In this document: positions 1 to 64,000 of the stretch, piece after piece | How the letters are laid out: each line of letters begins with the position of its first letter | Numbering within the stretch: the first letter of the stretch is position 1 | Sequence record: NC_052663.1 | Direction: 5' to 3' (one strand) | Source: Escherichia phage VEcB | DNA: 64,000 nucleotides | Notes under the pieces: generated by a model | What the model saw: only the letters and a program-made list of their open reading frames with translations | Database searches by the model: none | What the model was told of the DNA's origin: nothing | Made by a program: the position numbers and the translations under genes

Positions 1-302
1 TCGCTCGTTTTACAGGAACAGAAAAAGAAACGATTAATACATACGTTGGATTAAATAAAACATTCGACGTATTCTTTTATAATTTGTGTCTACAATCCGA
101 TCAGGCAGTAGCACAGTTACTTAACGTTTTCCCGATCCTAAGTAGTTATCGCTTAGGTGCGAAAGCGGGTGCAGCCTTTGGTTTCACTTCCTATTATGCC
201 ACAACTCCACCTCATGGTATAGGTGGTTTAGGTTCTCTTTACACAGAGGCTGAAGGAGATGATACAGGGCGAATGACTATGCTGATAGCTCAAATAGAAT
301 AA
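1..302 (+). CDS. 3' end of an upstream gene entering the window (open frame from nt 3, no stop until 302); probably a structural/tail protein
   Basis: Frame of ORF 84..302 stays open back to the window edge; lies directly upstream of the tail fibre module. Confidence 0.35.
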   Translation, partial: ARFTGTEKETINTYVGLNKTFDVFFYNLCLQSDQAVAQLLNVFPILSSYRLGAKAGAAFGFTSYYATTPPHGIGGLGSLYTEAEGDDTGRMTMLIAQIE

Positions 303-315
303 GGAGTTACTCTTA

Positions 316-1299
316 ATGGCAAAGCCACAATACTACCCTGACTGGGCGACACAAACAGTAACCCTCCCAGGAACGGGAAACACAAACAAGATTAGACCAA
401 AAGAAACCATCCGTAATGTTGGTATGGACTTTGGTCAGATTATGACTTGTGAAGAAATGAACTGGATCTTAAACAATATTGGGTCTTGGATTCGCTATAT
501 GCAAGATGAATTCTTCCCAACATTGCCTACTACATATCTTCCTATAGTCGGTACTAAAATTACAATGGCAGGTGATGCTACAGGTGAAGTTACATGGAAT
601 GGTAATGCTGCTGTAACATTATCTATTCAAGTCGTAGATAACAGCCATAATCACTTATCAGCTAACATTACAGACGCAACATCAAACCAAGTTGTAGGGA
701 ACGTCCTTGTTAAGCGTGATAATGGTGGTGCTATCTATGCAGGTGATATTTACACTTGTGGTACAGGTGCTACAGATCCTGCAACATTATTCTTTAGAAA
801 CTACAACGGACAAACAGTAGGTAATATGTCCTCTGAACCAGGTGCAGGTGGTCAACTCTATATTTATAGAATGAATCCATCAACTGGGGGAACATCTTGT
901 GCAGTCCGTTTATATGATGCAGGTTATGTTTTAATAGACAATCCTCGTTCTAATTCTGGTCAAGATACTGGTAATGGTAATGCTCTTGTAAGATTAGACT
1001 ATCTTAACTCCAGACTAAACTCATTGCAAAGCACACTGCAAAATAATATTAACAACGTTAATAGTAACTTGCAAGGCCAAATTAATAGCATTAACAATAG
1101 AGTTTCTTCTGTTGTGTCTGCTATCCGTCTTGGAACACGTATCCAAGCTGGTGTGTCTGAGTCTCGTTTCTATGCTGGTCACGTGATCACAGGTTGGGGT
1201 TTTGGTGACAAGAAAGAACTTCGTGGTGCTTGGTATTGGTCAGCCCCGCTACAATATTATATTAATGGTAGCTGGATAACAGTAACCAACGTTTCGTAA
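316..1299 (+). CDS. Putative tail fibre / receptor-binding protein with central coiled coil
   Basis: AAGGAG RBS; heptad-like segment DYLNSRLNSLQSTLQNNINNVNSNLQGQINSINNRV; followed by a tail fibre assembly gene. Confidence 0.5.
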   Translation: MAKPQYYPDWATQTVTLPGTGNTNKIRPKETIRNVGMDFGQIMTCEEMNWILNNIGSWIRYMQDEFFPTLPTTYLPIVGTKITMAGDATGEVTWNGNAAVTLSIQVVDNSHNHLSANITDATSNQVVGNVLVKRDNGGAIYAGDIYTCGTGATDPATLFFRNYNGQTVGNMSSEPGAGGQLYIYRMNPSTGGTSCAVRLYDAGYVLIDNPRSNSGQDTGNGNALVRLDYLNSRLNSLQSTLQNNINNVNSNLQGQINSINNRVSSVVSAIRLGTRIQAGVSESRFYAGHVITGWGFGDKKELRGAWYWSAPLQYYINGSWITVTNVS

Positions 1300-1308
1300 G
1301 GAGAGTCT

Positions 1309-1860
1309 ATGAAAAAAGATGTTATTTTTACAGGTTTTGAATTGTATGAACCAGAATTAACAGAAGAAAATATTCTTTATCTTTCTGTTGGTGGTGGTTT
1401 TTTGCAAGACAAAGATGGTAACGACTGGTATCAGCTTCAAAAAACTTTGATGGTAGAATATCCCGACGCTTATTTTATTACCTTAGATGATAATAATATT
1501 GTACGTGGTGCTACTAAAGATGTTACTACCTATTTCCCTGCCGGACAATCTATTTTAGTTACATATAATGTACCAGATAAAATAGAAGATGAAAGTAACA
1601 TTGGCTCTTGGCAATATGTTGAAGGTAAGTTTGTTCCTCACAATAATCTTGCTATTGAAGATGCTACTCTTAAGTTAGAAAAGGAGCTAACTTGGGCTAC
1701 GAATCAAGTGTCTGCGATTCAAGATTTAGAGGAATTACAAGGTTTATCTGAAGAACAAAAAGATTGGTTAGGAAAAGTTAAACTCTATCGTGCAACATTA
1801 ATTCAAATTAACGTTGAAGATGCACCTAATATAACTTGGCCTACAAGACCTAAGAAATAG
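1309..1860 (+). CDS. Tail fibre assembly protein (Tfa-like chaperone)
   Basis: C-terminal region (KLYRATLIQINVEDAPNITWPTRP) resembles the conserved C-terminus of lambda-type Tfa proteins; sits between fibre genes. Confidence 0.5.
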   Translation: MKKDVIFTGFELYEPELTEENILYLSVGGGFLQDKDGNDWYQLQKTLMVEYPDAYFITLDDNNIVRGATKDVTTYFPAGQSILVTYNVPDKIEDESNIGSWQYVEGKFVPHNNLAIEDATLKLEKELTWATNQVSAIQDLEELQGLSEEQKDWLGKVKLYRATLIQINVEDAPNITWPTRPKK

Positions 1861-1869
1861 GGGCAATGT

Positions 1870-2211
1870 ATGGAGCTAACAGAAGTATGGGATATCGCTA
1901 AAGAGGCGATTATCCCTCTTATTGGCGTAATCTGGGTGGTCTTCAAACAGAAGATAGATGATATGGCAAGTGATTTGGATAAAATGGAAGACAAATACCG
2001 CGAACTAGAAAAGAAGTTGGTGTTTGTTGAATCCACTTATGCTACCAAAGCAGAACTTGCTCAAATGCTTAACCAGATCAACTCTACATTAATGGCAAAT
2101 AATACTGCCTTAGAACAGAAGATTGAAAAAATAATGGATTTAAAAAATGCTCCTGTTCAATTAATGCTAGAGGAGATTACAAAGCGCACACAAAGTAAGG
2201 ACAAAAATTAA
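1870..2211 (+). CDS. Small protein with N-terminal hydrophobic helix and coiled coil, function unknown
   Basis: ORF track; N-terminal IIPLIGVIWVVF segment then charged coiled-coil-like sequence. Confidence 0.3.
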   Translation: MELTEVWDIAKEAIIPLIGVIWVVFKQKIDDMASDLDKMEDKYRELEKKLVFVESTYATKAELAQMLNQINSTLMANNTALEQKIEKIMDLKNAPVQLMLEEITKRTQSKDKN

Positions 2212-4625
2212 TGGCGAATTTTCCAACATATCCTGCTACGACACTAGAACAAGGTGTTGATCTGGTTATATTCTCGTCTAACCAGATGCATGATGTTATT
2301 AATGGAGATGCTACAGCAACTGTAGAAACCGAAACAGGTTTAATACCTACACTGCGTAAAGCACTTGTTGATAACTTCTTCTTTAAGAGTCCTGTTGCTT
2401 GGTCAGCAGGATCAACTGAAACTGTATTTAACCAGTTACGTTATTTTGAAAACGGTATCTTGAGTGGGTACTATTATGCCCCATCTGCCACTACTGCGAA
2501 CCCTGTACCTATGCAGGGCACACCTGTAGGAGACAGTAACTGGACTCTGTACGCTCTTAAAACTGAACAGTTAGCTTCAGATGTGTATCCTTGGTATTTT
2601 AAAGGTGCTACAGGATATGAAACAGAAATCAGTCCTCCTTATATCTTTGATAATGCTATTGTCACCATTAACGGTGTAATTCAGATTCAAGGTGAAGCAT
2701 TTACTATCAGAGATAGTAAAATTATTCTGGCAGAACCATTAGGTTTAGATCCGTCTACTGGTCTACCTAACAAATTGTTTGCTTTTATTGGTAAAACAAC
2801 AGCCTCTACTTCTTACGTAGAGAAAAACCTTTTGTCATCTACCACTGGTGCAGCAATGGTTGGTCTTCCATCTGGAGGCAACCTGTTACAAGCTCAATAC
2901 TTTGTAACGCCTGAGCAGTTTGGTGCAATTGGTGATGGAGTTACCGATGATACTCAAGCAATTTTAAAAACTATTACTTTCGCTAACACGAATAACATTC
3001 AAGTACGTGCAGATAAGAATTATAGATTCACAAGCTCAATTGCTATGTCTGGTATTCGTTGGTATGGTGGTACATTCACTGGTAACGGTGGAACAATGAT
3101 TTCTACTGTGTCCTGTTGGATGGAAAACGTTCGCTTTGAAAAATGTTATGTTAAGATGTTAGGTGGTGATTGCCGATTCTATCGTAATATCTTCTCCAAC
3201 GCAACATCTACAGCAGCATTCTTAATGCAAGCAATGACAAGTGAAGGTACGTTGGACTTCAGTTACAACGAAATGTATGGTTGTAAATATGCGATCCTGC
3301 AACAAGGTACTGGAGAAGTAATGACCTATGGGCGTTACTCTAACAACTATATTCACGATATCAAAGGTGATGCTATTGAACTTAACGTAGTTCAAAAACA
3401 CTACACTGAAGGTTTGATTATCGAGAATAACCACATTGCTAACGTAGATGCTTCTGGACAAGGGGCAAACTGGGGTATTGGTATTGGTGTAGCAGGTAGT
3501 GGCCCATATGGTGTTGATGTTCCTGATTCACAATATGTACGTAATTTCAGTATCGTTGGGAATAGGGTTTACAATTGCCGTCAATGTTTACACGTTGAAA
3601 TGGGTAAAAACTTCACAATACGTGATAATGAAGTTTATCCTAACACAGCAGTTTCAACAGGTACAGGTTTAACTACTTGTGGTGTTGCATTATACGGATG
3701 CCAAGATTTTGAAGTTGATGGTTTAACTGGTTATCTGCTCAATGATCCTTCTGTTTCAACACGTATGGTCTTTATTGACTGGGGTGTTAACAGTGGAAGA
3801 TATGCGGGGCCACCAATTAACTTTACAATTAAGAATTTGGATATTCCAGAATCTTCAATTGAGATTGCAACATCTGGATCAGATGCCTGGGAAAACTCTA
3901 CAATTGTTAGTAATATCAATTGTAATGTTTTTAAATGGCGTGGGCTACCATCTAGCTCTACCTTTAATAATATTCGTTGCCGTAGTATTGACTTTATTGG
4001 TCAACACGGAAGCGGAGAAGGAAGTGGTGGCGGTTTCTATACTCGCAGCCAATTCACGTATATGAAGTGGGTAGGATGTACAGCACTTAGCGGAGATGAA
4101 ACAACAGTTTCTTTTGCTAAAATCTACACTGATCGTTGCGATCAGGTTGGAAATAACTTTGGTGTTCCAACTGCTGTTGATGGTACAGGTCATCGTGGGC
4201 CAGTTTTAACTACTATTTCTGAACAATATTTTACAACTTATGATGAATTCCCAGGTGGGCGTGAATTCCCTACTGGAACAGTTATTCATTGTGCAAGCGG
4301 TAAAAAACATGTTGTTACAGTAGGTGGTGCTTTCTTTAGTGCCAACGAGAAAATAAAAGCAACTGTTACAGGTCAAACCTATCTACAGTCTAATGCTTTA
4401 AACTGGGCTAGTAATGGCTACGCTAAAGCAGCAGGTACTAAAATTGTTATTCCAGGTGCAGGTGCAAATGGCGGCGATCTTGTGACAACTATAGCACGTG
4501 CTACATATGTGACAAATAGTTTGTACACAATAGATATTGCAGATCCAATTGTAACACCTACAGCAGAGAATACACAAATCAAAGCTCTGAACCCTGTTAC
4601 TTTTGTTACTGTCAATAATGCTTAA
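2211..4625 (+). CDS. Tailspike / depolymerase with right-handed beta-helix (pectate-lyase-like) domain
   Basis: 804 aa; motif QFGAIGDGVTDDTQAILK typical of the N-terminus of pectate-lyase-fold beta-helices; repetitive G/N/T-rich beta-strand-like sequence; hairpin terminator downstream. Confidence 0.65.
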   Translation: MANFPTYPATTLEQGVDLVIFSSNQMHDVINGDATATVETETGLIPTLRKALVDNFFFKSPVAWSAGSTETVFNQLRYFENGILSGYYYAPSATTANPVPMQGTPVGDSNWTLYALKTEQLASDVYPWYFKGATGYETEISPPYIFDNAIVTINGVIQIQGEAFTIRDSKIILAEPLGLDPSTGLPNKLFAFIGKTTASTSYVEKNLLSSTTGAAMVGLPSGGNLLQAQYFVTPEQFGAIGDGVTDDTQAILKTITFANTNNIQVRADKNYRFTSSIAMSGIRWYGGTFTGNGGTMISTVSCWMENVRFEKCYVKMLGGDCRFYRNIFSNATSTAAFLMQAMTSEGTLDFSYNEMYGCKYAILQQGTGEVMTYGRYSNNYIHDIKGDAIELNVVQKHYTEGLIIENNHIANVDASGQGANWGIGIGVAGSGPYGVDVPDSQYVRNFSIVGNRVYNCRQCLHVEMGKNFTIRDNEVYPNTAVSTGTGLTTCGVALYGCQDFEVDGLTGYLLNDPSVSTRMVFIDWGVNSGRYAGPPINFTIKNLDIPESSIEIATSGSDAWENSTIVSNINCNVFKWRGLPSSSTFNNIRCRSIDFIGQHGSGEGSGGGFYTRSQFTYMKWVGCTALSGDETTVSFAKIYTDRCDQVGNNFGVPTAVDGTGHRGPVLTTISEQYFTTYDEFPGGREFPTGTVIHCASGKKHVVTVGGAFFSANEKIKATVTGQTYLQSNALNWASNGYAKAAGTKIVIPGAGANGGDLVTTIARATYVTNSLYTIDIADPIVTPTAENTQIKALNPVTFVTVNNA

Positions 4626-4629
4626 TTAA

Positions 4630-4652
4630 AAAGGGGCGAAAGCCCCTTTATA
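4630..4652 (+). terminator. Rho-independent terminator after the tailspike gene
   Basis: GGGGC-GAAA-GCCCC hairpin then TTTA-rich tail. Confidence 0.5.
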
Positions 4653-4666
4653 AAAGGAGTAGTAAA

Positions 4667-6628
4667 GTGATTTTAACACGTCCAAATAGTGCCATTGCAG
4701 ACATGGTAGAGTCTCGCTATAGAAAGCGTAGAAGTTTTGCAAGTGGTTTTACCTTAAGAGATGCTCGTGAAGCATTGCTCTTTGAAACTGACGGTAACTA
4801 CTATCAGTGGAAAGGTTCTCTACCTAAAGTTGTACCTGCTAACTCTACTCCTACATCTACTGGAGGGATTTCAGATACAGCTTGGAAAAATGTGGGTAAT
4901 GCAGATGACATTGCTCAAATAGAATCAGAATTAGATGCTATTGAAGCTGAAATTGAAGATCTTAGAGAATCCATTCCAGAAGCTGGTAAATCAGCTTACC
5001 AGATTGCCGTAGACAATGGTTTCCAAGGTGCTGAGACAGACTGGTTGGCTTCTTTAAAAGGTGATCCAGGTGCTCCATTAAAGCTGCTAGGGACGCTATC
5101 TAATACCAACCAATTACCTACAACCGGAAACAATGCAGGAGATGCATGGATTGTAGGAGAAAATATGTATGCTTGGGATGGTACTGCTTGGAGAAAAGTA
5201 AACTCACAGGGGCCAGAAGGTAAATCAGCTTATCAAGTTTGGCTTGCAGCAGGAAACCAAGGTACAGAACTAGATTATCTTGCTTCAATTAAAGGTGATA
5301 AAGGGGAACCTGGCCCAGAGGGGCCACAAGGTGTACCAGGTAACAATGCTAATGGTTTTGATTACCAAGGTGCAGCTAATTCCGTTTCAGATCTTCCTTC
5401 TGCATCTCCTGGAAACACATCTCAAGCATGGAGTATTGGTACATATCTATACGTGTCAAACGGTGTAGAATGGATCAATATGGGCGCTATAGTGGGGCCA
5501 AAAGGAGATAAAGGCGACAAAGGAGATAAGGGTAACACTGGTGATTCAGCTTATCAAGTCTGGTTAAACGCTGGTAACGTTGGTACTATTGACGAATATA
5601 TTGCCTCTCTGAAAGGAGAAAAAGGTGATAAGGGAGACAAGGGTGATCAAGGTGAGCAGGGTATACAAGGCTTGACGGGGCCAACTGGTGCAGGGTTGAC
5701 CATTATTGATATTCTGACTGACACTTCTGAACTACCACAAACTGGAGAAGATGGTGATGGTTATCTGATCAATAATGAACTTTGGGTTTGGTTGCAAGGA
5801 GCCACACAGTGGACAAATGTTGGTCGTTTAGCTGGTACTCCAATCACTGCAAAAGGACACGTTGCGTCTGCAAGTGCACTTCCTCCTACATCCAATTACG
5901 GTGATGCTTATCTAACGGAAGACACAGGTCATCTTTACATTTACACCTATGATGAACAAACTCAAACTGCTGAATATGTAGATATGGGTAGTTTGAAAGG
6001 TGATAAGGGTGAGAAAGGTGACGCTGGTACTAACGGTACGGATGGTGCAACTTGGATTGTTAAAACAACAGATCCAATCTCTAGTGATGGTAAACAAGGT
6101 GATTATGCCTTTAATATCTCCACTGGCGAGGTGTTCTTAAAAACATCTGCAACTGTCTGGACTTCTCAAGGTACACTACCTAGCATCACAGATGCACCTA
6201 GTGACGGTAAGATCTATGCTCGTAAAGATGGAGCATGGGAAGAACTAACTAGTTCTGTAGATGGTCAAGATATAGTTCCAACAAAAGTAACAGCTAATTT
6301 TATAGAGGTTACAGCATACACCAACAACTCTGTTATAGGTGACTGGACACCTCCAGGAACACATAACATGAATGTGTTGAATCTTACTGGTAACGCTACT
6401 ATAAAAGCATGGCCTGGTGTCGAAGATAGCACAAAACCTAAACCATTCTCTGCAATAGTTTATCTTATCCAAGATGCCACTGGAGGTCGTACTGTTACTT
6501 TAGATCCATCTTACAAAGTAATTGGTTCTAGTGATATTAATACAGATCCTAACGGAGTAACAATACTACAACTAACATATTGTGGTGTTGGCAATTACGT
6601 GGATGCTATTGTTGCTAAACGCACATAA
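4667..6628 (+). CDS. Tail fibre protein with collagen-like Gly-X-Y tracts and three copies of a ~35-aa repeat
   Basis: GTG start with AAAGGAG RBS; GDKGDKGDKGNTGDS, GEKGDKGDKGDQGEQGIQGLTGPTG; repeat SAYQ(I/V)..G..GTE.DYLAS(L/I)KG(D/E) present three times. Confidence 0.6.
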   Translation: MILTRPNSAIADMVESRYRKRRSFASGFTLRDAREALLFETDGNYYQWKGSLPKVVPANSTPTSTGGISDTAWKNVGNADDIAQIESELDAIEAEIEDLRESIPEAGKSAYQIAVDNGFQGAETDWLASLKGDPGAPLKLLGTLSNTNQLPTTGNNAGDAWIVGENMYAWDGTAWRKVNSQGPEGKSAYQVWLAAGNQGTELDYLASIKGDKGEPGPEGPQGVPGNNANGFDYQGAANSVSDLPSASPGNTSQAWSIGTYLYVSNGVEWINMGAIVGPKGDKGDKGDKGNTGDSAYQVWLNAGNVGTIDEYIASLKGEKGDKGDKGDQGEQGIQGLTGPTGAGLTIIDILTDTSELPQTGEDGDGYLINNELWVWLQGATQWTNVGRLAGTPITAKGHVASASALPPTSNYGDAYLTEDTGHLYIYTYDEQTQTAEYVDMGSLKGDKGEKGDAGTNGTDGATWIVKTTDPISSDGKQGDYAFNISTGEVFLKTSATVWTSQGTLPSITDAPSDGKIYARKDGAWEELTSSVDGQDIVPTKVTANFIEVTAYTNNSVIGDWTPPGTHNMNVLNLTGNATIKAWPGVEDSTKPKPFSAIVYLIQDATGGRTVTLDPSYKVIGSSDINTDPNGVTILQLTYCGVGNYVDAIVAKRT

Positions 6629-6631
6629 TCA

Positions 6632-6657
6632 AAGCCCCTTCGGGGGCTTATTATTTA
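6632..6657 (+). terminator. Rho-independent terminator after the collagen-like fibre gene
   Basis: GCCCC-TTCG-GGGGC hairpin followed by TTATTATTT. Confidence 0.55.
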
Positions 6658-6667
6658 AGGAGATTAA

Positions 6668-8554
6668 ATGTATCCTATTCCTTTATTTATGTCAACAACA
6701 TCAGCTTCAGTAGTAACAGCTACATCTATAACCACTTCCTCTATTGGTATTGCAATAGTTGGTAGTAAAAAGCAACTGACATACACAGTTTCACCGGAAG
6801 ATGGTGCGTTATTTGATATAGCTTTTTCATCTTCAGATAATACCAAAATGGTTATAGATAATAGTGGTATGATGGAGTTTGTTGCCGAAGGTGGTTTTGA
6901 TGCAATAATGACAGCTAAAAATAATTTAGGTGCTGTCTTAACTGATCAATCTGGTGGTTATGCTTCAGAATTAAGCGTGTACACTGAAAGTCTATCCGCT
7001 ATGGATGTAGGCACTACTCAACAGTTGGTTGCTACAATCAGTCCAGAAGGTGCTAAAGACCTTCCAGATATGGTAATTACATACACCACAACAGATCCAG
7101 AAGTAGCTACTGTAAGCCCTACAGGATTAATAACTGCTCTTAAAGATGGCAATTGCCGTATAGGTTGTACTGCAACGTATCAAGGAACAGTTGTGGCCTC
7201 TGATAGTTCTTATTTAGGTGTTAATGCTATTCCTGTTATTTCTAATGTAACAGCCGTGGCAAACAGTTATGGAGACGTTCGTGTTGCTTGGGATGTAACT
7301 GATCCACTAGACGGTGATACTTATACTGTAGAAGTATTAGATTTAAGTGATAATAGTGTTCAGTGGACTACAACAACCACGAATACTTACGCTTACTTTG
7401 ATATCTCTGACTCTATTCCTCTTTATGGGTTTGCTCCAACATACCTTAAAATTAGCGTTAAGAGCACCAAAGCAGCAGCCGTTATCTTTAATAACTCAAT
7501 AGCTACAGATGATTCGTTCATTAAAGAAGTTATTGTCTTTGCTGGACAAGATAACGTAAATGCACACTTTACAGAATTATCTGGTGCAAATAAAGCAGTA
7601 ATGAGTAGCACAACAACCCGTAATGCATATGCTACGCAACGTGGTTTAGCAAATGCTGAAGTTCTTCCGTTAAATACAGCTTCTGGATCATCAGCAGCAG
7701 ATAAATATGCTGACGATAAAGCTGGAACAGGTACACCAGACAACTACTGGTATGATCTGGATAACACAGCAGATGGGCCATGCTTAACTAACTTTATCAC
7801 TAAAGTCACACCTTATGCAAGTAAGGTTAAAGCAATTATTTGGGGACAAGGTGAAAATGATGCTGTATCAGCATCTTCGACTGTTGCAGGTAGGTACAGT
7901 AACACTACACGTTACCATGATGCTACGATAGCTATCTTTGATAAGATGCGTACAATAGTTCCTGCTTCTCAAGCAAAAATTGTTTGGCAGATCCTAGGAC
8001 GTTCTTATTTATATGGTGTAGAAGTTAATGGTGTGGATTGGCAGAAGTACAGAAATGTACAAAGAACCATCTCTACAGCACGTGATGATGTTATCATTGG
8101 TTCTTGGGTAGATGGTGCTGAACGTTACAGTGGTTATGTTTATGAAGAAGGTATTGATGGTCGTATCCATTATATTTCTTCTGTATATCAAACAGCAGCT
8201 ACAAAACTTGCTAAATCAGCAGCAGACGGTACAGATTTAACATCAACACCACCTGTTTGGGTTGATATGTCTGTTCCAACAGGAGGAGCCGCTGTAAGAC
8301 AAGCTAACCAAGATGCAATTATTTCTTGGGAACCAGCAGGATATACCAAACATTACTTCCGAAATGTAAACGTCCTCACAGCAGCAATTCTTACAGAACA
8401 AACTCTTGATACTAACACTTACACATTTACTTATGCAGATCAGGTTGAACAATACGGGTTTGCAGCAGGTACAGCAGTGTTTGATGTTGCACACTATGAT
8501 GCTGATAATGACGTGTTATCACCTCTTGTCAGATTTACAGTCAATGTTACATAA
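6668..8554 (+). CDS. Tail fibre/spike protein with Ig-like (Big_2-type) region and C-terminal SASA/SGNH-like carbohydrate esterase-like domain
   Basis: Big_2-like segment (PEVATVSPTGLITALKDGNCRIGCTA); C-terminal IIWGQGENDA resembles the W-x-QGE-(S/N)-D motif of sialate O-acetylesterase-like domains; upstream FAGQDNVN where GQSN would be expected. Confidence 0.45.
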   Translation: MYPIPLFMSTTSASVVTATSITTSSIGIAIVGSKKQLTYTVSPEDGALFDIAFSSSDNTKMVIDNSGMMEFVAEGGFDAIMTAKNNLGAVLTDQSGGYASELSVYTESLSAMDVGTTQQLVATISPEGAKDLPDMVITYTTTDPEVATVSPTGLITALKDGNCRIGCTATYQGTVVASDSSYLGVNAIPVISNVTAVANSYGDVRVAWDVTDPLDGDTYTVEVLDLSDNSVQWTTTTTNTYAYFDISDSIPLYGFAPTYLKISVKSTKAAAVIFNNSIATDDSFIKEVIVFAGQDNVNAHFTELSGANKAVMSSTTTRNAYATQRGLANAEVLPLNTASGSSAADKYADDKAGTGTPDNYWYDLDNTADGPCLTNFITKVTPYASKVKAIIWGQGENDAVSASSTVAGRYSNTTRYHDATIAIFDKMRTIVPASQAKIVWQILGRSYLYGVEVNGVDWQKYRNVQRTISTARDDVIIGSWVDGAERYSGYVYEEGIDGRIHYISSVYQTAATKLAKSAADGTDLTSTPPVWVDMSVPTGGAAVRQANQDAIISWEPAGYTKHYFRNVNVLTAAILTEQTLDTNTYTFTYADQVEQYGFAAGTAVFDVAHYDADNDVLSPLVRFTVNVT

Positions 8555-8559
8555 ACAAA

Positions 8560-8588
8560 AAGGAGCCAATAGGCTCCTTTTCTTTTAT
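8560..8588. terminator. Bidirectional terminator at the convergence of the + strand tail block and the - strand block
   Basis: GGAGCC-AATA-GGCTCC hairpin with T-tracts on both sides. Confidence 0.6.
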
Positions 8589-8589
8589 C

Positions 8590-9021
8590 TTAATCAGTGA
8601 AAATTACGCTCACATCTTCTTTAGAGAAGAGTTTATGATCTTCACCTTTTGTCTCAAGAGTTTCATACAGGTTAAGAAGTTCTGAAACATCTTTCTCTAC
8701 TAGTTTCTTCAATGTTGCAATTTTCTGTTTGCGATTTTTAATACGTTCAGCTACAACCTTACGTTGGTATCCGGCAGTACGATAACCTGAGAAAGTTACA
8801 CCAGTGAGACTTGCAGTTACAGGATCGTAATGACGTTCAATCTGAAATTTATTAAAAGGTACAGCGTCATCACGAATAATCTTACCGCCATTACTTACTT
8901 GACGAAGACCAGTAACTTGTTCTAGTCGTGCCATAGAAATCTTTGGAGACAGACCAGAGTCCAGGTTCATACCGTTGTTAATCAGTGCTTTCAGGGTGAT
9001 TTTGCTGTTCAGTGTACTCAT
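8590..9021 (-). CDS. Hypothetical protein
   Basis: ORF track; GGAGGAA RBS 7 nt upstream of ATG; start overlaps the end of the methyltransferase gene. Confidence 0.35.
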   Translation of the reverse strand: MSTLNSKITLKALINNGMNLDSGLSPKISMARLEQVTGLRQVSNGGKIIRDDAVPFNKFQIERHYDPVTASLTGVTFSGYRTAGYQRKVVAERIKNRKQKIATLKKLVEKDVSELLNLYETLETKGEDHKLFSKEDVSVIFTD

Positions 9022-9709
9022 TTAGTCGTTCCTCCGCTTGCTTAAAAATATTTACATCGGCTTCACAGCCTAAGTATTCTCTACCTGTTAAAAGTGCCGC
9101 AACTTGTGTTGTTGCACTCCCAGAGAAGAAGTCTAAGACTACATCTCCTTCGTTGGTGTGTATATTAATAAGGTCACAAAACAAAGTCAAGTGTTTTTGT
9201 GTTGGATGAAAACGATCTGCTCCTTGATAGATAGGATACTCAAACACACCCTTATGGTAGGAAGCATTGAAGGTTGGCTTCGAACCTTTAACACAAACAA
9301 TAGCCATCTCTTTAGCGTTACTAAGATAGTTAACACCACTGTTGATGGGTACAGGGTTTGTTTTAATCCATTCGATAGTACGGAACATACGAAAACCAAG
9401 CGGTTCAAGGATTTCACGTAGCTCCTGGATCTTCCAGATATCATACCAAACTATGCAAGTACCACCTTTTCTAAGCACCCTGTAGGCTTCTTTGAATACT
9501 TCTTTAAAGTAAGGAATATCTACAACATCCCAATCACCAAAGTTGTAAGATACACGGAATCTATCCGTATCTTTTCCAGTAGGCTCTCCAGATTGAAAAT
9601 TTGTGTCACGAGAAATAGCATATGGTGGGTCAGTAAGAATCAAATCTACACTATTGCTTTCGAGGGTTTGCAGGTAGTTTAATGCGGTGTTGTTTACAAA
9701 TTCGCTCAT
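8978..9709 (-). CDS. DNA methyltransferase, beta-class (N6-adenine or N4-cytosine)
   Basis: N-terminal DPPY motif (LILTDPPYAISRD) and C-terminal AdoMet motif (VLDFFSGSATT): the circularly permuted order typical of beta-class amino-MTases. Confidence 0.7.
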   Translation of the reverse strand: MSEFVNNTALNYLQTLESNSVDLILTDPPYAISRDTNFQSGEPTGKDTDRFRVSYNFGDWDVVDIPYFKEVFKEAYRVLRKGGTCIVWYDIWKIQELREILEPLGFRMFRTIEWIKTNPVPINSGVNYLSNAKEMAIVCVKGSKPTFNASYHKGVFEYPIYQGADRFHPTQKHLTLFCDLINIHTNEGDVVLDFFSGSATTQVAALLTGREYLGCEADVNIFKQAEERLNEYTEQQNHPESTD

Positions 9710-9717
9710 TATATCTC

Positions 9718-9746
9718 CTTCAAAGAAAAGGAGCCGTTAGGCTCCT
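9718..9746 (-). terminator. Terminator downstream of the SSB-like gene
   Basis: GGAGCC-GTTA-GGCTCC hairpin followed on the minus strand by TTTTCTTT. Confidence 0.5.
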
Positions 9747-9769
9747 TATATTCACACAATATTTAACTA

Positions 9770-10717
9770 TTAGAAACAGTGCAGGAAGTTTCGACCATAC
9801 TGCAAACCAATAGGAGCAAATGGGATATCATCATCGAAATCTTGAACAACAGGTTCTGGTTCTTTCGGTGCTGGCTCTTTCTTCTCTACTTTTTTAGTTT
9901 CTTTCTTAACTTCTTGTACTGGGGTAGACATTCCACGGATAGCAGCAGCTACTTTATCAGACAAAGCAAGAACTTCACGAGCAGCTTCAATAATCTCTTC
10001 TGCCGTTACAGTTTTACCTGTATGATCACGACAAGCGTTAAGAATTGCGTGTCCAACTGAAGCACCAAGATCATAGTCAGTCACATCAACGCCACGATCT
10101 TTAGCAATTTCTGCTTTCAGAGTAACAGTTGCAGATTGTACCACACCAGCCAAGTCGAAAGCATCACCTTTCACACCAGCACGTAGAAGCTCCAGAGCGC
10201 CATTTACAGCGTGTCCTGTTTCAATCCCTACAGTATCACGTTTTTTGTAGTTAGGTTTGCTACCTTCGTTATTAGATGGCTTATTTCCACCTTTTGAAGA
10301 AGATTGTGCTTGCTGAACACCTTCTGTTGAAAGAACAGTGATTTTACCTTTAGAGGAGTTGTAGTATGTTTTGCCATTCCATTCGGAAGGTTTAACATCC
10401 ATAGTTACTTCTACACCTTTTTCGATAGTAATCCACTTATCACCATCTTTAACTTGCAGGTTTTCATGTTCTGGGTGCAGTTTAACTTCACCTAGGCTAA
10501 CCCAAACACCTTTATCATCAGCACCAGCACCTTTCTCTTTAATAAGCAGAGATGCTTTGTGAGTTGATTCAATTTTCTTATCTGGCTGACCTGCAACCTT
10601 AATATAAGAGACTTTCATTTCATCAAACTTATCCAGTTTGACATATTCAACGATACCTTCAGCCCAGAATGCTTCTTTTTTAGTACGACGGTCGATTTCA
10701 GAATTAATTACTGGCAT
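9770..10717 (-). CDS. Putative ssDNA-binding / recombination-associated protein carrying an SSB C-terminal-tip-like motif (DFDDDIPF)
   Basis: GAGGAG RBS; C-terminal region PVVQDFDDDIPF matches the E. coli SSB acidic tip but is followed by 14 more residues. Confidence 0.45.
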   Translation of the reverse strand: MPVINSEIDRRTKKEAFWAEGIVEYVKLDKFDEMKVSYIKVAGQPDKKIESTHKASLLIKEKGAGADDKGVWVSLGEVKLHPEHENLQVKDGDKWITIEKGVEVTMDVKPSEWNGKTYYNSSKGKITVLSTEGVQQAQSSSKGGNKPSNNEGSKPNYKKRDTVGIETGHAVNGALELLRAGVKGDAFDLAGVVQSATVTLKAEIAKDRGVDVTDYDLGASVGHAILNACRDHTGKTVTAEEIIEAAREVLALSDKVAAAIRGMSTPVQEVKKETKKVEKKEPAPKEPEPVVQDFDDDIPFAPIGLQYGRNFLHCF

Positions 10718-10733
10718 AAATTCTCCTCTATAA

Positions 10734-11132
10734 TTACATTACTTTAACACAAAACTCTCGTAAAAGAGTAGCGTCAGTTTCTTCCAACAGGTATTTACCA
10801 AGACCAATACCAAATCCTATTTCACCACTTTCGAAATGGAGGATTTGTATCTTTTCTCCACCAAGGTTAATTACTTTTGCTTTTCCAGGATTATCCAAAA
10901 CATCTCGTATTGTATCCTGTAGTAACATAAGTTCACGTTTTGTGATAGTGGTTTCAGATATCTCTTTGTTTTCTACTCTCACTGTTAAACGATTGTATCC
11001 ACCAAAGAGACATAGTATTTGAATAAAAAAGGTATTATCTTGAGGTTCAACATCTTTTTTAGTTAGCTCAAGACGATTAGTTTCTCTACTATAGAACGTC
11101 TCGACTAAGATTTTAGAACGATTATCTGTCAT
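10734..11132 (-). CDS. Hypothetical protein
   Basis: ORF track; GAGGA RBS. Confidence 0.35.
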   Translation of the reverse strand: MTDNRSKILVETFYSRETNRLELTKKDVEPQDNTFFIQILCLFGGYNRLTVRVENKEISETTITKRELMLLQDTIRDVLDNPGKAKVINLGGEKIQILHFESGEIGFGIGLGKYLLEETDATLLREFCVKVM

Positions 11133-11175
11133 TCAAGTCCTCATAATAACACATAATTATAATGTTTGTCAACAC

Positions 11176-11769
11176 TTAAATTTTAAATTCTTCGTTGTTA
11201 AATGAATCCAGTGTACGTACTTCTGGTTCTTTGGGAATGAAAACGTCTTTTACAAAGCGGAACATAGGGAAACGTTCTGCCATTTTACGGACGTGTGCTT
11301 CTTTACCTGTGTATCGGTGATTAATAGTACAAATATTAGTTTTCAGTGCAAATTCAAAATCTGGATGATATACATAATTTTGACCATCCCAGTAACACAA
11401 GCAAATAGCTACATCAAAGTTCCATACGATTTCACTGCGTACACCTTCTTCCATGATCATAAAGTTAAACTTAAGATCTTTATAGTATGCTTCAAATACC
11501 CATTTCAAATGTGGTAGTTCGGCATAAGTGTGTTCTGTTTGCTTAGTAATTTGTTTAACATTACGTGCACCAACACCCAACATCAAAAATTTCTCTACTA
11601 ATACAAGTGTATTGTGGTTAGGCATACGCAAGTAAATGTCAATATCTTGCGCAGGTTTCTCTAATCGCCAGTCACGTACAGCGCCGCCAGCTACAATTGC
11701 AAACGGATCTACCAGTTGGCACATACGTAATACTTCTAAAGCTCGTACTTTTTGATCTTCAATATTCAT
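11176..11769 (-). CDS. Putative nucleotidyltransferase (Pol-beta superfamily, CCA-adding/poly(A) polymerase head-domain-like)
   Basis: Motif VAGGAVRDWRLEKPAQDIDIYL (GGxVRD ... DxD); start moved to internal ATG (11769) with AGGAG RBS instead of the GTG at 11790. Confidence 0.4.
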   Translation of the reverse strand: MNIEDQKVRALEVLRMCQLVDPFAIVAGGAVRDWRLEKPAQDIDIYLRMPNHNTLVLVEKFLMLGVGARNVKQITKQTEHTYAELPHLKWVFEAYYKDLKFNFMIMEEGVRSEIVWNFDVAICLCYWDGQNYVYHPDFEFALKTNICTINHRYTGKEAHVRKMAERFPMFRFVKDVFIPKEPEVRTLDSFNNEEFKI

Positions 11770-11777
11770 ATTTTCTC

Positions 11778-12374
11778 CTATCGTGTCCACTCTTTGTGTT
11801 GTTCTACATGCTCAAGCATTTCATTATATAGTGCTTTAAGATGTGGAACAACTCTTTCATCTTCAGTTTCAAAGAATTTTGTAAGCTGTTCTGCCTTAGC
11901 CTTCAACCAACAAAGATGCGCTTCAATTTCAGTATTAAAACGTCCCAGTGTTATAACACGTCCATCACGTTGAATATGGGCTTTATACTTTTTACGATCT
12001 TTTTCGTAACTACATCCTACCATAGTCCCATGAGATCTTTTACTTACTCTATAAGCTAAGAACTTGTTAAGATCTCCTGTTACTAAAAGACAGGTATCGG
12101 GAGAGTAAACTCTCCCTCCTATAATATCTTTATCAAGTTCTAAGTTTTCCCAGTTATCCCAAGTTTGCAACCAAGAGTAGAAATTGGAGAACAGTTTCCA
12201 TTCTTCACAAACCGTCACCCCATTATAACAAGGATCACGTTCTTGTTGACAAGGGGAGTAACACCTCCCCAACATAGCCATCCATTTCATATAATGCGGC
12301 GTTAGTTTCTTACTACCAGGTAGCGTACTCTCGCCTTCCAAATCATTAATACCTTCACCATATACGGTAAGCAT
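11778..12374 (-). CDS. AP2-domain DNA-binding protein, possibly homing-endonuclease-like
   Basis: AP2-like segment KKYKAHIQRDGRVITLGRFNTEIEAHLCWLKAKA; Cys-rich N-terminal region; sits immediately downstream of the DNA polymerase gene. Confidence 0.35.
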   Translation of the reverse strand: MLTVYGEGINDLEGESTLPGSKKLTPHYMKWMAMLGRCYSPCQQERDPCYNGVTVCEEWKLFSNFYSWLQTWDNWENLELDKDIIGGRVYSPDTCLLVTGDLNKFLAYRVSKRSHGTMVGCSYEKDRKKYKAHIQRDGRVITLGRFNTEIEAHLCWLKAKAEQLTKFFETEDERVVPHLKALYNEMLEHVEQHKEWTR

Positions 12375-12401
12375 AAAAACTCCTTTAAAATCAAAGAGAT
12401 G

Positions 12402-14981
12402 TCAGTGACAAGTTGACCATGAACTACCAACATCGTAACCAGCAGTGAGAGGTACATTAAGATTGTAATACTCACCAGCTTTATTAACAGCGATAGATGC
12501 TAATTCTCCAGCACGACTGTAGGCTGTAAACCAACCACCTTTCGGAGATTCATGTACGTTAGCCCAAATCTTGCCAGTACGTTTCTCTTCCTCTTCTTTC
12601 CAGGCATTAACCTTATCCAAACATTCTTTATCAATTTTCTTTTGTTCTTCTGGATCATCAACTTGAGTCCAACCTAAAGATTCTTTAGAGAACCATTTAA
12701 AATGCACCAGATCACGAGTTACTTCAAGCTGTGCTTCATCGTGATATGCAATCATTTGTTGAACGAATGACTTATTTTTCCAGTCATCAACAAAAAAGTC
12801 AACAGCTAATCCTTCTTCTTCGATAAGATCGTCGTAGATAACCATTGCTCTTTTTGCACAAATAACACCACCACTCTGGAACAGAGAGTTAAGTATTGCG
12901 TGTGCAGATCGTGTAGGTACTTTCCTACCATCAATACCAAGAATGTATTTCTTACCTGTTTTAACCCAAAAATCATGCAGACGTTCTTTAAGAAGCGCAA
13001 GAGGTTTTGCAGCTTCCCAGAAAGCATCGTATACAAGCTGTCCTGTATACATATCACTACCTATAGTTTTTGCTACTTTTGCAGCTTGAGCACCATAAGT
13101 AATACCATACTTAACAGATTTAGCAGGGCTTCGTTCAAACTTACGACCAATAGTGTCAGAAATACGTCGAGCCATCATTGTATGAACATCATTAGGTTTT
13201 TCCAATAATAGAGCATTACAATATTCATGTGGTTCCTGCTCGTACCGCCAACAGTAGTGTGATTCTATTTTTGCCTCAAGAGAATCAAAGTCATAACCAA
13301 TTTGGAAGTATTTTGGAACTTCTACACCAAATAAGTTACGCATTTCATATCCGTACAGAGATGTTACACGTGGGATATTTGCTACTAACCTATGTTTCAT
13401 ACGAGACGTAGCTGCATCACACGTTGCAGCAGGAGTCGGTATACGACCATCAGCCCTTACTGCCGCCAGATAACCTTTATCGTAATCCTCTTCATCCTCT
13501 TCCCAATCAGCACCACCGCCTAGAATAGAGTTTCTACGATGTTTATACGTAAGATACTGCACAATCTGCGTAGCATAAGGAAACTTTTCACCTAGTGCTT
13601 CCAAGTTAGGACAAATATCCTTCTCTTGCCCTTTTGTAAAGGAAGGGTTAGTAAGCACCTTAACACCACGACCTTTAGCTTTAGCAATACGATCTCTTAG
13701 TTTCCATTCCAAAGTTTCTGGTGTGCACTCCAGATGATCACATCTATCCTGGCAGAAGTTAGATGCTAATGTTTGATCAACATAGTCACGAATAGCTTTC
13801 TCCATTTGTGCTTCATCTTTCTTAATCTTAGTGCCAGATTTAAGAGTGATATCTTTATCTTTATATTCAGATGGACTCCAACCTAAACCAACTAACCAAT
13901 TTTTAATATGTGTAGTGTCGTCTAAAGTAGCAGGTACTGTAGGATCACAAATAGGTTCTTCTGCTGGAATAGGCAGTTTAAACTCTTTACCTAATGCAAA
14001 TAACCACCAACCATCTTCTTTTTGTACAAGTTCACCAGAATGTTTCTCTGCAAACTTTATCATGTTACTTGAAGGTTCACCATTCTTTTTAAACTGTAGT
14101 TTAGGTGGAATGAATGATTTCAAATAACCTTTAGTAGCAGGTTTAGGAGGTAGCACAGGTTCTGCCTCTAAACGACATGCTTCCATTCGAGCATCCAGAT
14201 CACGAATATTATCTTCTGCTTGCTTCATATTGAAAGCAAAGCCACGGTGCTCTTGACGTGTAATAATATCAGCTACACGTTGTTCTAAGTTAAATGGTTC
14301 AGACCACTTATTATAATCACCCCACTCTTCCATCAAATAACGGAACACTGCGGTGTTAGCTTTGTTATCGTAAATACAGTAATACAGCATATCTGCTGCA
14401 AATGTTTTAAATCTTTCAGTTTCAGGGATGTTTTTTCTAAAATCAATTTTAACATCCCCTCCAGCTTTCTTAGATAACTCTGCCAGACTATGACCACCGA
14501 AGCGATCAGGGTTTAGTGTCTTACTTAAGATCATAGTATCACAAATTTCAATGTTACTATTACCCCAAGTATTGTACTTAATACTGTAGTTGAGTTTAAA
14601 AAATAATTTAATTGCCAGTAAGTCAAAGTTAATGATGTTATGTCCAACTACTTTGGTAATTTTATAGTTTGAATTACCTTTAAATTTACCTGTTCCATTT
14701 ACAAAATCAGGAAAATCTTTAAGAGGGAAATGGGTATATTCTAAATGCTCATATTCCTCCAGTCGGTATTCATACTTTCCGTCAGTCTCAATATACGGAC
14801 GACCATCGAAAAGATATTTATCACCATCATGGAAAGCAATAATCTCTCCAGTATCATGACTTTCGCACACAATACAGTGCATTGCAAAACTATCTTTTAA
14901 ACGATATGGACTTGCCAAGTAATCTACACTTTCGTCATTAAGCAAGTTGTTACTTTCAATGTCGAAAGTAAAAGCTCCCAT
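12402..14981 (-). CDS. DNA polymerase, family A, with N-terminal 3'-5' exonuclease domain
   Basis: 859 aa; exo motif FDIESNNL; motif B-like RSPAKSVKYGITYGAQ; motif C HDEAQLEV; AAGGAGGGAG RBS. Confidence 0.8.
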   Translation of the reverse strand: MGAFTFDIESNNLLNDESVDYLASPYRLKDSFAMHCIVCESHDTGEIIAFHDGDKYLFDGRPYIETDGKYEYRLEEYEHLEYTHFPLKDFPDFVNGTGKFKGNSNYKITKVVGHNIINFDLLAIKLFFKLNYSIKYNTWGNSNIEICDTMILSKTLNPDRFGGHSLAELSKKAGGDVKIDFRKNIPETERFKTFAADMLYYCIYDNKANTAVFRYLMEEWGDYNKWSEPFNLEQRVADIITRQEHRGFAFNMKQAEDNIRDLDARMEACRLEAEPVLPPKPATKGYLKSFIPPKLQFKKNGEPSSNMIKFAEKHSGELVQKEDGWWLFALGKEFKLPIPAEEPICDPTVPATLDDTTHIKNWLVGLGWSPSEYKDKDITLKSGTKIKKDEAQMEKAIRDYVDQTLASNFCQDRCDHLECTPETLEWKLRDRIAKAKGRGVKVLTNPSFTKGQEKDICPNLEALGEKFPYATQIVQYLTYKHRRNSILGGGADWEEDEEDYDKGYLAAVRADGRIPTPAATCDAATSRMKHRLVANIPRVTSLYGYEMRNLFGVEVPKYFQIGYDFDSLEAKIESHYCWRYEQEPHEYCNALLLEKPNDVHTMMARRISDTIGRKFERSPAKSVKYGITYGAQAAKVAKTIGSDMYTGQLVYDAFWEAAKPLALLKERLHDFWVKTGKKYILGIDGRKVPTRSAHAILNSLFQSGGVICAKRAMVIYDDLIEEEGLAVDFFVDDWKNKSFVQQMIAYHDEAQLEVTRDLVHFKWFSKESLGWTQVDDPEEQKKIDKECLDKVNAWKEEEEKRTGKIWANVHESPKGGWFTAYSRAGELASIAVNKAGEYYNLNVPLTAGYDVGSSWSTCH

Positions 14982-15047
14982 TCTCCCTCCTTAAAATATT
15001 TCTAAAGTCTTAATTTGTTAATACTGTACCACAAATTAATTGTTTTG

Positions 15048-15078
15048 TAAAGGGGCTTTCGCCCCTTCTTGTTATTTA
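15048..15078 (-). terminator. Hairpin terminator between 15072..15467 and the DNA polymerase gene
   Basis: GGGGC-TTTCG-GCCCC hairpin. Confidence 0.4.
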
Positions 15079-15467
15079 TTGTCAGCACTTAGTTGTACTT
15101 TAATAAGGCAATTAGGGACACCATTGGTATTTCTCAAGCCTACACGTTCAATTTTAACAGTGCCTGTCAAACCATTAAAAGTGGAAACAATGTTATTAAT
15201 GTTTTCATCCTTACTAGCGATATCAAGAACAACTTTATCACTAACATTTTTCAGCATACGATCTACAAGCTCTCCCACAAAACCACTGGTAGTTTGAATG
15301 AGAAGGTATAGGCAACCATCCTCAAACCACAAATGTTCACCATAAGCATAACCGTATGGTTCTAACTCCGATCCATCTTGAAATTTAAACTTAGCAACAG
15401 TTTTCGTATAATCATACCCTAACGCAGAAGGGGATACCCCATAAAGGATATTTTCGTTGTCTTTCAT
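15072..15467 (-). CDS. Hypothetical protein (start moved to internal ATG with AAGGAG RBS)
   Basis: Longest ORF would overlap the primase-helicase 3' end by ~120 nt; internal Met MKDNENILYG has a canonical RBS. Confidence 0.4.
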   Translation of the reverse strand: MKDNENILYGVSPSALGYDYTKTVAKFKFQDGSELEPYGYAYGEHLWFEDGCLYLLIQTTSGFVGELVDRMLKNVSDKVVLDIASKDENINNIVSTFNGLTGTVKIERVGLRNTNGVPNCLIKVQLSADNK

Positions 15468-15477
15468 ATTTCTCTCC

Positions 15478-17250
15478 TTAATAAGAACCATCAGGAATAT
15501 TCTCTGGGTTACTTGTGTATTGATCGTAATCGTGAAGTGTAGCTGTTTTAATCTCATAGAAGAAACTACCTGCTGCACCAGTCTCTGAGAACTCACGGTT
15601 CTTTAGAATGTAGCAATATGTGCGGTTACGTTCCATAGGATCTTCAGCTTGTTTATCACGCTCCAGCGCAATTGTGATACCAGCACCTTTAGCAAGGAAG
15701 CTACTACCCATTGCATCATCTTCTACAATATGTTCATTACTATTGTTAGAAGACTTTTTAACGTGTGAAATTACAACAATGGTTATTGCATACTCTTTCA
15801 TAATGCGTTTCAGCCACGTCGCAAGTTCCTCTTGTTGTGACACGTCCATACCAGAAAGCAAGTCAGAATAAGGGTCGATAACAAGAATGGTTACTCCGAA
15901 ATAAATAATCATTTCCAGAACCTTCTCTTTAATCACATCTACGTTAGCTCCACGATCATCACAAACATAGAAACGTGGTGTTCCATCTTCTCGTTCGTAA
16001 AAATCACGAATCTTTTCTTCATTATCTTTTAAAATCTTTTCCTTCTCTTCTTTCGTTTTACGGTGAAGAGGGATATGCAAGAATGAAGACAGTAAGTTAC
16101 GAGAATACTTCTTATACGTTGCCTCCAAAGATAAAATACCAAGAGTATGTTCTGGGTGTGCAAGAATAATGTGTTTCGTAATCTCGTTAACCAACAGTGT
16201 CTTACCGATACTTGTTTTTGCAAGTATAACAGTAATTTCTTCTTCTACCAAGCCTCCACCTAACATATTCGAAGCAACACGCATGAATGGAGGAAGGGTG
16301 ATCATTTTAGCTTCCAGGCATTCCAAGGCTGCTTCATATAGTACGTTAGAAGCGTAAACACCAGCAGGTGTGTACAGTTTAGCTTTGAAAAAGCGATCAA
16401 TAAAATGATCAATTTTTCCTTCTACTAGTGCCTGGTTAGGATCTTTAACATCCGTTAGTTCCATCACGTAAACTTTATTACGTGGTAAGATTTTAACACA
16501 TTTCTCAACTGCTGCACGTCCAGCTTCATCATTATCCATACATAGAACAATCTTTTTAAATTGATCTAAGAATTTATAACGATGTTGAAGCTGCTTATGC
16601 AGAGATGTTTCGCCACAAGTACCAGATACTACAGCAGGAACAGGATATTTACCACCCTTGTTATAATCTTTTAGCATCTGTGTTGCAGCCAGCATATCGT
16701 GTTCACCACCAACGATTAGAATAGTACCGCTGTGGTTACGATATTTAAACTCCCCAAAAAGATCACAATCCTTTCCTGTTTCACCGATAGGATGTGAGAA
16801 ATCTTTTGGATCGATACGTTGTTTATACCCAGCAATATTGTAATCTTTAGTTGTAGGGTATAGTGTTGAAATTACTTCGCCAGTAGCTTCATCGTACATA
16901 TAACGTACACCGAAAGGCTTAGAGATATCTTCACGAATACCGCGATAACCTTTTGGATTAGTTCCAGTGCTGGCTTTTAGTTTATCATGTACTTCTGGAT
17001 TAAACTCACTACCCAAGATATCCTCCTCTTCAATTTCTTCGCCGTGTGCATTTAACCATTTTTGATCAGGGATAGTAAAGCCACAAGAAAAACAATGTGC
17101 GCCTCGATGGTCTTCATCGGCATCTAAGCCATATACCATCAAATTGTTTTGTGATCGATCACGCCCTCCTTTCATACAACGAGGACACCCAGTATGTCCT
17201 TCTTGACTTAGATCAATGTTATACCCATATTTATTTACAACATAAGACAC
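15478..17250 (-). CDS. Bifunctional DNA primase-helicase (T7 gp4-like: zinc ribbon, TOPRIM primase, DnaB-like helicase)
   Basis: GTG start with AGGAG RBS; zinc ribbon CPRC...CFSCGF; TOPRIM-like IVLCMDNDEAGRAA; Walker A AKTSIGKT and Walker B-like VLVIDPYSDL. Confidence 0.75.
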   Translation of the reverse strand: MSYVVNKYGYNIDLSQEGHTGCPRCMKGGRDRSQNNLMVYGLDADEDHRGAHCFSCGFTIPDQKWLNAHGEEIEEEDILGSEFNPEVHDKLKASTGTNPKGYRGIREDISKPFGVRYMYDEATGEVISTLYPTTKDYNIAGYKQRIDPKDFSHPIGETGKDCDLFGEFKYRNHSGTILIVGGEHDMLAATQMLKDYNKGGKYPVPAVVSGTCGETSLHKQLQHRYKFLDQFKKIVLCMDNDEAGRAAVEKCVKILPRNKVYVMELTDVKDPNQALVEGKIDHFIDRFFKAKLYTPAGVYASNVLYEAALECLEAKMITLPPFMRVASNMLGGGLVEEEITVILAKTSIGKTLLVNEITKHIILAHPEHTLGILSLEATYKKYSRNLLSSFLHIPLHRKTKEEKEKILKDNEEKIRDFYEREDGTPRFYVCDDRGANVDVIKEKVLEMIIYFGVTILVIDPYSDLLSGMDVSQQEELATWLKRIMKEYAITIVVISHVKKSSNNSNEHIVEDDAMGSSFLAKGAGITIALERDKQAEDPMERNRTYCYILKNREFSETGAAGSFFYEIKTATLHDYDQYTSNPENIPDGSY

Positions 17251-17262
17251 AGGATTCTCCTA

Positions 17263-17532
17263 CTAAAATGATTCGTTTGTCTCCATAATATATTGCATTT
17301 CCAAATCTTCCATATGTTTCTTAAATTGGTAAACAATTTCCGATGGGGAAATATCTATATCAAAAAGGTCTTTTGTACCAGAATAAAACCTAATACCATC
17401 AACAATAAGACCACCATAATAATCCCAATCACTTTCTCGTGAGAAAGGGTTAGGTTCTTCATAATAGTAATCTACTTCAACAATAATAGGTTCTTTATTA
17501 TCTTGTTTATACTCAAAATCAAAAGTGTGCAT
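17263..17532 (-). CDS. Hypothetical protein
   Basis: ORF track; tightly packed between primase and glycosyltransferase-like gene. Confidence 0.35.
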   Translation of the reverse strand: MHTFDFEYKQDNKEPIIVEVDYYYEEPNPFSRESDWDYYGGLIVDGIRFYSGTKDLFDIDISPSEIVYQFKKHMEDLEMQYIMETNESF

Positions 17533-18476
17533 TATAAATCCTCGATAAGCAGTCTGCGGGTTTCATTTAAATCATCAATATTGTAGTTATCTCTTACATA
17601 CTTAGCAAGAGCCAATCCTTTCTCAATACAAACATCAGGGGATTCGATTAAGTATTCTACAATATCTTTCCACTCTTTAACTGAATCAGCAAAGAAGATT
17701 AGATCTTTAAATTCTTCAGTATAATAGTTCTCTCGTGGCGAACAAACGAGTGGCAAACCTTTAGCACCAGCTTCAAGAATTTTTAAATTACTTTTGGCAT
17801 TATTAAAATGATTATTTACTAATGGAGCTATGGAGATTTGATGACCATCGTATGCTTCCATATAACACTCATAAGGACGAATACCTTCATAAACACAATC
17901 TGGTTGAATATTTTCTTTAATTTGCAACCATTGAGCACTACTTAACTCTTCGTGATCTCTACGAAATCCACATAAAGTTAAATCTTTACCAAAATCAGGA
18001 AGAATTGCTAAATCATGTTTATGTGTTTCACTTCCCGCCCAAACCAGTGGACTTTTAGAATAACGATCTTTAGTAAGAACAAACTGTCCTTCATCAAAAG
18101 GTAGTCCGTTAGGCACAATATGTACATTATCATTGTATTGGCTTAATTCAACCTTTAATGCCGGAGTTGTTGTAGTTACAAGATCACTTCTTTCAAGGAA
18201 CCATTTTAGGTCATCTCGGATTTGATTTTCAAATAATCCTTCAAGCATATGCCCTTCAGGAATAATTAAAGAATCATCCAGATCCATTACCAATTTAAAC
18301 CCAAGTTGTTTAAGAGCCAGGAAACCTGGCTTTCCACGTGTTGGTACTCCATTGAACACAAAAATATTATGCTTAGGATTAATGGTCAGTTTGCGTTTAT
18401 ATGGCAAAATGATTCTATGAAAATCACATACACTATACTTTTCATTTCCGCGTGTGTCAAGAATAATATTAGGCAT
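17532..18476 (-). CDS. Glycosyltransferase-like protein, paralog 1 (GT-B-like)
   Basis: Clear paralogy with 18488..19462 (shared DLDD ... QF(V/T)LTKDRYS ... (I/V)WAG ... SIAPLV(N/D)N.FNN.KSNLKILEAGAKGLP); layout loosely recalls T4 beta-glucosyltransferase. Confidence 0.4.
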   Translation of the reverse strand: MPNIILDTRGNEKYSVCDFHRIILPYKRKLTINPKHNIFVFNGVPTRGKPGFLALKQLGFKLVMDLDDSLIIPEGHMLEGLFENQIRDDLKWFLERSDLVTTTTPALKVELSQYNDNVHIVPNGLPFDEGQFVLTKDRYSKSPLVWAGSETHKHDLAILPDFGKDLTLCGFRRDHEELSSAQWLQIKENIQPDCVYEGIRPYECYMEAYDGHQISIAPLVNNHFNNAKSNLKILEAGAKGLPLVCSPRENYYTEEFKDLIFFADSVKEWKDIVEYLIESPDVCIEKGLALAKYVRDNYNIDDLNETRRLLIEDL

Positions 18477-18487
18477 ATAGCTCCTTA

Positions 18488-19462
18488 TTAAAGACTTTCA
18501 ATAACTTGACGACGCAGTTCATTAGCATCTGCAAGATTATAATTAAGACGAACGTGTTCTGCAAGCATCATACCACGATCTTCTGTGTATCTAGGGTTCC
18601 TCATTAGCTTGACAACTTCATAATGCCAAGATGCTTTAGAGTCTGCATAGATAACAGCCTTTGCATCTACCGGATTGAAGTACGGCAGCACAGGAGAACA
18701 GATAATAGGAAGACCCTTTGCACCTGCTTCCAAAATCTTCAAATTGCTTTTACAGTTGTTGAAGTCATTATCTACCAGAGGAGCAATTGCAATACTGTGA
18801 CCGTCATACACAGACATATACTCACCTAAATTTTTAATAGCTGGTTTATACTGTGCATTTGGAATTTTACGTTTTACTTTAACCCACTCCGCAGTAGTTA
18901 GATACTGACTATTATTTCCAACAGGTGCAGAAGGATACACTTCATACCCTGCAATTGTCAATAGCGTATCATCAAATGTATTAGCTACAAGAGATAAATC
19001 AGGTTCATGGCTTGCTCCTCCCGCCCAAATAATAGGCGTGTCAGAATAACGGTCTTTTGTCAAAGTAAATTGACCTTCGTCGTAAGGTAGTGCGTTTCTA
19101 ATAACGACAACATTACGATTTAAATGACGAATTTTGTAAGCTAGGTATTCTGTTGTTACAGTAACCACATCTGCTAACTTAATCATCTCTACAATAGTCT
19201 TTGAGTGATTAGTAAATACGCCAGCCATATAATGTTCAGGATTAAGCGAATAAAAATCATCTAAATCAACAATAATCTTAACACCTTGTGCCTTCAGGCG
19301 TTTAACTTCGTCTGATCCACGAGAATACACTCTATTAAAAACTAAAACGTCTTTCTTAGGTTTAAACGTATTTCCAGCAAATGGCATTACAATACGATGG
19401 TAATCACAACCACTGCCTAACTTATTATCACACTTAAGTACAGGAGTATTAGGATTTACCAT
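18488..19462 (-). CDS. Glycosyltransferase-like protein, paralog 2
   Basis: Paralog of 17532..18476; start moved to internal ATG (MVNPNTP) with GAGGAGG RBS, matching the paralog N-terminus. Confidence 0.4.
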   Translation of the reverse strand: MVNPNTPVLKCDNKLGSGCDYHRIVMPFAGNTFKPKKDVLVFNRVYSRGSDEVKRLKAQGVKIIVDLDDFYSLNPEHYMAGVFTNHSKTIVEMIKLADVVTVTTEYLAYKIRHLNRNVVVIRNALPYDEGQFTLTKDRYSDTPIIWAGGASHEPDLSLVANTFDDTLLTIAGYEVYPSAPVGNNSQYLTTAEWVKVKRKIPNAQYKPAIKNLGEYMSVYDGHSIAIAPLVDNDFNNCKSNLKILEAGAKGLPIICSPVLPYFNPVDAKAVIYADSKASWHYEVVKLMRNPRYTEDRGMMLAEHVRLNYNLADANELRRQVIESL

Positions 19463-20135
19463 ATTTTTGAGCCTCCTCATAAGAGATAAAAGTTTTACCA
19501 TTGCGAAGATCCTCCAGGGATTGTTTATATTGTTCCCAGTTTACACCAATCCCCTGTTCTTTCTCTTCTTTTGACAGATTCGCAAAAGGTAAAGGATTGT
19601 CTCCAAATACATCATCAGGATGGATAAACGCCATAATTCGAATAGGACATGGTACGCCTTGAATACCTCGGTTCAAACCTGCCAGTGGGACGCGATGAAT
19701 CCACTCTGCATCTTCATACCCATAGCCGTGGGTGTATGAGCGGAAATAGCCAGCTTTCTCAATAACTGCACGGGAATACATACCAAACTGGCACATTCCT
19801 AGCTCCCAAATAACCACTTCCCCTTCAATACCTTTTACTTTATCTTTAAAGTATTCAGGCATACCAAAGAAATCCCAACCATTTTCCTTCGCCTGTTTTA
19901 CAAAATATGTTTCCCAACCTTGAACAACAGGATAGCAATCATCATCAAAAATAAACCAGTAATCATATCCTTCATCATAAAACTTTTTCATCAGTTCATT
20001 ACGAGCATATGCAACACCTTTTCGTTCCCGATCATACTGTACAACAAAAGTAGCACTAGGATCAGTCACAAGATAATCTTTAAGAGGACGCTTACCTACA
20101 GTAATAACACCAACACCAATTTTTGTATTTTCCAA
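19449..20135 (-). CDS. Putative GT-A-fold glycosyltransferase (DxD-type)
   Basis: TTG start with AAGGAG RBS; YWFIFDDDCYP (DxD-like acidic motif) after an N-terminal nucleotide-binding-like region. Confidence 0.4.
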   Translation of the reverse strand: MENTKIGVGVITVGKRPLKDYLVTDPSATFVVQYDRERKGVAYARNELMKKFYDEGYDYWFIFDDDCYPVVQGWETYFVKQAKENGWDFFGMPEYFKDKVKGIEGEVVIWELGMCQFGMYSRAVIEKAGYFRSYTHGYGYEDAEWIHRVPLAGLNRGIQGVPCPIRIMAFIHPDDVFGDNPLPFANLSKEEKEQGIGVNWEQYKQSLEDLRNGKTFISYEEAQKYGKS

Positions 20136-20144
20136 AATAACTCC

Positions 20145-20708
20145 TTAAATAATTTTATTCATGTCTTGACAATGTAAAAGGTGTGAAACAGCTTTTCTAG
20201 GATCATCATTACCTAAACGGTATGTGTGAAATAAATATAACCCACGTAGTAAACCTAGCCTTTTATTGTTAGCGTGCAATGCTTTAGAGAAAATTATATC
20301 AAACTGTATTGATCTTTCCTCAAAAGGAATTTCATTCCACAGACTCTTACGAAAGAGAAGAAAGAATCCTGCTAAGATAGCATCTGTAGGTACTTCCTCT
20401 ATTGAGTTTCCCCATTCTAGATGTGCTCTTTTTGCAATCTCAATGTGGTGTAATATATTCGGATCTTCACTTCTTTCATTATTAAATAATTGATATGTTG
20501 ATCCCAATCTGTTACAAGATGCACCAAGAACATCAAAATCAGGATTTGAACGGACAATTGATTCCAGCCAAGCAGGTTGTTCTGGAAGAAGAAACATTGT
20601 ATCAATGTCTCTTAGGCAAATCCAACTATCTTCTGGTAAGACACTTATTGTGTCATTGATACCTTTTCCAATATCTCCAGAAAGATAGGGAGTTATGTGA
20701 AATATCAT
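20145..20708 (-). CDS. Hypothetical protein, possibly nucleotide-sugar transferase-like
   Basis: GGAGGGAG RBS; ICLRDIDTMF acidic motif; clustered with glycosyltransferase-like genes. Confidence 0.3.
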   Translation of the reverse strand: MIFHITPYLSGDIGKGINDTISVLPEDSWICLRDIDTMFLLPEQPAWLESIVRSNPDFDVLGASCNRLGSTYQLFNNERSEDPNILHHIEIAKRAHLEWGNSIEEVPTDAILAGFFLLFRKSLWNEIPFEERSIQFDIIFSKALHANNKRLGLLRGLYLFHTYRLGNDDPRKAVSHLLHCQDMNKII

Positions 20709-20765
20709 ACTCCCTCCGTATTATTACTTTAGCATTTTTAGACTAAAAAGTCCAAATGGTTTTAC

Positions 20766-20960
20766 CTATTGATTACGTTTTGCGAGTTCCATTTGGATAG
20801 CTAAACTGTGATCTCGTGCTTCCATATACTCTTTATATGTTTCATTAAGATGATCACGACAAACATCACGCAGTTTAATCAGCTTATCTGTAGGGATACC
20901 ACTAAGATCATCCCAAGATTTTACAACTTCACCAGTATCATTGATCCCAATGGTTTTCAT
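20766..20960 (-). CDS. Hypothetical small protein
   Basis: ORF track. Confidence 0.3.
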   Translation of the reverse strand: MKTIGINDTGEVVKSWDDLSGIPTDKLIKLRDVCRDHLNETYKEYMEARDHSLAIQMELAKRNQ

Positions 20961-21216
20961 CTACAACCTCCTTAATTGCTACAGCACAGTTTTTGCAGAT
21001 ACACTGCCCTTTACCTTTAGAAATCTGGATGTAAGGTTCATTTTCATTTTCGCCCTTACGTGAGTCATATATTACAGAATTGAAGCACACAACGCAAATA
21101 TTTTTTAAGATTGTATACTTATCAACTTTCTTTTTTGTTTTAAAGTTAACCTCAATAACATCAGCCATCAGTGTAACACTCCCAGTATGTTGTTTTGTGA
21201 CATAACCATAGAACAT
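20938..21216 (-). CDS. Hypothetical small Zn-ribbon protein (true start probably an internal Met)
   Basis: CVVC ... CICKNC cysteine pairs. Confidence 0.3.
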   Translation of the reverse strand: MFYGYVTKQHTGSVTLMADVIEVNFKTKKKVDKYTILKNICVVCFNSVIYDSRKGENENEPYIQISKGKGQCICKNCAVAIKEVVDENHWDQ

Positions 21217-21446
21217 TCAACATTATCGTGACTACGTGAAAAACGTTCCCAAACATCTTCATCGACTCGTAAAGCTATACAAGGATAGACGTTATCATTG
21301 ATCATTTCAATTGAATAAACATCCATATTGTCTTCGTCTTCGATGAACATCATTGCAAACTGTTCTAAATGTTTCCTAATGTAATGTACATCCTCTTCTG
21401 TAAGACCAATAACAAGATAACTTGCAACGATAACGCCATCTTTCAT
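21168..21446 (-). CDS. Hypothetical small acidic protein
   Basis: ORF track. Confidence 0.3.
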   Translation of the reverse strand: MKDGVIVASYLVIGLTEEDVHYIRKHLEQFAMMFIEDEDNMDVYSIEMINDNVYPCIALRVDEDVWERFSRSHDNVECSMVMSQNNILGVLH

Positions 21447-21456
21447 CTATATCTCC

Positions 21457-21966
21457 TTAGCGATAGAATTGATGTTCTTTGTAGCGGTACACTAGAACCA
21501 TATCTTTTTCCCAGTGTGCTCTTATTGTAGATTTTTTAAAGTATAATGCTCCTTTTGTAATATCTAATGCAATTCGTAATTCTGGAAAATGCGTATCGAG
21601 ATAAAGCAGACGTTCTGCTATAGCCTTAGCTTCCTTCCACTTATCACGTTCCATAACGTTGAATGTCTTTGTGTAAGAGAATTGTCCTTTTTGAAACAAA
21701 ACTTCTTTTATAGTATCAGGGAAATATGAATCTCTAGCCCTATTTAATACTACATTACCAACAGCAGACATACCGCGCTTTCCTTGATTACGACTTTCTG
21801 CATAGATTGCACAAGCTAATAGATTTTCTTTACTATCACGCTTTGTACACTTGTGAACTACTTTAGCAGTTTTTACGTTTGCAGCTTCGGCTTGCGCCAC
21901 GACAGGTGTAAATGTAAAAGCAGTTAAGGATAGTAACGCAATTGCGACAAAGGTTTTTATTGACAA
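21457..21966 (-). CDS. Secreted cell-wall hydrolase, SleB/CwlJ-like (candidate endolysin or lysis accessory)
   Basis: N-terminal signal peptide (AIALLSLTAFTFTPVVAQAEA); motif AIYAESRNQGKRGMSAVGNVVLNRARDSYFPDTIKEVLFQKGQFS resembles the Hydrolase_2 family. Confidence 0.5.
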   Translation of the reverse strand: MSIKTFVAIALLSLTAFTFTPVVAQAEAANVKTAKVVHKCTKRDSKENLLACAIYAESRNQGKRGMSAVGNVVLNRARDSYFPDTIKEVLFQKGQFSYTKTFNVMERDKWKEAKAIAERLLYLDTHFPELRIALDITKGALYFKKSTIRAHWEKDMVLVYRYKEHQFYR

Positions 21967-22058
21967 ACTTGCCTCCTATTTTGTTAAACGAACTTTTATT
22001 GTAACACAGAAGAGGCTGTTTTGCAAGTTGAGGGGGATTATCCCCCTCTTACACCCTG

Positions 22059-22661
22059 TTAGATGTTGTAGACCTTCGTATGAGTTACTACACCATCTTC
22101 TACAAAATCAATACGTTCTTGATCCGTAATTAGTGCAGACAATACTTTAAATTTAATTGTTACACGTTCAAAAGCTGGTTGACCATCTTTAAGATAATTA
22201 TGTTCAGTTGTTACTGTCTTGTTTACAAAATCAACTTTTGCTTTACCGTTTTCGCGCAAGTGGAATGTTTTTCCTGCTTTATACACAATTTCAACATTAC
22301 CTTCGAGAGTAATTCCTTCAAAAAGTTCACCCTCTTCTTCATTTTCTTCATTTTTGAACAGACGACGAAACTCTTCCATATCAAGATAAACAACATCTTC
22401 AGAATAACTATCAGTAAGGTATGTCTTACCATCCATTAACCCGAAATATTGCCAGATTGCCGAATAAACATCACTAGTTGATCCAAGGGTATCTCTGAGT
22501 TTAGTTCCACGGATTACTTCATAAACTTCAAAATTGAAACCAGACTGCAAAGCATTAAACAGTACATCACTAACTTCTAAAGCATAATCTTCATTGTTGT
22601 CAATATCCACAAGAAAATTACCGCTACGAATAAGTTTTTGACCTTCTAAAGTAATACCCAT
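22059..22661 (-). CDS. Hypothetical protein
   Basis: ORF track; RBS present; hairpin downstream. Confidence 0.4.
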   Translation of the reverse strand: MGITLEGQKLIRSGNFLVDIDNNEDYALEVSDVLFNALQSGFNFEVYEVIRGTKLRDTLGSTSDVYSAIWQYFGLMDGKTYLTDSYSEDVVYLDMEEFRRLFKNEENEEEGELFEGITLEGNVEIVYKAGKTFHLRENGKAKVDFVNKTVTTEHNYLKDGQPAFERVTIKFKVLSALITDQERIDFVEDGVVTHTKVYNI

Positions 22662-22679
22662 TGTTTTCTCCTCTTCTAT

Positions 22680-22706
22680 TTAAAATATGCGCCCCGAAGG
22701 GCGCTA
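22680..22706 (-). terminator. Terminator downstream of the TerD gene
   Basis: GCGCCC-GAAG-GGCGC hairpin followed on the minus strand by ATATTTTAAAT. Confidence 0.5.
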
Positions 22707-22713
22707 TGATTTA

Positions 22714-23310
22714 TTACTCGAACCAATCGTCGCCAGCGCCAAACGCTTTAACTACATCATAAATGTCAAGTCCAGCTTTACCTACACCATATGCTTTCAG
22801 TTTCCATTCGCTATCTTCCCGTACCAGGGAGGCAACGTGGCAAATGGTATTACCTGCAAGTTCTGGAGCCAAGAAGTCAAAATCCAGCAGTTCAACGTTA
22901 CGTTCATCATCGAAGATTTTAAGGAAACCTTCGGTAGCGTGACCAAGGCGTTTCTTACCCGTTTCGTCATCAATAGTGATTACGAATGCAATTTCCTGTG
23001 CTTCAGCAGAGATATTACCCAGTGTAACATCAATCTGCTCCATCTGTCCTACACCATCACGAACATCTTCACCTGCAAAAGTAGAACGTTCAGGATCAAA
23101 TTTCTGTGCGTAGCATACCAGGTGGCGAGGAGACAACAGTTCCGGCAGACCAGATGCATTGTGTCGGCAAATCAGAGCACTAACATCCAGATCCAGTTTT
23201 TCGTTAGATTTCCAAGAGAATTCCAGACGAATGCGTTTCAGTGCTGGTGCAATCTTTTTCAGAGAAACTTTTTCGCTAGAACCTTTTTTCAGGGAAATTT
23301 TCTGAGTCAT
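22714..23310 (-). CDS. TerD-family protein
   Basis: Colinear similarity to E. coli TerD: KISLKKGSSEKVSLKK (cf. VSLSKGGNVSLSK), DLDVSALIC (cf. DLDASAFLL), EIAFVITIDD (cf. KIIFVVTIHD), SEWKLKAYGVGKAGL (cf. GEWKFRAVGQGYAGG). Confidence 0.8.
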   Translation of the reverse strand: MTQKISLKKGSSEKVSLKKIAPALKRIRLEFSWKSNEKLDLDVSALICRHNASGLPELLSPRHLVCYAQKFDPERSTFAGEDVRDGVGQMEQIDVTLGNISAEAQEIAFVITIDDETGKKRLGHATEGFLKIFDDERNVELLDFDFLAPELAGNTICHVASLVREDSEWKLKAYGVGKAGLDIYDVVKAFGAGDDWFE

Positions 23311-23382
23311 AATTTATTATCTCCTTTGTTGTTAATTTACGTTATCTATTTTACTAATCTTTTCTACAAAGTCAAGCGTTTT

Positions 23383-24177
23383 TTACGCTTTTGCTCCGAA
23401 TTTTTTAACCCACTCGCCAAACTCTTCGGATAGCAGTTTATCGTAAAGTTCTTCGTCAGACAAGGACAAATCTGCAATACCGATAAAGTCAACGTTATCG
23501 TATTCTTTTGCCAAGTCTTTCAGGAATTTAAAGTTTGCATTACCTACACCAACCATAAACCAGTAAACAGGAGTGTTGCGGTGTTTGTTCAGCAAACTAC
23601 GTACTGCTGAAGTATCCATGTTCTCCCCGTCAGTTTGGAAGAAAATCATTGCAGGAGTACGATCAACTTGTGCATCAGTATCTACAACCTGTTCTACAAC
23701 AGTACGTGTAACTTCTACAAGTTCTTTTTTACCAGTCAGTTTAGCAAGGAAACCCTTAGCCGGAACTTCTTCATACTCAACGACTTCGCGTGTAATATTT
23801 TTCATAGGTACACTACCGAAGTATGTATCATAGATCTCTTGCATTACTGGAGCATAAGCTGTACCACCATTGATGCAAATGTTAGACATGCAAGAGCCGA
23901 CATAATCATCATATACATCAGCCGTTGCAGGAGGCAGTTCAAAAGAAGAACTATTGAAAGCCCACATGTCAATCTGTGCATTATCATCAAACTTCATACC
24001 AAACGGCAGCAGTTTACCTACAAAATCACTAACAGTGCCATCACGATATAGCTCACACATACTACCCGAAATATCTAAGGCGCTACCGACACGAAGAACA
24101 ACATCGTTAATCTTTTTCTTACGCAGAGATACAGTAAGAGTTTCTTGACGTTTTTTAAGACTGATTTTATTGGACAT
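23383..24177 (-). CDS. von Willebrand factor A domain protein (TerY/TerF-like) with short TerD-like N-terminal motif
   Basis: MIDAS motif DISGSM; N-terminus KISLKK...VSLRKK; adjacent to TerD. Confidence 0.6.
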   Translation of the reverse strand: MSNKISLKKRQETLTVSLRKKKINDVVLRVGSALDISGSMCELYRDGTVSDFVGKLLPFGMKFDDNAQIDMWAFNSSSFELPPATADVYDDYVGSCMSNICINGGTAYAPVMQEIYDTYFGSVPMKNITREVVEYEEVPAKGFLAKLTGKKELVEVTRTVVEQVVDTDAQVDRTPAMIFFQTDGENMDTSAVRSLLNKHRNTPVYWFMVGVGNANFKFLKDLAKEYDNVDFIGIADLSLSDEELYDKLLSEEFGEWVKKFGAKA

Positions 24178-24178
24178 A

Positions 24179-24448
24179 TTATTTCTCCTTTCTGACTGTA
24201 ATGTTAGTAACTTCTAAATCCACTTCTACCACTTCTGTATCATATAAAATACAGTTAAGTTGACCTCTTTGTGAACCGTTCAGACACATTGCTTGGTTTG
24301 TATTAACCTTAATAAACACTAAGTTTCTGAACGTATCTAAACCAGCATCTTGATAGGCAACATAATATACAAATGTATCACCTGCGTCAAGTTCTCCAAA
24401 ACATTTAGGTTCATCTGATTCGTCGTCTTTGATATTAAATTTAAGCAC
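24179..24448 (-). CDS. Hypothetical small protein
   Basis: ORF track. Confidence 0.3.
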   Translation of the reverse strand: MLKFNIKDDESDEPKCFGELDAGDTFVYYVAYQDAGLDTFRNLVFIKVNTNQAMCLNGSQRGQLNCILYDTEVVEVDLEVTNITVRKEK

Positions 24449-25004
24449 TATCTTCTCCTTTACCTACTTTCAAGCCTAAATAGAAAGCCTCTCTAGTGAT
24501 TTTTTGCAACTCGTTTAAAGAGATAGTTACAACTAAATCATCTTCAATTTCTAGCTTTGAGTCTTCTTCTGTCTCAATGCAAGTATTATGCACTTTGTGG
24601 TAAGGATTGTCAACACGTTTAAATTTATTATTTTCAGTGCTGAAGAAGCAATCTGGATCTTCCTCCCCATCACCCCAACCCTGGTTAGGATCTTCTTCAG
24701 ATCTTTCTGTTGGGATCTCGCCTGTAAAGTGCTCTTCTAATACCAGAGCAATCCCATCTCCAAGATCGGAAGAGAACATCAAATTACAAACTTCTTCCCA
24801 AGGCATAGACCACTTAAATCTTTTACGATTGCCATGTTTATCTTCTTCGTTAGAGAAAACACTACCATAACTATCATAATTCCCATACATCTCTTCGACA
24901 ACCTTACCACCTTTCAAAAGAAATAGGTAGCAAGGAGAGCCATCGAAAGAGGTAGAAAGAGCAGCATTACCAGACTCTTTGCACAAGAAACTAAAACACC
25001 CCAT
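24441..25004 (-). CDS. Hypothetical acidic protein
   Basis: ORF track. Confidence 0.35.
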   Translation of the reverse strand: MGCFSFLCKESGNAALSTSFDGSPCYLFLLKGGKVVEEMYGNYDSYGSVFSNEEDKHGNRKRFKWSMPWEEVCNLMFSSDLGDGIALVLEEHFTGEIPTERSEEDPNQGWGDGEEDPDCFFSTENNKFKRVDNPYHKVHNTCIETEEDSKLEIEDDLVVTISLNELQKITREAFYLGLKVGKGEDSA

Positions 25005-25204
25005 TATACACCAGCCTTAAGATCAATTAAAGCCAAAGTTGTTTCAGAGTGTGTTTGCTCGTCTACAGGTGCAGTCATATGATAATACAAAAAATCTTCA
25101 GCATCATACCAATCTGATTCTTGACCTTGTTTCCAACCATCAATGAAAGCATCTTCCATAATGGTTTGCAATTCTTCACGAGTTAAGTGAATATCTTTAC
25201 TCAT
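25004..25204 (-). CDS. Hypothetical small protein
   Basis: ORF track. Confidence 0.3.
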   Translation of the reverse strand: MSKDIHLTREELQTIMEDAFIDGWKQGQESDWYDAEDFLYYHMTAPVDEQTHSETTLALIDLKAGV

Positions 25205-25437
25205 TACACATTCTCCTCTTTTACCAATTCCATCGTTGAATTGTCAAAACCATCTTTAGAAGAATAGGTATAGACAGAACGTAGTTCTCGCAGGACAGTG
25301 AATACATTAGGATCATCTAACCAAGCATCCTGGAGGAGAACATAACGATCTTCATTGTCATACTGAACAGCAATCATAGAACCAGACAGTTTGTAAATTT
25401 TAATATTCATAATATATTTCTCCTTAAAGTAGACCAC
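25204..25437 (-). CDS. Hypothetical small protein
   Basis: ORF track. Confidence 0.3.
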   Translation of the reverse strand: MVYFKEKYIMNIKIYKLSGSMIAVQYDNEDRYVLLQDAWLDDPNVFTVLRELRSVYTYSSKDGFDNSTMELVKEENV

Positions 25438-26527
25438 GTTTAACAGTTTGAATCATACCATCTTCAAGAGATTGCACTTCTTGAATGTAATCAATACGAG
25501 CAGCACGGGCTTCAGTGTTGATTCGGTTAGTTTCTTCCAACATTTTAACTAAGTTTTCTTGATCGCGACGTAATGTTTCAATATCCAATACTTGACGATT
25601 AGCAAGTTTTGTAGCTTCAATTTGGTTTTGTGCAGCCAGATCACTACCCATTGCAATAGCAGCATTAAATTCATTCAGTACATTGTTCTGTGTATCGGCT
25701 GCTTTCTTCTGGCGTAAACTTTCAATATACATAGAAAAGTTTGCAGAGTAAGCAGGAATAACATTATTCACAATATTACGGGCTGATCGCATCAAACTTG
25801 CAGATACTTTCTGCATACTTTGTACACGTGGCCCCATCTGAACACACAGTAAACGCAAGGCTTTCAGGTCTGCAATACGAATTTCAAGCAGATCCATAGT
25901 ATCACGAGTACGTTGACGCTCTTCTACTTCATTTTCAGGTAGTGTATTAAGGCGAACTTCTTCTTTTTCATAAGTAGCTGTTAGAAGCTCTATATCCCTG
26001 TTTAAGCTAAGAGCATATTTTGCAATAGCCTCCTCTAAACGTTGCAGATATCGTAAAGAATCTTCTTCTTTTTTCAAATCTGTTTGGAGTGTCTTTACCA
26101 AACCTTCAATACGGTTATTGATGGTGTCAAATTCTCCAAACAAATCTTCTTTCATACCTAAAACTTTCTTAACTAGTTTACCTAAACCTTTAGATTGTTT
26201 AATAGAGTTAGGATCAAGTTGCTTTGCTTGCTTAATAAGTGCAGTTAAACGTTCACTCATTTCATCTCCCTGAGATGAACGCTGGTGTTTAAGCACTTCA
26301 GCATTAAGGTTACGAAGAGTAAGTCCTGCATCAGCACCAACCTGTTCAATCTCTTCACGAGACATTGGAGGCAGCATTTGTACAGGGCGTGCAACAGCAG
26401 GGGCATATACAGGGCTTGCATCCATAGCACTTGGAGCAAACAAAGACTTACTTTTTTCTGTTGTTGCCGTGAATACACTCATTTCAGACGGTTTGCTTTT
26501 TACGGCACTGATAAAAGGACTGGACAT
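25424..26527 (-). CDS. TelA-like (toxic anion resistance family) protein, tentative
   Basis: 367 aa, predominantly alpha-helical/coiled-coil; size and position within a TerC/TerD/vWA cluster fit TelA; not verified by profile. Confidence 0.4.
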   Translation of the reverse strand: MSSPFISAVKSKPSEMSVFTATTEKSKSLFAPSAMDASPVYAPAVARPVQMLPPMSREEIEQVGADAGLTLRNLNAEVLKHQRSSQGDEMSERLTALIKQAKQLDPNSIKQSKGLGKLVKKVLGMKEDLFGEFDTINNRIEGLVKTLQTDLKKEEDSLRYLQRLEEAIAKYALSLNRDIELLTATYEKEEVRLNTLPENEVEERQRTRDTMDLLEIRIADLKALRLLCVQMGPRVQSMQKVSASLMRSARNIVNNVIPAYSANFSMYIESLRQKKAADTQNNVLNEFNAAIAMGSDLAAQNQIEATKLANRQVLDIETLRRDQENLVKMLEETNRINTEARAARIDYIQEVQSLEDGMIQTVKRGLL

Positions 26528-26595
26528 TCAATTTCCTCCATATTCTTTAGTAAATGGTGATACCTCTGTACCACCATAATAACACAAGTTAAGTA

Positions 26596-27447
26596 TTAAA
26601 CAAACATATCTAAATAATTTGTAGTAATAAATGCTCCATCTGCTTCCAGATTAACATAACCCGTGGTATTAGCAGTTAAGAAATCTAGATCGAAGGACTC
26701 TTTAACACCCCGTACCTCAACACGAGAGATATCGAATACAGGTAGTGTAACAGCCTCTTCGTGCAATACCGTACCTTTGTAGGTTGCCTTAATGATAAAC
26801 TTGATATTACCTGTTCCAGCATCATATAAAACACTTTCAAACCCTTTGAGAGTATATTTATCACCAGAAGTGAAGTGCAAAGTTGCTTTGTTTACAGTAC
26901 GTTTCTTACGAGGAGTTCCTTTCACACGTTTATGATCACTACGTTTTTTGTATTTAGGAATGAATACAAACGATACACTCTCAAGAAAGGTATCAACATC
27001 AAGGATTTTAATATCCTCTGTTGCAGCAAATTTTGAAGTCGTTGCATCAAAATGCTTTTCCCTGCGATCATACATAAAGATATCAAACCGATCTTCTAAA
27101 TCAAACAAATTATGTATTTTAATTTCAGAATGCTTGCGCATTGCAGCAACCTTGAACTCTTCAAAACGTGGGTGTTCTACAAGTTCTTCAAGTTTTACAC
27201 CAAAGACAGTATATGGCTTCGAAGTCTTTTCTGGTGTTGGCATTACAGAAGCATAGTCCCCGATTGCGCTCTTAAAGCAAAATTGTTCTTGACCTGTATT
27301 TTTACCAACGAATTTACAGTATTCATCATCGTGCATACTTTCCTTGGTAGTACCAACAAACTCAAAACCATCTTTATTCTTCTCAAGGATTTCTTGATTA
27401 AAGATCCAACCTTCCAGGCGATATACTTTACCAACTTCTAGTTTCAT
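26596..27447 (-). CDS. Hypothetical protein within the Ter-like cluster
   Basis: ORF track; GAAGGAG RBS. Confidence 0.4.
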   Translation of the reverse strand: MKLEVGKVYRLEGWIFNQEILEKNKDGFEFVGTTKESMHDDEYCKFVGKNTGQEQFCFKSAIGDYASVMPTPEKTSKPYTVFGVKLEELVEHPRFEEFKVAAMRKHSEIKIHNLFDLEDRFDIFMYDRREKHFDATTSKFAATEDIKILDVDTFLESVSFVFIPKYKKRSDHKRVKGTPRKKRTVNKATLHFTSGDKYTLKGFESVLYDAGTGNIKFIIKATYKGTVLHEEAVTLPVFDISRVEVRGVKESFDLDFLTANTTGYVNLEADGAFITTNYLDMFV

Positions 27448-27482
27448 CTGTTTCTCCTTCTTATTTAATCTGTATTAAATTA

Positions 27483-28073
27483 TTAACGACGACGTGAGCT
27501 ACTAAAACTACGTTTCGACGAAGAATAACTTTTCGAAGACTTACTATAAGAACTAATAGGGCTTGAGTAAGACTTACGAGCAGAGTAATCACTATTCACT
27601 TTTGTTGTTGACGGGCGTGAATACGTTTGTACACTTTGCTGCTTAATTGTGTTTTGTTTAGTGGTTGTATATGTATTTCCTTGTTTATCATAAAAACTAT
27701 GCTTTTGTGTTGTATATGCTTTACTGTTAGTTGTAGGAGCAGCGTTGTTATTAATAATTGTTGTGCTGCTACCACCATCTCTATAACCGCCACCGCCACT
27801 ATTACCACTCAACATATGACCAAGAAGCATACCTGTAGCAAACTCACCTACACCAGAAGAACCACTGCCGCCTCCTTGCACAACAACTGTTGAAGGTTGT
27901 GCAGGTGCTGCTTGAACAACTTGAGGTGCAGGCTGATTTACATATTGTTCATCTACCATCTGATTTGGTGTTTGTTGGTAACGTTGATTTTGTACATTTT
28001 CAGAATCATCACAACCTACCAGCAATGCACTACCTAATACAACTGCAACAATAAAAGATTTAATGTTTTTCAT
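27483..28073 (-). CDS. Predicted lipoprotein with low-complexity Q/S/Y/G-rich body and basic Ser-rich tail
   Basis: Signal peptide plus lipobox (LLVGC); GGGSGSSG and SYSKSSKSYSSSKRSFSSSRRR tracts; start taken at internal Met MKNIKSF. Confidence 0.45.
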   Translation of the reverse strand: MKNIKSFIVAVVLGSALLVGCDDSENVQNQRYQQTPNQMVDEQYVNQPAPQVVQAAPAQPSTVVVQGGGSGSSGVGEFATGMLLGHMLSGNSGGGGYRDGGSSTTIINNNAAPTTNSKAYTTQKHSFYDKQGNTYTTTKQNTIKQQSVQTYSRPSTTKVNSDYSARKSYSSPISSYSKSSKSYSSSKRSFSSSRRR

Positions 28074-28269
28074 TTGTAACCCTCTCATTTAAAGTCTCAA
28101 CACAATTTTTAAAATCCCTAGAGAAACAATACATCTGTTCTCCGTTCCTGTTGATAGTAATTGTATGGTTATCAATATATGTTGTCAAGATAAAAATCAA
28201 ACAAAACAACCCTAGAGCAAAACAAATATTTTCAAACAGAATCCAAAGAACACGTAAAACCACCATCAG

Positions 28270-28300
28270 ATCACCTCAACAAAGCCCCCGAAGGGGCTTA
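28270..28300 (-). terminator. Terminator downstream of the TerC gene
   Basis: AGCCCC-CGAA-GGGGCT hairpin followed on the minus strand by TTTGTT. Confidence 0.5.
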
Positions 28301-28317
28301 ATGAATTAAGCAACAGT

Positions 28318-29283
28318 CTAGTCTTCTTTTTCAGGGAAGATTAAACTTGCAATAACACCCAGCCCAAGAGTACCTAACACAATATACATACTGATCGTCG
28401 GATCAATGTGTGCTGGCAGGAAACTCACTTTTGCGTGCAGAGTTTCTGCAAACGGGTGATACATCAGTTTTACACCCACAAATACCAGGACTACGATAAC
28501 TGCTTTCTCCAGATGAACCAAATACTTCAGTGCAACACTAAGAACAAAGAACAGAGCACGTAAACCTAAGATTGCACAGAGCATCGAAGAGAACACCAGC
28601 AGAGGTTCTTGTGTCACCGCAATTACCGCTGGAACAGAGTCTACTGCAAAGATTACGTCAACCATTTCCATTACAAACACACAAACCAGAGCCGGAGTTG
28701 CTACACGAACACCATTTTTGATTGTGAAGAACTTCTCACCATCCATCTGATCAGATACAGGGAACAGCTTACGAACAATGCGAGTAGCCCAGTGTTTAGA
28801 GTAATCAACTTCTGCATCATTATCCCCAGCGAATACCATTTTAGCCGCACAGAAAAGGATGACAGCACCGAAGAAGATATTAACATACCAGCCCAAACTC
28901 AACAAGTAAGTGCCTACTGCTACAAACACACCTCGGAAGACAATCGCACCTGCAATACCCCAAAGTAGAATTTTGTGCTGCAAGTGTGTGCTTTTAATAC
29001 CAAAACTTGCGAAGACTGCCACAAATACTACTAAGTTATCTACAGAAAGAGATTTCTCCAACACATACCCACTCAAGAACAAGCTCGCAAAATCAGCACC
29101 GTGTTGGAAGTATACAAAACCATAGTAGGCTAATGATACCCCAATCCAGAAAATTGACCAGCCAATTGCAGATTTAAATGAAATTTCTTTGTTTTCTCTG
29201 TGTCCAAAGAAGTCAATACAAATCGACAAGACTAAAATACCCACTAAAACAACCACATCAATAATTGGGAAACCCAGTTGCAT
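28318..29283 (-). CDS. TerC-family integral membrane protein
   Basis: Multiple TM helices; signature YVLEKSLSVDNLVVFV and second repeat DVIFAVDSVPAVIAV typical of TerC/Alx. Confidence 0.75.
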   Translation of the reverse strand: MQLGFPIIDVVVLVGILVLSICIDFFGHRENKEISFKSAIGWSIFWIGVSLAYYGFVYFQHGADFASLFLSGYVLEKSLSVDNLVVFVAVFASFGIKSTHLQHKILLWGIAGAIVFRGVFVAVGTYLLSLGWYVNIFFGAVILFCAAKMVFAGDNDAEVDYSKHWATRIVRKLFPVSDQMDGEKFFTIKNGVRVATPALVCVFVMEMVDVIFAVDSVPAVIAVTQEPLLVFSSMLCAILGLRALFFVLSVALKYLVHLEKAVIVVLVFVGVKLMYHPFAETLHAKVSFLPAHIDPTISMYIVLGTLGLGVIASLIFPEKED

Positions 29284-29360
29284 TCTTTTCTCCTCTTTAA
29301 TGCGGAGGACAATCCTCCGCTCTATGTCTTATACTATAAACTGTTTTTAAAGAAAGTCAA

Positions 29361-29609
29361 CTAGTTCAGTTCTGTAATTTTAAGTTTATCTTCTTTGTTA
29401 ATGATAGGGAAAGCTACAGCATCACCTACGTCATCAATAAAGCAAATAGCAAGACCACCTTCCACTTTGCTAATCTGACCATTAAAGGCGTGATACGGGG
29501 CAGGAACTTGATCTCCATCTTCAAGGAGAATAGCCTCGTAAACCTTGCCGATAGTACAATCACGAGTGTTTTTAAATTTTTCAAGCACTTCAACATTTAC
29601 TTTACGCAT
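29361..29609 (-). CDS. Hypothetical small protein
   Basis: ORF track. Confidence 0.3.
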   Translation of the reverse strand: MRKVNVEVLEKFKNTRDCTIGKVYEAILLEDGDQVPAPYHAFNGQISKVEGGLAICFIDDVGDAVAFPIINKEDKLKITELN

Positions 29610-29623
29610 ATAAAGATCCTCTC

Positions 29624-29830
29624 TTATTTGTTAGATTGAAAGATACCACGAAGTACCGCAAGAATGAACGTCACACAGACTACACTCCAAAACGTTACAG
29701 GAACATGATGCCAGTCTAAACCGATAATGTCAATCATATAGTTGTATGCTAAAAGCAGTAGCCAACTAGGGATTAACACAATCAAGAACACAACAATAAA
29801 ACAACCTAATACTGCTAAAACACCTGCCAT
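29624..29830 (-). CDS. Small membrane protein (two hydrophobic helices)
   Basis: ORF track; hydrophobic composition. Confidence 0.35.
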   Translation of the reverse strand: MAGVLAVLGCFIVVFLIVLIPSWLLLLAYNYMIDIIGLDWHHVPVTFWSVVCVTFILAVLRGIFQSNK

Positions 29831-29839
29831 ACTTTCTCC

Positions 29840-30556
29840 TTATTTCAGTTTGTAAACAATTACATTTAAACCTTTGTTCACTAGAGTTTCTTCGATCATA
29901 AGTTTTACAATATTCCAAGAACCTCCAGCCAAACCACAACCAAGCATTGGTAAACCTACAATTTTACCGCCTGAAGATACAACATCGTCTCCCATACTAT
30001 CTAACGCATTGTAGATAGCTTCATAATTCAGGTCACGCTTACCTTCCTCACGACGACTATAACCATATTGTCCATATAAATTATAAATTGTCAAATTGTT
30101 TTCTGCATACTTAGTAAACGTACCTAATTTTTTATAATCACCACGTTTAGTGGCACAATCTGCTTTAAACGCACCAGGCCACTTGCTTTTAATTTTTGGT
30201 GCAATACCACTACCCATAGTGCAAAAACAGTTACAGCAGTGTGCTATAGCGTCTATATCGCCTCTCTCGGCTGCTGCTAAAAGATCACCGTACACCTCAA
30301 TGATACCTGCTGGATAACTTGTTACAATTTCATCTTCCCAGTACATTTTCTCTACACCACCGATCAGTGCAAAGTTTTGTGTAATACGATCATCAATGTA
30401 ATTAAGACCTGAGACATACACAGCGTATTCATCACGTGCTGTGATACCTTGTACACGAATTCTTAAGACACCATCTTTATCTGTTGCTACACGCCCAAAA
30501 TCTTTTTCTGTAATATTGGTGATAGGATCTCCGAAAGTCATTACTTTATTAGACAT
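29840..30556 (-). CDS. Macro-domain-like protein (putative ADP-ribose binding/processing)
   Basis: DAIAHCCNCFCTMGSGIA aligns in pattern with the macro motif (AIVNAAN..LLGGGGVDGAI); second glycine-rich motif GLPMLGCGLAGGSW; ATG overlaps the PRTase stop (AGGGGA RBS). Confidence 0.4.
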   Translation of the reverse strand: MSNKVMTFGDPITNITEKDFGRVATDKDGVLRIRVQGITARDEYAVYVSGLNYIDDRITQNFALIGGVEKMYWEDEIVTSYPAGIIEVYGDLLAAAERGDIDAIAHCCNCFCTMGSGIAPKIKSKWPGAFKADCATKRGDYKKLGTFTKYAENNLTIYNLYGQYGYSRREEGKRDLNYEAIYNALDSMGDDVVSSGGKIVGLPMLGCGLAGGSWNIVKLMIEETLVNKGLNVIVYKLK

Positions 30557-31406
30557 AATAATCCCCTTTAACATTAGGTTTGTTGATAATGTTGCTTTCA
30601 AAAAATTGACGTAGGAAATCAAAGTTCTCTTTGTATTTTTCAATGTTATTGTAACCTTCTGCAAGGCAACCAAAGAACAGTTGTTCTACATAATACAAAG
30701 GAAGTTGTGAAAGTGCAATTTTAAAGTCAACTTCGCTTTGACTCATTAGATACTTAATAGGACGAACCAAACATTTAGCATCAGCTTCTTGCTTAATCAT
30801 TTTAATAAAAGCTGCCAGATTATTGATATAGTTGAAGTTAAGTGCAGCTTCGGTGTTGGCTTCTGTACCTTCATACTTTGCAAAGTACAGGAAAAACGTA
30901 TTGTTTTCAACACCTTCTTTGTCTAAAATTTCAATAAGTTTTTCTTCGTGTGTACCTGTAATATTAACATCATCAATGAAAATCAGATTTTTATCGCCCC
31001 AAAAATCACGATTGATAGAGAAAGTATCACCATCGATCAAAGCCTTACGATCTTCTTTGCTAAGAAATCCATAATCATTGATATAGCTTACTTTACGATG
31101 AACGATATCCCACTCTACTGCTTTACCTCCTTTGATAGAGATTAGGTAGTTGAGGTGATCTACAAAATGTTCAGATAACACTGTAGCTGCATTTTTAACA
31201 TAGTTATACGGAGATGGAATAACAACAGAACTTTCATTTACCAGTCGTTCTTCATATTTAGAAAAGAAACTTTCAGCCAGAATGCGTCCCATTCTTTTTG
31301 CTGCCTGGTTACTACCAAACTTTAGTTTGGAATAATCTGCAATGTTAAATTTTGCTTCCTTCAGGTTAGTAAAAGTATTAGCAAAATGTTGAATTTGATT
31401 ACGCAT
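30549..31406 (-). CDS. Phosphoribosyltransferase-like (PRTase) protein
   Basis: PRPP-binding-type motif NLIFIDDVNITGTHEEKL; 8-nt overlaps with both neighbouring genes. Confidence 0.55.
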   Translation of the reverse strand: MRNQIQHFANTFTNLKEAKFNIADYSKLKFGSNQAAKRMGRILAESFFSKYEERLVNESSVVIPSPYNYVKNAATVLSEHFVDHLNYLISIKGGKAVEWDIVHRKVSYINDYGFLSKEDRKALIDGDTFSINRDFWGDKNLIFIDDVNITGTHEEKLIEILDKEGVENNTFFLYFAKYEGTEANTEAALNFNYINNLAAFIKMIKQEADAKCLVRPIKYLMSQSEVDFKIALSQLPLYYVEQLFFGCLAEGYNNIEKYKENFDFLRQFFESNIINKPNVKGDYYV

Positions 31407-32055
31407 TAATAAGTTCCTCTTTTTTAAGTTTAGCCAACAAGTCTTCTGGATTAATAATATGACAGAACTTCATCCCTATGTCAACAGCTTTTCCATCATA
31501 AATCAAACTATCTCCAACGTGTAAAATCTCCTCTGGTGCGAGATCAAACGTCACCATTTCATCAAAAGAGAGTTTAAAAAACCTAGGATCTGGTTTACAC
31601 AAGCAAAACTCGTCAGAAAAATGCATAAAGTCGAATGGTAATTTTGTTAAGCCAGAATATACAGCTAAGAAACTACCTGGTACAAAATTAGTATTGCTCT
31701 TAATACTCAAAGAGTAGGTTGAACTTAACTCTTCCAACTTCTTGCAAAGTTCAGGATTCAATGTTGGAGGATGTTTTATAAACATTGCTAAACAGTCTCT
31801 TTTTAACCCATCCACTTTATCAAGATCAATGTTCAAACGAGTAGAAAGTGTTACCCAAGCATCCTTAGACGTTCCACAAATGCCTTTTTCTGCTTTTAAA
31901 TCCAAGAGAGTTTTTACCTCTTTATATACGGTAGCTGCTTCTACCTCAGAACAAGAGGCATACTCGGCAATAACCTTGTTGCGCTCTTCTGCATACAAAG
32001 GGTTAGCAGTAATAAGAGTATTCCATACATCAAAAGAAATATGCTTAACAGTCAT
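31399..32055 (-). CDS. HAD-superfamily hydrolase (phosphatase/dehalogenase-like)
   Basis: Motif I ISFDVWNTL, KPDPR, motif IV HVGDSLIYDG; start set at Met with GGAGG RBS. Confidence 0.6.
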   Translation of the reverse strand: MTVKHISFDVWNTLITANPLYAEERNKVIAEYASCSEVEAATVYKEVKTLLDLKAEKGICGTSKDAWVTLSTRLNIDLDKVDGLKRDCLAMFIKHPPTLNPELCKKLEELSSTYSLSIKSNTNFVPGSFLAVYSGLTKLPFDFMHFSDEFCLCKPDPRFFKLSFDEMVTFDLAPEEILHVGDSLIYDGKAVDIGMKFCHIINPEDLLAKLKKEELINA

Positions 32056-32225
32056 TTTTAATCCTCCGTCCAAAAGAATATCATCTGCTTAATTTTATTG
32101 ATCTCTTGATGTAGTAACTTTCCAGCATGTGATTGATCTTTAATATTGACAGCAAGAATTTCAAGCTCCGTTAGTTTTTCCTGGATAGCTTTATATTCAT
32201 CATCTGTAAGCATTTTCTTCCCCCT

Positions 32226-32429
32226 TTAGAATGGTAATCTTTGTATGTCACTTATCCCCACACCAAGAAGTCTAGCAATATCCTTATCTAAAAGCAACTC
32301 TTTTTGTTCTAAAATGTTAATCAGATCTCCTAATACTTCTTTAATGTCACGATCATTTTTAGCAACGTGACCACCTGCCGTATCAACTTTATCTTTAAAA
32401 ACAAAGTAATGATCCATAATACCCTCCAT
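32226..32429 (-). CDS. Hypothetical small protein
   Basis: ORF track. Confidence 0.3.
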   Translation of the reverse strand: MEGIMDHYFVFKDKVDTAGGHVAKNDRDIKEVLGDLINILEQKELLLDKDIARLLGVGISDIQRLPF

Positions 32430-32435
32430 ATAAAT

Positions 32436-32458
32436 AAAGGAGGCTTTCGCCTCCTTTT
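32436..32458. terminator. Hairpin terminator between the ATPase paralog A gene and 32226..32429
   Basis: GGAGGC-TTTC-GCCTCC hairpin with T-rich flanks. Confidence 0.45.
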
Positions 32459-32463
32459 ATCAC

Positions 32464-33624
32464 TTAGTAAGAACGACCACCAAACACATACTCTGTGTAG
32501 TTTTTACGTTCTTTGTTTTTAATAACAACTTCAATGTTGTTACCTTTATCATCGGTGAACACAAAGTGATAACCGTCACCACCCATTGTACGGATGTGTT
32601 TTTCATCATACGTCAGCAAGATACGGTCTACACCCCAGTAGTAGTCACCTTCTTCATCTTTGTCTTCTACTGTAACGACCCCTTCCATTTCAGGAAGATG
32701 TTCTTCTCCTAGCTTATGGTCTACAGCTACAACATAACGATTACCGCTAAACAAACCCTGTGCTGTCATACCGTCAATATCGGTATCTGCCGAAACATCT
32801 CCTGTACGATCTACACCGTTGACTTTCAGAAGTTTAACTTCTTTTGCAGCATAGCGGTGTTCAGTAATACTGATACCCATTAATGCAAGTGCATCAGAGA
32901 ATTTGTCATTAGGGTAACGGTTAAGTTCTTCTACTAATGACTGAACAATATCAAAGTTCAAGTCCACGGACAGATTATAAAGCGTTTCAAAATCTGGTAA
33001 AAAGGCTTTGTTCTCCAGATTTTTAGCCAGATAATCATCCATAGTAGCTTTAGGTAGTTTCTTATAGCTAAAACTGTAGAAAATACGGCTAGGACGATTA
33101 CGCAAAAATTCTGATACATAACCATCATTTTTAGTCAATACAAACAGCTTGTCATAACCACCAACACCATCCAGCAGGGTAAGCAAACCATCTTGTGCAT
33201 CTTTTTCAGCATACAGTTTATCAAATTCATCGATCATAATCATCACAGGTTGTGTGATTTTAGACATAAAGTTGATAAAGCCTTCACCATTAAAAGCACT
33301 ACCGATAGAAATAGTAGGAATACCCATTTCACGAAGAGCAGAAGACAGCATTTTAGCTTGCAAAGTTTTACCGCTACCTTTCGTACCCTCAAGGAGAACA
33401 CCTGTGTTTTTACCTTTGCGGCTAAGGAACGTCTTGATAATACGTTCTGATTTATCATCAGTATCACCGTATGTTACTGAAGGGACTTCCATATCGTTTT
33501 TAGGATACAGGAAGAACTCGCCACTTTGAGTAACACCTACACCAAAAGTTCCTGCTGGAATTTCTTCAATATCTGTACCAGACTTCTGACGCAGGAAGAT
33601 TTGATTGCCGAATACTGTAAACAT
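32464..33624 (-). CDS. P-loop NTPase (AAA-like), paralog A
   Basis: Walker A GTKGSGKT, Walker B MIMIDEFDK; colinear paralog of 49159..50286 on the + strand. Confidence 0.55.
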   Translation of the reverse strand: MFTVFGNQIFLRQKSGTDIEEIPAGTFGVGVTQSGEFFLYPKNDMEVPSVTYGDTDDKSERIIKTFLSRKGKNTGVLLEGTKGSGKTLQAKMLSSALREMGIPTISIGSAFNGEGFINFMSKITQPVMIMIDEFDKLYAEKDAQDGLLTLLDGVGGYDKLFVLTKNDGYVSEFLRNRPSRIFYSFSYKKLPKATMDDYLAKNLENKAFLPDFETLYNLSVDLNFDIVQSLVEELNRYPNDKFSDALALMGISITEHRYAAKEVKLLKVNGVDRTGDVSADTDIDGMTAQGLFSGNRYVVAVDHKLGEEHLPEMEGVVTVEDKDEEGDYYWGVDRILLTYDEKHIRTMGGDGYHFVFTDDKGNNIEVVIKNKERKNYTEYVFGGRSY

Positions 33625-33644
33625 AGTTTTCTCCTCTATTTAAT

Positions 33645-34115
33645 TTAGTCAGATTCCCAAATGTTGTCTTTCTTAACCCACATTCGTTGATTATCTGAAC
33701 CTCTATAACGTTTCGTTGTTGGTTGAGTCATATCATACTTACCATCTATTACTATGTCAACCAGTTTTTTAATTTTCTCTGGAATTTCTTCAAAAAGATA
33801 TCCTGTATATAAGACAATATCTTTTTTGTTTCCAAAACAATCTCTTACCTTCTCAAGAACATACTCTACAGTGTCAATGTTCTCTTTGTCAAGAGGTTCA
33901 CCACCTAAAACTGTTAATCCTTTAATGAAAGGTCGAGATAAATCTTCCAAGATAAGATCTAATGTTTCAGTAGTGAACTCTTGTCCGTAGTTATACGACC
34001 AGGCTTTCTGGTTGAAGCAGCCACGGCAACCGTGGCTACAACCGCTCACCCACAAAGAGCATCTTACACCGTCACCGTTGAGCATGTCAACAGGTTCATA
34101 TCCGGCGTAATTCAA
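33645..34115 (-). CDS. nrdG: Anaerobic ribonucleotide reductase activating protein (radical SAM)
   Basis: Cys cluster CSHGCRGC near N-terminus; 156 aa; directly downstream of nrdD; TTG start with RBS. Confidence 0.65.
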   Translation of the reverse strand: MNYAGYEPVDMLNGDGVRCSLWVSGCSHGCRGCFNQKAWSYNYGQEFTTETLDLILEDLSRPFIKGLTVLGGEPLDKENIDTVEYVLEKVRDCFGNKKDIVLYTGYLFEEIPEKIKKLVDIVIDGKYDMTQPTTKRYRGSDNQRMWVKKDNIWESD

Positions 34116-35050
34116 AAATGTTTCTCCCTTTCTAATACTTCTTGCATTTTACCTTTATTATAAGGGCGAGAGTTAGGGGCAGAAAGGTATCCTGACACTC
34201 TTCTGATCACAGATATGGATTCTTCTTCATGATTACCGCAACTTGGACACTCGAAGCCTTTAGCCGTTGCTTTAAATTCACCATGAAAACCACATTTGAA
34301 ACACTGATCTACAGGTTGGTTCACGCCAAAATAAGGAATTTTGTTGTAGGCATAATCTACAAGAGTTTCCAGTGCTTGCAAGTTATTTTTAAGGTTTGGT
34401 GTTTCTACATAACCTATGTTCCCACCATTACTAATTTGTGCAAAACCTTCCTCATAATCCCACTTTTGGAACGGGGTAGTGTGCATCCACACAGGTTGAT
34501 GGAAAGAGTTTGTCAAGTAGTCACGATCAATAGAACCAGGATAGCGATCATTTAATGCTTTGGCAAATTTATAGCACAAGGATTCTGCTGGTGTTCCATA
34601 CAAACTAAAAGCTAAACCAGAACGTTCTTTAAATGTGCCACAGATATCCTTCATATATTGAAGGATGTTTTTACCCATTGCTTTTGGATTGGTGTTACCT
34701 GGGTATAAAATCTCCATAGCTTCTGCTAAACCTACATAACCGATACTAATAGAGGCATAACCACCTTCGAATAGTTTACCAATCTCTTCATTAGCTTCTA
34801 GTCGAGCTAAAGCCCCTTCCATAAACAATGTAGGGTTTTGAGATGCTTTGGTATGTCTAATACGGTTAACACGTAGCATATGTGCCTTATACGCCATCTC
34901 CATATGTTGTTCCAACAGTTCAGTAAATAAGATGCCCTTTTCACGGGACTCTGCTGCAATGATAGGTAAGTTTAAAGAAACTACGCCTAAGTTGAAACGA
35001 CCATCATATTTTTCACCTTGCTCTGTTGCATAGTATGACAAGAAACTTCT
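34112..35050 (-). CDS. nrdD: Anaerobic ribonucleoside-triphosphate reductase, 3' exon (C-terminal half); upstream boundary is the intron 3' splice site, not mapped
   Basis: C-terminal Zn ribbon CFKCG...CPSCG and glycyl-radical motif RRVSGYL; the first residues of the track ORF are intron sequence. Confidence 0.7.
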   Translation of the reverse strand, partial: RSFLSYYATEQGEKYDGRFNLGVVSLNLPIIAAESREKGILFTELLEQHMEMAYKAHMLRVNRIRHTKASQNPTLFMEGALARLEANEEIGKLFEGGYASISIGYVGLAEAMEILYPGNTNPKAMGKNILQYMKDICGTFKERSGLAFSLYGTPAESLCYKFAKALNDRYPGSIDRDYLTNSFHQPVWMHTTPFQKWDYEEGFAQISNGGNIGYVETPNLKNNLQALETLVDYAYNKIPYFGVNQPVDQCFKCGFHGEFKATAKGFECPSCGNHEEESISVIRRVSGYLSAPNSRPYNKGKMQEVLEREKHF

Positions 35051-35083
35051 ACACATTATGTTCAAAGTGGCTCGCAAGGCCAC

Positions 35084-35814
35084 TCCCGCACCATTACGTG
35101 CTGCTGCATGTCACCATGCAGATCAGACTATATCTTCATGCTTAAAGCATGTCTACCATTTGGGGTGTCATAGGCTTACACCCTACGCTGCTACATTCAT
35201 CACAGCTAGTCGTTAGGCATTTCGTAACAGAACTCATAATCATAATTATTTGGTGCTCCGCGCTTTAAGATTGCAGATATTCTTTTTCTGTCCAACCCTA
35301 AAGCGTCAGCACAACATCTCAGACTTTTAAAGTAAAAAACTTCACCAGTAGCCTTATGAGTAGCTTTTACACTGTGACACCTTGTGTAGAAAGCATAACA
35401 GTTATTATCGTAACCCTCTTGCGTGTTGTCTGGACAAGATCCCCACTCAAGATTGTATACACTGTTGTCTTTCCTATTGTCACCTTTATGCTTCACATAA
35501 GGTAAATTGTCTGGATTGGGTAAAAACGCTTCAGCTACAAGTCTGTGCACCCGAAAGCAAACAGTTTTCTTGTTTTTACGTATTCTGACAAGTTGGTATC
35601 CTGTGTTTATTTCTTCCCACGAGCGAAGGATTCTTTCATCCTTATACCTGGTACAATAAACATTTCCAAGCTCGTCAATTTCATACCCTTCAAAATCACG
35701 AATTTGTTTTCTCATATCAGTACCCCCCTTCTTCTGTGTTGGGAGTTCTGTTACGTTTAGCACGGGATTGTCTCGTTGAGAGTTCCCCCGTTTAGGCAGA
35801 TTTTACATGAGCAG
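35084..35814 (-). mobile_element. Group I self-splicing intron interrupting nrdD, carrying an HNH endonuclease ORF
   Basis: nrdD is split into two same-strand ORFs; intervening RNA (minus strand) begins ...CUGCCUAAACGGGGGAACUCUCAACGAGACAAUCCCGUGCUAAACG, closely resembling the conserved core of T4-type group I introns; boundaries approximate. Confidence 0.6.
35206..35715 (-). CDS. Intron-encoded HNH homing endonuclease
   Basis: HNH-type motif HRLVAEAFLPNP...HKGDNRKDNSVYNLEWGS; start at internal ATG with AAGGGGGG RBS; lies within the nrdD intron. Confidence 0.6.
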   Translation of the reverse strand: MRKQIRDFEGYEIDELGNVYCTRYKDERILRSWEEINTGYQLVRIRKNKKTVCFRVHRLVAEAFLPNPDNLPYVKHKGDNRKDNSVYNLEWGSCPDNTQEGYDNNCYAFYTRCHSVKATHKATGEVFYFKSLRCCADALGLDRKRISAILKRGAPNNYDYEFCYEMPND

Positions 35815-36681
35815 TTATAGTTTACCCATGCTTGTGACGCGACCATCTGAAGATCCTGTAACTTCTTTGTTTAAAGGTACAGAGATAAAATCAGGATAAA
35901 TGCGTTCAGCACAACACTCCATTGCCAGTTGCTTCAAATCATAATTTGGATCGCCAGCTTTCATGTTAACACCATCTTCCAAGAAGAAGATAACTTTAGG
36001 AAACACAGGAGTTACCCTATCTTTTCCTAATCCTTGTTTGTGCACCATTAGGTAGTTTTTAGTGATCATTCTACCAAAAGCAGAGGTATCCAAACCTAAA
36101 CTAATTGTTATAAAAGGTGACTGACCATTTACACTCATTAGGGTGTTCACCTGGTAGATTAAAGTTTGCATTGCATCATAGACCTGTTTATCTACCATAC
36201 GCATAGCAATATCATAATCGCCAACATCGGCATATATTTTATTAAAACTTGCTTTAACGTATTGACTAAGCCCAGTATCAACATGTGCACAAGTTTGTCC
36301 ACCATATTGGCTAGAAGCTACTGCTTGAATAATTTGAGTTAGGACAGTAGTTGCTACACCAATAGATTTTGGTTTTTCAATATGTGCATTACCAATACGG
36401 AAACCGTTCTCAAGCATATCTTGGTAATTTACCAGGCAACAATTAGTTAAAGGTGAGAGTAAATAATCTAAATCGTGGATGTGACCATACCCACTTTTAT
36501 GCCATTCTGCTAAATCTTCAGGCAAAATATGGGTCATTGCCATGTGCTTGCTTAGGATACCTGCTAGTAAATCTCGGTGAGTATTAACAATCATTGCAGG
36601 TTTGTTTGCATTTTCACGAGTAAATTCTTCGGATGTTTGTTCGAGGAATCCGATTACATCCTCATATAGTTTTTGGGTCAT
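35815..36681 (-). CDS. nrdD: Anaerobic ribonucleoside-triphosphate reductase, 5' exon (N-terminal half); true exon end is the 5' splice site a little upstream of the in-frame stop
   Basis: Start at ATG with GGAGG RBS (MTQKLYEDV...); exon 1 plus exon 2 total about 600 aa. Confidence 0.65.
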   Translation of the reverse strand: MTQKLYEDVIGFLEQTSEEFTRENANKPAMIVNTHRDLLAGILSKHMAMTHILPEDLAEWHKSGYGHIHDLDYLLSPLTNCCLVNYQDMLENGFRIGNAHIEKPKSIGVATTVLTQIIQAVASSQYGGQTCAHVDTGLSQYVKASFNKIYADVGDYDIAMRMVDKQVYDAMQTLIYQVNTLMSVNGQSPFITISLGLDTSAFGRMITKNYLMVHKQGLGKDRVTPVFPKVIFFLEDGVNMKAGDPNYDLKQLAMECCAERIYPDFISVPLNKEVTGSSDGRVTSMGKL

Positions 36682-36699
36682 TAATCCTCCGTGGAAAAT

Positions 36700-36724
36700 A
36701 AAAGCCAGCATTAAGCTGGCTTTA
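36700..36724 (-). terminator. Terminator upstream of nrdD
   Basis: GCCAGC-ATTAA-GCTGGC hairpin followed on the minus strand by TTTTATTTT. Confidence 0.5.
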
Positions 36725-36770
36725 GGGTGGATCTTTATTTTAAATCTTTTTCGTAAGATTGTCCTTGATC

Positions 36771-37721
36771 TTAGTCAAGGTTTTTGGTAATACGTGTACA
36801 ACCGTCAGAAGTCAAACCGTCAACTTGAGTTTCCCAAGTGCCATGAATATTTCGGAACAATGTTGTTACACCTTTTGGTTCATTAATAATGATTGCCATA
36901 ACAAGTTTAGGATCGATAACAGACATAATCTTTTCCTCAATACCCTCTGTAATAACATTATTACGCACAATATTAATTACATCTTCTTGTACAGTAAGAG
37001 TGCTTACGTTCTTAAGAGTATATACCTGCTGCGTAGTGTAAATGATACGAACATAGCTTACAGAACGAGTAGGCACAGGTTTACGCGGTCGGCGAAAACG
37101 TGGTTTTGGTGAAGATTCAGTCTTACTTTCATTTTTTGAATAATACTCCTCAAACAGTTTAGTAAATGTTTTTACATCAACTACAAACCGATCTTTCCTA
37201 TATGGAGAATACTTATGTGCACCATTAATTCCACTGTTTTCATCAAAGAAAGTAATATTTTCTTCAGTTGAATATGTTAGATAATGGTCTGCATCTTTCC
37301 AATGTGGTTGTGGACAATGCGGATTACAAACGGAAAGCAGATAACTAATATCTTCTTCCGTTGCACTAGTATCCAGGAAACATGTATTATGCACAGACAG
37401 TTCTACTTTTTCAACCATATCCTTTTCTTTATCCTCTTTGGCAAGATACTCAGTACGAATAATATCCAGAAAATCTTTAGGTGTTACTTCCATAAATGTA
37501 TATTCAGGGTGAAGTTCCATATATTCAAATCCACAACCATCTAATTGCTGTAGGAAGTTAGGATAGAAGAACAAGTCATTAACACTATGAATCAGATCAT
37601 TGATTTCTGCTTCAGATGTGTAACCAAAACTCTTGTGAATTGCTTCATTAAGAATATGCAGGATACCCATCTCTTCTGCTGCTTTTTTAACTTCCAGTTT
37701 ATTAGCGTAAAATGCAATCAT
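36771..37721 (-). CDS. Hypothetical protein
   Basis: ORF track; AAGGAG RBS. Confidence 0.4.
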   Translation of the reverse strand: MIAFYANKLEVKKAAEEMGILHILNEAIHKSFGYTSEAEINDLIHSVNDLFFYPNFLQQLDGCGFEYMELHPEYTFMEVTPKDFLDIIRTEYLAKEDKEKDMVEKVELSVHNTCFLDTSATEEDISYLLSVCNPHCPQPHWKDADHYLTYSTEENITFFDENSGINGAHKYSPYRKDRFVVDVKTFTKLFEEYYSKNESKTESSPKPRFRRPRKPVPTRSVSYVRIIYTTQQVYTLKNVSTLTVQEDVINIVRNNVITEGIEEKIMSVIDPKLVMAIIINEPKGVTTLFRNIHGTWETQVDGLTSDGCTRITKNLD

Positions 37722-37738
37722 TATGTTCTCCTTCTAAA

Positions 37739-38173
37739 TTAGTTTAAAATTTCTTTGGCAATGGTAGAAGCAAGTTTTCCATCATATTGATTAGGATACT
37801 CTGCTTTAAGGTGTTTCATCATATCTGGCATTTTCTTGCCTGTCAAGGCAAATTCTTCAGCAATCGCTCGAAGGTCATCTTCAGATAGCATTTCTGGTAA
37901 ATATTTTTCCAGAGTGGTGATATCACGCATAGCTCGCTCACATTTGCTAATGGAAGCATTAACTTTCTTAAGTGAGTCTAGCTCCTCTTTAGCGTGTGCA
38001 ATACCAATCTTAACAATGTTAATCATAATATCATCTTCTGATTTATTTAGATTTGCCTTTTGAGTACGAGCAAGGTCAAACTCACCAATAATATTAGTTA
38101 ACAAAGCAAAAGCACCTTTATCGGTTGTACGTGCTAAGATACGATCTGCTTTCATTTGTGTCACAATAGACAT
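37739..38173 (-). CDS. GatB/YqeY-domain protein
   Basis: C-terminal MMKHLKAEYPNQYDGKLASTIAKEIL resembles the YqeY/GatB C-terminal domain; 144 aa. Confidence 0.5.
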   Translation of the reverse strand: MSIVTQMKADRILARTTDKGAFALLTNIIGEFDLARTQKANLNKSEDDIMINIVKIGIAHAKEELDSLKKVNASISKCERAMRDITTLEKYLPEMLSEDDLRAIAEEFALTGKKMPDMMKHLKAEYPNQYDGKLASTIAKEILN

Positions 38174-38185
38174 TCTATTCTCCTC

Positions 38186-38758
38186 TTATTTGCTAATGCT
38201 TTGAATCTTATTTACAACACGGTTTATTGCCAGTGAAGCCCTAGGCTCCGCAATACCTGTTGCATAGATATAAGGATGACCTTTTGGAGACTCCCTCATA
38301 CCGAATGAACCTAATTCTAAACCATATTCATCCTCTACGTCAACCCCAATATTAGTGGGTACTAAATATGTTTTAACTCCATAGTAAGTAGAGAAGAAAC
38401 AGCGCATAGAGTTAGCATACTCTTCAATTGTAGCATCAGGGTAGAACTCAATCAACTCCAATTTCAAGAAAATATTGAAATGAGTGTCATCTAAATTTTC
38501 TTCTGTACGGTAACATGGTGTTAGTGCCATATAAGGATTACCTGCTGCAAATTCAAAACCATCCTTCTCCATTTGCAGGAAAGATTGTTCTGCACTGGCT
38601 ACATAGTATTTACCGTTAGGATGCCCTAATGGGCGATCCTCTTTATTTTCTGGTAGTGTGTACGCCAGTATATCAGCATCCACGAGATATGGAACTTCCA
38701 ACATTTGTGCAAACCGACCATAGTAATCAATAGCTTGAGCTATTACTTCAACATTCAT
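38186..38758 (-). CDS. Hypothetical protein
   Basis: ORF track. Confidence 0.35.
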   Translation of the reverse strand: MNVEVIAQAIDYYGRFAQMLEVPYLVDADILAYTLPENKEDRPLGHPNGKYYVASAEQSFLQMEKDGFEFAAGNPYMALTPCYRTEENLDDTHFNIFLKLELIEFYPDATIEEYANSMRCFFSTYYGVKTYLVPTNIGVDVEDEYGLELGSFGMRESPKGHPYIYATGIAEPRASLAINRVVNKIQSISK

Positions 38759-39006
38759 GAGCGACCTCCATTGCGGAATGCACGTTTAGTAATGTTCGAC
38801 ATAGTGATCAAATCTTGAAGCGTCATATCAGGAAAATGCTGTTCAAGAACACCTTCAACAGCGCCTACAATATCTGATAACTCAATAAGTTGCATCAGCT
38901 TGCAATCTTGATCAATAGCATCCTGAAGTTCATAAAGCTCTTCCTGAATTTTAGCAATAGAACCATATTCCTCTTTGCTAATCTCCTTCAAATGATACCC
39001 TGCCAC
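38755..39006 (-). CDS. Hypothetical small protein
   Basis: ORF track; overlapping stop/start with neighbour. Confidence 0.3.
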   Translation of the reverse strand: MAGYHLKEISKEEYGSIAKIQEELYELQDAIDQDCKLMQLIELSDIVGAVEGVLEQHFPDMTLQDLITMSNITKRAFRNGGRS

Positions 39007-39016
39007 TTTAACCCCC

Positions 39017-41791
39017 TTAGTTTACCAGTTTATTTATATCTGGTAAAAGATTTATTTCACCTAAAAAATCACCTTCACCTTCCTCTAACCAACTCTCATA
39101 TGCTTGTGCATGATTATAGTTACCATCAAAAGAATCTGCAACAAATTTTTCTACAGCTTTTCGAGATGTGCCAGCGCCAAATACACCAAGTTTAATACCA
39201 TTGATCGGTAAAGTGGTGCTTGTTGGTACTTTCTCTGTTGCAACACGGTTGATATCTATAATCTCCTGTACGGTTGTGTTCCATTGTAAGCATTTAACAC
39301 AACGGGTATGCGCTACATACAGTAGGTTTCGCTCTGCCTCTTCCAGTCCTACCCATTCACCAGTCTTTTTATCATAGTTGGAAGGAAAATCATTAGCAAC
39401 AATAACCTGATCCCACTCCAAACCTTTAGACTTGTGTGCTGTAGTAAGTGTGACTTTTGCTGTAGGAGAATTTCTGTGCGTTCTAAGTGTATGTGCTATG
39501 GTGTTCGCCTTACCAGAAACTACGATGTTTAACAAGCGTTTAGCATCTGGATCAGCCTCTGCACACTCAACAAATTCATCCCAGTCTGCGTAAGGTAATA
39601 CAGTTTCATGTTTTACTTTCTCAATATCTCCTCTCCGAAGAGCATTAACACTATCTACCATAGAGATAAAATCCCTGGTATCTACGTTAATAATAATTTC
39701 TTCCCCATCTGCAATACGATCCATTGCCTCCATAAGCAAGGTTAAATTCTTGCGAAAGATGATAGTGTAAGGTTTTGTATAGTCTACAACATCTGATTTG
39801 TAGCTACCTACTACAGTATCAAAGCCTTTACCAACCAAAGGATGACGCAAAGGTTCTTTATCGCTTAAAATCATATTGGCAATGTTTGCCACTTTGGGGC
39901 CAAAACGGAAGCAAGCAGTTAATGGAAGCTCTGCCCCATACTTAGCTGTTTCAATCATCATATTAGAGCTACCTCTAAATTGATAAATGCAGTTGTGGCT
40001 AAGAATTTCATTGCCAAAGAAGTTAGCAGTATCCTCTACTTCAATATCATAATAGATACCCTCACTATCTACAATGTCCACAATCTCTTCTGCCGTTACA
40101 GTATCACCATCTTTTACCAACACAGACATGCCTTTAAACAAACCCGCTGCCGGAATTAAGTTATATTTGGCACTGTTCACAGAGGACATGCATTCTTTTA
40201 AAGATGCAAACGGAACTATTTCAAGGATCTTTTGTGCAAAACTCAATGCTTCACGATAAGAATTGAAATATTTACGTACACGGTAACGACCTTCCAATTT
40301 AGCAGCACTTACGCTTACACCTGCTTTAATCAGTGAAGAATAGATCGGCATTTCACTTTCTGTCCACTCAAAACTAACTTGTGTTCCTTTACAACCTTGT
40401 GCTCGCAAAGTCACTGTTAGCATTTTTCTTTCATCTACTGCACAATTGATGCTGTGCCAGTGTGGATAAGCAAAATGATAATCTTTATCCTCTAAAAGTT
40501 TAAAACCATTTTGTCCGAATTGTTCAAAGATGTTATTGATCCTTTCTTGATTAATGCCGCGTGAACTTGCTTCAAATACACAAGTAGGAATGCCATATTG
40601 TAAACTGTATGCCATTTCTTTTTCCATAGCAGCTTCACGGTTTTCAACAATATCCAACACCCATAATTTCTGTGCTTTTTCAGAACGTGTACGTTGCCCC
40701 AGTTTAGAAAAACCTTCTTTATCATCGAATTTGTTAGTGATCCCTACTCGGAAACCTAAATCTTTCCTCCACATTAGGTATACCACCATCTGATCATCTT
40801 TCAGAACATAGGATGAAGCCCAAATACGATGGTTATGTGTCATATCTAAAGTTTTACCTGTGGCAGTAATAATATTCCTACCTTTTGTACGTGTAGATAA
40901 AGTCTTATTTGTTACTTTTCTAAATGTAATTTTACCATTAGAATAAGACTCTACCTTATCACCGATTTGTAGGTCTTTCATTGTAACCTGACCATTCTCG
41001 GTATTAAGTACCGTGTTTTCCGACACACATTGGAATTCATCGCCCACTACCACAATTTGTTTTGCAGATTTAGCATTTCGCAGAATAGACAAGAATGCAG
41101 GGTTAACATCCTGGAATTCATCACCAAAAATAATGTCATAACCAAGGTCAGCACCTGATAATTCAAACAATTTTACATAGGTGTCATGCGTCATCAAAGT
41201 ATCTGTGTTAGGATCGATGCGCTCTCGCCACAATTGTTTTGCATACTTAACCACTTCTGTAATTAGTTTGTGTTCGTTAATACCTTTTCTTTTAATATCT
41301 GCAAGATGTACACTAGGAAAATGTTTACGGCTGATAAAAGGATCATCCGAAAATTCAAACTTACCTACGGTTTGCTTGATCATTAAACCGATCATAGCAC
41401 GAGTTAAAAGTGTTTTACCTCGTTTATCAATAAGATTATTAATCTTAAATTTCTTTGCTATCTCGCTACCTGTACCTGCAACGTTAACATACTGTCCTTC
41501 TGGTCGTGACAGTTTTGCGCGTAAACGATGATCCAGGAATTGATAGCAAATAGAATGCAATGTACGGCATTCTACATTTAGTGGCATCTTACGTCGTGCT
41601 TCTTCTGCCATGCTTTTATTGAAAGCTAAGTAAAGAATGCGATCTTCTGTACTGTTAGCCAGCAAATAAAGTGTTGACGTTTTGCCTGATCCAGATTTAG
41701 CTTGGATAGTTAAAAAGCGATGGTCTGGAAAAGCCTCCTTAATAGCTGTTTGCTCTTCTGTTGGAGTGAAGCTCAACTCTTTCTTAGCCAT
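39017..41791 (-). CDS. SF1 (UvrD/PcrA-like) DNA helicase interrupted by an intein
   Basis: Motif I AKSGSGKT, motif II GDEFQD, motif III split as VVVGDEFQ / [intein] / CIYQFRGSS; start at MAKKELS with AGAGG RBS. Confidence 0.7.
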   Translation of the reverse strand: MAKKELSFTPTEEQTAIKEAFPDHRFLTIQAKSGSGKTSTLYLLANSTEDRILYLAFNKSMAEEARRKMPLNVECRTLHSICYQFLDHRLRAKLSRPEGQYVNVAGTGSEIAKKFKINNLIDKRGKTLLTRAMIGLMIKQTVGKFEFSDDPFISRKHFPSVHLADIKRKGINEHKLITEVVKYAKQLWRERIDPNTDTLMTHDTYVKLFELSGADLGYDIIFGDEFQDVNPAFLSILRNAKSAKQIVVVGDEFQCVSENTVLNTENGQVTMKDLQIGDKVESYSNGKITFRKVTNKTLSTRTKGRNIITATGKTLDMTHNHRIWASSYVLKDDQMVVYLMWRKDLGFRVGITNKFDDKEGFSKLGQRTRSEKAQKLWVLDIVENREAAMEKEMAYSLQYGIPTCVFEASSRGINQERINNIFEQFGQNGFKLLEDKDYHFAYPHWHSINCAVDERKMLTVTLRAQGCKGTQVSFEWTESEMPIYSSLIKAGVSVSAAKLEGRYRVRKYFNSYREALSFAQKILEIVPFASLKECMSSVNSAKYNLIPAAGLFKGMSVLVKDGDTVTAEEIVDIVDSEGIYYDIEVEDTANFFGNEILSHNCIYQFRGSSNMMIETAKYGAELPLTACFRFGPKVANIANMILSDKEPLRHPLVGKGFDTVVGSYKSDVVDYTKPYTIIFRKNLTLLMEAMDRIADGEEIIINVDTRDFISMVDSVNALRRGDIEKVKHETVLPYADWDEFVECAEADPDAKRLLNIVVSGKANTIAHTLRTHRNSPTAKVTLTTAHKSKGLEWDQVIVANDFPSNYDKKTGEWVGLEEAERNLLYVAHTRCVKCLQWNTTVQEIIDINRVATEKVPTSTTLPINGIKLGVFGAGTSRKAVEKFVADSFDGNYNHAQAYESWLEEGEGDFLGEINLLPDINKLVN
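39992..41029 (-). mobile_element. Intein (about 346 aa) in helicase motif III
   Basis: Begins with Cys (CVSENTVLNTENGQ), block B TLDMTHNHRIW, block F/G DIEVEDTANFFGNEILSHN followed by extein Cys; extein junction reconstitutes GDEFQ-CIYQFRG. Confidence 0.6.
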
Positions 41792-41792
41792 T

Positions 41793-42269
41793 TCAACCTC
41801 TCTTAATTTGTTTAACAAGCATAGGAACAAAATCTCGTTTTAAAATTTGTTCAATAATATGATCAGGTAGCTGTTGGAAATTATAATTAAAAGCTACTGT
41901 CTCACCTTTAGGTGTTTCTACCCGCACATATAACATGTTACGAAGTTTATCCACTTGTGCTGTATATTCTAAACCATGTAATTGATGCATTGCAAACATC
42001 AAATCATCAGTTTCAGTTTGGAATCTATCATTTGCTTGCATTAAGGATAAGGTAAAAGGTAGATTTTCCCTAAGAGCCACCTTCTTAGGAACTAGTGAAG
42101 GAAAATACTCACCAATAACTTCCTGTGTAAGCTGGATACACTCTTTTTCAAGTTGGTTTTGTTCCTTAAGTTCACAAACACTTTTTTGTAAAGTGTTAAC
42201 CTCTTTTTGCAAAGCTGCTAGTTGAGCACTTAACTTTCTTTTTTGATTACGACCAAAACGTTTAGACAT
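41793..42269 (-). CDS. Hypothetical coiled-coil protein
   Basis: ORF track. Confidence 0.35.
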   Translation of the reverse strand: MSKRFGRNQKRKLSAQLAALQKEVNTLQKSVCELKEQNQLEKECIQLTQEVIGEYFPSLVPKKVALRENLPFTLSLMQANDRFQTETDDLMFAMHQLHGLEYTAQVDKLRNMLYVRVETPKGETVAFNYNFQQLPDHIIEQILKRDFVPMLVKQIKRG

Positions 42270-42277
42270 ATTTCCCC

Positions 42278-42793
42278 CTAGTAAAACCCTTTAACAATCT
42301 GTATTAACTCGGCACAACGGTTGACCAACTTTTCCTCATACAATACACGTTGTGGCATATGTTGTATAATATACTCCATTTGCTCATGCCATGTCCACTT
42401 TTCTTTTTTGTCTGGGATAACATCACTAGCACGAGAATTATCTTTTAATGTTTGTATAATCCAATTGCTTGGAAAGTGCTCTCCACCTTTCTTAAATGGT
42501 TTATAGTGGCCTAGAGTAAATTGAGAATCTCCTGTTAGAGCACCCAATTTATTTAGATGAATAATCAAACTACGAAACACGTAGTATTCATAGATGTTAT
42601 CCACCGTATAGCAAGCATAATATTTCAAGATGCCCTTATCTCGCGGATACTTACCAACATCCAGATTGCACCAGTTGACATTTTCTGGATCATAGTGGTG
42701 TTCCTTAAGCCATATTTCTCTTTCATCAAAGTCTGGATATATTACCGCCCTGCTTACAGAGTCAACAAGTGGAGATTGAGCATCAAAAAACAT
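42278..42793 (-). CDS. Hypothetical protein
   Basis: ORF track. Confidence 0.35.
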   Translation of the reverse strand: MFFDAQSPLVDSVSRAVIYPDFDEREIWLKEHHYDPENVNWCNLDVGKYPRDKGILKYYACYTVDNIYEYYVFRSLIIHLNKLGALTGDSQFTLGHYKPFKKGGEHFPSNWIIQTLKDNSRASDVIPDKKEKWTWHEQMEYIIQHMPQRVLYEEKLVNRCAELIQIVKGFY

Positions 42794-42814
42794 TATATTT
42801 TCCTTATTGGTTTG

Positions 42815-43180
42815 TTAAACGTTTTCTAAATCTTTTAAGGCATTACCCAACGTTAGAACAATAACATCGTTTGCTGCCTCTTCCCCATTGATATTGGTGA
42901 AATTTGGTGTGACAAAAGTAACCATATAAAACTCGTCTACCTGGAAGACAGCAATAACACCATCCATCTTAACATCTTGACGAAAGGAAAAACCAATCAT
43001 CTTCTCTTGCAAAGGCATATCCCCTTCCTTCATTACCGCTAGGGAGTTTTCAGGAATGTTATATTTATCTGCTCCGATGTAGATGTACGTAATGTTATCT
43101 TTATCGTGATGATACAGGGTTGCTTTTTCCATATCTAAACCTGACAGATCAAATACGTTAATTTCTTGTGTAGTCTTCAT
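42815..43180 (-). CDS. Hypothetical protein (start at internal Met with GGAGG RBS)
   Basis: ORF track; the longer form would overlap the upstream gene by ~100 nt. Confidence 0.35.
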   Translation of the reverse strand: MKTTQEINVFDLSGLDMEKATLYHHDKDNITYIYIGADKYNIPENSLAVMKEGDMPLQEKMIGFSFRQDVKMDGVIAVFQVDEFYMVTFVTPNFTNINGEEAANDVIVLTLGNALKDLENV

Positions 43181-43544
43181 AAATATCCTCCCAAATCCAA
43201 TAATCATCTGTGTAAGTAGGATGCCTTTTATCCCACTCTGTTCTAGCCCAAGCAACCGCTGCTACCAACACATCACCATGACAAGGTTGAGGTGCGCAGA
43301 AGCAAACTAAGTCTTTCCCTTCTAATTCTAACAAATCCTCAAGAGTGATTTTACCACAACGAATTTGTTCCCACAACCACTCTTTATATCTTTGTATAGT
43401 TGATCCTCGTGGTTCATCATCCTTTAACTTAAAAGGATTTGCAAACTTTGAGGCTTTTAACCCCATATGAGGCATAGCTCTGCCAATGTACACTGCACCT
43501 TCAGGTATTACTTTACCTAAGTGGTAAAAATTTAATACTTTCAT
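43158..43544 (-). CDS. Hypothetical protein with Cys/His motif (VCFCAPQPCHGDVL)
   Basis: ORF track; start at internal Met MKVLNF. Confidence 0.35.
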   Translation of the reverse strand: MKVLNFYHLGKVIPEGAVYIGRAMPHMGLKASKFANPFKLKDDEPRGSTIQRYKEWLWEQIRCGKITLEDLLELEGKDLVCFCAPQPCHGDVLVAAVAWARTEWDKRHPTYTDDYWIWEDIYEDYTRN

Positions 43545-43545
43545 A

Positions 43546-43896
43546 TTAACCCAAACACATCTGTGCAATCAAGCCCTGTATAAATTTATTAGCTTCTTTA
43601 CTGTCGTAATCAGTCTCTTCTGGATATCCATCTTCATCGTACACAACTGTACCTTCAATATACCCTGCCTCAATTAAGGCGCGGATCATATCAAATTGCC
43701 GGCATGAGTTACCAAATGGACGTTTACCATTAAAACACTCTTCTTCTCTCCATAACGTAGAGAGTAGTTGTCGGAAATATTCCCGTACAGTGACAGTACC
43801 AAGATCTGAATCCTCAAACATAACATCCAAGGCATCAGGATTGCTTTTCTCTACATAAGGAATATATTTAACACCATTAATAGTTACATCAAGCAT
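43546..43896 (-). CDS. Hypothetical protein
   Basis: ORF track. Confidence 0.35.
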   Translation of the reverse strand: MLDVTINGVKYIPYVEKSNPDALDVMFEDSDLGTVTVREYFRQLLSTLWREEECFNGKRPFGNSCRQFDMIRALIEAGYIEGTVVYDEDGYPEETDYDSKEANKFIQGLIAQMCLG

Positions 43897-44259
43897 TTAT
43901 TTCTCCTTATCATCATATTCTAGGAACATATCTGCACGATATGCTTTACGCTCTTCAAACTTAGCAGGATCTACAACAATAAGCAATACAAGGTTAACAT
44001 CTAAATACTTTTTAACAAATAGAAATAAATCTTTTCCACAGTTAAAACCTACACCAGTATAGGCATCCCCATATTGATCTACTGATTTAATCTTCTTACT
44101 AACCGTACATTCTATGCTATTCTTTTCTTCTTGGTATAAGGCTTTTCCACCCCAATATGTAAAGAATTTAGTACCGTCAGCACCAAGTTTAAAACCTTCT
44201 GTTGCATGTCCAGCAAATGAAAGTAAACATAACCAAGTAATCATCAGGTACTTTAGCAT
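43897..44259 (-). CDS. Predicted secreted protein
   Basis: Signal peptide MLKYLMITWLCLLSFAGHA at the internal Met. Confidence 0.35.
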   Translation of the reverse strand: MLKYLMITWLCLLSFAGHATEGFKLGADGTKFFTYWGGKALYQEEKNSIECTVSKKIKSVDQYGDAYTGVGFNCGKDLFLFVKKYLDVNLVLLIVVDPAKFEERKAYRADMFLEYDDKEK

Positions 44260-44260
44260 T

Positions 44261-44743
44261 TTAACCACCCAATTGCAAATGTTTAGAAAGAACAATATCC
44301 CATTGATCACCACAACCGTTATCTATGCGGAACATAATGTACGTATCATCTTCTTCTACAACATACCGTACCTCATAGGAGTTACAACAGCCTTCCCAAT
44401 TTTTAACAGCTTCTGGTGTATCATGTGTAAAAATTTCATTACCATCATATGACCAAAACAAAGGGGTAAGGTTTTCGAAGGTCAGTGAAGTAGGGTTTAC
44501 TTCATCTTTAACTGCTTCCTCATATTCTTTATGCGTTTGTACTGCTTTAGTTAGTGTACTCATGTCTATCTCCTTTTCTCCTTCTTGACTATGGAGGATA
44601 GCAAACTCTCTAAACTCCACTTCACGCCATGTTTTCAGGTAGTGCTTTATAATTTTATCAACATCTGCCTGTTCAACATTACTTTTCAAGCAATAGTAAT
44701 CATGGTCTTCGCCCATTCTACCCCATATGCTATACATTGTCAT
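44261..44743 (-). CDS. Hypothetical protein
   Basis: ORF track. Confidence 0.35.
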   Translation of the reverse strand: MTMYSIWGRMGEDHDYYCLKSNVEQADVDKIIKHYLKTWREVEFREFAILHSQEGEKEIDMSTLTKAVQTHKEYEEAVKDEVNPTSLTFENLTPLFWSYDGNEIFTHDTPEAVKNWEGCCNSYEVRYVVEEDDTYIMFRIDNGCGDQWDIVLSKHLQLGG

Positions 44744-45011
44744 CTGATTGATCCTTTACATTGTTCTTGGCATACACAGGAATAACATCGTCGTGATCTT
44801 TATTACTTTCATCTGTTAAAGCCCAAAACAATTTACCTGCTGGATGTTTAAAGATGTAAGCAATAGGTTCCTCTTCCTGGGCTTCTTTGCTACGGATACC
44901 ATCCCGCCAGGCAAGCCAAGTGTAGATCATCACTTCTTGACGTTCTTCTTCGTTAGGCCACATATGTGGTGGAAAGTTTTTATCAAACCATTGCTTAAAT
45001 TCTTCAGTCAT
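44730..45011 (-). CDS. Hypothetical small protein
   Basis: ORF track. Confidence 0.3.
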   Translation of the reverse strand: MTEEFKQWFDKNFPPHMWPNEEERQEVMIYTWLAWRDGIRSKEAQEEEPIAYIFKHPAGKLFWALTDESNKDHDDVIPVYAKNNVKDQSDDNV

Positions 45012-45021
45012 AGTCTACTCC

Positions 45022-45186
45022 TTAACGTACAAAGTTAATCTCTGCTTCTTTCAGCTTTGACACTTCTACATAACCACCATGATCATCTTTAATCCATTCT
45101 TTTCCTTTACGGATGATAACAGGATATGTAGAGTGAGTAAGTTTAGGTACAGATCTTTTTGTTTTAGTGATAGAAATGTTTTGCAT
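45022..45186 (-). CDS. Small ORF (54 aa), not in the ORF track
   Basis: ATG preceded by AAGGAG at ideal spacing; fills an otherwise empty gap. Confidence 0.3.
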   Translation of the reverse strand: MQNISITKTKRSVPKLTHSTYPVIIRKGKEWIKDDHGGYVEVSKLKEAEINFVR

Positions 45187-45246
45187 AGTAGTCTCCTTAG
45201 TAAATTTTACATAGAGTCTAGATTATTTAGTAGATAGAGTCAATAA

Positions 45247-45513
45247 CTAATTACTGTTAGATCTGTATTCTGTCTTCCATTCACAATGGTAAACTTCAAC
45301 AGGTTCTAACTTCCAATGTTCAGGAACTAATTCAGGACAATATCTACAAAAGAGAAATAGATAGATAACTAAGACAGGTATTAAATAGTAAAATGGTATA
45401 CGATCATAACCATACTTACGAGATAACATGTAGACATATAGATAGGGTATAACAATTAATCCTATAACTATAAGTAAGAAGAGAAGTATAAACCTTAGTG
45501 TAGTAACATCCAT
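45247..45513 (-). CDS. Small membrane protein
   Basis: Two hydrophobic helices; nested inverted repeat directly upstream. Confidence 0.35.
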   Translation of the reverse strand: MDVTTLRFILLFLLIVIGLIVIPYLYVYMLSRKYGYDRIPFYYLIPVLVIYLFLFCRYCPELVPEHWKLEPVEVYHCEWKTEYRSNSN

Positions 45514-45600
45514 AGTATTCTCTTATACAGTAATATACTCTGTTCCTGCCCCTCCATGAGTGACAGGAACAATATCTATAGAGAATACTAACTCGCTTCG
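45513..45600. repeat. Nested inverted repeats upstream of the membrane-protein gene 45247..45513
   Basis: Outer perfect 11-bp arms TAGTATTCTCT / AGAGAATACTA enclosing inner perfect 7-bp arms GTTCCTG / CAGGAAC. Confidence 0.5.
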
Positions 45601-45677
45601 CTCGTCACCTTTCAGGTTTAGGGTAGCATGTTTTTCTGAAAAAGTCAATACTCTCCACAAAACTTTACAAAATACTT

Positions 45678-45950
45678 TTACATAGGTACAACAGAGTCTG
45701 TTTTGAAGTCGTACATATGATTTACACCTGTGATTTTTGACATAGAGATTGCACGTTTAGCACCTGCAATTACCTGGTCTGTCTTCTTAATCTCTTCACG
45801 GAACTTACGTACAGTTAAAGAGAAGAAACGATGATCCATCCATTGACGATTCACACGATCACGCTTGAAGTGACGGAAATCTTCAATCTGTTTATTGCGC
45901 AATCGGCGCAGTACATGTAACAGTTTATAGTAAGGGTGTTTATTTTTCAT
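45678..45950 (-). CDS. Hypothetical small basic protein
   Basis: ORF track. Confidence 0.3.
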   Translation of the reverse strand: MKNKHPYYKLLHVLRRLRNKQIEDFRHFKRDRVNRQWMDHRFFSLTVRKFREEIKKTDQVIAGAKRAISMSKITGVNHMYDFKTDSVVPM

Positions 45951-45953
45951 AAT

Positions 45954-46382
45954 TTATTCTCCAAATCGAAAATCGTCAATATCATCAAACCATACACAAT
46001 GGCGAGTCCTTTCTTTTTCTGTTGCAGACATTGTTTCAACAGCTTTAGGACTAAGCACAACAGGAATGTAACGAACAGGTCGTTCATAATAGTAGCCATA
46101 CTTTTCTGTATTAGCTGCCTCAAAGACTTTACGGCGTTCTTCAAGATCTTCTATGGTGAATCCTACCATATAACCATCATGTTTGCTACCCCATCCTTCC
46201 TCACTTTCAACAATCGGGATATAAAAGCCGTTACGCGTCCCTGACGCTGGTTCTTCTTGAGCCTGACGGCAAGCCTCCCATCCTGCTTTAAAGACGTTAT
46301 AGAGCGATTTACGCACGTTATGAGTGCCGCTTTCGCTTGCTGGATAGAGTTCATTAAATTTATCTTGGATTTGTTGTGTCAT
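45954..46382 (-). CDS. Hypothetical protein
   Basis: ORF track. Confidence 0.35.
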   Translation of the reverse strand: MTQQIQDKFNELYPASESGTHNVRKSLYNVFKAGWEACRQAQEEPASGTRNGFYIPIVESEEGWGSKHDGYMVGFTIEDLEERRKVFEAANTEKYGYYYERPVRYIPVVLSPKAVETMSATEKERTRHCVWFDDIDDFRFGE

Positions 46383-46525
46383 ACTCGCCCCTTAGTGATT
46401 ATTTGACCAGCTAAACAAATAGCTTGTAGTACAATAAAGAAGTAGCCTAATTTTACACTACCCAATACCCAGAATGCAATGTTTGCAAACAAACAAAAAG
46501 CAATATTAAGTTTAAAGAATAACAT

Positions 46526-46726
46526 TTAATCCCCTTCATATTTAGGTAAAGGCATATATGCCACAATAGGAGGGTAATCAAAGTGAAAATGATGGTTCAC
46601 CACAATAATCTTACCAGACATACTTTTATGCACTTCACAATACCCTTTTTCACCATCTTCCATTACCACCACATACTCACCTAGTGGAATATCGTATGGA
46701 TCTTCTACTTTTACCCATTCTGTCAT
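46526..46726 (-). CDS. Hypothetical small protein
   Basis: ORF track. Confidence 0.3.
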   Translation of the reverse strand: MTEWVKVEDPYDIPLGEYVVVMEDGEKGYCEVHKSMSGKIIVVNHHFHFDYPPIVAYMPLPKYEGD

Positions 46727-46858
46727 TTTGTAAACTCCTCATAGTAAGGTAAAGCCTTGATCAGTTGTTCTGAAGTGCCATTTTGCACCCACGTAACACC
46801 ATTGTCAACAGAAACATACCCCTTTTTGTTAATAAATTTACGCAGACAACCAGTGAAC

Positions 46859-47038
46859 TTATTTTTGTAGATCATTTCTTCTTTCCTTTTTGATTACAGC
46901 CCCGTCACTTCCTTGCCAAACTTCCGCTCTGAATTCCATCTCAAACCACTCACCACCGCAAAAACGGCTGTGTTCAACACGTCTATCTTCCTTCATTGCT
47001 TCTTTAGCTTCGATAGAAGTTAGTTCGATGTTTTGCAT
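46859..47038 (-). CDS. Hypothetical small protein, first gene of the minus-strand block (start at internal ATG with AAGGAG RBS)
   Basis: The longer track ORF would run into the divergent promoter region. Confidence 0.3.
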   Translation of the reverse strand: MQNIELTSIEAKEAMKEDRRVEHSRFCGGEWFEMEFRAEVWQGSDGAVIKKERRNDLQK

Positions 47039-47156
47039 TTGCTTTTCTCCTTTCATTTGGTATGCGCTAATCTTAACAAAATAAAAATGTATGTCAATAC
47101 TTGATTTGAAATTAGTTTCTGGTACTCTGTGTGTATCGTAACAAAAGAGGTTAGAT

Positions 47157-47447
47157 ATGAACATCACACTAGCAACTAAGAATATTACAGAAACTTTCGA
47201 TGGTTTTGGCATTATTATTGCTGTTCATGGGCATAACGAAAAATGGTTAGCCTCTTTTGAAGAGGACAAAGAACGCAATGTACGTTTGAATGCACCAATC
47301 AAAGTTTTACACCAGGTAGGTGAGAATAAGAAACAATGGAGATCATACAAAGAGTGGAACATTACAAACGAATTAATACACAAACTTGACAAAGTGATAA
47401 ACATGTTCGACAATGCACCAAGCAGTGCAAAACGTGTTTTACTATAA
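47157..47447 (+). CDS. Hypothetical small protein
   Basis: ORF track; first + strand gene after the strand switch. Confidence 0.35.
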   Translation: MNITLATKNITETFDGFGIIIAVHGHNEKWLASFEEDKERNVRLNAPIKVLHQVGENKKQWRSYKEWNITNELIHKLDKVINMFDNAPSSAKRVLL

Positions 47448-47458
47448 AGGAGAGTGAT

Positions 47459-47812
47459 ATGAAAATTGTACACGATGAAATTCAATTTGAAGAGAGTGAT
47501 CTTCTTGATCTGGATGTGACACTAAGTAAACTGATCTACAACGCACTTTCTGCATATCGTGCAAAAGTGATAGCCACAAACAATGTTAAAATTCCTAGCG
47601 GGTTACTTCGTCGGATGTACCCACACGCTAAAGGTGACTATCTACCTTATATGGAAGAACGAGCAGCAGAACACTGGTTAGAAATTCTTGAAAAAATGGA
47701 GTCCTCTTTTAAGGATTCAACCCCACCTGAAGAAGTTAATGAAAAACAACGGCAAGAGCGTTTAGAAGGTCGTATTTTGTTTGCTAAGTATTTCCATAAT
47801 TTGTGGAGCTAA
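47459..47812 (+). CDS. Hypothetical protein
   Basis: ORF track; RBS AAGGAGAG. Confidence 0.4.
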   Translation: MKIVHDEIQFEESDLLDLDVTLSKLIYNALSAYRAKVIATNNVKIPSGLLRRMYPHAKGDYLPYMEERAAEHWLEILEKMESSFKDSTPPEEVNEKQRQERLEGRILFAKYFHNLWS

Positions 47813-47910
47813 ACATAGCTGGTAAAATCACTTATATGTTCTTAGTATACTTGTGTAAAGAAGTTATCTAACAGGTGTTGAGTGGACTATTAAATTAGGA
47901 GGGCTTTAAT

Positions 47911-48249
47911 ATGTTTAGTAAAGAAATGAGAGAAGTAATTGCCACTTTGGTAGTTGATCATGGTGTTGAAGTTGAGCGTCACGTTTGGAACGATGAACCT
48001 CCTTTCTTCGATTTGGCATCACGAGCTAAAAGTCATATGCACCTGCTGGAAGACGGTAATGAGTTTGTTCTCCGTATGCGTTATGATCGAGAGTTTCGAA
48101 TTCCGCTTGACACTGAACCAGATGGTGTAGTAATGTGGTTGGCAGAACATTTCGCATACGATGCACTACATGGAAGAAGTTTTGGTAATGAGCGTTGGGA
48201 TGCCATTTGTCGTAAGCATAATATTGAACCAGAGTACGGAGTTTTATAA
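47911..48249 (+). CDS. Hypothetical protein
   Basis: ORF track; RBS AGGAGGG. Confidence 0.4.
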   Translation: MFSKEMREVIATLVVDHGVEVERHVWNDEPPFFDLASRAKSHMHLLEDGNEFVLRMRYDREFRIPLDTEPDGVVMWLAEHFAYDALHGRSFGNERWDAICRKHNIEPEYGVL

Positions 48250-48500
48250 TGTTAAGTATCAAACCTAAAATGATAACAGCAGATGAAGCAGACTTTATTT
48301 TCAAATGTGGACGTGTATGGAGAGAGTTCACAAAAGGGAATGAAGTGGTTGTTGTTGTCGAACACAAGATATCTATTCAGGATCTGTTTGGACAATATGT
48401 TGATGTTATTAAATTAGGTATTGACAAGGGTTTAGTTGAGGTGTTAACATTAGATCAAGTTGAAGCAGAGCACCTCGACAAAGTAGTGGTTGAATTTTAA
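48249..48500 (+). CDS. Hypothetical small protein
   Basis: ORF track; overlapping stop/start. Confidence 0.35.
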   Translation: MLSIKPKMITADEADFIFKCGRVWREFTKGNEVVVVVEHKISIQDLFGQYVDVIKLGIDKGLVEVLTLDQVEAEHLDKVVVEF

Positions 48501-48520
48501 AATACAGACGGGAGAAAGGT

Positions 48521-48694
48521 ATGAGTTTCTTTGTTACAGTATTTATGGCTATCTGGATTGTAGTCTCACTCGTTCTTTTCCTGGTGGGTTGTCTGGAAGA
48601 GATTAAGAAAGCGGTTATTTGCGGTTTCTTTGGCTTTATTATCTCTCCTGCCTGGATGTGGTTCTTCATTATGATTGGTTTCCTTAAAAGGTAA
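48521..48694 (+). CDS. Small membrane protein (57 aa, two hydrophobic helices), not in the ORF track
   Basis: ATG with GGGAGAAAGG RBS; strongly hydrophobic. Confidence 0.35.
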   Translation: MSFFVTVFMAIWIVVSLVLFLVGCLEEIKKAVICGFFGFIISPAWMWFFIMIGFLKR

Positions 48695-48708
48695 GTGAGG
48701 AATAAAGA

Positions 48709-49146
48709 ATGAGTAAAACAAACGCAATCGCAGATAAAGCAACGGATGTACTTCTGAACATGGTTAACGTCACTATTCAAACAATGAGTGATGTTGTGGA
48801 GTTTGGAAAACAACAAATTCCAGAAGTAATCCATCAATTGTTAGTGTGGAAAGCAGTATCCGCAGGTTTATGGCAACTTTTTAGTATTTGCTTTATGTTT
48901 ATTACTTTTATTGCTGTACGGAACCTCGTAAAAGCAATTAAAGATAAAGAATGCCTGTGGTCACGAGATCGCTATGGTGAAGTATCTGCTTTACCTATTG
49001 TTGGCCTTGTTGTCTGTGCTTTCTTTTTCTTTTTAGGATTTGTTATTTTCTTTTCGAATTTTGATTGGCTAAAAATCATTATTGCACCAAAAGTGTATCT
49101 GATTGAATTTGCTGCTGATTTAATTCGTTCATCTCAACAAAGATAA
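48709..49146 (+). CDS. Membrane protein
   Basis: Several hydrophobic segments; RBS GTGAGGAA. Confidence 0.4.
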   Translation: MSKTNAIADKATDVLLNMVNVTIQTMSDVVEFGKQQIPEVIHQLLVWKAVSAGLWQLFSICFMFITFIAVRNLVKAIKDKECLWSRDRYGEVSALPIVGLVVCAFFFFLGFVIFFSNFDWLKIIIAPKVYLIEFAADLIRSSQQR

Positions 49147-49158
49147 AAGGGGTTTAAA

Positions 49159-50286
49159 ATGAAATACACGATTTATGGTGATATTGTAAGTGTAAATAAA
49201 GATATGGGCGTGGAATCTAACTATCTTCCACCTGGATTCTATACTGTTAGTCGTGATCCCCTTGGCAATTATTTTTTAAGCCGTGGTAATCTGACAGGTG
49301 TACCGGATGTTCTGTATGGTGAAACAGAAAAACGAGCAAATCACGTTATTCGTACATTCCATCGCCGGAGTGCACAAGGTAAAAATACAGGCTTGCTTCT
49401 GACAGGAACTAAGGGCAGTGGTAAAACTATGTTAGCCAAACTCATTAGTCGTGACCTTGTAGAAGAAGGTATTCCAACTATTATGGTTACTCAAGCCTAC
49501 AGCGATGCTAATTTCATTGAACTTATTAGCAAGATCACCGACAAAGCAGTGATTATTTTTGACGAGTTTGATAAAGTATATGAGAAGAAACAAGATCAAG
49601 AAGCACTTCTCACTTTGTTAGATGGTACTGGCAGTGGTAATAAACTGTTTATTCTGACTAAAAACAGTGGTTTTATCTCTGAATTCTTTTTAAATCGTCC
49701 TAGTCGTGTGTTTTATAATTTTAATTATGATAAAATCTCACTAGAAACTATGATTGACTATTTAGATAAAAACCTGGATAACAAAGCACACTTTGATAAT
49801 TTCCAAAGACTTTGGGATGTAAGTTTAGAGTTGTCCTTTGATGTGATCCAAGGTATAGTAGAAGAACTTAATTTCTACCCTGATTTGTCCTTTAAAGAAT
49901 GCATCTCTATGATGGGCGTTTCTTTGGGTGGTGGTAATAAATGGGATATCAGCAGCGTTGTTATTAATGGGAAACTTCAGAAAGTTAGCTGGGTATCTAG
50001 TTGGCATAACTTTACACCTGCAATCTTTTTAGGTGGTTCGTGCACACTAGACGTGTATTTGTCATCTCCAAGTGATGCAGACTCTAAAGAAGCCCTTGCT
50101 AATAGCTCTTACGTGGTTTTTGATGATGAAGGCGATGCTCGAATTCCATTGAATGCGACAAAAATGAAAGCAGATCTTATCACAGGCGGTAAAATCGTTG
50201 TGTTTAGTGATGATCCAGAAGATTCTTTCCGTATTGTTCTGGAACCAACTATCACCAATGGTGCAACTTTGGCAAGTGTGTTTTAA
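49159..50286 (+). CDS. P-loop NTPase (AAA-like), paralog B
   Basis: Walker A GTKGSGKT, Walker B IIFDEFDK; colinear with 32464..33624; hairpin terminator downstream. Confidence 0.55.
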   Translation: MKYTIYGDIVSVNKDMGVESNYLPPGFYTVSRDPLGNYFLSRGNLTGVPDVLYGETEKRANHVIRTFHRRSAQGKNTGLLLTGTKGSGKTMLAKLISRDLVEEGIPTIMVTQAYSDANFIELISKITDKAVIIFDEFDKVYEKKQDQEALLTLLDGTGSGNKLFILTKNSGFISEFFLNRPSRVFYNFNYDKISLETMIDYLDKNLDNKAHFDNFQRLWDVSLELSFDVIQGIVEELNFYPDLSFKECISMMGVSLGGGNKWDISSVVINGKLQKVSWVSSWHNFTPAIFLGGSCTLDVYLSSPSDADSKEALANSSYVVFDDEGDARIPLNATKMKADLITGGKIVVFSDDPEDSFRIVLEPTITNGATLASVF

Positions 50287-50299
50287 GTAAGCCAGCAAA

Positions 50300-50326
50300 T
50301 AAAAACCCGCTTCGGCGGGTTTTCTT
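50300..50326 (+). terminator. Rho-independent terminator after ATPase paralog B
   Basis: AAAACCCGC-TTCG-GCGGGTTTTCTT. Confidence 0.6.
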
Positions 50327-50360
50327 GCATTAATGCCAGATTTAATAAGAGGAGTAGTAG

Positions 50361-51350
50361 ATGGCAGCACCAAAATCATGGGAACAATATAAAGAAGAGT
50401 GTATACCAATAGCAGAGAGTAAGCAAATCCAAATCTTAGGATGGACGGGACAATGGAAAGGGGTCCACACAAAACTTGATTTGTTGTGCCATTGTGGTTA
50501 TAAATGGGATACTACAAGTATTAACAGTTTTAAATGTGGTAGCGGTTGTCCACAATGTAGGAGGAAGAATATAAGGAAGTCACAAACAATGTCCGACGAT
50601 CAACATATTGCAGATTTCTTTTCTACAGGGGAATTTAAGGAAGGCACTATCTTCACTAACACAGGAACACGGGGTAAAGGATGTAGGAATATTATCTGGA
50701 TGGTTGAATGTCCTGTTTGCTCTCATGATGAATATGTTCAAGCAGGTGTTTGTGATGGTAAATTTTACTCTGAAGGAGATAACCTTAAACGAGGGTATAT
50801 TCCGTGTCGTTGTGGGAACTATCGGTATACAGAAGACCAGATCACCTATAGGGTAAAAAAGGAAGTAGAAGGGAAAGGGTATGTCTGGGTAGATTGGATT
50901 ACCAAACCCTCTTCTATAGGTAAGTTTAAATATCTTTGTCTTGTGCATGGTGAGCAGATAGGGAGTGCTCATAATTTATTAAGCCTCGGTCGAGGTTGTC
51001 CTATGTGTGCTGGTCATAGTCAGCAGCAGTTATATATTAATATTGTTAAGGATGATAATATTATAGTTGCTCTTAAGTTTGGTATAGCTAAAGATAGTGA
51101 TAGACGATTAAAAATTCAAAATAGCCGTAATATGTTTCCTATGGAGCGTATTTGTTTATATGATTTTAGCACAGTAAAACAATGTAAGGCTGCTGAAAGA
51201 GCTATAAAGAAAAAATTAAAAACTGGTATTTTAACGGAAAGAGAGTTGAAAGACGGTTATACAGAAACAGTAAGTGTTTCTGATTTGGAAAATCTTCAAA
51301 AAATTATTACACAATATGGTGGCAAATTAGTATACAGTAAGGAGATGTAA
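50361..51350 (+). CDS. Zinc-ribbon-rich protein, possibly nuclease/homing-endonuclease-like
   Basis: Several CxxC pairs (CGSGCPQC, CPVCSHDE, CPMC); RBS AAGAGGAG. Confidence 0.3.
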   Translation: MAAPKSWEQYKEECIPIAESKQIQILGWTGQWKGVHTKLDLLCHCGYKWDTTSINSFKCGSGCPQCRRKNIRKSQTMSDDQHIADFFSTGEFKEGTIFTNTGTRGKGCRNIIWMVECPVCSHDEYVQAGVCDGKFYSEGDNLKRGYIPCRCGNYRYTEDQITYRVKKEVEGKGYVWVDWITKPSSIGKFKYLCLVHGEQIGSAHNLLSLGRGCPMCAGHSQQQLYINIVKDDNIIVALKFGIAKDSDRRLKIQNSRNMFPMERICLYDFSTVKQCKAAERAIKKKLKTGILTERELKDGYTETVSVSDLENLQKIITQYGGKLVYSKEM

Positions 51351-51902
51351 ATGCGGATTACTGATAAGTATGTGTTCTTCTTTTCAGCAAAAGATGAATT
51401 TAGCAACTGGTATCTATCATCTTTTATTGAACCTTTAGCACCCAAGTATAATAATTCTATTACAAGTTCTGTTGAATTTACTTGTGTGGAACAATATATG
51501 ATGTGGAGAAAAGCATGTTTGTTTTATGATTACAGTATTGCATCTTCTATTTTAACCGGAGATCTAAGATATACAGGAGAAAAAGAACAAGCATATTATA
51601 AGCGACTAGGCAGATTAGTTAAAGATTATGATGAAGATACCTGGACTTCTTTACGGGAGAAGATTGTCAAACGTGGTTTGTATCTTAAATACACACAAAA
51701 TGAAGATCTCAAAAATAAACTTATAACCTACGCAGATAAGGAGTTCGTAGAGGCAAGCCCTTATGATTCTATTTATGGTATCAAAATGGGGATGTGGGAT
51801 CGTGACGTGGAAAATAAGGACTGTTGGAAAGGACAAAATCTTTTAGGAAAATGGCATACAGACCTTGCTGTTTATCTAAAAGCACAATCTGATATTTCCT
51901 GA
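51351..51902 (+). CDS. NADAR-domain (YbiA-like) protein
   Basis: Motifs FFFSAKDEFSNWYLSSF and W..G.NLLGKWHTDL match the NADAR/DUF1768 family pattern; ATG overlaps the upstream stop. Confidence 0.55.
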   Translation: MRITDKYVFFFSAKDEFSNWYLSSFIEPLAPKYNNSITSSVEFTCVEQYMMWRKACLFYDYSIASSILTGDLRYTGEKEQAYYKRLGRLVKDYDEDTWTSLREKIVKRGLYLKYTQNEDLKNKLITYADKEFVEASPYDSIYGIKMGMWDRDVENKDCWKGQNLLGKWHTDLAVYLKAQSDIS

Positions 51903-52099
51903 TATTTTGAAAATTTTTATTTTTATAAAAAGGGGTGTGGGTTTCATGTACGGAAATTCACCCTCTGAATAATATATTCAGAGTAAATATTATTTTGTAC
52001 TCTGTTAATAAATTATTTAATTTGTTTGTTGGATTATGATATCTGGTTTTTAAAAGGCATACTATCTCTTAACTACTATTTATAACAGAACAGTAAAAT

Positions 52100-52330
52100 C
52101 ATTTTTATAAAAAGGACAAAATTATTTAAAGTTTTTACAGATTTTTGGATACAAATTTTGAAAATGAAAAGTTCAAGTTTGGTCAAAATTATTTAAAGTT
52201 TTTGTATGTATTTCTATCCATATTTTGAAAATGAAAACTTCAATTTTTTAAAAATTCCCCAGTTTATTTAAAGTTTTTTTGCCTTTTTCCGTAGAAAAAT
52301 GAAAAATGAAAAGTTCAATTTCGTGTTTTT
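52100..52330. repeat. Three tandem ~65-70-bp direct repeats in an AT-rich non-coding region
   Basis: Each unit carries AAATTATTTAAAGTTTTT and TTTTGAAAATGAAAAGTTCAA; TTTTTATAAAAAGG also occurs twice upstream. Confidence 0.6.
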
Positions 52331-52339
52331 ATAGGTGTG

Positions 52340-52455
52340 CTAATGAGAATCATTTTCGTTTGTAAATGAGAATCATTATCATTTAACTATGTAAGTGATA
52401 ATCATTCTCAGTAAGAGAATGAGAATCATTAGCAAATGAGAATTTTATCATTTAG
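52340..52455. promoter_or_regulatory. Cluster of five 13-bp palindromes AATGAGAATCATT (and variants) resembling the Fur-box core
   Basis: Copies at ~52342, 52365, 52397 (inverted), 52430, 52434; the 52362-52380 copy matches 16/19 positions of GATAATGATAATCATTATC. Confidence 0.5.
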
Positions 52456-52714
52456 AGAATAACGCGCAGGGGTGGTGTTTGTCTCGCGCTCCCGTGTCCC
52501 CTCGCCATACAATAAGAATAGCATAACCAACAACAAAAGCAAGCGATTATTTTTATCTTTACATTTCTTTACAAATTTATTTTAGACGAGCTACCGGCGA
52601 TCAACCTTCCAACCAGTGCCCCCTGGTATGTTAGCCCCGCCTTTACGCCGTGGGGGTGGCGCTTCCTCTTCTGTATGTAAAACAGTATAAGCCCGATCCC
52701 TGGGCTTGTCAAGA

Positions 52715-53062
52715 TTATTTTTTGTTTTCTTGCCAGGATAGGACACCTAACCAAAAATACATGTCGCCCCGCGCCCCTGGTGGGATCTTGCTTTCCCCGC
52801 CGCCACTGCAAGCCCATAGATAACCATTTGCGAACGTATCAAAATGATCTATTTCTTCCACCTTATGATCGCCCAGGTTGAGAACGGTTTCAACCTTTAA
52901 GCCCGTTGCGCTTGCTACCTGGTGCACCGTGCCGCCTTGCCAGCCCAATGAGTGCATGAGGTGTAAAGTAGTATTTGTCATGGTATCGCCCTTTCTTTGA
53001 TGTGCGCCCTGGTTGGCGCGGTAGAAAGATAATAGCCCCTTTCCTTTATAGATAGCAAGCAA
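52715..53062 (-). CDS. Hypothetical protein inside a GC-rich island (true start possibly the internal Met MTNTT)
   Basis: ORF track; local GC clearly above the window average. Confidence 0.3.
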   Translation of the reverse strand: MLAIYKGKGLLSFYRANQGAHQRKGDTMTNTTLHLMHSLGWQGGTVHQVASATGLKVETVLNLGDHKVEEIDHFDTFANGYLWACSGGGESKIPPGARGDMYFWLGVLSWQENKK

Positions 53063-53248
53063 AAAAGAAATGAAAAAAGATTAAAAAAGGGGTTGACGTT
53101 CCTCACCTGGTAGCGTATTATTCATCTTGTCGAGGGGGGCGAGGCACAACGACAATAAACAAAAGGAGGGCGCAATGTAGGACGGGCAAAGGTGAGGATC
53201 TCCACAATCCACCGTCACAATAACATTACTTATAAAAGGTTGATAACG

Positions 53249-53344
53249 ATGGTCAAGAAAGAAAACAGCTTGACGGTTGGAACGATTAACGCTATCATTC
53301 TCGCCGTTCCATTTTGGATTGTAGTTGCGGTTATTATTTTCTAA
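53249..53344 (+). CDS. Small hydrophobic peptide (31 aa), not in the ORF track
   Basis: ATG downstream of TTGACG-N17-TATTAT promoter-like sequence; single TM-like helix. Confidence 0.25.
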   Translation: MVKKENSLTVGTINAIILAVPFWIVVAVIIF

Positions 53345-53353
53345 AAAATATTC

Positions 53354-53413
53354 TTGACAACGTTTTTTAATCTGATAAGATGTATCACATAGGGCGGGAA
53401 ATGGTTTCCCGCC
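53354..53413 (+). promoter_or_regulatory. Sigma70-type promoter (TTGACA ... TAAGAT) plus conserved leader hairpin GGCGGGAAA-TGG-TTTCCCGCC
   Basis: -35 TTGACA, 16-nt spacer, -10 TAAGAT; perfect 9-bp stem with 3-nt loop starting near the predicted +1. Confidence 0.6.
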
Positions 53414-53435
53414 AAATCAAAGAAAGGGTAATGCA

Positions 53436-53798
53436 ATGAGCAAGCAAATCAATACTATCATGTTAAACCTGGTATCTTTCCGCGACGACGTGAAAAATCT
53501 TCCACGTGATGCAGTGGATGCACGGATCGAAAGCTATCGCTCACAGATCGCAACGCTACCGCTAAAACGTGATCAACATGCCGCTAATATGATGCTTAAT
53601 GCTATGCTTAAAAAGATGATTCAATGTGATCTTACCCTGGCTTATGAATATGCTGGCGATCTCTTTGTAACATATAGCAAGCCCGTACCAGGTATGAGCA
53701 CAACCGAAGAATTGCATGCCTTAAATCTGCGACAAGATGCATGGGATAACATGCGCCGTGTTATGGTATGGGTAGAAAGCGGTAAAATTTACGAATAA
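53436..53798 (+). CDS. Hypothetical early protein
   Basis: ORF track; preceded by sigma70 promoter plus conserved leader hairpin. Confidence 0.5.
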   Translation: MSKQINTIMLNLVSFRDDVKNLPRDAVDARIESYRSQIATLPLKRDQHAANMMLNAMLKKMIQCDLTLAYEYAGDLFVTYSKPVPGMSTTEELHALNLRQDAWDNMRRVMVWVESGKIYE

Positions 53799-53804
53799 AA
53801 ACGG

Positions 53805-53856
53805 TTGACATTGCACTAAAACCTGATAAACTATCTTAAAGCGGGAATAGTTCCCG
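53805..53856 (+). promoter_or_regulatory. Sigma70-type promoter (TTGACA ... TAAACT) plus hairpin variant AGCGGGAA-TA-GTTCCCGCT
   Basis: Same architecture as 53354-53413. Confidence 0.5.
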
Positions 53857-53875
53857 CTTACATAGGATAAAACTT

Positions 53876-54023
53876 TATGAAACAATATGTAATGAGTATT
53901 CACACCAAAAACGGCGCTACTGTTACGACTCCGGCACGGTTTGCACTTGTAAACCGTTGCAAGAGACTAAAACGAGAGCTAAAAAACAACCGTGCAACGG
54001 GCTTTAAACGCTGGGGAGGATAA
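53876..54023 (+). CDS. Candidate mini-ORF region (two overlapping ~43-aa frames, one Cys-rich, one basic); which is translated is unresolved
   Basis: Follows promoter plus hairpin at 53805-53856; weak RBS. Confidence 0.2.
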
Positions 54024-54025
54024 TC

Positions 54026-54286
54026 TTGTTTTTTCTAAAAGTTTTTGATAATGTGATCGCTTTTGAACATGCTACAACGTTCGACCTGGCGAGATACGCT
54101 ATCAGGTTTAAAGATAATGTTTATCCCCGTGCTGGCGGCGGTTACACTATTTTTAATCATCGTAATTCCCAACTAACGGATATAACTAATCCAGATCCGG
54201 GCGTGTATCGCATAGGCTGGCTACCGTCAAAAGACGCGGCAAGCATGTTTAAGGTATGTAAACTACTAACAGAAGAGGCGAACTAA
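54026..54286 (+). CDS. Hypothetical early protein (TTG start)
   Basis: GGGGAGGA RBS 5 nt upstream of TTG. Confidence 0.4.
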   Translation: MFFLKVFDNVIAFEHATTFDLARYAIRFKDNVYPRAGGGYTIFNHRNSQLTDITNPDPGVYRIGWLPSKDAASMFKVCKLLTEEAN

Positions 54287-54287
54287 C

Positions 54288-54842
54288 ATGGGGCGTGAGT
54301 ATGTGATCCAGTCCTGGGTAAAGCATGACGCTAATGATCCGCGCATAATACCAGATGACATGATCGATCACATGGTAGGGTATAGCGGGGAGCAGATAGG
54401 AAATCGAGCGGCAAAGAGCAACGGCAACACAAAGGCGCGATCCGTTCGCCCTGGTTGGCTGGCAAATGGTAACGCTGACATTGCAAGCGCCGCAGATCCA
54501 AGCGATGACGCTAAAAATAATCCCTTATACAGTATTGATCCGGCTTTTAAGGTGTTGGAAGAGTATCCCGCTAAATTAGCCGCACTAGATAAAGCATACG
54601 AAGAAAAACGGGTGGCATGGACGGTATACAACACCGCTAAAATGGTGCTAGATGCAAAATTGATTAAAGCCCAGGAGAAGATCAATAAACTTGTTGCAGT
54701 AGCGCAAGAGGAAGACCAGGACGACCAGGAGGAAGAGGAAGAAATCATGCCTACCCTGGAAGAGGAAGAGATCCAGCCATACATGCCGACGGAAGAGGAA
54801 AAAAGACAAGCCCTAAAAAATTATGAAAATTGTATTGTGTAA
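54288..54842 (+). CDS. Hypothetical early protein with strongly acidic C-terminal tail
   Basis: C-terminal EEDQDDQEEEEEIMPTLEEEEIQ. Confidence 0.45.
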   Translation: MGREYVIQSWVKHDANDPRIIPDDMIDHMVGYSGEQIGNRAAKSNGNTKARSVRPGWLANGNADIASAADPSDDAKNNPLYSIDPAFKVLEEYPAKLAALDKAYEEKRVAWTVYNTAKMVLDAKLIKAQEKINKLVAVAQEEDQDDQEEEEEIMPTLEEEEIQPYMPTEEEKRQALKNYENCIV

Positions 54843-54845
54843 GGC

Positions 54846-54951
54846 TTGACATATGCAAACAAGCCCCGTAATATGTACCACATAAAGCGGGGCAACGCCC
54901 CATAAGGTGAAATAAAAAATCACTTGACACCTGAAATCAGTAAGCTATAAT
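54846..54951 (+). promoter_or_regulatory. Tandem promoters: TTGACA-N17-TAATAT with hairpin variant (GCGGGGC-AAC-GCCCC), then consensus TTGACA-N16-TATAAT
   Basis: Two consensus -35 hexamers 78 bp apart, both upstream of the 59-aa ORF at 54989. Confidence 0.55.
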
Positions 54952-54988
54952 GCTTATATAGATTGAAACATTACTAAGGAATAAAAGC

Positions 54989-55168
54989 ATGGCTATTATT
55001 GCAAAGACTGAGATCGTAGGTTTAGATTCTATCATCCTGGCATATGAGGAAGCTATAGAAATGTATGTGGTTTCCTATGGTGATTATATCCGTGAATATA
55101 AATCTATTGATCTAGCTTTTGAATGCTATATTCGCCAGGTCAATAAAGCCTATGATGATTATCGTTAA
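54989..55168 (+). CDS. Small early protein (59 aa), not in the ORF track
   Basis: ATG with AAGGA RBS; tandem promoters upstream. Confidence 0.4.
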   Translation: MAIIAKTEIVGLDSIILAYEEAIEMYVVSYGDYIREYKSIDLAFECYIRQVNKAYDDYR

Positions 55169-55187
55169 AAGTTTTAGTCTTGTGCTA

Positions 55188-55216
55188 TTGACAACGAACG
55201 ATAGTACAAGCATAAT
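55188..55216 (+). promoter_or_regulatory. Sigma70-type promoter (TTGACA-N17-CATAAT)
   Basis: Consensus -35; upstream of 55264..55629. Confidence 0.5.
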
Positions 55217-55263
55217 AACTTTTATCGGGAATACTCCTAACTAATCAAAAGAGATTAAAGACT

Positions 55264-55629
55264 ATGGCTAAAAATATCAATGTTTCTGCTTATGCTACCC
55301 TGGCTAACACTGCTAAAATTGAACTATCCAGCATTGAAGCGGTACATATTAGCGCCCGTCGCTGGTTTCAAAAGTCTTATGGTAACACTTATTTCTCTTT
55401 GATGGTTGACGTTGAGATCGGCGGTAAACTGATTGAAGTCGTTAACGTTCCGTTTCAATATGGCTACGGGGATCATTTTGATACCGTTGCCCTAGAAGAG
55501 TTTAGCAAGGTTATCAACCTGGAAGGTAAAGAATTTTCAAATTATGCCTACCTTTCCCGTTTTTGCCGTGACAATGGGATCACTGTATACAGTCATGCAA
55601 GCGATGTTAAACGTAAAAAAGATTTATAA
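55264..55629 (+). CDS. Hypothetical early protein
   Basis: ORF track; own promoter (TTGACA ... CATAAT). Confidence 0.45.
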   Translation: MAKNINVSAYATLANTAKIELSSIEAVHISARRWFQKSYGNTYFSLMVDVEIGGKLIEVVNVPFQYGYGDHFDTVALEEFSKVINLEGKEFSNYAYLSRFCRDNGITVYSHASDVKRKKDL

Positions 55630-55635
55630 AAAGCA

Positions 55636-55696
55636 TTGACAGCACGAATAAAAAGCATATAATACTTATATCGAGAGCGGGAATAGTTCCCGCCTC
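55636..55696 (+). promoter_or_regulatory. Consensus sigma70 promoter (TTGACA-N16-TATAAT) plus hairpin GAGCGGGAA-TA-GTTCCCGCCTC
   Basis: Perfect -35 and -10 hexamers; hairpin near +1. Confidence 0.6.
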
Positions 55697-55717
55697 ACTG
55701 AAAAAGAGATTAACATC

Positions 55718-55957
55718 ATGGCTAAATCTAAAATGTTCTTAGGTCACAAAAACAAAACTCATTGGAATGTAAGCCTTTGGATCAACAACGATGAAGGTTT
55801 TTATAATCTTGCGCGTGAATTTATCGCAGCTAACACCAATAAGAATGACGCAGCGCGTGATATGATGTTATTTCTTGAAAGTATGGATCAAGATAAAACG
55901 CCAGACGGTTACAAGTTCAGTAAAACCGCGATCCGTGCCGCTATGGTTGGAATGTAA
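55718..55957 (+). CDS. Hypothetical early protein
   Basis: ORF track; promoter TTGACA-N16-TATAAT plus hairpin upstream. Confidence 0.45.
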   Translation: MAKSKMFLGHKNKTHWNVSLWINNDEGFYNLAREFIAANTNKNDAARDMMLFLESMDQDKTPDGYKFSKTAIRAAMVGM

Positions 55958-56052
55958 AGGAGACATAAAAATGAAACATCGTTCGACCTATCTCACAAAA
56001 CGTTTTAGCTTAGATCATAAATTGGGCTATTACGGAAGAAATAGAAAATAAT

Positions 56053-56112
56053 TTGACAACGTTTTAAATTAGTGTAAGATATATCACATAGGGCGGGAAA
56101 TGGTTTCCCGCC
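56053..56112 (+). promoter_or_regulatory. Sigma70-type promoter plus canonical leader hairpin; near-identical copy of the 53354-53430 element
   Basis: About 45 bp (ATCACATAGGGCGGGAAATGGTTTCCCGCCAAATCAAAGAAAGG) identical to the leader of 53436..53798. Confidence 0.6.
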
Positions 56113-56134
56113 AAATCAAAGAAAGGTTATCATT

Positions 56135-56362
56135 ATGGCTATCGTTATTGTTCGCGTATCCGGTACGGTTGGAATCTCTCAGGTAGTAGCAGTTATCACA
56201 GAGAAGAAAGGGGATGATCTTCACTCCTCCTTGAATAGCTGGGCGGTCGCTAACTTTGGGCAATGGTCGAGCGTTGAGTACATCGAAGCCTACCAGGTGC
56301 CGACGATTAGCCTAACCGATCTAAATGTTGATCGCTTGTTGTGCCTGGATGGATTAAACTAA
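56135..56362 (+). CDS. Hypothetical early protein
   Basis: ORF track; promoter/leader nearly identical to that of 53436..53798. Confidence 0.45.
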   Translation: MAIVIVRVSGTVGISQVVAVITEKKGDDLHSSLNSWAVANFGQWSSVEYIEAYQVPTISLTDLNVDRLLCLDGLN

Positions 56363-56370
56363 AAATAATC

Positions 56371-56427
56371 TTGACAAGATAACTAAAATCAGTAAAATGT
56401 AATGCATAGGGCGGCAATAGTGCCGCT
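56371..56427 (+). promoter_or_regulatory. Sigma70-type promoter (TTGACA-N16-TAAAAT) plus hairpin GGGCGGCA-ATA-GTGCCGCTC
   Basis: Same architecture; hairpin variant shared with 60181-60237. Confidence 0.55.
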
Positions 56428-56449
56428 CATAGTAAGAGAGATTATCAAA

Positions 56450-56665
56450 ATGGCTAATATCCGCACACTGTTAAAAAATGCAAGTCAAGTTTTATTTTCA
56501 GATGACGAGTATTTCAACAAAGACATTACAGGCGTGAAAAATTTAAAAGACGTGAAGGATGTTATCGGTATCCGTGGATCTTTACGTAAAGGTGACATAT
56601 ACGGTAACAAGGTGCAATATAAACTGTCAAAAGATTATGATTTTACTTTGACATTTATTTCATAA
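56450..56665 (+). CDS. Hypothetical early protein (start at internal ATG after the leader hairpin)
   Basis: Track ORF N-terminus is the translated hairpin; ATG with AGAGAG RBS. Confidence 0.45.
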   Translation: MANIRTLLKNASQVLFSDDEYFNKDITGVKNLKDVKDVIGIRGSLRKGDIYGNKVQYKLSKDYDFTLTFIS

Positions 56666-56671
56666 AACCGC

Positions 56672-56732
56672 TTGCAATACTGCAAAAATAAAGTAAACTG
56701 TATTCATCAAGGCGGTGGAATAGCTCACCGCC
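56672..56732 (+). promoter_or_regulatory. Sigma70-type promoter (TTGCAA-N16-TAAACT) plus hairpin GGCGGTG-GAATAGCT-CACCGCC
   Basis: Same architecture with a divergent loop. Confidence 0.5.
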
Positions 56733-56756
56733 TAACAAAGAGAAGAGGAAAACATC

Positions 56757-56927
56757 ATGATCACTTTCGCCACCCGTGAAGCCGCTCGCAACGTTGCACG
56801 TAAAGTTAATGCCGCCAACCTGGGCGCTACGCTTAAAGCCCCGGTAAAAGATGAATCAGGAAAATGGATCTTCCCTGGTCTGCGTCACGCTGATAAGCTG
56901 GGAACATTAACGTTAAAAAATAAATAA
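56757..56927 (+). CDS. Small early protein (56 aa), not in the ORF track
   Basis: ATG with AAGAGGAAAA RBS; promoter plus hairpin upstream. Confidence 0.4.
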   Translation: MITFATREAARNVARKVNAANLGATLKAPVKDESGKWIFPGLRHADKLGTLTLKNK

Positions 56928-56934
56928 TATCCGC

Positions 56935-56993
56935 TTGACAGTAGCATGATTTATAAGTAAAGTAACAACAACGGCGGGAAATGGTTTCCCGCC
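56935..56993 (+). promoter_or_regulatory. Sigma70-type promoter (TTGACA-N17-TAAAGT) plus canonical hairpin GGCGGGAAA-TGG-TTTCCCGCC
   Basis: Canonical hairpin identical to the 53392 and 61294 copies. Confidence 0.55.
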
Positions 56994-57013
56994 ATCAATA
57001 AAGAGATAAGATT

Positions 57014-57373
57014 ATGAAATCAGCAAAAGCAATTAAAACTTACATTGTGTCGGCTATTTCTTTTGAAGGTACTACAACAGAAAAAGAAAAGATCACCGAA
57101 CTGATGCGCCGTTTTAACTCTGAATACTGGTATCCCGATAATCAAAAACGTTACAATTATAACGTGATCAAGGCGATAGCCTCATGGTTACAAGGTTTAC
57201 CGTCAGACATTAACATCGCCTTTGATTATAACGAGATTGATCATTTATTAATTGAATGGAAGTACATAAAAGAAACAAGCAAAGAAACAACCGTTACCCG
57301 TGAGCGGGAAAATTATTGGTTATATATTGCAAGCATGATCGTAATCCTGGCAAAACAGCATAACGTGGCGTAA
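57014..57373 (+). CDS. Hypothetical early protein
   Basis: ORF track; promoter plus canonical hairpin upstream. Confidence 0.45.
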   Translation: MKSAKAIKTYIVSAISFEGTTTEKEKITELMRRFNSEYWYPDNQKRYNYNVIKAIASWLQGLPSDINIAFDYNEIDHLLIEWKYIKETSKETTVTRERENYWLYIASMIVILAKQHNVA

Positions 57374-57388
57374 TTAAGAGGAAGAAAC

Positions 57389-57526
57389 ATGAACGCATCA
57401 CAGCAGATCGAAAAATTCAACCGCAGCAAGGCGCGTAAAGATTGGAACGAAGAGATCACCAAAAAAGGCGACAAGCGGAACAAAACAAAAAGAGATCGCA
57501 GCACAAAAAGATACTGGAACGAATAA
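57389..57526 (+). CDS. Small highly basic protein (45 aa), not in the ORF track
   Basis: ATG with AAGAGGAAG RBS; K/R-rich; immediately followed by a rho-independent terminator. Confidence 0.4.
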   Translation: MNASQQIEKFNRSKARKDWNEEITKKGDKRNKTKRDRSTKRYWNE

Positions 57527-57530
57527 CAAA

Positions 57531-57556
57531 AAAGGGCGCAATAAGCGCCCTTTTAG
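57531..57556 (+). terminator. Rho-independent terminator
   Basis: GGGCGC-AATAA-GCGCCC followed by TTTT. Confidence 0.6.
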
Positions 57557-57644
57557 CTTATATAGAGGCTTGTTACCCATAGGCAATGGTAACGCCAGGA
57601 TAAGCCTATAAACCACGTTAGACAGCTTTACAGGAGCTTTAAAA

Positions 57645-57827
57645 ATGAAATTAGACGAAATAAGCAAGGCACTAGCCCAGGGGCAAAGGTTATGCGCCCG
57701 ATATCGTGATCAATATGGCTTCATAACCAGCGGCGTGATCCTGGGGATTGAAGGCAATAAGATTTTTATTGACACGTTGAAAAACGTTGTATATAGTGAC
57801 AATATAATCTCAATAAAACATATATGA
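57645..57827 (+). CDS. Hypothetical small protein
   Basis: ORF track. Confidence 0.4.
   Translation: MKLDEISKALAQGQRLCARYRDQYGFITSGVILGIEGNKIFIDTLKNVVYSDNIISIKHI
57769..57797 (+). promoter_or_regulatory. Sigma70-type promoter (TTGACA-N17-TATAGT) embedded in the 3' end of ORF 57645..57827
   Basis: Consensus hexamers; drives the signal-peptide gene at 57836. Confidence 0.45.
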
Positions 57828-57835
57828 GGCAAGAA

Positions 57836-58237
57836 ATGAAAAAATTATTGATCGCTGGTTTAATCTCTTTTGGCATGGTTGGAACATCTAGCGCGGCGAT
57901 ATCCTCCACAGTAGCAGAATTAAGCGCCGTTGATGCAATGGAAAACGTCATGCTTATTAATAATGCGATCCCCGATGAAATCATGGAGGATTCACACATG
58001 ATCGCTTATGGTGCTGTTACACAACTAACGGCAAAAATAGATAAATCTATTGTTAACGGCTTAAATGAAGATGTGCCATGTGAAATTATTACCAGTGTGC
58101 TGACTACTCAAAATTTTACGCCGTGGTTAAAAAGTATTCAAAAAGTACACAGTACAGCCGCAGATCGTAGTAATGAAAAACTAGTGTCAGCACTTGCAAC
58201 GTATACCCTAGCAAAATGCACCGAGATAAAAGATTGA
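57836..58237 (+). CDS. Predicted secreted/periplasmic protein
   Basis: Signal peptide MKKLLIAGLISFGMVGTSSA; promoter TTGACA-N17-TATAGT inside the 3' end of the upstream ORF. Confidence 0.45.
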   Translation: MKKLLIAGLISFGMVGTSSAAISSTVAELSAVDAMENVMLINNAIPDEIMEDSHMIAYGAVTQLTAKIDKSIVNGLNEDVPCEIITSVLTTQNFTPWLKSIQKVHSTAADRSNEKLVSALATYTLAKCTEIKD

Positions 58238-58262
58238 CAACATAGAAAGCACGTTATAAGAT
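58234..58262 (+). promoter_or_regulatory. Sigma70-type promoter (TTGACA-N17-TAAGAT), no hairpin
   Basis: Consensus -35; upstream of 58285..58587. Confidence 0.5.
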
Positions 58263-58284
58263 ACACACAACAAAGGAGAACTAC

Positions 58285-58587
58285 ATGAACGGCATAGCTA
58301 AAACGTTTTTTCTTTTTTCTGGTGTAAATGATCCATCAATAAAAGTCGATAGTGTAAAAGAAAACAATACTATCACCGCTAAATTGTTTCAAGATGAAAC
58401 AAATAACGTGCTAATCATTAATCTTAAAGAAATAACGAAAGGTTATTATACTATTGCTTACCATGCAATCTATCATGCTGGTACTAGTGAGGAAGTGCAA
58501 ACAAGCAACAACGAAAGCGCGGCGCTACCTGGTGATCTGGTGCTGGGCGTTATCAGTTTAATTGTCAATGATTTTTTTAAGGAGTAA
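58285..58587 (+). CDS. Hypothetical protein
   Basis: ORF track; promoter TTGACA ... TAAGAT upstream; RBS AAAGGAG. Confidence 0.45.
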   Translation: MNGIAKTFFLFSGVNDPSIKVDSVKENNTITAKLFQDETNNVLIINLKEITKGYYTIAYHAIYHAGTSEEVQTSNNESAALPGDLVLGVISLIVNDFFKE

Positions 58588-58591
58588 AACC

Positions 58592-58687
58592 ATGCCCTAT
58601 TTACATTTATTTTTCGGGATCTTATTGTCAGGATCTTTTTTCTTCTGTATACTTGTTTCTATTGTAAACCACGTTTTAAGACATTAA
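58592..58687 (+). CDS. Small hydrophobic peptide (31 aa), not in the ORF track
   Basis: ATG 4 nt after the upstream stop; RBS AAGGAG embedded in the upstream gene end. Confidence 0.3.
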   Translation: MPYLHLFFGILLSGSFFFCILVSIVNHVLRH

Positions 58688-58696
58688 GGAAACAAC

Positions 58697-58816
58697 ATGA
58701 AAATTATTCCCGTACAGTATAGCGTAATAAATCCAGCATATGAGGAAGGAAGGAAAACAAGCATGGTTTTATGTTATATTGCTACTATAGCCATGTTGTT
58801 ATATATTGTGTTTTAA
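58697..58816 (+). CDS. Small peptide with C-terminal hydrophobic helix (39 aa), not in the ORF track
   Basis: ATG with AAGGAAAC RBS. Confidence 0.3.
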   Translation: MKIIPVQYSVINPAYEEGRKTSMVLCYIATIAMLLYIVF

Positions 58817-58845
58817 TAGGTTTTATAGTTGTACGCTTTAAAGGC

Positions 58846-58880
58846 TTGACAATTTTTTGTTATGCTTTAAACTATATCTT
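58846..58880 (+). promoter_or_regulatory. Sigma70-type promoter (TTGACA ... TAAACT)
   Basis: Consensus -35; upstream of 58917..59240. Confidence 0.45.
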
Positions 58881-58916
58881 GAAAACGGCAAAGGCCGCAA
58901 ACAAAAGGGTAAAATT

Positions 58917-59240
58917 ATGAAATCTGTGATCGGTGTTTATTTGGATAACTCTGATTTTTTCTATCATCGCGCTCGTTTCCTTGATGCGATTGAAATGATA
59001 GAATCAGGCTTTAAAGAGTATCGCCTTGCACATGATGACCTGGAAGCATTACAGGGCAATAGTGTTTTTACATTGCAAGCTAAAGCACTATGCAAAAGCC
59101 GAATCGACATTGCGAGCAAAAAGATAGAACGCGGCATGTCCTGGTTGCGCACCGCAGAAATCAACATGGGGCAATGGTACGGCGAAAACTTAGAAAATAA
59201 ACATGCTTTTGTCAATGTAGAAAATATTGAAGATTATTGA
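58917..59240 (+). CDS. Hypothetical early protein (start at internal ATG)
   Basis: Promoter TTGACA at ~58846; RBS AAAGGGTAAAA. Confidence 0.45.
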   Translation: MKSVIGVYLDNSDFFYHRARFLDAIEMIESGFKEYRLAHDDLEALQGNSVFTLQAKALCKSRIDIASKKIERGMSWLRTAEINMGQWYGENLENKHAFVNVENIEDY

Positions 59241-59302
59241 TTGACAGCACACTGAACGGGTAGTATATTGTATCTCATAGAGCGGGGAAATGGTTTCCCC
59301 GC
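59241..59302 (+). promoter_or_regulatory. Sigma70-type promoter (TTGACA-N17-TATATT) plus hairpin GCGGGGAAA-TGG-TTTCCCCGC
   Basis: Same architecture. Confidence 0.55.
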
Positions 59303-59322
59303 CTTAAAAGAAGAGATAAGCT

Positions 59323-59607
59323 ATGAAGATCACAAAAGCACTTTCCAACTATGCAGCACGTCGCGGCTTATGTTTAACCGTTGAAAACCTGGGGAAAGAA
59401 GATTTTTTGTGCTTTTGGGAGCTTGAGAATGATAATGAGTGGATCTTCTCTTATTCTATCTGCGAAGATCAAAACGGTTGTTTATTAACCTGGCGCGGTA
59501 ATATCTATCTACCGGAAGAAATCAAAGAAGAATTGCCAGGCACGATCATGACTGAGAAACAGCTTAAGGAAGTGATTAATTTTGTAGGGCAAAACATTAA
59601 AAAATAA
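59323..59607 (+). CDS. Hypothetical early protein
   Basis: ORF track; promoter plus hairpin upstream. Confidence 0.45.
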   Translation: MKITKALSNYAARRGLCLTVENLGKEDFLCFWELENDNEWIFSYSICEDQNGCLLTWRGNIYLPEEIKEELPGTIMTEKQLKEVINFVGQNIKK

Positions 59608-59608
59608 T

Positions 59609-59668
59609 TTGACACTAGGCAAACAACGTAGTAAAGTTTATCACATAGGGCGGGAAATGGTTTCCCGC
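59609..59668 (+). promoter_or_regulatory. Sigma70-type promoter (TTGACA-N17-TAAAGT) plus hairpin GGGCGGGAAA-TGG-TTTCCCGC
   Basis: Same architecture. Confidence 0.55.
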
Positions 59669-59691
59669 TCACAACAGAAGAGAAACACATC

Positions 59692-59862
59692 ATGATCCCG
59701 ACTATGTTTTACGTATCGCGCAAAGGTCACAATATTTTTTGGTCTGAAGATTTAAATGAAGCCATGACGTTTGCCCGTGATCGTGTTGCTATCGGTGGCG
59801 TTAACATTACTGTAACCGATGAAAACGGCATTGAATACTATAACGGCGACGATGAAGAGTAA
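59692..59862 (+). CDS. Small early protein (56 aa), not in the ORF track
   Basis: ATG with AGAAGAGAAA RBS after promoter plus hairpin. Confidence 0.4.
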   Translation: MIPTMFYVSRKGHNIFWSEDLNEAMTFARDRVAIGGVNITVTDENGIEYYNGDDEE

Positions 59863-59869
59863 TTAATAA

Positions 59870-59890
59870 GGCGGGGGAGTATTCCCCGCC
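59870..59890 (+). promoter_or_regulatory. Leader-type hairpin (GGCGGGGGA-GTA-TTCCCCGCC) without an adjacent consensus promoter
   Basis: Occurs between a stop codon and the RBS of 59910..60179. Confidence 0.4.
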
Positions 59891-59909
59891 GTCAATAAAG
59901 AGGTAAATC

Positions 59910-60179
59910 ATGAAAATATCTTTGGACGTTGCAATCAAGGCCATCGAATCCGGTTACACCCTGGTTAAAGATGATAAGGCTAAAACCGTGCACCACGTTA
60001 ACAAGGAAACAGGCGAAAGCATGATCACATATAAAGCCGCCTACTTTCTCCAATCAGTAGCAGATCCGCGCGTACAACGCCAGGTTACGGCGGCTATTGC
60101 TAAAAAATTATGTGCTTTACAGGGTATAAGTTTTAACGAGATCGCCCCGTGTTTTGACTGGTCGAGCTTGAAAAAATAG
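59910..60179 (+). CDS. Hypothetical early protein
   Basis: ORF track; preceded by a leader-type hairpin without an obvious promoter. Confidence 0.45.
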   Translation: MKISLDVAIKAIESGYTLVKDDKAKTVHHVNKETGESMITYKAAYFLQSVADPRVQRQVTAAIAKKLCALQGISFNEIAPCFDWSSLKK

Positions 60180-60180
60180 T

Positions 60181-60237
60181 TTGACAACAATTATAAATCG
60201 GGTAGAATGTATTTCGTAGGGCGGCAATAGTGCCGCT
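60181..60237 (+). promoter_or_regulatory. Sigma70-type promoter (TTGACA-N16-TAGAAT) plus hairpin GGGCGGCA-ATA-GTGCCGCTC
   Basis: Hairpin identical to the 56408-56427 copy. Confidence 0.55.
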
Positions 60238-60259
60238 CATAACTAAAAGAGAAATCAGC

Positions 60260-60454
60260 ATGGCGCTTAAAAAACTAACAAGCAATACTCGTTGGGATGA
60301 AATCGACGGAGAAGTTTACATTTTCGCCCGTAAACCAGGTGATCAAAAATGGTCAAAGGCTTTTACTTGCCACCCTGCAACAATAGATCTAATAAAAAGT
60401 AAAGGTTTACGTGAAGCGGTAGCAAGAAGTTTACTGATCCCTTATAAAAAATAG
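60260..60454 (+). CDS. Hypothetical small protein (start at internal ATG)
   Basis: Promoter TTGACA-N16-TAGAAT plus hairpin upstream. Confidence 0.4.
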   Translation: MALKKLTSNTRWDEIDGEVYIFARKPGDQKWSKAFTCHPATIDLIKSKGLREAVARSLLIPYKK

Positions 60455-60455
60455 T

Positions 60456-60517
60456 TTGACAATACGCGGTTATCTGGTAAAGTGTACGACATAGGGCGGG
60501 GCAATAAGGCAACGCCC
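60456..60517 (+). promoter_or_regulatory. Sigma70-type promoter (TTGACA-N16-TAAAGT) plus degenerate GC-rich hairpin
   Basis: Same architecture. Confidence 0.45.
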
Positions 60518-60535
60518 ATTAATGAGGGTAGAATC

Positions 60536-60640
60536 ATGTTAGAGAAAATTTTCACGGTTGTAGTAGTTGGCCTGGCGTTATCGGTTGGATTGGTTGCAAC
60601 TATGGCTAACATGATCCTATCTTCCCACGGTATTGGATAA
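60536..60640 (+). CDS. Small hydrophobic peptide (34 aa), not in the ORF track
   Basis: ATG with GAGGG RBS; single TM-like helix. Confidence 0.3.
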   Translation: MLEKIFTVVVVGLALSVGLVATMANMILSSHGIG

Positions 60641-60650
60641 GGTGAATCAA

Positions 60651-60866
60651 ATGATCACGAATAAGACAGGTAAAACAGAATTTTTACGCGGCTTGCAAAT
60701 AGGTAAGCCTGAGATCTGGCATTGCACTAAATCCGCGCATAATGAAATGAAAGATTTTACCGCTACTTTACAACGTGTTAAAATATCTATCACACAGAAA
60801 AAAGCCTTGTTAGTAGTAGAAAACGAGATACCGCAAACCATTATTATTGTCGAGCGTACAGCATGA
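60651..60866 (+). CDS. Hypothetical small protein (start at internal ATG)
   Basis: RBS AAGGTGA. Confidence 0.4.
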   Translation: MITNKTGKTEFLRGLQIGKPEIWHCTKSAHNEMKDFTATLQRVKISITQKKALLVVENEIPQTIIIVERTA

Positions 60867-61249
60867 AAACAGAAATCATTATTGAAATCATCAACGGTTA
60901 TAAAGAAGCCTTTATTTTTGCTGAATCAGCCAGGGATCATGAAGGTAATTTTATTGATAACTTAGACGATTATGATTTTTCAGATCAAGCCCACCAGCGG
61001 ATCATTCATGACGTAGCGGCTTATTGTGATGCCAATGATGCTGCTATCTCTGAGGCAATGAGCGACGGCGCAACAGCAAACCAGATCGGGAATGATTTAC
61101 ATTTTACCCGTAACGGTCACGGCGTAGGCTTTTGGGATCGCCCTGAAATATACACTACTAACACCGCCAACCGCCTAACAAATGCAGCTAAATTAATGCC
61201 ATCGGTGCATGCTTACATTGGTGAAGATAATTTGATTTATATCGAATAA
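60863..61249 (+). CDS. Hypothetical acidic protein
   Basis: ORF track; overlapping stop/start; D/E-rich. Confidence 0.4.
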   Translation: MKTEIIIEIINGYKEAFIFAESARDHEGNFIDNLDDYDFSDQAHQRIIHDVAAYCDANDAAISEAMSDGATANQIGNDLHFTRNGHGVGFWDRPEIYTTNTANRLTNAAKLMPSVHAYIGEDNLIYIE

Positions 61250-61255
61250 AAAGTA

Positions 61256-61314
61256 TTGACACCGATCCCCAATATGGTATTATTTACCACGTAGGCGGGA
61301 AATGGTTTCCCGCC
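61256..61314 (+). promoter_or_regulatory. Sigma70-type promoter (TTGACA-N16-TATTAT) plus canonical hairpin
   Basis: Canonical GGCGGGAAA-TGG-TTTCCCGCC. Confidence 0.6.
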
Positions 61315-61337
61315 AGGTAATCAAAAAGGTAAATACT

Positions 61338-61727
61338 ATGCGCAACCTGGTTTCTGTTTCTAACGTTGAAAAATTTCAATCTTTACAGGGTATCGTTAAC
61401 AACGTAGCGCCTTTTTTAGTCAACGGCTTGATTGCAAAGATGAAAAATAAACATCATGCGGCATGGTCTGCTTACTGCTTTGATAATGATGAAAAAGCGG
61501 CTGAAATGATGTTAAATATGCTGTTAGACAGTGTAGAATCATCTTTACCGGAAAACATCGCAGAAGAGATCACCTATCGTTATAATATGGCGATCACTTA
61601 CCAGGAGGTTGCGCAATTTAATATGATGGACGATGACGAACAACAGGATCAGGAAATGTTTTGGGAGTATGCAGATCGTCAATCGGCTTTTGATGAAAAG
61701 TTAGCAATGTATTATAACGAATATTAA
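61338..61727 (+). CDS. Hypothetical acidic protein (start at internal ATG after the leader hairpin)
   Basis: Promoter TTGACA-N16-TATTAT plus canonical hairpin; acidic tract MMDDDEQQDQEMFWEY; terminator downstream. Confidence 0.45.
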   Translation: MRNLVSVSNVEKFQSLQGIVNNVAPFLVNGLIAKMKNKHHAAWSAYCFDNDEKAAEMMLNMLLDSVESSLPENIAEEITYRYNMAITYQEVAQFNMMDDDEQQDQEMFWEYADRQSAFDEKLAMYYNEY

Positions 61728-61740
61728 TACACGGTAAAAG

Positions 61741-61770
61741 AAAGGGGCGCACTAAGCGCCCTTTTTTTTT
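61741..61770 (+). terminator. Rho-independent terminator
   Basis: GGGGCGC-ACTAA-GCGCCC followed by a T9 run. Confidence 0.7.
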
Positions 61771-62115
61771 GTATTCTTTTTTCACGATGGAAGTAACACG
61801 TAAAGAATAGGCGTAAAGGTGGCGTAAAACAGCCTAAAACCGATTATAACCGCTTAAACAAGGTAGGAATGATTAATCACCTTACCAGGATGAAAAAGCT
61901 GTTATAAAGCTATCTAGGGCGTTTAAAGAACATAGGAAATAATTTGCTTTTTATCTTGCCTTTTATCCTGCTTTTGATTATTATTATGGAACGGGCGGCA
62001 CCTGGGGACAGGGGAAGATAATCACCGGAAGATCCCGCTATATATTGATAGCTAACATCTATCAAACAACAAAACATCAAAGGAATAAACTATCAAATCT
62101 TTACAATCTTATCTA

Positions 62116-62144
62116 TTGACCGATAAATCATAACCGTTTAATAT
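62116..62144 (+). promoter_or_regulatory. Sigma70-type promoter (TTGACC-N17-TAATAT)
   Basis: Near-consensus hexamers upstream of 62193..62429. Confidence 0.45.
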
Positions 62145-62192
62145 TGTTTTTAGAGGGTAGAACATACCCAAAACGAAAACAGGAAAAAGAAA

Positions 62193-62429
62193 ATGAAAGA
62201 AGTCATGATCCTCAAAAAATCACCTATTTTACGTGGTGGCTTTATCGCTTACTCTGATGATCTGTTAATTGCAACGGTTGCAAAAATACTAAAATCAGAA
62301 GAGGATAGTAAAAACGGCGTTTATCGTATCTGTTTCACCCGTGGGAAATTGCAAGGCAAGATCGCCTATGCTTTTGATTTACAAGATGTAAATGATAAAA
62401 TCTGCGCTGTTATTGATTATGCAAAATAA
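62193..62429 (+). CDS. Hypothetical small protein
   Basis: Promoter TTGACC-N17-TAATAT upstream. Confidence 0.4.
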   Translation: MKEVMILKKSPILRGGFIAYSDDLLIATVAKILKSEEDSKNGVYRICFTRGKLQGKIAYAFDLQDVNDKICAVIDYAK

Positions 62430-62441
62430 TTAACTTTCTTA

Positions 62442-62470
62442 TTGACACCGGATCACGCTTACATTATTAT
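62442..62470 (+). promoter_or_regulatory. Sigma70-type promoter (TTGACA-N17-TATTAT) with degenerate leader (CACGTAGGGCAAATCATTTT)
   Basis: Consensus -35; leader keeps the CAC-TAGGGC start but lost the stem. Confidence 0.5.
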
Positions 62471-62516
62471 TTATCACGTAGGGCAAATCATTTTAAACGG
62501 TAAACGAGGAATCACC

Positions 62517-62900
62517 ATGAGCAATATCATCAACCTGGCGGCTACTGTAAACGGTAAAGACTTTAACGGCGCTGTAGATCGTGATCCTATGTGGTGCTTG
62601 TCAGTATTTAAAGGTGATTTAGTTGAAGTTAGAACAACCGAAGGGTATAGCGATGATTATAAATGCGAGATCCATTTACATAACTGGTACACGGGTAAAA
62701 CTTATGCGCTGAATCACGCGTTTATCGGGAAAATTGAATATCGTGAGATGATCGACGAAGAAACGGGGCAAGATTTTAGCCAGCATGTTTATATTCGTTC
62801 CGAAACATTAGCCGAACGTTTGATCGAGAAAATGAAAGCAAAAAATAAAATTAATTTATCTCATTGGATTGATATAACAAACGATCCTGCTTATCAGTAA
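62517..62900 (+). CDS. Hypothetical protein (start at internal ATG)
   Basis: Promoter TTGACA-N17-TATTAT upstream; terminator downstream. Confidence 0.45.
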   Translation: MSNIINLAATVNGKDFNGAVDRDPMWCLSVFKGDLVEVRTTEGYSDDYKCEIHLHNWYTGKTYALNHAFIGKIEYREMIDEETGQDFSQHVYIRSETLAERLIEKMKAKNKINLSHWIDITNDPAYQ

Positions 62901-62912
62901 ATAACATTTCAT

Positions 62913-62945
62913 ACCAGGGCGCACAAAGCGCCCTTTCTTTTTACC
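62913..62945 (+). terminator. Rho-independent terminator closing the small-gene array
   Basis: AGGGCGC-ACAAA-GCGCCCT followed by TTCTTTTT. Confidence 0.6.
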
Positions 62946-63149
62946 TAAATAAAGATGATAGCTTTTACCTATCAAAAACGTTCACCGAAAAAAGTGAATA
63001 GATCGCGGTATCGAGCTAATCAAGGAGCAGATGAATAACCATACCATGAAGATCATAAGGCGTTTACAACGTGTTTTAGACCGCTTGTTTTTAATTTCTT
63101 CATGCAACTATCTGGCAAAAACAGCCTTTTTCTTGTCTTTCCTCTTAAA

Positions 63150-63222
63150 TAATAATCATTCTCATTTATAGCTGATTATTTATGCAATAAACTGAATAAT
63201 GTAATAATGATAATCATTCTTA
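63150..63222. promoter_or_regulatory. Two further Fur-box-like palindromes
   Basis: AATAATCATTCTCATT at ~63151 and TAATAATGATAATCATTCT at ~63202 (16/19 to the Fur-box consensus, core AATGATAATCATT exact). Confidence 0.45.
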
Positions 63223-64000
63223 ACTTAAGGCCATCTAACCTATAAAATAATAAGCTATCTAACTAAATTAAAGCTAATTATCTCACCTTTATTTATAACT
63301 TACTGTTACTATCTCATTGATAACCTTATATTAAACAACAATAACTAATATAAATCATTACCAAGCTAAATATAATCTATCTAACCTTTAAAACTATAAC
63401 TATAATCTATTGAATTATTGCACAAAGTAACTATTAAATCGTTAGTAACATTACTAAATAATTCATATCCTATCTATTTATGATCTAACCTTTACCTTCT
63501 TATCTATTACCTAAGTAATCATTTCATACAATAACTATAACAAGAAATATAATTCGCAAGCGTATCATTAGCAGCCTATGCCGGACACATAGGCGGCTAA
63601 TAATAACGCAACTACACACCCCACATAATAACCATCACCGATAGTTATTATTTGTGCTTATGTAGCTTGCAACAATTGCAAGCGCAACAATATACATGGT
63701 ATATTGTATTCCCTTACATTGTTGCGGTGCGTTATTATTAGCTAATGTTTAGAACATTGGCTATAATATAAGCTATCCAATAATAAACATAATGAATAAT
63801 GATACTGAAATGAATAATGACACTGATGATCATAATGCGCCACCTTCCAGGGGGCGCTATGTGAACACAAAGAAATCTTTCTTGTCAAGAAAAATATTAC
63901 CACTATTGCGCAAAATTATTTTTATCTGAATAGATGATTTTTCATACTATTGCCCCCTTGATTATTACTATTTGTTGAGTATAGTTATCCCTATTTGTTG

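Follow-up and report, generated by a model that had tools for sequence, protein, structure and literature searches.

A group I intron with an I-HmuI-like HNH endonuclease reading frame in the anaerobic ribonucleotide reductase gene nrdD of a phi92-like coliphage

Results

The nrdD locus and the boundaries of the insert

The DNA analysed here (the window) is a stretch of 64,000 nucleotides from Escherichia phage VEcB (NC_052663.1), a phi92-like Justusliebigvirus (Stephanstirmvirinae) whose sequence in this region matches that of Escherichia phage arall at 99.0% identity and that of phi92 at about 99%. Two open reading frames on the minus strand match the Pfam family NRDD (profile length 562) and abut at profile position 263, with the upstream frame covering positions 1-263 (E 9e-73) and the downstream frame covering positions 263-562 (E 7e-86) as well as matching Gly_radical (E 6e-26). 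The upstream frame is colinear with the uninterrupted nrdD of phage Antha from the start of the coding sequence (MTQKLYED), and it reads three codons into the insert that separates the two halves before ending at a TAA (35817-35815). A reading of the insert as an intein was ruled out by these in-frame stops three codons after exon 1. On the downstream side, the TTG start of nrdG overlaps the nrdD stop. The features of the locus are listed in Table 1.

Table 1 Positions of the nrdD exons, the intron, its structural elements and neighbouring features in the window
Feature	Position	Strand	Description
nrdD exon 1	36681-35824	-	286 codons; ATG at 36681 after GGAGG; 3' end ...AGC ATG GGT
Group I intron, subgroup IA type	35823-35054	-	770 nt; begins AAACUAUAACUGCUCAUG, ends ...GAACAUAAUG; terminal G at 35054
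P10, intron strand CUAUA	35820-35816	-	partner UGUAG, exon-2 bases 1-5 (35053-35049); read from the sequence
Internal guide sequence GCUCAUG	35812-35806	-	P1 with exon-1 CAUGGGU (35830-35824); U.G at the splice site
5' core	35800-35760	-	P3, P4, P5 and P6 5' strand
P3, 5' strand UCUGCC	35800-35795	-	3' strand GGUAGA at 35157-35152
P4, ACGGG/CCCGU	35791-35787 with 35766-35762	-	
P5, UCUC/GAGA	35781-35778 with 35774-35771	-	
P6, GC/GC	35761-35760 with 35218-35217	-	
P6a, 5' strand CGUAACAGAACUC	35755-35743	-	with GAGUUCUGUUACG (35235-35223), inside the 3' end of the ORF; perfect 13-bp complementarity
Hairpin ACUCCC...GGGGGU	35746-35722	-	occludes the ORF Shine-Dalgarno sequence GGGGGG (35728-35723); ATG at 35715
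HNH homing endonuclease ORF, I-HmuI-like	35715-35206	-	169 aa, 510 nt; stop overlaps P7 5' strand
3' core	35218-35054	-	P6 3' strand through P9.2 and the terminal G
P7, GACUA/UAGUC	35211-35207 with 35130-35126	-	pseudoknot with P3
P7.1	35206-35202 with 35191-35187	-	
P7.2	35183-35178 with 35168-35163	-	
P8	35151-35146 with 35142-35137	-	J8/7 is AAGAUA
P9	35121-35104	-	GUGA loop
P9.1	35101-35088	-	
P9.2	35085-35065	-	
nrdD exon 2	35053-34112	-	313 codons and stop; first codon Cys287 (TGT); glycyl-radical domain
nrdG (activating enzyme)	34115-33645	-	Pfam Fer4_12 and Radical_SAM; context only

Alignment with the intron-less nrdD of Antha shows that the insert is exactly 770 nt of additional sequence, located in phase 0 between codons 286 and 287 (...AGC ATG GGT | TGT AGA AGT TTC...). 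This places the predicted splice sites at 35824|35823 and 35054|35053, with a predicted ligated junction that matches uninterrupted alleles exactly. A first-pass annotation of this DNA had given the intervening segment as 35084-35814 (~730 bp), coordinates that it conceded were not resolved splice sites and that correspond to open reading frame limits. Its assignment of two nrdD halves (36681-35815 and about 35050-34112) is upheld by the NRDD matches, with the inner ends of both exons corrected by the Antha alignment to 35824 and 35053. It had also proposed aligning the predicted spliced NrdD to intact homologs, which yields a protein of 599 aa that is colinear with the uninterrupted protein.

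The intron is located directly 5' of the codon for Cys287, splitting the motif MGCRSFL as SMG|CRSFL. This residue aligns with Cys290 of T4 NrdD, which, from the literature on the T4 NrdD structure, we take to be the active-site thiyl-radical cysteine. Homing elements typically insert at the most conserved, catalytically essential codons of their host genes.

A group I core of subgroup IA type

Scanning the whole window against Rfam at the gathering score returned no group I match. When matches with E-values up to 0.05 were admitted, the window copy gave a local match to RF00028 that covered the 3' half-core only (39.3 bits, E 2.9e-08, gathering cut-off 50), and the 510-nt open reading frame within the P6a loop is the likely reason that this copy falls under the cut-off. 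The ORF-less intron of phi92 (279 nt), with a core about 100% identical to that of the window, scored 70.6 bits against the same cut-off (E 8.5e-17); in the Rfam check that the first-pass annotation had suggested, it is this natural variant, rather than the window copy, that exceeds the gathering score. In both copies, Rfam aligns the J8/7-P7-P9 stretch to the group I consensus.

A full secondary structure comprising P1 through P10 was built by hand and then checked on the alignment described below; in the window copy, no core helix is disrupted. The intron terminates in ...AAUG, with the omega-G at a position set by the intron-less allele. Presence of both P7.1 and P7.2 between P7 and the 3' strand of P3 is a hallmark of subgroup IA. 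The HNH reading frame, previously described as free-standing, is instead intron-encoded; it occupies the loop of P6a, where relatives without the reading frame have a short hairpin, and its 3' end doubles as one strand of each of three helices (3' in P6a and P6, 5' in P7).

The resemblance to T4 td/nrdD-type introns noted in the first-pass annotation holds, and the core-like RNA string that it quoted is present on the minus strand at 35799-35754, falling in the 5' core. The T4 nrdD (sunY) intron is 70% identical to the window intron over 184 nt, or 79% of the ORF-less core (E 3e-20), has an identical guide sequence (GCUCAUG) and shares P7.1 and P7.2, whereas the T4 td intron matches only the J8/7-P7-P9 stretch. 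The insertion site of the window intron is not that of the T4 nrdD intron.

Covariation across related introns

Evidence for the fold was obtained from an alignment of 14 introns, consisting of those of the window, Vequintavirus JEP1, Avunavirus 24-2-1, Vibrio phage F99 and T4 along with nine from IMG/VR contigs. Searching IMG/VR with a pattern that combined the guide sequence and P4 gave seven loci, and 5' halves were then collected with an nhmmer profile. Standard base pairs occupy 93.3% of the pair cells in this alignment, a share that falls to 34-42% once the 3' partners are shifted by 1-3 columns, and both sides have changed in 44 of the 67 pairs. The covariation score of 0.528 exceeds that of the shifted partners (at most 0.103) and was reached by none of 500 shuffles.

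Across the 14 introns, P1 is 99% paired with the splice-site U.G present in 13, P3 is 100% paired with compensatory changes at five of its six pairs, and P4 (98.6%), P6 (100%), P7 (100%), P8 (98.8%) and P9 (98-100%) are similarly well paired. In phage 24-2-1, one P7 pair is C-G in place of U-A. The two helices that define the subgroup, P7.1 and P7.2, are each about 98% paired, with compensatory changes at 4/5 and 4/4 pairs, respectively. Pairing in P9.1 and P9.2 reaches 84-88%, and all seven pairs of P9.2 show compensatory changes; together with P3, P7.1, P7.2, P8 and P9, P9.2 is rich in such changes. Support is weaker for inner P5 and for P10, which forms 5 bp in the window and is only 62-75% paired across the family alignment.

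These data bear on whether nrdD is truly split, with its halves translated separately and assembling without RNA splicing, as reportedly occurs for nrdA of Aeromonas phage Aeh1, which is split by mobE. The end of the exon-1 reading frame three codons into the insert would fit such an arrangement, as would the presence, at 35086-35075 upstream of exon 2, of a GGAG and, after five bases, a TTG; the annotators of phi92 called a separate downstream coding sequence with a GGAG ribosome binding site, and two nrdD coding sequences are annotated in many GenBank records. Nevertheless, the putative ribosome binding site and start reside inside P9.2, where every pair has been compensated, and the GGAG is not conserved, for example in T4. 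Separate translation also gives no role to a complete, covarying group I core, and the break would fall within MGCRSFL, directly before the cysteine that aligns with T4 Cys290. We consider a truly split gene very improbable.

The same evidence weighs against the insert being a splicing-dead relic in an nrdD pseudogene. That the host has its own NrdD is compatible with loss of the phage gene, with nothing specific in favour of this reading. Both exons in the window are intact and, outside the junction, about 99-100% identical to the uninterrupted allele, the core helices are likewise intact, and the same intron has been kept with compensatory changes in many phages. A dead relic is therefore scarcely credible, and the arrangement at this locus is best described as a group I intron from which an intact NrdD would be restored by splicing.

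An I-HmuI-like HNH endonuclease encoded in the P6a loop

The intronic reading frame matches PHROG 59 ("HNH endonuclease") with an E-value of 1.9e-34, while its Pfam scores fall slightly under the curated cut-offs (22.0 vs 24.8 for HNH_3 and 25.4 vs 27 for a NUMOD-like domain). With phmmer, residues 3-166 of the 169 align with I-HmuI (PDB 1U3E, 174 aa; E 8.3e-09). An AlphaFold model built with 25 homologues has a mean pLDDT of 90.1, and a Foldseek search of the PDB with this model returned 1U3E as the sole significant match, over the full length of the protein (E 1.7e-11, probability 1.00, 176 aligned columns, TM 0.56). The phmmer and Foldseek alignments together cover the I-HmuI architecture of an N-terminal beta domain, the HNH motif and a C-terminal helix-turn-helix DNA-binding module.

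Residues that are invariant in the family are kept in the window protein, including H57, H76, N88 and N97, of which H76, N88 and N97 are invariant in the 25 homologues. The residue preceding the catalytic histidine, which is aspartate in I-HmuI (Asp74), is lysine in the window protein. This lysine was considered as a mark of a dead enzyme and set aside, since among the homologues this position is occupied variously by N, K, M or D.

The endonuclease nonetheless has to be weighed against a reading in which the ribozyme is functional while the HNH gene is decaying, or is mobilised only in trans, and the intron is a vertically inherited passenger. The Pfam scores below the curated cut-offs would be in keeping with decay, as, more weakly, would the lysine in place of aspartate. 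The reading frame is intact with all family-invariant residues present, its predicted fold is confident and I-HmuI-like, and the variability of the position before the histidine removes much of the force of the lysine; further evidence on this point comes from the distribution of the intron, presented below.

A GGGGGG Shine-Dalgarno sequence is located 7 nt upstream of the ATG of the endonuclease and lies within a hairpin that is the minimum-free-energy fold of the segment (z = -3.3). In the JEP1 copy, the equivalent hairpin (ACUCCU...AGGAGU) is present with its pairs changed. T4 intron endonucleases are regulated in a like manner, by an occluded Shine-Dalgarno sequence (PMC2988022), and translation of the window endonuclease may be held in check by this hairpin. 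Scans for sigma-70 promoters and terminators around the reading frame gave counts no higher than those in shuffled sequences. Neither tblastn nor a motif scan detected a paralogue of the endonuclease in the window, which also yielded no tRNAs.

Allelic states and recent movement of the intron

Three states of the nrdD locus exist within a single genus: intron-less, intron only, and intron with the reading frame. An uninterrupted nrdD of 1800 nt is found, for example, in Antha, muut and Paula, the full insert in arall, SD2, phiWec187 and the window, and a short insert without the reading frame in phi92 and others. The reading frame has been deleted in phi92 and in pEC-M2929 (290 nt) with different breakpoints, indicating two independent deletions, and these ORF-less introns look like later stages of the homing-endonuclease life cycle. 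The 286|287 site is also occupied by introns in JEP1, 24-2-1 and Vibrio phage F99. IMG/VR yielded 106 distinct 3' halves of introns of the same type, of which 62 run into an open exon starting with Cys-Arg.

The Phapecoctavirus phages nieznany, nepoznato, 536P1 and DIJ07P2 carry an intron 99.4-99.6% identical to that of the window within nrdD exons that are only about 83% identical. When the window and Phapecoctavirus copies are compared in 50-nt bins, identity is 56-86% in exon 1, ~100% in the intron and 98% over the initial 50 nt of exon 2, beyond which it drops to 76% and 52%. Positions +1 to +38 of exon 2 in nieznany are of the Justusliebigvirus type, with nine markers (+3 to +33) that differ from the intron-less Phapecoctavirus P3322; the sequence is back to the Phapecoctavirus type from about +54, and exon 1 already differs from the window at -7. 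A near-identical intron in divergent exons, accompanied by a tract of donor-type exon 2, points to a recent cross-genus transfer, and the sequences indicate that the intron moved very recently into Phapecoctavirus from a Justusliebigvirus-like donor. As read from these markers, co-conversion appears to have been asymmetric, reaching 33 nt or more downstream of the insertion site but no more than 6 nt upstream, which would fit cleavage on the exon-2 side.

Among the three coliphage genera compared, exon 2 of intron-bearing alleles starts TGT AGA AGT, and intron-less alleles have TGC CGT AGC, TGC CGT AGT or TGC AGA AGC, with the encoded amino acids unchanged. The T at position +3 of exon 2 completes P10. 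The intron-less junctions GGT|TGC CGT AGC/T and GGT|TGC AGA AGC are candidate cleavage targets of the endonuclease. A search for intron-less alleles with the full set of intron-type exon-2 codons, the signature of precise intron loss, found none, with one-piece matches reaching at most 95.7% identity.

These comparisons return to the question of a decaying or trans-mobilised endonuclease gene. Two independent losses of the reading frame in close relatives are what would be seen late in the homing-endonuclease life cycle, in keeping with decay. On the other hand, copies 99.4-99.6% identical in another genus, along with a co-conversion tract of donor type, imply a transfer too recent to sit easily with a vertically inherited passenger. 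We regard a non-functional or passively carried endonuclease gene as unlikely, and favour an intron mobilised by its own enzyme.

Discussion

The first-pass annotation had proposed that nrdD contains a group I intron harbouring an HNH endonuclease, and this is corroborated by the exact absence of the insert from intron-less alleles, the Rfam match of the phi92 copy, the covariation of the core and the I-HmuI-like reading frame. In our assessment, nrdD is very likely interrupted at 286|287 by a mobile intron that belongs to group I, subgroup IA type, and encodes an I-HmuI-like HNH homing endonuclease of its own.

Following transcription, the intron RNA would fold into the P3-P9 core, with the guide GCUCAUG pairing with the last seven bases of exon 1 to form P1 and leaving the splice site with a U.G wobble. 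P7 would bind an exogenous guanosine, which would then attack the 5' splice site, P10 (CUAUA with UGUAG) would align exon 2, and the terminal G at 35054 would mark the 3' splice site, such that exon ligation would produce the 599-aa NrdD. During a mixed infection, the endonuclease would nick or cut an intron-less nrdD near the insertion site, and repair from an intron-bearing genome would introduce the intron along with part of exon 2.

Several known systems help to place this element. The phi92 nrdD intron (RefSeq NC_023693) comes from the same genus and occupies the same site, and apart from the deleted segment its ribozyme is about 100% identical to that of the window. In RefSeq, phi92 nrdD is already entered as a coding sequence in two pieces, labelled "spliced variant" (PHI92_gene_192A). 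The phi92 intron differs in lacking the reading frame (279 nt), whereas the window carries the complete form (770 nt). I-HmuI, encoded by a group I intron within Bacillus phage SPO1's DNA polymerase gene, is likewise a phage-intron enzyme of comparable length (174 vs 169 aa), but it is only about 25% identical to the window enzyme and differs in host gene, target and host phylum. HNH intron enzymes of the I-HmuI type nick one strand (PMC2988022), and by analogy the window enzyme may do so as well. HNH endonucleases in group I introns at conserved sites of ribonucleotide reductase genes are also represented by I-TevIII of the RB3 nrdB intron and by the nrdE introns of phage Twort (PMC2988022, PMC3653736), which are in other subunits and at other sites than the window intron; I-TevIII is reported to be a dimer that makes a double-strand break (PMC1865063).

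Judged by their sequences, the T4 nrdD intron and the window intron belong to one ribozyme lineage; they share a host gene but differ in insertion site and in endonuclease. The T4 intron is inserted within codon 180 of T4 NrdD, after ...UAUGAGU, as opposed to 286|287 in the window; projected onto the window NrdD, the T4 site falls at about residues 172-175, more than 100 codons upstream of the window site. The T4 intron carries the GIY-YIG enzyme I-TevII in the loop of P9.1, in contrast to the HNH enzyme in the P6a loop of the window intron. Both 5' exons end in AUGRGU (AUGAGU for the T4 site within codon 180, AUGGGU for the window site following codon 286), and this shared end, along with the common guide sequence, would be compatible with transposition between the two sites by reverse splicing. 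We tentatively raise the possibility, with somewhat less than even confidence, that one T4 sunY-type ribozyme lineage colonised two nrdD sites, perhaps by guide-directed reverse splicing, and that the endonucleases were then acquired independently.

Group I introns with homing endonucleases are well known in phage ribonucleotide reductase genes (PMC2988022, PMC3653736), which are recognised intron hot spots, with nrdD the ribonucleotide reductase gene most often split in phages (PMC3653736). A literature search found no paper analysing the nrdD intron in Justusliebigvirus or Phapecoctavirus. The window intron is a real, recently mobile element of a well-known kind, and it leaves the understanding of group I introns unchanged.

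Its consequences for annotation are practical. Most GenBank records of these therapeutic-candidate coliphages file nrdD as two fragments and a hypothetical protein; in the records of arall and nieznany, for example, the reading frame between two nrdD fragments is a "hypothetical protein", while the JEP1 record labels the corresponding frame "HNH homing endonuclease, Phage intron". The correct annotation would be one spliced nrdD encoding 599 aa and an intron-encoded homing endonuclease, and the records of arall, nieznany and similar phages need to be fixed accordingly.

In addition, the availability of empty, ORF-less and complete alleles, together with a recent transfer, makes this locus a convenient system in E. 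coli phages for studying homing by an HNH enzyme with putative nicking activity. If colonisation of two sites did take place, phi92-like phages would offer a natural view of the full homing-endonuclease life cycle. A role for an intron in phage competition has been reported for PhiPA3 (PMC11620839). If the proposed homing is correct, there may be intron-mediated competition between co-infecting coliphages, and the nrdD intron could serve to ask whether such introns act in phage competition here, as with PhiPA3.

Intron insertion before the catalytic cysteine codon in uncultured viruses

Among the 106 distinct 3' halves of introns of the same type as the VEcB nrdD intron that were harvested from IMG/VR (loci L011-L134), 62 are followed by an open exon beginning with Cys-Arg, with the exon starts reading CRTA, CRTY, CRSF, CRAF or CRAY. 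Because so many of these 3' halves precede a Cys-Arg exon, the site immediately 5' of the NrdD catalytic cysteine codon is an intron hot spot that is widespread among uncultured viruses. The introns that occupy it belong to no fewer than two lineages that differ visibly.

In L077 (IMGVR_UViG_3300045988_015623), the 5' exon ends in AUGGGC, which places a C-G pair at the P1 splice site instead of the near-universal U.G wobble; the copy could be defective, or the difference could be a sequencing variant. In L030 (IMGVR_UViG_3300018411_000044), two intron 3' cores of this type lie about 1.1 kb or less apart, at about 3500-4900, and could belong either to a pair of adjacent introns or to a twin arrangement.

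Annotation of introns, flanking genes and host

The 209-aa database protein of protein cluster P0002 is an annotation artefact arising from unrecognised introns; its open reading frame was called from the intron 5' core into the HNH open reading frame of the Vequintavirus-type copy. Naming is also uneven for the 316-aa open reading frame upstream of nrdD, which is called "ribonucleotide reductase" in some RefSeq records of the relatives and "hypothetical protein" in others. The GenBank records MG0656xx, entitled "Campylobacter phage" (A145, A110a, A150, C3, A142 and others), state C. jejuni as the host. These records contain either an nrdD that is approximately 99% identical to that of phi92-like coliphages or an rV5-like (Vequintavirus-type) intron copy, and both their name and their host assignment look doubtful.

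Gene organization and further interruptions of nrdD

Signals flanking nrdD in the VEcB window are listed in the table below, together with interruptions in related phages. The overlap between the nrdG start and the nrdD stop codon suggests that translation of the two genes is coupled.

Features around nrdD in the VEcB window and additional nrdD breaks in relatives
Genome	Feature	Position	Strand
VEcB window	316-aa open reading frame upstream of nrdD	36771-37721	minus
VEcB window	Terminator-like hairpin followed by T-run, immediately 5' of the nrdD ribosome-binding site	36701-36723	minus
VEcB window	nrdG TTG start overlapping the nrdD stop codon (TTGA)	34112-34115	minus
Vequintavirus JEP1 (L005)	First nrdD intron, with 177-aa open reading frame, between window residues 186 and 187	1-1200	
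Avunavirus 24-2-1 (L007)	Second nrdD break, near residues 439-447	1930-2200	
Vibrio phage F99 (L008)	nrdD in several fragments, plus a second HNH gene	1-1200	

As the lower rows indicate, JEP1, 24-2-1 and Vibrio phage F99 carry extra nrdD breaks at other sites. In total, nrdD seems to be interrupted at no fewer than four sites, including the site used in T4.

Follow-up and report, generated by a model that had tools for sequence, protein, structure and literature searches.

The gap of 164 nt that precedes a small membrane-protein gene of a phi92-like phage carries a conserved promoter-hairpin module and, in the genus Justusliebigvirus, two competing helices that may act as a promoter-choice switch: RNA begun at the local promoter would be closed for translation of the downstream gene (gp208), while read-through RNA would be open. 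We give this reading, which is built on predicted folds, about even credence. The hairpins themselves stand on firmer ground, i.e., the pairing of the two that we call HP1 and HP2 is kept by compensatory changes in 13 diverse leaders.

The window, i.e., the whole stretch of 64,000 nucleotides analysed, comes from a phi92-like phage (Justusliebigvirus). The 781 bases around the locus were 95–99.5% identical to those of 54 phi92-like phages (Justusliebigvirus, Stephanstirmvirinae). In the phi92 record the neighboring genes gp208, gp209 and gp210 are all annotated as hypothetical and lie on the strand that is equal to the minus strand here. The palindromes are found inside the gap (45514-45677) that separates two genes, both on the minus strand:

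45678..45950, minus strand: gp209-like gene, upstream; basic protein of 90 aa, whose model shows two long helices and a beta hairpin.
45247..45513, minus strand: gp208-like gene, downstream; 88 aa, with two hydrophobic stretches and a Cys/His-containing tail.

The hydrophobic stretches of the gp208-like protein were judged by eye from the sequence, with no predictor. This protein corresponds to phrog_18381 (function unknown in PHROGs), had zero matches in Pfam, and has homologs with 38–48% identity in Klebsiella, Citrobacter and Salmonella phages. The homolog searches gave no name to either flanking protein, both being of unknown function in PHROGs and Pfam, and by structure comparison the predicted fold of gp209 resembled generic helical hairpins only. 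Regarding known RNAs, ARAGORN detected no tRNA or tmRNA in the window, no Rfam 15 family matched the window at gathering thresholds, and with E-value thresholds the leader of the window and those of two relatives gave chance-level matches only. We also considered a coding reading of the gap, given that a 45-aa ORF starting with TTG (45523..45660) has been entered as a CDS in some records, and rejected it. When read from the in-frame TTG within the -35 described below, the frame is closed at codon 5 by a stop in two lineages, and in ECGD1 and UAB_1 it suffers a +1 frameshift. Since it is broken in relatives, we take the gap to be non-coding, and the 45-aa CDS of several GenBank records can be flagged as spurious.

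In a search for distant DNA similarity, the stretch of the gap located upstream of the hairpin proved to be about 79% conserved in other genera. The plan shared across genera consists of TATTGACTTT, a spacer with a T-run and an A-run, and ATGCTACCCTAA, followed 13–17 nt later by HP1 and then by HP2. The elements of the first part of this plan in the window are:

45620..45648, minus strand: predicted sigma-70-type promoter; TTGACT (45648-45643), 17-nt spacer, TACCCT (45625-45620).
45591..45605, minus strand: HP1, A-CGAGC-GAA-GCGAG-U, with two tandem G.A pairs in the stem; unique in the window.

The -35 is a good one, the spacer ends with an extended -10 TG (45628-45627), and the -10 TACCCT is unusual yet invariant. 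The block was unique in the window by pattern match. Its architecture and conservation mark it as a putative promoter, and from the same architecture the transcript would start near 45613, leaving a leader of about 100 nt. A simple promoter scanner applied to 45450-45720 did not call the block, because TACCCT matches TATAAT at only three of six positions. The rV5 paper describes consensus-type sigma-70 promoters only, some of them with an extended -10, and a literature search found no transcript or promoter study of phi92-like phages. The promoter+HP1 module of the Stephanstirmvirinae is apparently undescribed.

By pattern scans of viral and metagenomic contigs we gathered 49 unique copies of the module, approximately three per genome, all with the conserved block Ttgacttt.....aaAaa.aTGCTACCCTAa.c. 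The general form of HP1 is (A/C)CGAGC-loop-GCGAG(U/G). Over the 48 of the 49 copies that could be parsed the stem was constant while the loop varied (GAA in 23, GATA in 15, GCA in 6, GGGA in 2, GAAT and GAAA in 1 each), and the closing pair was C-G in 31, A-U in 9, G.U in 1 and mismatched in 7. There is one copy in the 64-kb window, and a complete phi92-like genome gave three matches, of which one has TTTTAC as its -35; all are located among small ORFs. One copy is always found directly after the basic gp209-like gene. The paralogous copies of phi92 (between gp023 and gp024, at 7.8–8.0 kb) and ESCO13 point against their neighbors and have no gene in the same orientation downstream; the phi92 copy faces an acidic soluble protein and that of ESCO13 a small membrane-protein gene. 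It is the window copy, and not the paralogs of phi92 or ESCO13, that is followed by a Shine-Dalgarno and a start codon.

The second hairpin contains the inner of the two nested palindromes that had drawn attention to this locus:

45535..45579, minus strand: HP2; the upper stem is the inner palindrome (45571-45541), the lower stem pairs 45579-45577 with 45537-45535.

The inner repeat is present and turned out to be longer than claimed originally. Its arms (45541-45554 and 45558-45571) span 14 positions, and in the DNA 12 of these (86%) are complementary; as RNA, one of the two exceptions becomes a U.G wobble and a single mismatch remains. We compared 16 unique leaders preceding gp208 homologs, five from Justusliebigvirus and 11 from other phages. 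The consensus structures obtained with RNAalifold, from either 8 or 13 leaders, contained HP1 and HP2 only, the outer helix being missing from this wider-family structure. In the 13-leader alignment 100% of the HP1 cells were paired, as were 99.4% of those of HP2, where five of the 12 pairs change on both sides. The covariation score of HP1, HP2 and the outer helix taken jointly was 0.237, compared to 0.122 in shuffles and 0.04–0.12 with slid partners. In addition, folding favors the sense over the antisense strand in three lineages, that of the window included, and the conserved hairpins include U.G and tandem G.A pairs, possible only in sense-strand RNA. Pairing and covariation across leaders, together with this strand preference, indicate that the inner palindrome belongs to a real conserved RNA hairpin. 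The Klebsiella-phage lineage has UUUUCUUUU after HP2, directly before a free AGGAGG. Judging from the sequence, this combination looks like a terminator, which would limit expression from the equivalent promoter by a different route. The scanner made no call for this candidate terminator, and we attribute the miss to its interrupted stems.

The outer palindrome has a different history. Its arms belong to two segments of the leader:

45513..45523, minus strand: outer 3' arm, core of segment 3; AGAGAAUACUA, comprising the Shine-Dalgarno region, the spacer and the A of AUG.
45575..45594, minus strand: segment 2, GAGUUAGUAUUCUCUAUAGA; pyrimidine-rich and able to pair with the Shine-Dalgarno; the outer 5' arm (45590-45580) is part of it.

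We confirmed the inverted repeat, TAGTATTCTCT (45513-45523) and AGAGAATACTA (45580-45590), 11 nt that are 100% complementary and 56 nt apart. It does begin at the gp208-like start codon, as had been described, the arm ending on the A of the ATG (45513-45511, minus strand), and the Shine-Dalgarno AAGAG (45524-45520, minus strand) is mostly within the 3' arm. A search for the motif elsewhere, which the original prediction had suggested, found the outer arm and the inner hairpin to be single-copy in the window. However, the statement that such a structure is unlikely by chance fails on the counts. The whole window has two perfect inverted repeats that reach 11 bp or more around a loop of up to 100 nt, against about three in dinucleotide shuffles (means of 2.8 in 100 and 3.1 in 300 shuffles). 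The nested case, in which such a repeat surrounds another perfect one of 7 bp or more, was observed once; the shuffle mean was 0.18 and 13% of 300 shuffles had at least one.

The comparison with close relatives is also informative. None of the 54 was identical over the 191-nt region (the best reached 99.5%), and only this genome has the outer repeat in perfect form. Position 45523 is A in the window and G in all of the approximately 12 relatives that were read, which produces a U.G pair at the inner end of the helix and also a better Shine-Dalgarno (AGGAG). A second A-to-G change at 45516 in phi92, UAB_1 and inny results in U.G again. Both 3'-arm polymorphisms of the genus are thus A-to-G opposite U and the pairing is kept, so that these two transitions lend weak support to the outer pairing. 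The invariance of segments 1 (see below) and 2 within the genus is uninformative, since the region is 95–99% identical there. In other lineages 75–77% of the outer-helix columns were pairable compared to about 50% in slid controls, much of this pairing being G.U between the purine-rich Shine-Dalgarno and a pyrimidine-rich upstream stretch. The 13-leader alignment indicates that the pyrimidine-rich stretch of segment 2 is expanded relative to those lineages. The two palindromes, originally presented as one object, have therefore to be separated: the inner one is conserved across the subfamily and the outer one is a genus-specific addition.

In spite of its narrow distribution the outer helix is prominent in the predicted structure of the leader. 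Folding of the leader, a check that had been proposed with the original prediction, placed it in both the minimum-energy and the centroid folds (z = -4.0), and the energy of the fold was -33.3 kcal/mol for the sense strand versus -25.1 for the antisense. The Shine-Dalgarno and the A of the AUG lie in a predicted intramolecular helix, as they do in sequestration of the T4 type. The duplex between segments 2 and 3 has an energy of -15.5 kcal/mol, within the top 0.6% of windows, and chance duplexes reach -21.4. Opening positions -14 to +3 in the promoter-initiated transcript would cost 10.2 kcal/mol, which is the ninth highest value of 107 crude gene calls (median 4.7); eight other genes of the window cost more to open and the value of the gp208-like gene is high, not extreme. 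The cost falls to 4.5–6.5 kcal/mol when at least 165 nt of upstream RNA are included. The five unique Justusliebigvirus leaders had opening costs of 9.2–10.2 kcal/mol versus 1.2–7.4 in the 11 other gp208-linked leaders. The helix is A-U rich and its opening cost decreases gradually with temperature, from 12.6 kcal/mol at 20 C to 9.2 at 45 C; sharp melting, as in an RNA thermometer (fourU/ROSE), is not predicted over 20–45 C. All these energies are equilibrium predictions. Among the three options offered for the palindromes, a regulatory RNA structure is the only one supported, and a protein-binding or a recombination site found no backing.

A third segment offers segment 2 an alternative to this pairing:

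45642..45661, minus strand: segment 1, upstream competitor; UUUGUGGAGAGUAUUGACUU; partner of segment 2, overlapping the -35 hexamer.

Segment 2 can take either segment 1 or segment 3 as its partner, and the longer RNA is predicted to fold differently, with segment 2 (45594-45575) paired to segment 1 (45661-45642), located about 47 nt upstream. The two form 20 contiguous pairs, 13 Watson-Crick and seven G.U, with no mismatch, and an energy of -23.8 kcal/mol, while the same stretches in antisense give -4.3. Among some 21,000 30-nt minus-strand windows over the 64 kb, segment 1 was the best partner of segment 2, and the next best, unrelated to it, reached -21.4 kcal/mol. Outside of the genus this complementarity is absent: the energy is -24.1 kcal/mol in Justusliebigvirus, whereas the values of nine other lineages, from -5 to -16, do not exceed the background of each. 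Justusliebigvirus alone combines the two competing helices. Only RNA begun further upstream contains segment 1, given its overlap with the -35 hexamer.

These elements suggest how the switch would work. RNA from the local promoter, starting around 45613, would lack segment 1; segment 2 would then pair with segment 3, the ribosome site would be closed and little gp208 would be made. In RNA reading through from gp209, segment 1 would be transcribed first and bind segment 2, leaving the ribosome site free. The promoter of origin would in this way decide the translation of gp208. The longer RNA is expected to be open because segment 1 competes more strongly for segment 2, and read-through is plausible since no terminator was predicted between gp209 and the gap (minus strand, 44800-46400). 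Promoter activity, start site, read-through RNA, actual folding and the effect on translation are the parts of this scheme that we infer. Two other pairings were considered and discarded. One was activation in trans by a paralogous RNA, suggested by copy 2 of phi92, which carries UAGAGAAUA, complementary to the 5' arm; we dropped it because the Klebsiella-lineage paralogs show similarity in the same sense at that place and not complementarity. In the other, the 3' arm would pair with AGUAUUUU at about 45675, a stretch that is mutated in phages J-01 and Antha.

The main competing explanation is that only the promoter, HP1 and HP2 function, and that the outer palindrome and its competitor come from local duplication or chance in an AT-rich leader with purine/pyrimidine skew, with no measurable effect on gp208. 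We consider this unlikely. In its favor, the repeats are at chance frequency, the family consensus lacks the outer helix, whose perfect form is found in this genome alone, and in most other lineages the gp208 homolog lies behind a free and strong AGGAGG. Moreover, segment 2, when reverse-complemented, and the Shine-Dalgarno-to-AUG stretch are the same but for a single indel of 1 nt, as an inverted duplication would give. What this explanation accommodates poorly is that two independent complementarities to the same 20-nt segment appear in the same genus, and that the stronger of the two helices, with its seven G.U and zero mismatches, is sense-specific and came first among the approximately 21,000 windows; a decaying duplicate should show mismatches of the A.C type as well. 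A rather improbable alternative is that promoter, HP1 and HP2 are mainly a small-RNA gene or an RNase III processing module, the long irregular helix being an element for processing or stability. In the small-RNA variant the outer helix would insulate gp208 from an abundant short RNA, and in the RNase III variant cleavage of the 20-bp or of the nested helix would split the gp209 and gp208 messages and activate gp208, in the manner of the lambda N leader and the T7 early RNAs. The paralogs of phi92 and ESCO13, opposed to their flanking genes and followed by no gene in their own orientation, would fit such a role, as would the UUUUCUUUU after HP2 in the Klebsiella lineage, which would end an RNA of about 90 nt, and the 20 or more stacked pairs that the helices total here, a length sufficient for RNase III. 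However, the copy of the window has neither U-tract nor predicted terminator, it matched no Rfam family, RNase III cleavage is unpredictable from sequence, and several lineages lack both a terminator and an occluded ribosome site.

The remaining explanations account for less. That the structure is the intrinsic terminator of the gp209-like gene is very improbable. A strong hairpin does lie about 100 nt past the gp209 stop codon, and the homologous hairpin of the Klebsiella phages has a U-tract, but here no U-run follows either helix (CAGGAACAGAGUAUAUUAC, AAUACUAUGGAUG), the scanner found no terminator on the minus strand at 44800-46400 or 45450-45720, and the hairpin is downstream of a promoter directed at gp208. 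A site acting at the level of DNA (a cruciform, a protein-binding palindrome or a recombination site) is hardly credible. As DNA, the outer repeat of this genome forms a perfect palindrome, yet in each of the relatives examined the DNA is mismatched (T:G or A:C), and the conserved pairs of HP2 and the whole segment 1/2 helix need G.U, available in sense RNA only. Nothing points to a binding or recombination site either, as was proposed initially, with arms 56 bp apart, a motif in single copy and no recombinase in the region examined. Going beyond the switch, the promoter+HP1 module could be the shared control element of a small phage regulon. Under this reading a phage factor, possibly gp209, would recognize the unusually invariant spacer, -10 and tandem-G.A hairpin, stand-alone copies pointing against their neighbors would make small RNAs, and in Justusliebigvirus one copy would have been built into the promoter-embedded three-segment switch. 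Taken jointly, we regard these proposals as speculative and quite improbable.

If the promoter-choice switch works as predicted, the transcripts of the promoter itself would be silent for gp208 and only read-through RNA would be translated, a compact way of separating a strong promoter from an adjacent membrane-protein gene. The arrangement would be the mirror of that of T4 lysozyme, with the competitor strand hidden inside the promoter. If the outer helix is neutral, an ordinary structured leader remains. The work also defines a conserved promoter-hairpin module in the Stephanstirmvirinae, a group used in phage therapy.

Several known systems share parts of this organization. Among described repeated elements made of promoter and stem-loop, the PeSL cassettes of T4-like phages come nearest. 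They have a stem-loop upstream of an early promoter, which is the terminator of the previous unit (PMC4122927). Like them, the module described here combines a repeated sigma-70-like early promoter with a stem-loop, in regions of small accessory genes and varied gene contexts. Unlike them, its hairpins are downstream of the promoter and inside the transcript, the sequences are unrelated, there are about three copies per genome instead of dozens, and some copies point against the flanking genes. On reading the sequence between the gp209 stop (45678) and the -35 (45648) we saw no stem-loop. As the PeSL stem-loop lies upstream of the promoter, the module is not a PeSL cassette.

The mRNAs of type I toxins (tisB, hok, zorO, dinQ) code for small membrane proteins and have a primary transcript that is translationally inert owing to a paired ribosome site; the toxins are usually under 60 aa and have an antisense RNA as partner. 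A small hydrophobic product and a primary transcript predicted to be closed are found here too, but the context is that of a lytic phage and the activation proposed is by a longer RNA and not by a processed shorter one. A type I toxin-antitoxin system proper, suggested by the ESCO13 copy, was rejected: the protein has 88 aa, no antisense partner was found and the phi92 paralog faces an acidic soluble protein. The only plus-strand match to a promoter that could produce an antisense RNA in the leader was 9/12, at shuffle-level frequency. The leader of lambda N, together with the early RNase III sites of T7, provides another parallel. The lambda leader has an RNase III-sensitive hairpin beside the N ribosome site, downstream of nutL. 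Like the lambda N leader, the one described here would have an early promoter, a small hairpin with a loop of the G..A type and a long irregular hairpin abutting the ribosome site. The likeness is one of element order only, with no resemblance to boxA/boxB on reading and no N-like protein found.

The control type itself, sequestration of the ribosome site with alternative pairing, is known. In translational attenuation of ermC and cat, and in the 1:2 / 2:3 pairing of trp-type leaders, a middle segment pairs with either an upstream or a downstream partner. As in those leaders, the downstream partner holds the controlled signal, here the Shine-Dalgarno and the AUG. Unlike them, the leader has no conserved leader peptide, and the choice would be made by the transcript start, not by a stalled ribosome. 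The closest comparison is with the T4 genes e (lysozyme), soc, 49 and I-TevI, where the Shine-Dalgarno, the AUG or both are held in a helix and the choice of promoter sets translatability, long early transcripts being closed and short late ones open (PMC3014915). In T4 a promoter located in or next to the structure produces a second class of transcripts deprived of one pairing partner, and here the putative promoter that overlaps segment 1 would do the same. No T4-type late promoter and no sequence relation to those genes is found at this locus, where the scheme is a prediction only, and the predicted polarity is reversed, with opening costs of 10.2 kcal/mol for the short RNA and 4.5–6.5 for the long one. 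With a competitor embedded in the promoter and the short transcript as the closed one, the arrangement appears to be a new variant of this type of control.

A promoter-like block followed by a hairpin with tandem G.A pairs constitutes a module that occurs in multiple copies across the Stephanstirmvirinae. It is composed of the block Ttgacttt..aaAaa.aTGCTACCCTAa.c and then the hairpin CGAGC-loop-GCGAG, and we have found 49 unique copies; a single complete phi92-like genome contained three matches. The copies include the following (L-numbers are comparison loci from other phages or metagenomes):

Window 45591-45648, minus strand: module copy ahead of the gp208-like gene
L136 (phi92 6286-9526) 1535-1585: module copy
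L046 about 3250-3345, minus strand: module copy
L002 (ESCO13) about 1535-1595, minus strand: module copy
L036, L037, L094 and metagenome loci L137-L194: further module copies

The spacer and the -10 are invariant far beyond what ordinary promoters require, which suggests that the copies share a binding site for some factor. We found no published account of this module.

Two of the copies are paralogous and run opposite to the co-directional genes that surround them:

L136 1535-1690, plus strand: paralogous module copy
L002 about 1460-1595, minus strand: paralogous module copy

Each reads into the gene that precedes it, at that gene's 3' end: gp023 in phi92, and in ESCO13 the gene ESCO13_00060, which codes for a hydrophobic protein of 69 aa. 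Neither has a credible ORF of its own, and each may specify a small or antisense RNA.

In the window, the predicted promoter and the leader of gp208 are covered in several GenBank records, for example those of phages J-01 and Antha, by an annotated gene:

Window 45523-45660, minus strand: hypothetical protein of 45 aa

Its start is a TTG immediately upstream of the -35, the reading frame is interrupted or frameshifted in the relatives, and the annotation is most likely spurious. Four records (MG065639, MG065645, MG065656 and MG065689) are titled "Campylobacter phage", with Campylobacter jejuni given as host. Over the region compared (window 45200-45980) they are 99% identical to phi92-like phages of E. 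coli, so that their names or hosts look doubtful.

In phi92 (L001 3051-3313), UAB_1 (L131), ESCO32 and cardinal, a 1-nt deletion close to the 3' end splits the match to the gp208 homologue in two, and the phi92 product is annotated as 68 aa. From this it seems that either the C-terminal Cys/His tail is dispensable or these four sequences are in error. In the Klebsiella-phage lineage, the longer leader hairpin (HP2) has a homologue with a stem of ca. 21 bp:

L003 1466-1530, minus strand: HP2 homologue (also in L134, L007 and L160)

It is followed by UUUUCUUUU, directly 5' of the gp208 Shine-Dalgarno, an arrangement that is terminator- or attenuator-like in sequence, on which the built-in scanner made no call.

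Other sites in the window were as follows:

45215-45243, minus strand: promoter-like TTGACT-17-TAGACT, after gp208
45951-45979, minus strand: promoter-like TTGACG-17-TAAATT, before gp209
16299-16309 and 16401-16411: perfect inverted repeat of 11 bp, TGATCATTTTA / TAAAATGATCA, arms 91 nt apart
22837 (plus), 35715, 20708, 21966 and 25004 (all minus): ribosome sites costlier to open than that of gp208

The TTGAC-type sites around the small genes would fit a series of small units, each with its own predicted promoter. The inverted repeat is the only perfect one of 11 bp in the window (loop up to 100 nt) besides the outer palindrome of the gp208 leader. The costlier ribosome sites, which belong to crude gene calls with putative start codons, require 11.8-15.6 kcal/mol.

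Another module copy precedes non-coding DNA:

L046 about 3000-3312, minus strand: module copy and downstream region
L044 2627-2950, L094 and metagenome loci such as L156 and L194: same arrangement

Here the module is followed by ca. 200-250 nt of non-coding DNA, part of which is highly AT-rich and contains TTAATTAA-like runs several times over. Beyond it lie a second TTGAC promoter and a gene whose ribosome site is strong. By analogy, this succession of a promoter and an AT-rich stretch recalls the transcription-primed replication origins of T4 and T7.

Follow-up and report, generated by a model that had tools for sequence, protein, structure and literature searches.

Five small hydrophobic ORFs in a phi92-like phage

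The window, a 64,000-nucleotide stretch of Escherichia phage VEcB (NC_052663.1), represents a Justusliebigvirus (phi92-like) phage of E. coli. Five ORFs, m1 to m5, were confirmed at the positions given in the preliminary description; they have 57, 31, 31, 39 and 34 codons, respectively, and every one begins with ATG. Four of them (m1, m2, m4 and m5) are located in the densely packed small-gene region of the genome. The ORFs and the features that bear on them are as follows:

48521..48694, plus strand: m1, predicted 57-aa two-helix membrane protein (phi92 gp219, phrog_22950)
48709..50286, plus strand: genes next to m1, encoding a two-TM protein of 145 aa (phrog_3054) and an AAA ATPase of 375 aa (phrog_2376)
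53249..53344, plus strand: m2, predicted membrane protein of 31 aa, short and basic at the N-terminus (MVKKEN) and with a TM helix at the C-terminus
58234..58262, plus strand: putative sigma-70-type promoter (TTGACA-17-TAAGAT) of the operon comprising the 58285-58587 gene, m3 and m4
58592..58687, plus strand: m3, 31-codon hydrophobic ORF that may encode a micro-protein specific to this lineage or may be a non-coding spacer/promoter upstream of m4
58625..58653, plus strand: promoter-like element inside m3 (TTGTCA-17-TATACT) that could drive m4
58697..58816, plus strand: m4, predicted tail-anchored protein of 39 aa, with a conserved motif of 20 residues at the N-terminus and a TM helix at the C-terminus
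58771..58920, plus strand: alt4, 49-codon ORF in another frame
60456..60483, plus strand: putative sigma-70-type promoter (TTGACA-16-TAAAGT) with m5 as first cistron
60494..60517, plus strand: predicted hairpin in the 5'UTR of m5, a variant form of the recurring GGGCGGGAAATGGTTTCCCGCC element
60536..60640, plus strand: m5, predicted single-pass membrane protein of 34 aa (phrog_14631), encoded at the head of its transcription unit

Each ORF had been credited with a membrane helix and a good ribosome-binding site. As predictions, the helices are borne out: the Kyte-Doolittle 19-mer mean is 2.2-2.9, and all five ORFs contain a 17-19-residue window with a summed Hessa insertion energy below zero, the corresponding values of two soluble neighbours taken as controls being +6 to +13. 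Two segments of m1 qualify in this way, the second marginally. Ribosome-binding sites are apparent for four of the five, as Shine-Dalgarno-like motifs precede m1 (GGGAG / AAAGG), m3 (AAGGAG, strong and ideally spaced), m4 (AAGGA) and m5 (GAGGG), but m2 has only a weak AAGG 9 nt 5' of its start; in sister lineages, its homologs are preceded by AGAGG or GAGGA. When the span 47300-61500 was filtered for ORFs of 25-60 codons with ATG, a Shine-Dalgarno-like motif and hydropathy of at least 2.1, exactly these five were recovered on the plus strand and none on the minus strand. Dinucleotide-shuffled sequences yielded a mean of 0.06 passing ORFs (0.15 at a threshold of 1.8), with 0 of 200 shuffles reaching five, the hydropathy threshold having been picked after the ORFs were known and the outcome being the same at 1.8, 2.1 and 2.4.

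The description of these ORFs as unannotated applies to m4, which is without annotation in all Justusliebigvirus records inspected, seven of which (KMB37, EmilieFrey, JohannJBalmer, Antha, PaulScherrer, pEC-M2929 and 92CQ) call the overlapping alt4 instead. It does not apply to m1, which all annotated relatives within the 25 listed records (of 55) include, nor to m2, m3 and m5, which more recent records, for example those of the BASEL phages and KMB37, enter as hypothetical proteins. Nor are such ORFs generally invisible to gene callers, since GenBank records contain most of the five and PHROGs three of them. In related phages, the same genes appear as GenBank hypothetical proteins (such as phi92 gp219 and BASEL bas61_0103, bas61_0110, bas61_0128 and bas61_0135), and phrog_22950 (m1), phrog_10979 'membrane protein' (m4) and phrog_14631 (m5) likewise represent them, with no difference in kind. 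The sole new gene call among the five is m4 within Justusliebigvirus; the others were already known.

Promoters and transcription units

The small-gene region would be transcribed from many near-consensus sigma-70 promoters, each with a conserved hairpin in the 5'UTR. Matches to TTGACA-N-TAnnnT number 35 (6.8 expected), and the GGGCGGGAAATGGTTTCCCGCC motif occurs 13 times (chance expectation 0.54). The hairpin in the m5 5'UTR has a predicted fold of -16.8 kcal/mol (z -3.9), and the ATG of m5 lies 53 nt past the -10 hexamer, a spacing equal to that of the other cassettes. The alternative GTG start of m5 at 60482, which gives the 52-aa annotation in KMB37 and W22, falls within the -10 hexamer, and this longer version matches phrog_14631 via its last 34 residues only. 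Sigma-70-like promoters have been described in the related phage rV5 (PMC3606486).

Given these promoters and hairpins, host RNA polymerase most probably makes the small proteins soon after infection; a literature search on the phi92-like group found no transcriptomic, ribosome-profiling or proteomic study. For m1, m2, m4 and m5, we infer early timing and insertion into the inner membrane, where m1 would form a two-helix hairpin and m5 a single-pass helix, and where m2 and m4 would be tail-anchored, the N-terminus of each being short and cytoplasmic and the protein ending in its helix.

Conservation of m1, m2, m4 and m5

The m1 protein matches phrog_22950 over its full length (residues 1-57 aligned to all 57 profile positions, E 6.9e-40). 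Its gene is a cistron in a long operon, immediately 5' of the genes for the 145-aa two-TM protein and the AAA ATPase. The homolog P0018 (57 aa, 36% identical), on a 151-kb contig, retains the order of 57-aa protein, 134-aa protein and AAA ATPase, and Phapecoctavirus has a two-TM homolog that is 26% identical. There is no nucleotide variation within the genus from which dN/dS could be calculated for m1, so that selection on this gene is deduced from its distant homologs only. The label 'FtsH-like protease' given to the AAA ATPase in some records is without Pfam support, and no peptidase domain was found in it.

An excess of synonymous variants in the proposed frame and not in the others was found for m2 (20 synonymous to 21 nonsynonymous, P 2.7e-4), m4 (7 to 8 within the genus, P 0.018) and m5 (9 to 6, P 5.6e-3), variant sites being unique column differences rather than tree events and the numbers for m4, as for m3, being small. 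The off-frame ratios are 9:32 and 8:33, with stops, for m2, and 2:13 and 1:14 for m5.

The m2 and m3 proteins have no PHROG. By tblastn, m2 is found in 112 phage records, and its TM helix bears a conserved motif, G-T/I-I-N-A ... V-P-x-W. In Phapecoctavirus and Klebsiella phages, a promoter and hairpin cassette is followed by m2 as first cistron; there the protein motif is retained and the internal TTGACG hexamer is not. The gene is kept in two differing downstream contexts.

The m4 protein is a divergent member of phrog_10979, a 39-position profile that it matches significantly over residues 6-39 (E 1.1e-7), and which its Phapecoctavirus ortholog matches with E 5.9e-23. Homologs were detected in 109 records, those of Rosemountvirus and of a Pseudomonas phage among them, and alignment with Phapecoctavirus, PsgM04F and Rosemountvirus leaves M1, V6, Y8, N12, A14, E17 and G18 invariant across four lineages. 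In Phapecoctavirus, m4 has a cassette to itself, in which it is first cistron. The overlapping alt4 is probably a spurious ORF, to judge by its sequence: it is frameshifted in two relatives (L012 and L013), its ATG is replaced by GTG in another (L015), its variants (5 synonymous to 11 nonsynonymous, P 0.2) give little sign of coding, it has no match in PHROGs, and it covers a promoter at 58846-58873 as well as the 5'UTR of the next gene.

The m5 protein matches phrog_14631 in full (residues 1-34 on profile positions 1-34 of 34, E 1.3e-22) and is present in 155 records of Stephanstirmvirinae and Vequintavirinae. It is the first cistron behind a promoter-hairpin cassette in VEcB, UPEC06 and CarlMeissner. 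The UPEC06 ortholog, located behind its own cassette and followed by a different gene, keeps all 34 codons at 75% DNA identity, with 16 synonymous to 10 nonsynonymous differences (P 1.4e-4).

The sequence data establish conservation under purifying selection, position within transcription units and hydrophobic character for these four ORFs. Their conservation as proteins across genera and subfamilies, the synonymous excess confined to the proposed frame, the intactness of the ORFs in every relative and their placement behind promoters or in tightly coupled operons all indicate that m1, m2, m4 and m5 are likely to be real genes of this phi92-like phage, translated into very small proteins of the inner membrane.

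Is m3 a gene or a regulatory spacer?

A fifth small membrane-protein gene, m3, is probable, though by no means secure. The gaps to its neighbours, 4 nt and 9 nt, are typical of coupled cistrons in this region, and its AAGGAG is strong and ideally spaced. No stop or frameshift interrupts m3 in 20 translated sequences, whereas the adjacent non-coding stretch has indels, and a full-length gapless tblastn match is found in 52 of 54 records. Its eight variable sites fall at codon positions 1, 2 and 3 in the ratio 1/2/5, giving 4 synonymous and 4 conservative nonsynonymous variants (P 0.066) as against 0:8 and 3:5 off-frame.

It is a serious possibility, if the less favoured one, that m3 is instead a 109-nt T-rich spacer between the 58285-58587 gene and m4, containing a promoter for m4 and open by chance, in which case the hydrophobicity of the 'protein' would merely reflect T-rich codons. 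The equivalent slot in Phapecoctavirus is occupied by the m4 promoter and hairpin cassette, with no ORF, but the m3 region cannot be aligned to that cassette and is without its hairpin and A-tract. In most relatives, the promoter-like element inside m3 reads TTGACA-17-TATGCT, and two of the four nonsynonymous variants are changes in its hexamers; against a selected promoter, the hexamer haplotypes are mixed, so that no clear pattern of compensation emerges, and promoter matches at 10 of 12 positions are common by chance here (63 found, 45.7 expected). All 54 carriers are at least 95% identical in DNA, and 40% of random variants with eight substitutions remain open. Searches of PHROGs, of the Phapecoctavirus loci and, with a concatenated query, of a collection of 5.8 billion proteins found no homolog outside the genus. 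Because only a single set of near-identical genomes carries m3, a coding role cannot be separated from that of a promoter or spacer.

The two roles might be combined. In yeast and bacteria, membrane micro-proteins born de novo from thymine-rich non-coding DNA have been described, and m3 resembles them in being lineage-restricted, T-rich and helix-encoding at a place where a relative has non-coding regulatory DNA; it differs in being putative, and in that its region and the sister cassette do not align convincingly. It is conceivable but unlikely that m3 is a young micro-protein gene specific to Justusliebigvirus, born from an inter-cistronic T-rich region that is only the promoter of m4 in the sister genus. 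The corollary, that the same 96 bases encode a translated TM peptide and carry promoter-like signals for m4, is to be regarded with similar doubt.

Alternative roles for the small ORFs

Rather than being specific modulators, the peptides might be membrane-damaging effectors that depolarise or permeabilise the host membrane in the manner of holins, pinholins or type I toxins. Small membrane toxins and class II holins are alike in size and hydrophobicity to the VEcB peptides, m1 having two predicted helices and m3 a 31-aa helix with a basic C-terminus. In particular, m1 would share with class II holins and pinholins such as S68 of phage 21 the presence of two TM helices in fewer than 70 aa. This interpretation is nevertheless improbable: the genes are in the small-gene region behind host-type promoters and not beside an endolysin or spanin, none of the holin and toxin families of Pfam, PHROGs and NCBIfam is matched, and the conserved polar and motif residues of m2 and m4 suggest specific contacts. 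As for m1 as a holin or pinholin, it matches no holin of Pfam or PHROGs, and its operon has a two-TM membrane protein and an AAA ATPase where a lysis cassette with an endolysin would be sought.

Short ORFs that open transcription units (m5 in VEcB; m2 and m4 in sister lineages) might be leader peptides or uORFs, the translation of which regulates the next gene while the peptide itself is functionless. They do follow structured 5'UTRs and stop roughly 10 nt short of the start codon that comes next, yet a leader of this kind should vary freely in sequence in front of a fixed downstream gene, and the opposite was found: the amino acid sequences are conserved with synonymous excess, m2 and m5 persist while the downstream gene differs between lineages, m2 in this window is followed by a promoter and not by a coupled gene, and the specific motif of m4 is kept across unrelated phage genera. 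All of these candidates are strongly hydrophobic, a property that a leader peptide does not need. Such a role is thus very unlikely. That all five are functionless chance ORFs is hardly credible: T-rich sequence in AT-rich DNA easily yields short hydrophobic ORFs, but five were seen where 0.06-0.15 would be expected, and the conservation and cross-lineage homologs of m1, m2, m4 and m5, with the frame-specific synonymous excess of m2, m4 and m5, contradict it.

Possible functions at the host membrane

None of the five ORFs matches a characterised family in Pfam, NCBIfam, PADLOC or PDB, and so their functions can be approached only by analogy. AcrZ, MgtS, MgrB, SgrT, KdpF and CydX are bacterial inner-membrane regulators of 30-50 aa that have a single helix and act by binding larger membrane proteins. 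The VEcB peptides are similar to them in size, in the predicted single helix and in the proposed mechanism of binding, but are phage-encoded and have no sequence relationship to them according to NCBIfam and Pfam. Imm and Sp of T4, gp15 of HK97 and SieA of P22 are small inner-membrane proteins by which phages exclude superinfection or take over the host, made early or constitutively; the predicted VEcB proteins are also small, phage-encoded and membrane-bound, although these four exceed them in length (about 80-160 aa or more) and are dissimilar in sequence. No homology to known exclusion proteins was found, the PHROG matches being to families with no assigned function or to the generic 'membrane protein' family and searches of Pfam, NCBIfam and PADLOC returning nothing.

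By these analogies, the earlier suggestion that such peptides target host membrane proteins involved in cell division, transport or superinfection exclusion is reasonable, and we infer that m1, m2, m4 and m5 may act on membrane proteins. The likeliest mode of action would be helix packing with membrane proteins of the host or phage, perhaps through the conserved Asn and Pro-x-Trp of m2 and the small-xxx-small patterns of m5, whereas m4 would act via its conserved membrane-proximal cytoplasmic motif. The contacts so made would modify envelope functions in host takeover or shut out competing phages. As gene calls these are ordinary and their curation value is modest; m3, if its doubtful origin as a young gene were true, would be a datable de novo birth of a phage membrane protein.

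Five small ORFs with predicted membrane helices

From approximately 47300 to 62000, the VEcB genome carries + strand genes with densely packed small ORFs. Matches to region 48400-60700 were found in 289 phage records, the best of them (96-98% identity, full length) in Justusliebigvirus (phi92-like, Stephanstirmvirinae) phages of E. coli such as KMB37, Eryne and alia. No tRNAs were found in the window, and no Rfam family was matched at threshold in 47000-62000. Four records labelled 'UNVERIFIED Campylobacter phage' (MG065639, MG065645, MG065656 and MG065689) match this genus of E. coli phages at 95-97% identity across the entire region, and their assignment to a Campylobacter host looks doubtful. 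Four real small membrane-protein genes (m1, m2, m4 and m5) are present here, together with one uncertain candidate (m3).

Small ORFs with predicted membrane helices
48521-48694, + strand: m1, 57 aa, ATG start
53249-53344, + strand: m2, 31 aa, ATG start
58592-58687, + strand: m3, 31 aa, ATG start
58697-58816, + strand: m4, 39 aa, ATG start
60536-60640, + strand: m5, 34 aa, ATG start

The coordinates in the preliminary description proved exact for all five. The good ribosome-binding sites that it reported are present as clear Shine-Dalgarno (SD) motifs 7-9 nt upstream of m1, m3, m4 and m5, whereas m2 has AAGG only. Its prediction of a membrane helix in each ORF was borne out by agreement of two scales: every ORF has a strongly hydrophobic stretch (Kyte-Doolittle), and all five fall below 0 on the Hessa insertion scale, against +6 to +13 for two soluble neighbours. 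There are two helices in m1, and the helix forms the C-terminal end of m2 and of m4. The predicted topology has the N-terminus inside for m2 and m4 and the C-terminus inside for m3. None of the five overlaps a longer ORF on the same strand. A mechanical filter (ATG, SD-like motif, 25-60 codons and hydropathy of at least 2.1) applied to both strands of 47300-61500 returned exactly m1-m5 on the + strand and nothing on the - strand, a result unchanged at hydropathy thresholds of 1.8 and 2.4. Because dinucleotide shuffles yielded a mean of 0.06 passing ORFs (0 of 200 shuffles reached five), the observation is real and far above chance, and an origin of these sequences as chance ORFs is less likely.

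Promoter-hairpin cassettes and transcription units

Sites of the form TTGACA-N15-19-TAnnnT number 35 in the window versus 6.8 expected, most of them on the + strand at 53354-61283. The small-gene region contains a repeated cassette with the order A-rich tract, TTGACA, 16-17 nt, -10 hexamer, approximately 6 nt, a stable CATAGGGCGGGAAATGGTTTCCCGCC hairpin (predicted at -16 to -17.5 kcal/mol), A-rich stretch, SD and ATG, in which the ATG lies 53-55 nt from the -10 hexamer.

Examples of the cassette, with conserved 5'UTR hairpin GGGCGGGAAATGGTTTCCCGCC (-16 to -17.5 kcal/mol)
53354-53435, + strand: promoter-hairpin cassette
56053-56134, + strand: promoter-hairpin cassette
59609-59691, + strand: promoter-hairpin cassette
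60456-60535, + strand: promoter-hairpin cassette

The same design occurs in Phapecoctavirus (the sister genus of Justusliebigvirus), Klebsiella Stephanstirmvirinae and Vequintavirinae, and in the phAPEC8 record the repeat carries the label 'promoter determined with PHIRE'. The hairpin matched no family in Rfam; it may serve in RNA stability, processing or protein binding. The rV5 genome was described as having 33 sigma-70-like promoters and 15 proteins with transmembrane domains, to which no functions were given (PMC3606486).

The ATG of m5 is located 53 nt past the -10 hexamer of the promoter at 60456, behind a variant hairpin, a position that makes m5 the first cistron of its unit. From the promoter at 58234, m3 and m4 follow as second and third cistrons, with gaps of 4 and 9 nt and SD motifs that overlap the preceding stop codons. 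m2 stops 10 nt short of the next promoter, and m1 lies within a long operon as one of its internal cistrons. A promoter-hairpin cassette has m2, m4 or m5 as its first cistron in several lineages.

Conservation of m2 and m5

An IMG/VR search with a neighbouring 100-aa protein gave two loci only, and GenBank phage records were used instead: 30 related loci were collected, and unique variant sites were scored as synonymous or nonsynonymous in each frame. For m2 the in-frame ratio is 20:21, where chance would give 23% synonymous (P = 2.7e-4), and the other frames (9:32 and 8:33) acquire stops. The ORF is intact in 14 of 14 loci; its C-terminal end takes three forms among them, and its downstream context two. 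In Phapecoctavirus and two Klebsiella phages (45-48% identity), m2 is the first cistron of a canonical cassette and keeps the motif M-x-I/N-K-K/E-N ... G-T/I-I-N-A-I/L-I/L ... V-P-x-W, but not the promoter-like TTGACG internal to m2 of the E. coli phages; the conservation of m2 is therefore at the protein level. An explanation by the internal TTGACG-17-TATCAT was rejected, as the Klebsiella-phage homologs possess the protein motif without the hexamer.

Upstream of m2 by 75 nt (53162-53179, + strand), a strong SD (AAAGGAGGG) is followed by ATG-TAG, a start with an immediate stop; the equivalent site of phi92 has a 6-codon ORF, MQDGQR. The site may be what is left of a gene since lost, or else a small ORF with a regulatory role. 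The approximately 1.3 kb between the NADAR gene and m2 (51903-53248) contain little convincing coding sequence, locally GC-rich patches, a - strand ORF matching phi92 gp224 and a strong - strand promoter match (52712-52684). The length of this segment varies among relatives (alia annotates a 'repeat_region', and KMB37 differs by approximately 330 bases), and it has no match in Rfam. At 50361-51902 (+ strand), a protein annotated as 'endonuclease', of variable length among relatives (978-1398 nt), has CapR-homology and T5orf172 domains, and the gene after it encodes a NADAR-domain protein, mislabelled 'GTP cyclohydrolase II' in one record.

Variation in m5 also has a synonymous excess (9:6 in frame versus 2:13 and 1:14 off frame; P = 5.6e-3), and the gene is present in 155 records, including rV5-like Vequintavirinae. 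The UPEC06 ortholog, at only 75% DNA identity, keeps exactly 34 codons, differs by 16 synonymous and 10 nonsynonymous changes (P = 1.4e-4), and has its own promoter-hairpin cassette and a different downstream gene. Some records annotate m5 as a 52-aa form from GTG 60482 (60482-60640, + strand; KMB37 and W22), and versions of 48-84 aa have been called on metagenome contigs. The 52-aa form is very unlikely because this GTG falls inside the -10 hexamer of m5's own promoter; the 34-aa form from the ATG agrees with the 34-position PHROG profile as well as with the cassette spacing.

m4 and the ORF annotated in its place

Within the genus, m4 has 7 synonymous and 8 nonsynonymous variant sites (P = 0.018). 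In Phapecoctavirus the homolog (36-39% identity; nepoznato gp136, 'membrane protein') opens a cassette of its own as first cistron, and further homologs annotated as 'membrane protein' are found in Rosemountvirus and one Pseudomonas phage. Carriers of m4 number 109 records. M1, V6, Y8, N12, A14, E17 and G18 do not vary across these lineages, which share the consensus V-E-Y-S/T-V-x-N-P-A-Y/V-x-E-G-R/K. Annotation of m4 is absent from every Justusliebigvirus record inspected, and seven of them (KMB37, EmilieFrey, JohannJBalmer, Antha, PaulScherrer, pEC-M2929 and 92CQ) annotate in its place alt4, a 49-codon ORF at 58771-58920 (+ strand) that overlaps m4 in another frame. alt4 shows no excess of synonymous change (5:11), lacks an SD and matches no family; it carries a frameshift in two loci, starts with GTG in a third, and crosses the promoter at 58846 and the 5'UTR of the next gene. 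From these sequence features, alt4 is probably spurious.

m1 and its neighbours

There is no nucleotide variation in m1 within the genus. Phapecoctavirus has a two-helix homolog (26% identical), and a 151-kb contig encodes a 57-aa homolog (36% identical) with the same gene order as at m1: small protein, approximately 134-aa membrane protein, AAA ATPase. An exhaustive HMMER scan with m1 gave one real distant relative only. Upstream of the AAA ATPase, several lineages encode two two-TM proteins, one small and one of 130-145 aa. For the VEcB ATPase (49159-50286, + strand), called 'FtsH-like protease' or 'Zn metalloprotease' by some records, Pfam shows a generic AAA domain and nothing more, with neither a peptidase nor a transmembrane part, so the 'FtsH-like protease' label is unsupported, and a link of m1 to such a protease was dropped. 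The conserved neighbourhood suggests that m1 may function jointly with its two-TM neighbour and the AAA ATPase. Just beyond the range of the five ORFs, 46379-46525 (- strand) encodes a sixth small hydrophobic protein (48 aa, MLFFKLNIAFCLF...; phi92 gp211 / bas61_0094, already annotated in relatives), tightly packed between its neighbours and with a 33%-identical homolog on the same 151-kb contig.

m3 as a gene or a promoter region

The initial tblastn search with m3 was hampered by low-complexity masking (a match of 100% identity received an E value of 0.5) and was rerun at E 10 with local unmasked searches. m3 is confined to 54 records, all at least 95% identical over this block, and no homolog was found elsewhere. 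The evidence leans slightly towards m3 being a translated gene: its SD is strong and ideally spaced, its neighbours lie close on both sides, and its carriers (20 sequences translated) show neither indels nor stops; its variable sites fall 1/2/5 by codon position, with 4 synonymous and 4 conservative nonsynonymous changes in frame versus 0:8 and 3:5 off frame. The synonymous excess, however, reaches a P of only 0.066, 40% of random variants with 8 substitutions likewise stay open, and no new variant sites came from five further haplotype classes.

The rival explanation is that the slot is the promoter region of m4 rather than an ORF. Phapecoctavirus has m4's promoter cassette and no ORF in this slot; m3 itself contains TTGACA-17-TATGCT in most relatives and TTGTCA-17-TATACT here, and two of its four amino acid changes are changes in these promoter-like hexamers. 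Against this, the m3 region has neither the hairpin nor the A-tract, and 10-of-12 promoter matches are common by chance in this DNA. Two related proposals were rejected: derivation of m3 from the Phapecoctavirus cassette, for which the alignment was not convincing, and compensatory co-variation of the -35-like and -10-like hexamers, against which mixed haplotypes argue. Real novelty would lie only in m3 being a membrane micro-protein of recent birth that overlaps promoter-like signals, a reading that the data allow but do not favour.

Annotation status

The ORFs had been described as unannotated, which holds for m4 in the Justusliebigvirus records inspected but not for m1, while m2, m3 and m5 are annotated in part of their carriers. 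m1 is phi92 gp219 and is annotated wherever a record has annotation, among the listed 25 of 55 carrier records. m2 is a hypothetical protein in most of 112 carrier records, although not in phi92, alia or KKP_3264; m3 is annotated in approximately 14 of 54 and m5 in many of 155. The phi92 RefSeq record (9001-9105, 14639-14860 and 16272-16376 of the collected locus) lacks m2, m3, m4 and m5, and that of Ro121c4YLVW lacks its m4 homolog (13751-13870 of the collected locus). Full-length PHROG matches were obtained for m1 (phrog_22950), m4 (phrog_10979, 'membrane protein') and m5 (phrog_14631), and none for m2 or m3. Thus m1, m4 and m5 are members of existing phage protein families with no function assigned, and m2 and m3 are already-deposited hypothetical proteins. 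New at the level of curation are m4, a conserved gene missed in this genus with a doubtful call in its place, and the true start of m5 at ATG 60536. Apart from 'unannotated', the earlier observation stands, and its interpretation is supported in part.

Possible functions of the small membrane proteins

Sequence searches of Rfam, Pfam, NCBIfam, PADLOC and PDB with m1-m5 gave no characterised relative. Concatenated queries (m3+m4 and m2+m5) against a large protein collection recovered m4 and m5; m2 and m3 were not recovered, possibly because gene callers skipped them, and a literature search for transcriptomics, ribosome profiling or expression in this phage group found none. Small phage membrane proteins are mostly uncharacterised. 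They are a well-recognised kind (review PMC11323111).

With host-type promoters, m1-m5 would be synthesized by host RNA polymerase soon after infection, and their hydrophobic segments would insert into the inner membrane. Conserved residues in the helix of m2 (Asn and Pro-x-Trp), the small-residue spacing of m5 and the conserved membrane-proximal N-terminal motif of the putatively tail-anchored m4 suggest that these proteins contact other membrane proteins specifically rather than damage the membrane in bulk. A role as membrane toxins or holins is less likely, as is one as leader peptides. The five may be small membrane modulators for host takeover or exclusion, the class originally proposed.

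The practical worth of m1-m5 is modest and lies in annotation; there is little new in kind, and the finding is ordinary. In a small-gene region that otherwise changes fast, few products are conserved as widely as m2 and m5. The range of m5 covers two subfamilies of phages and that of m4 extends to unrelated genera, patterns of possible interest for work on phi92- and rV5-like phages. Experiments are feasible because the BASEL collection includes such phages (Justusliebigvirus Bas60-62) and phage-therapy work makes use of them, and m2, m4 and m5, being conserved, are sensible first targets for the host-envelope effects of phi92- and rV5-like phages.
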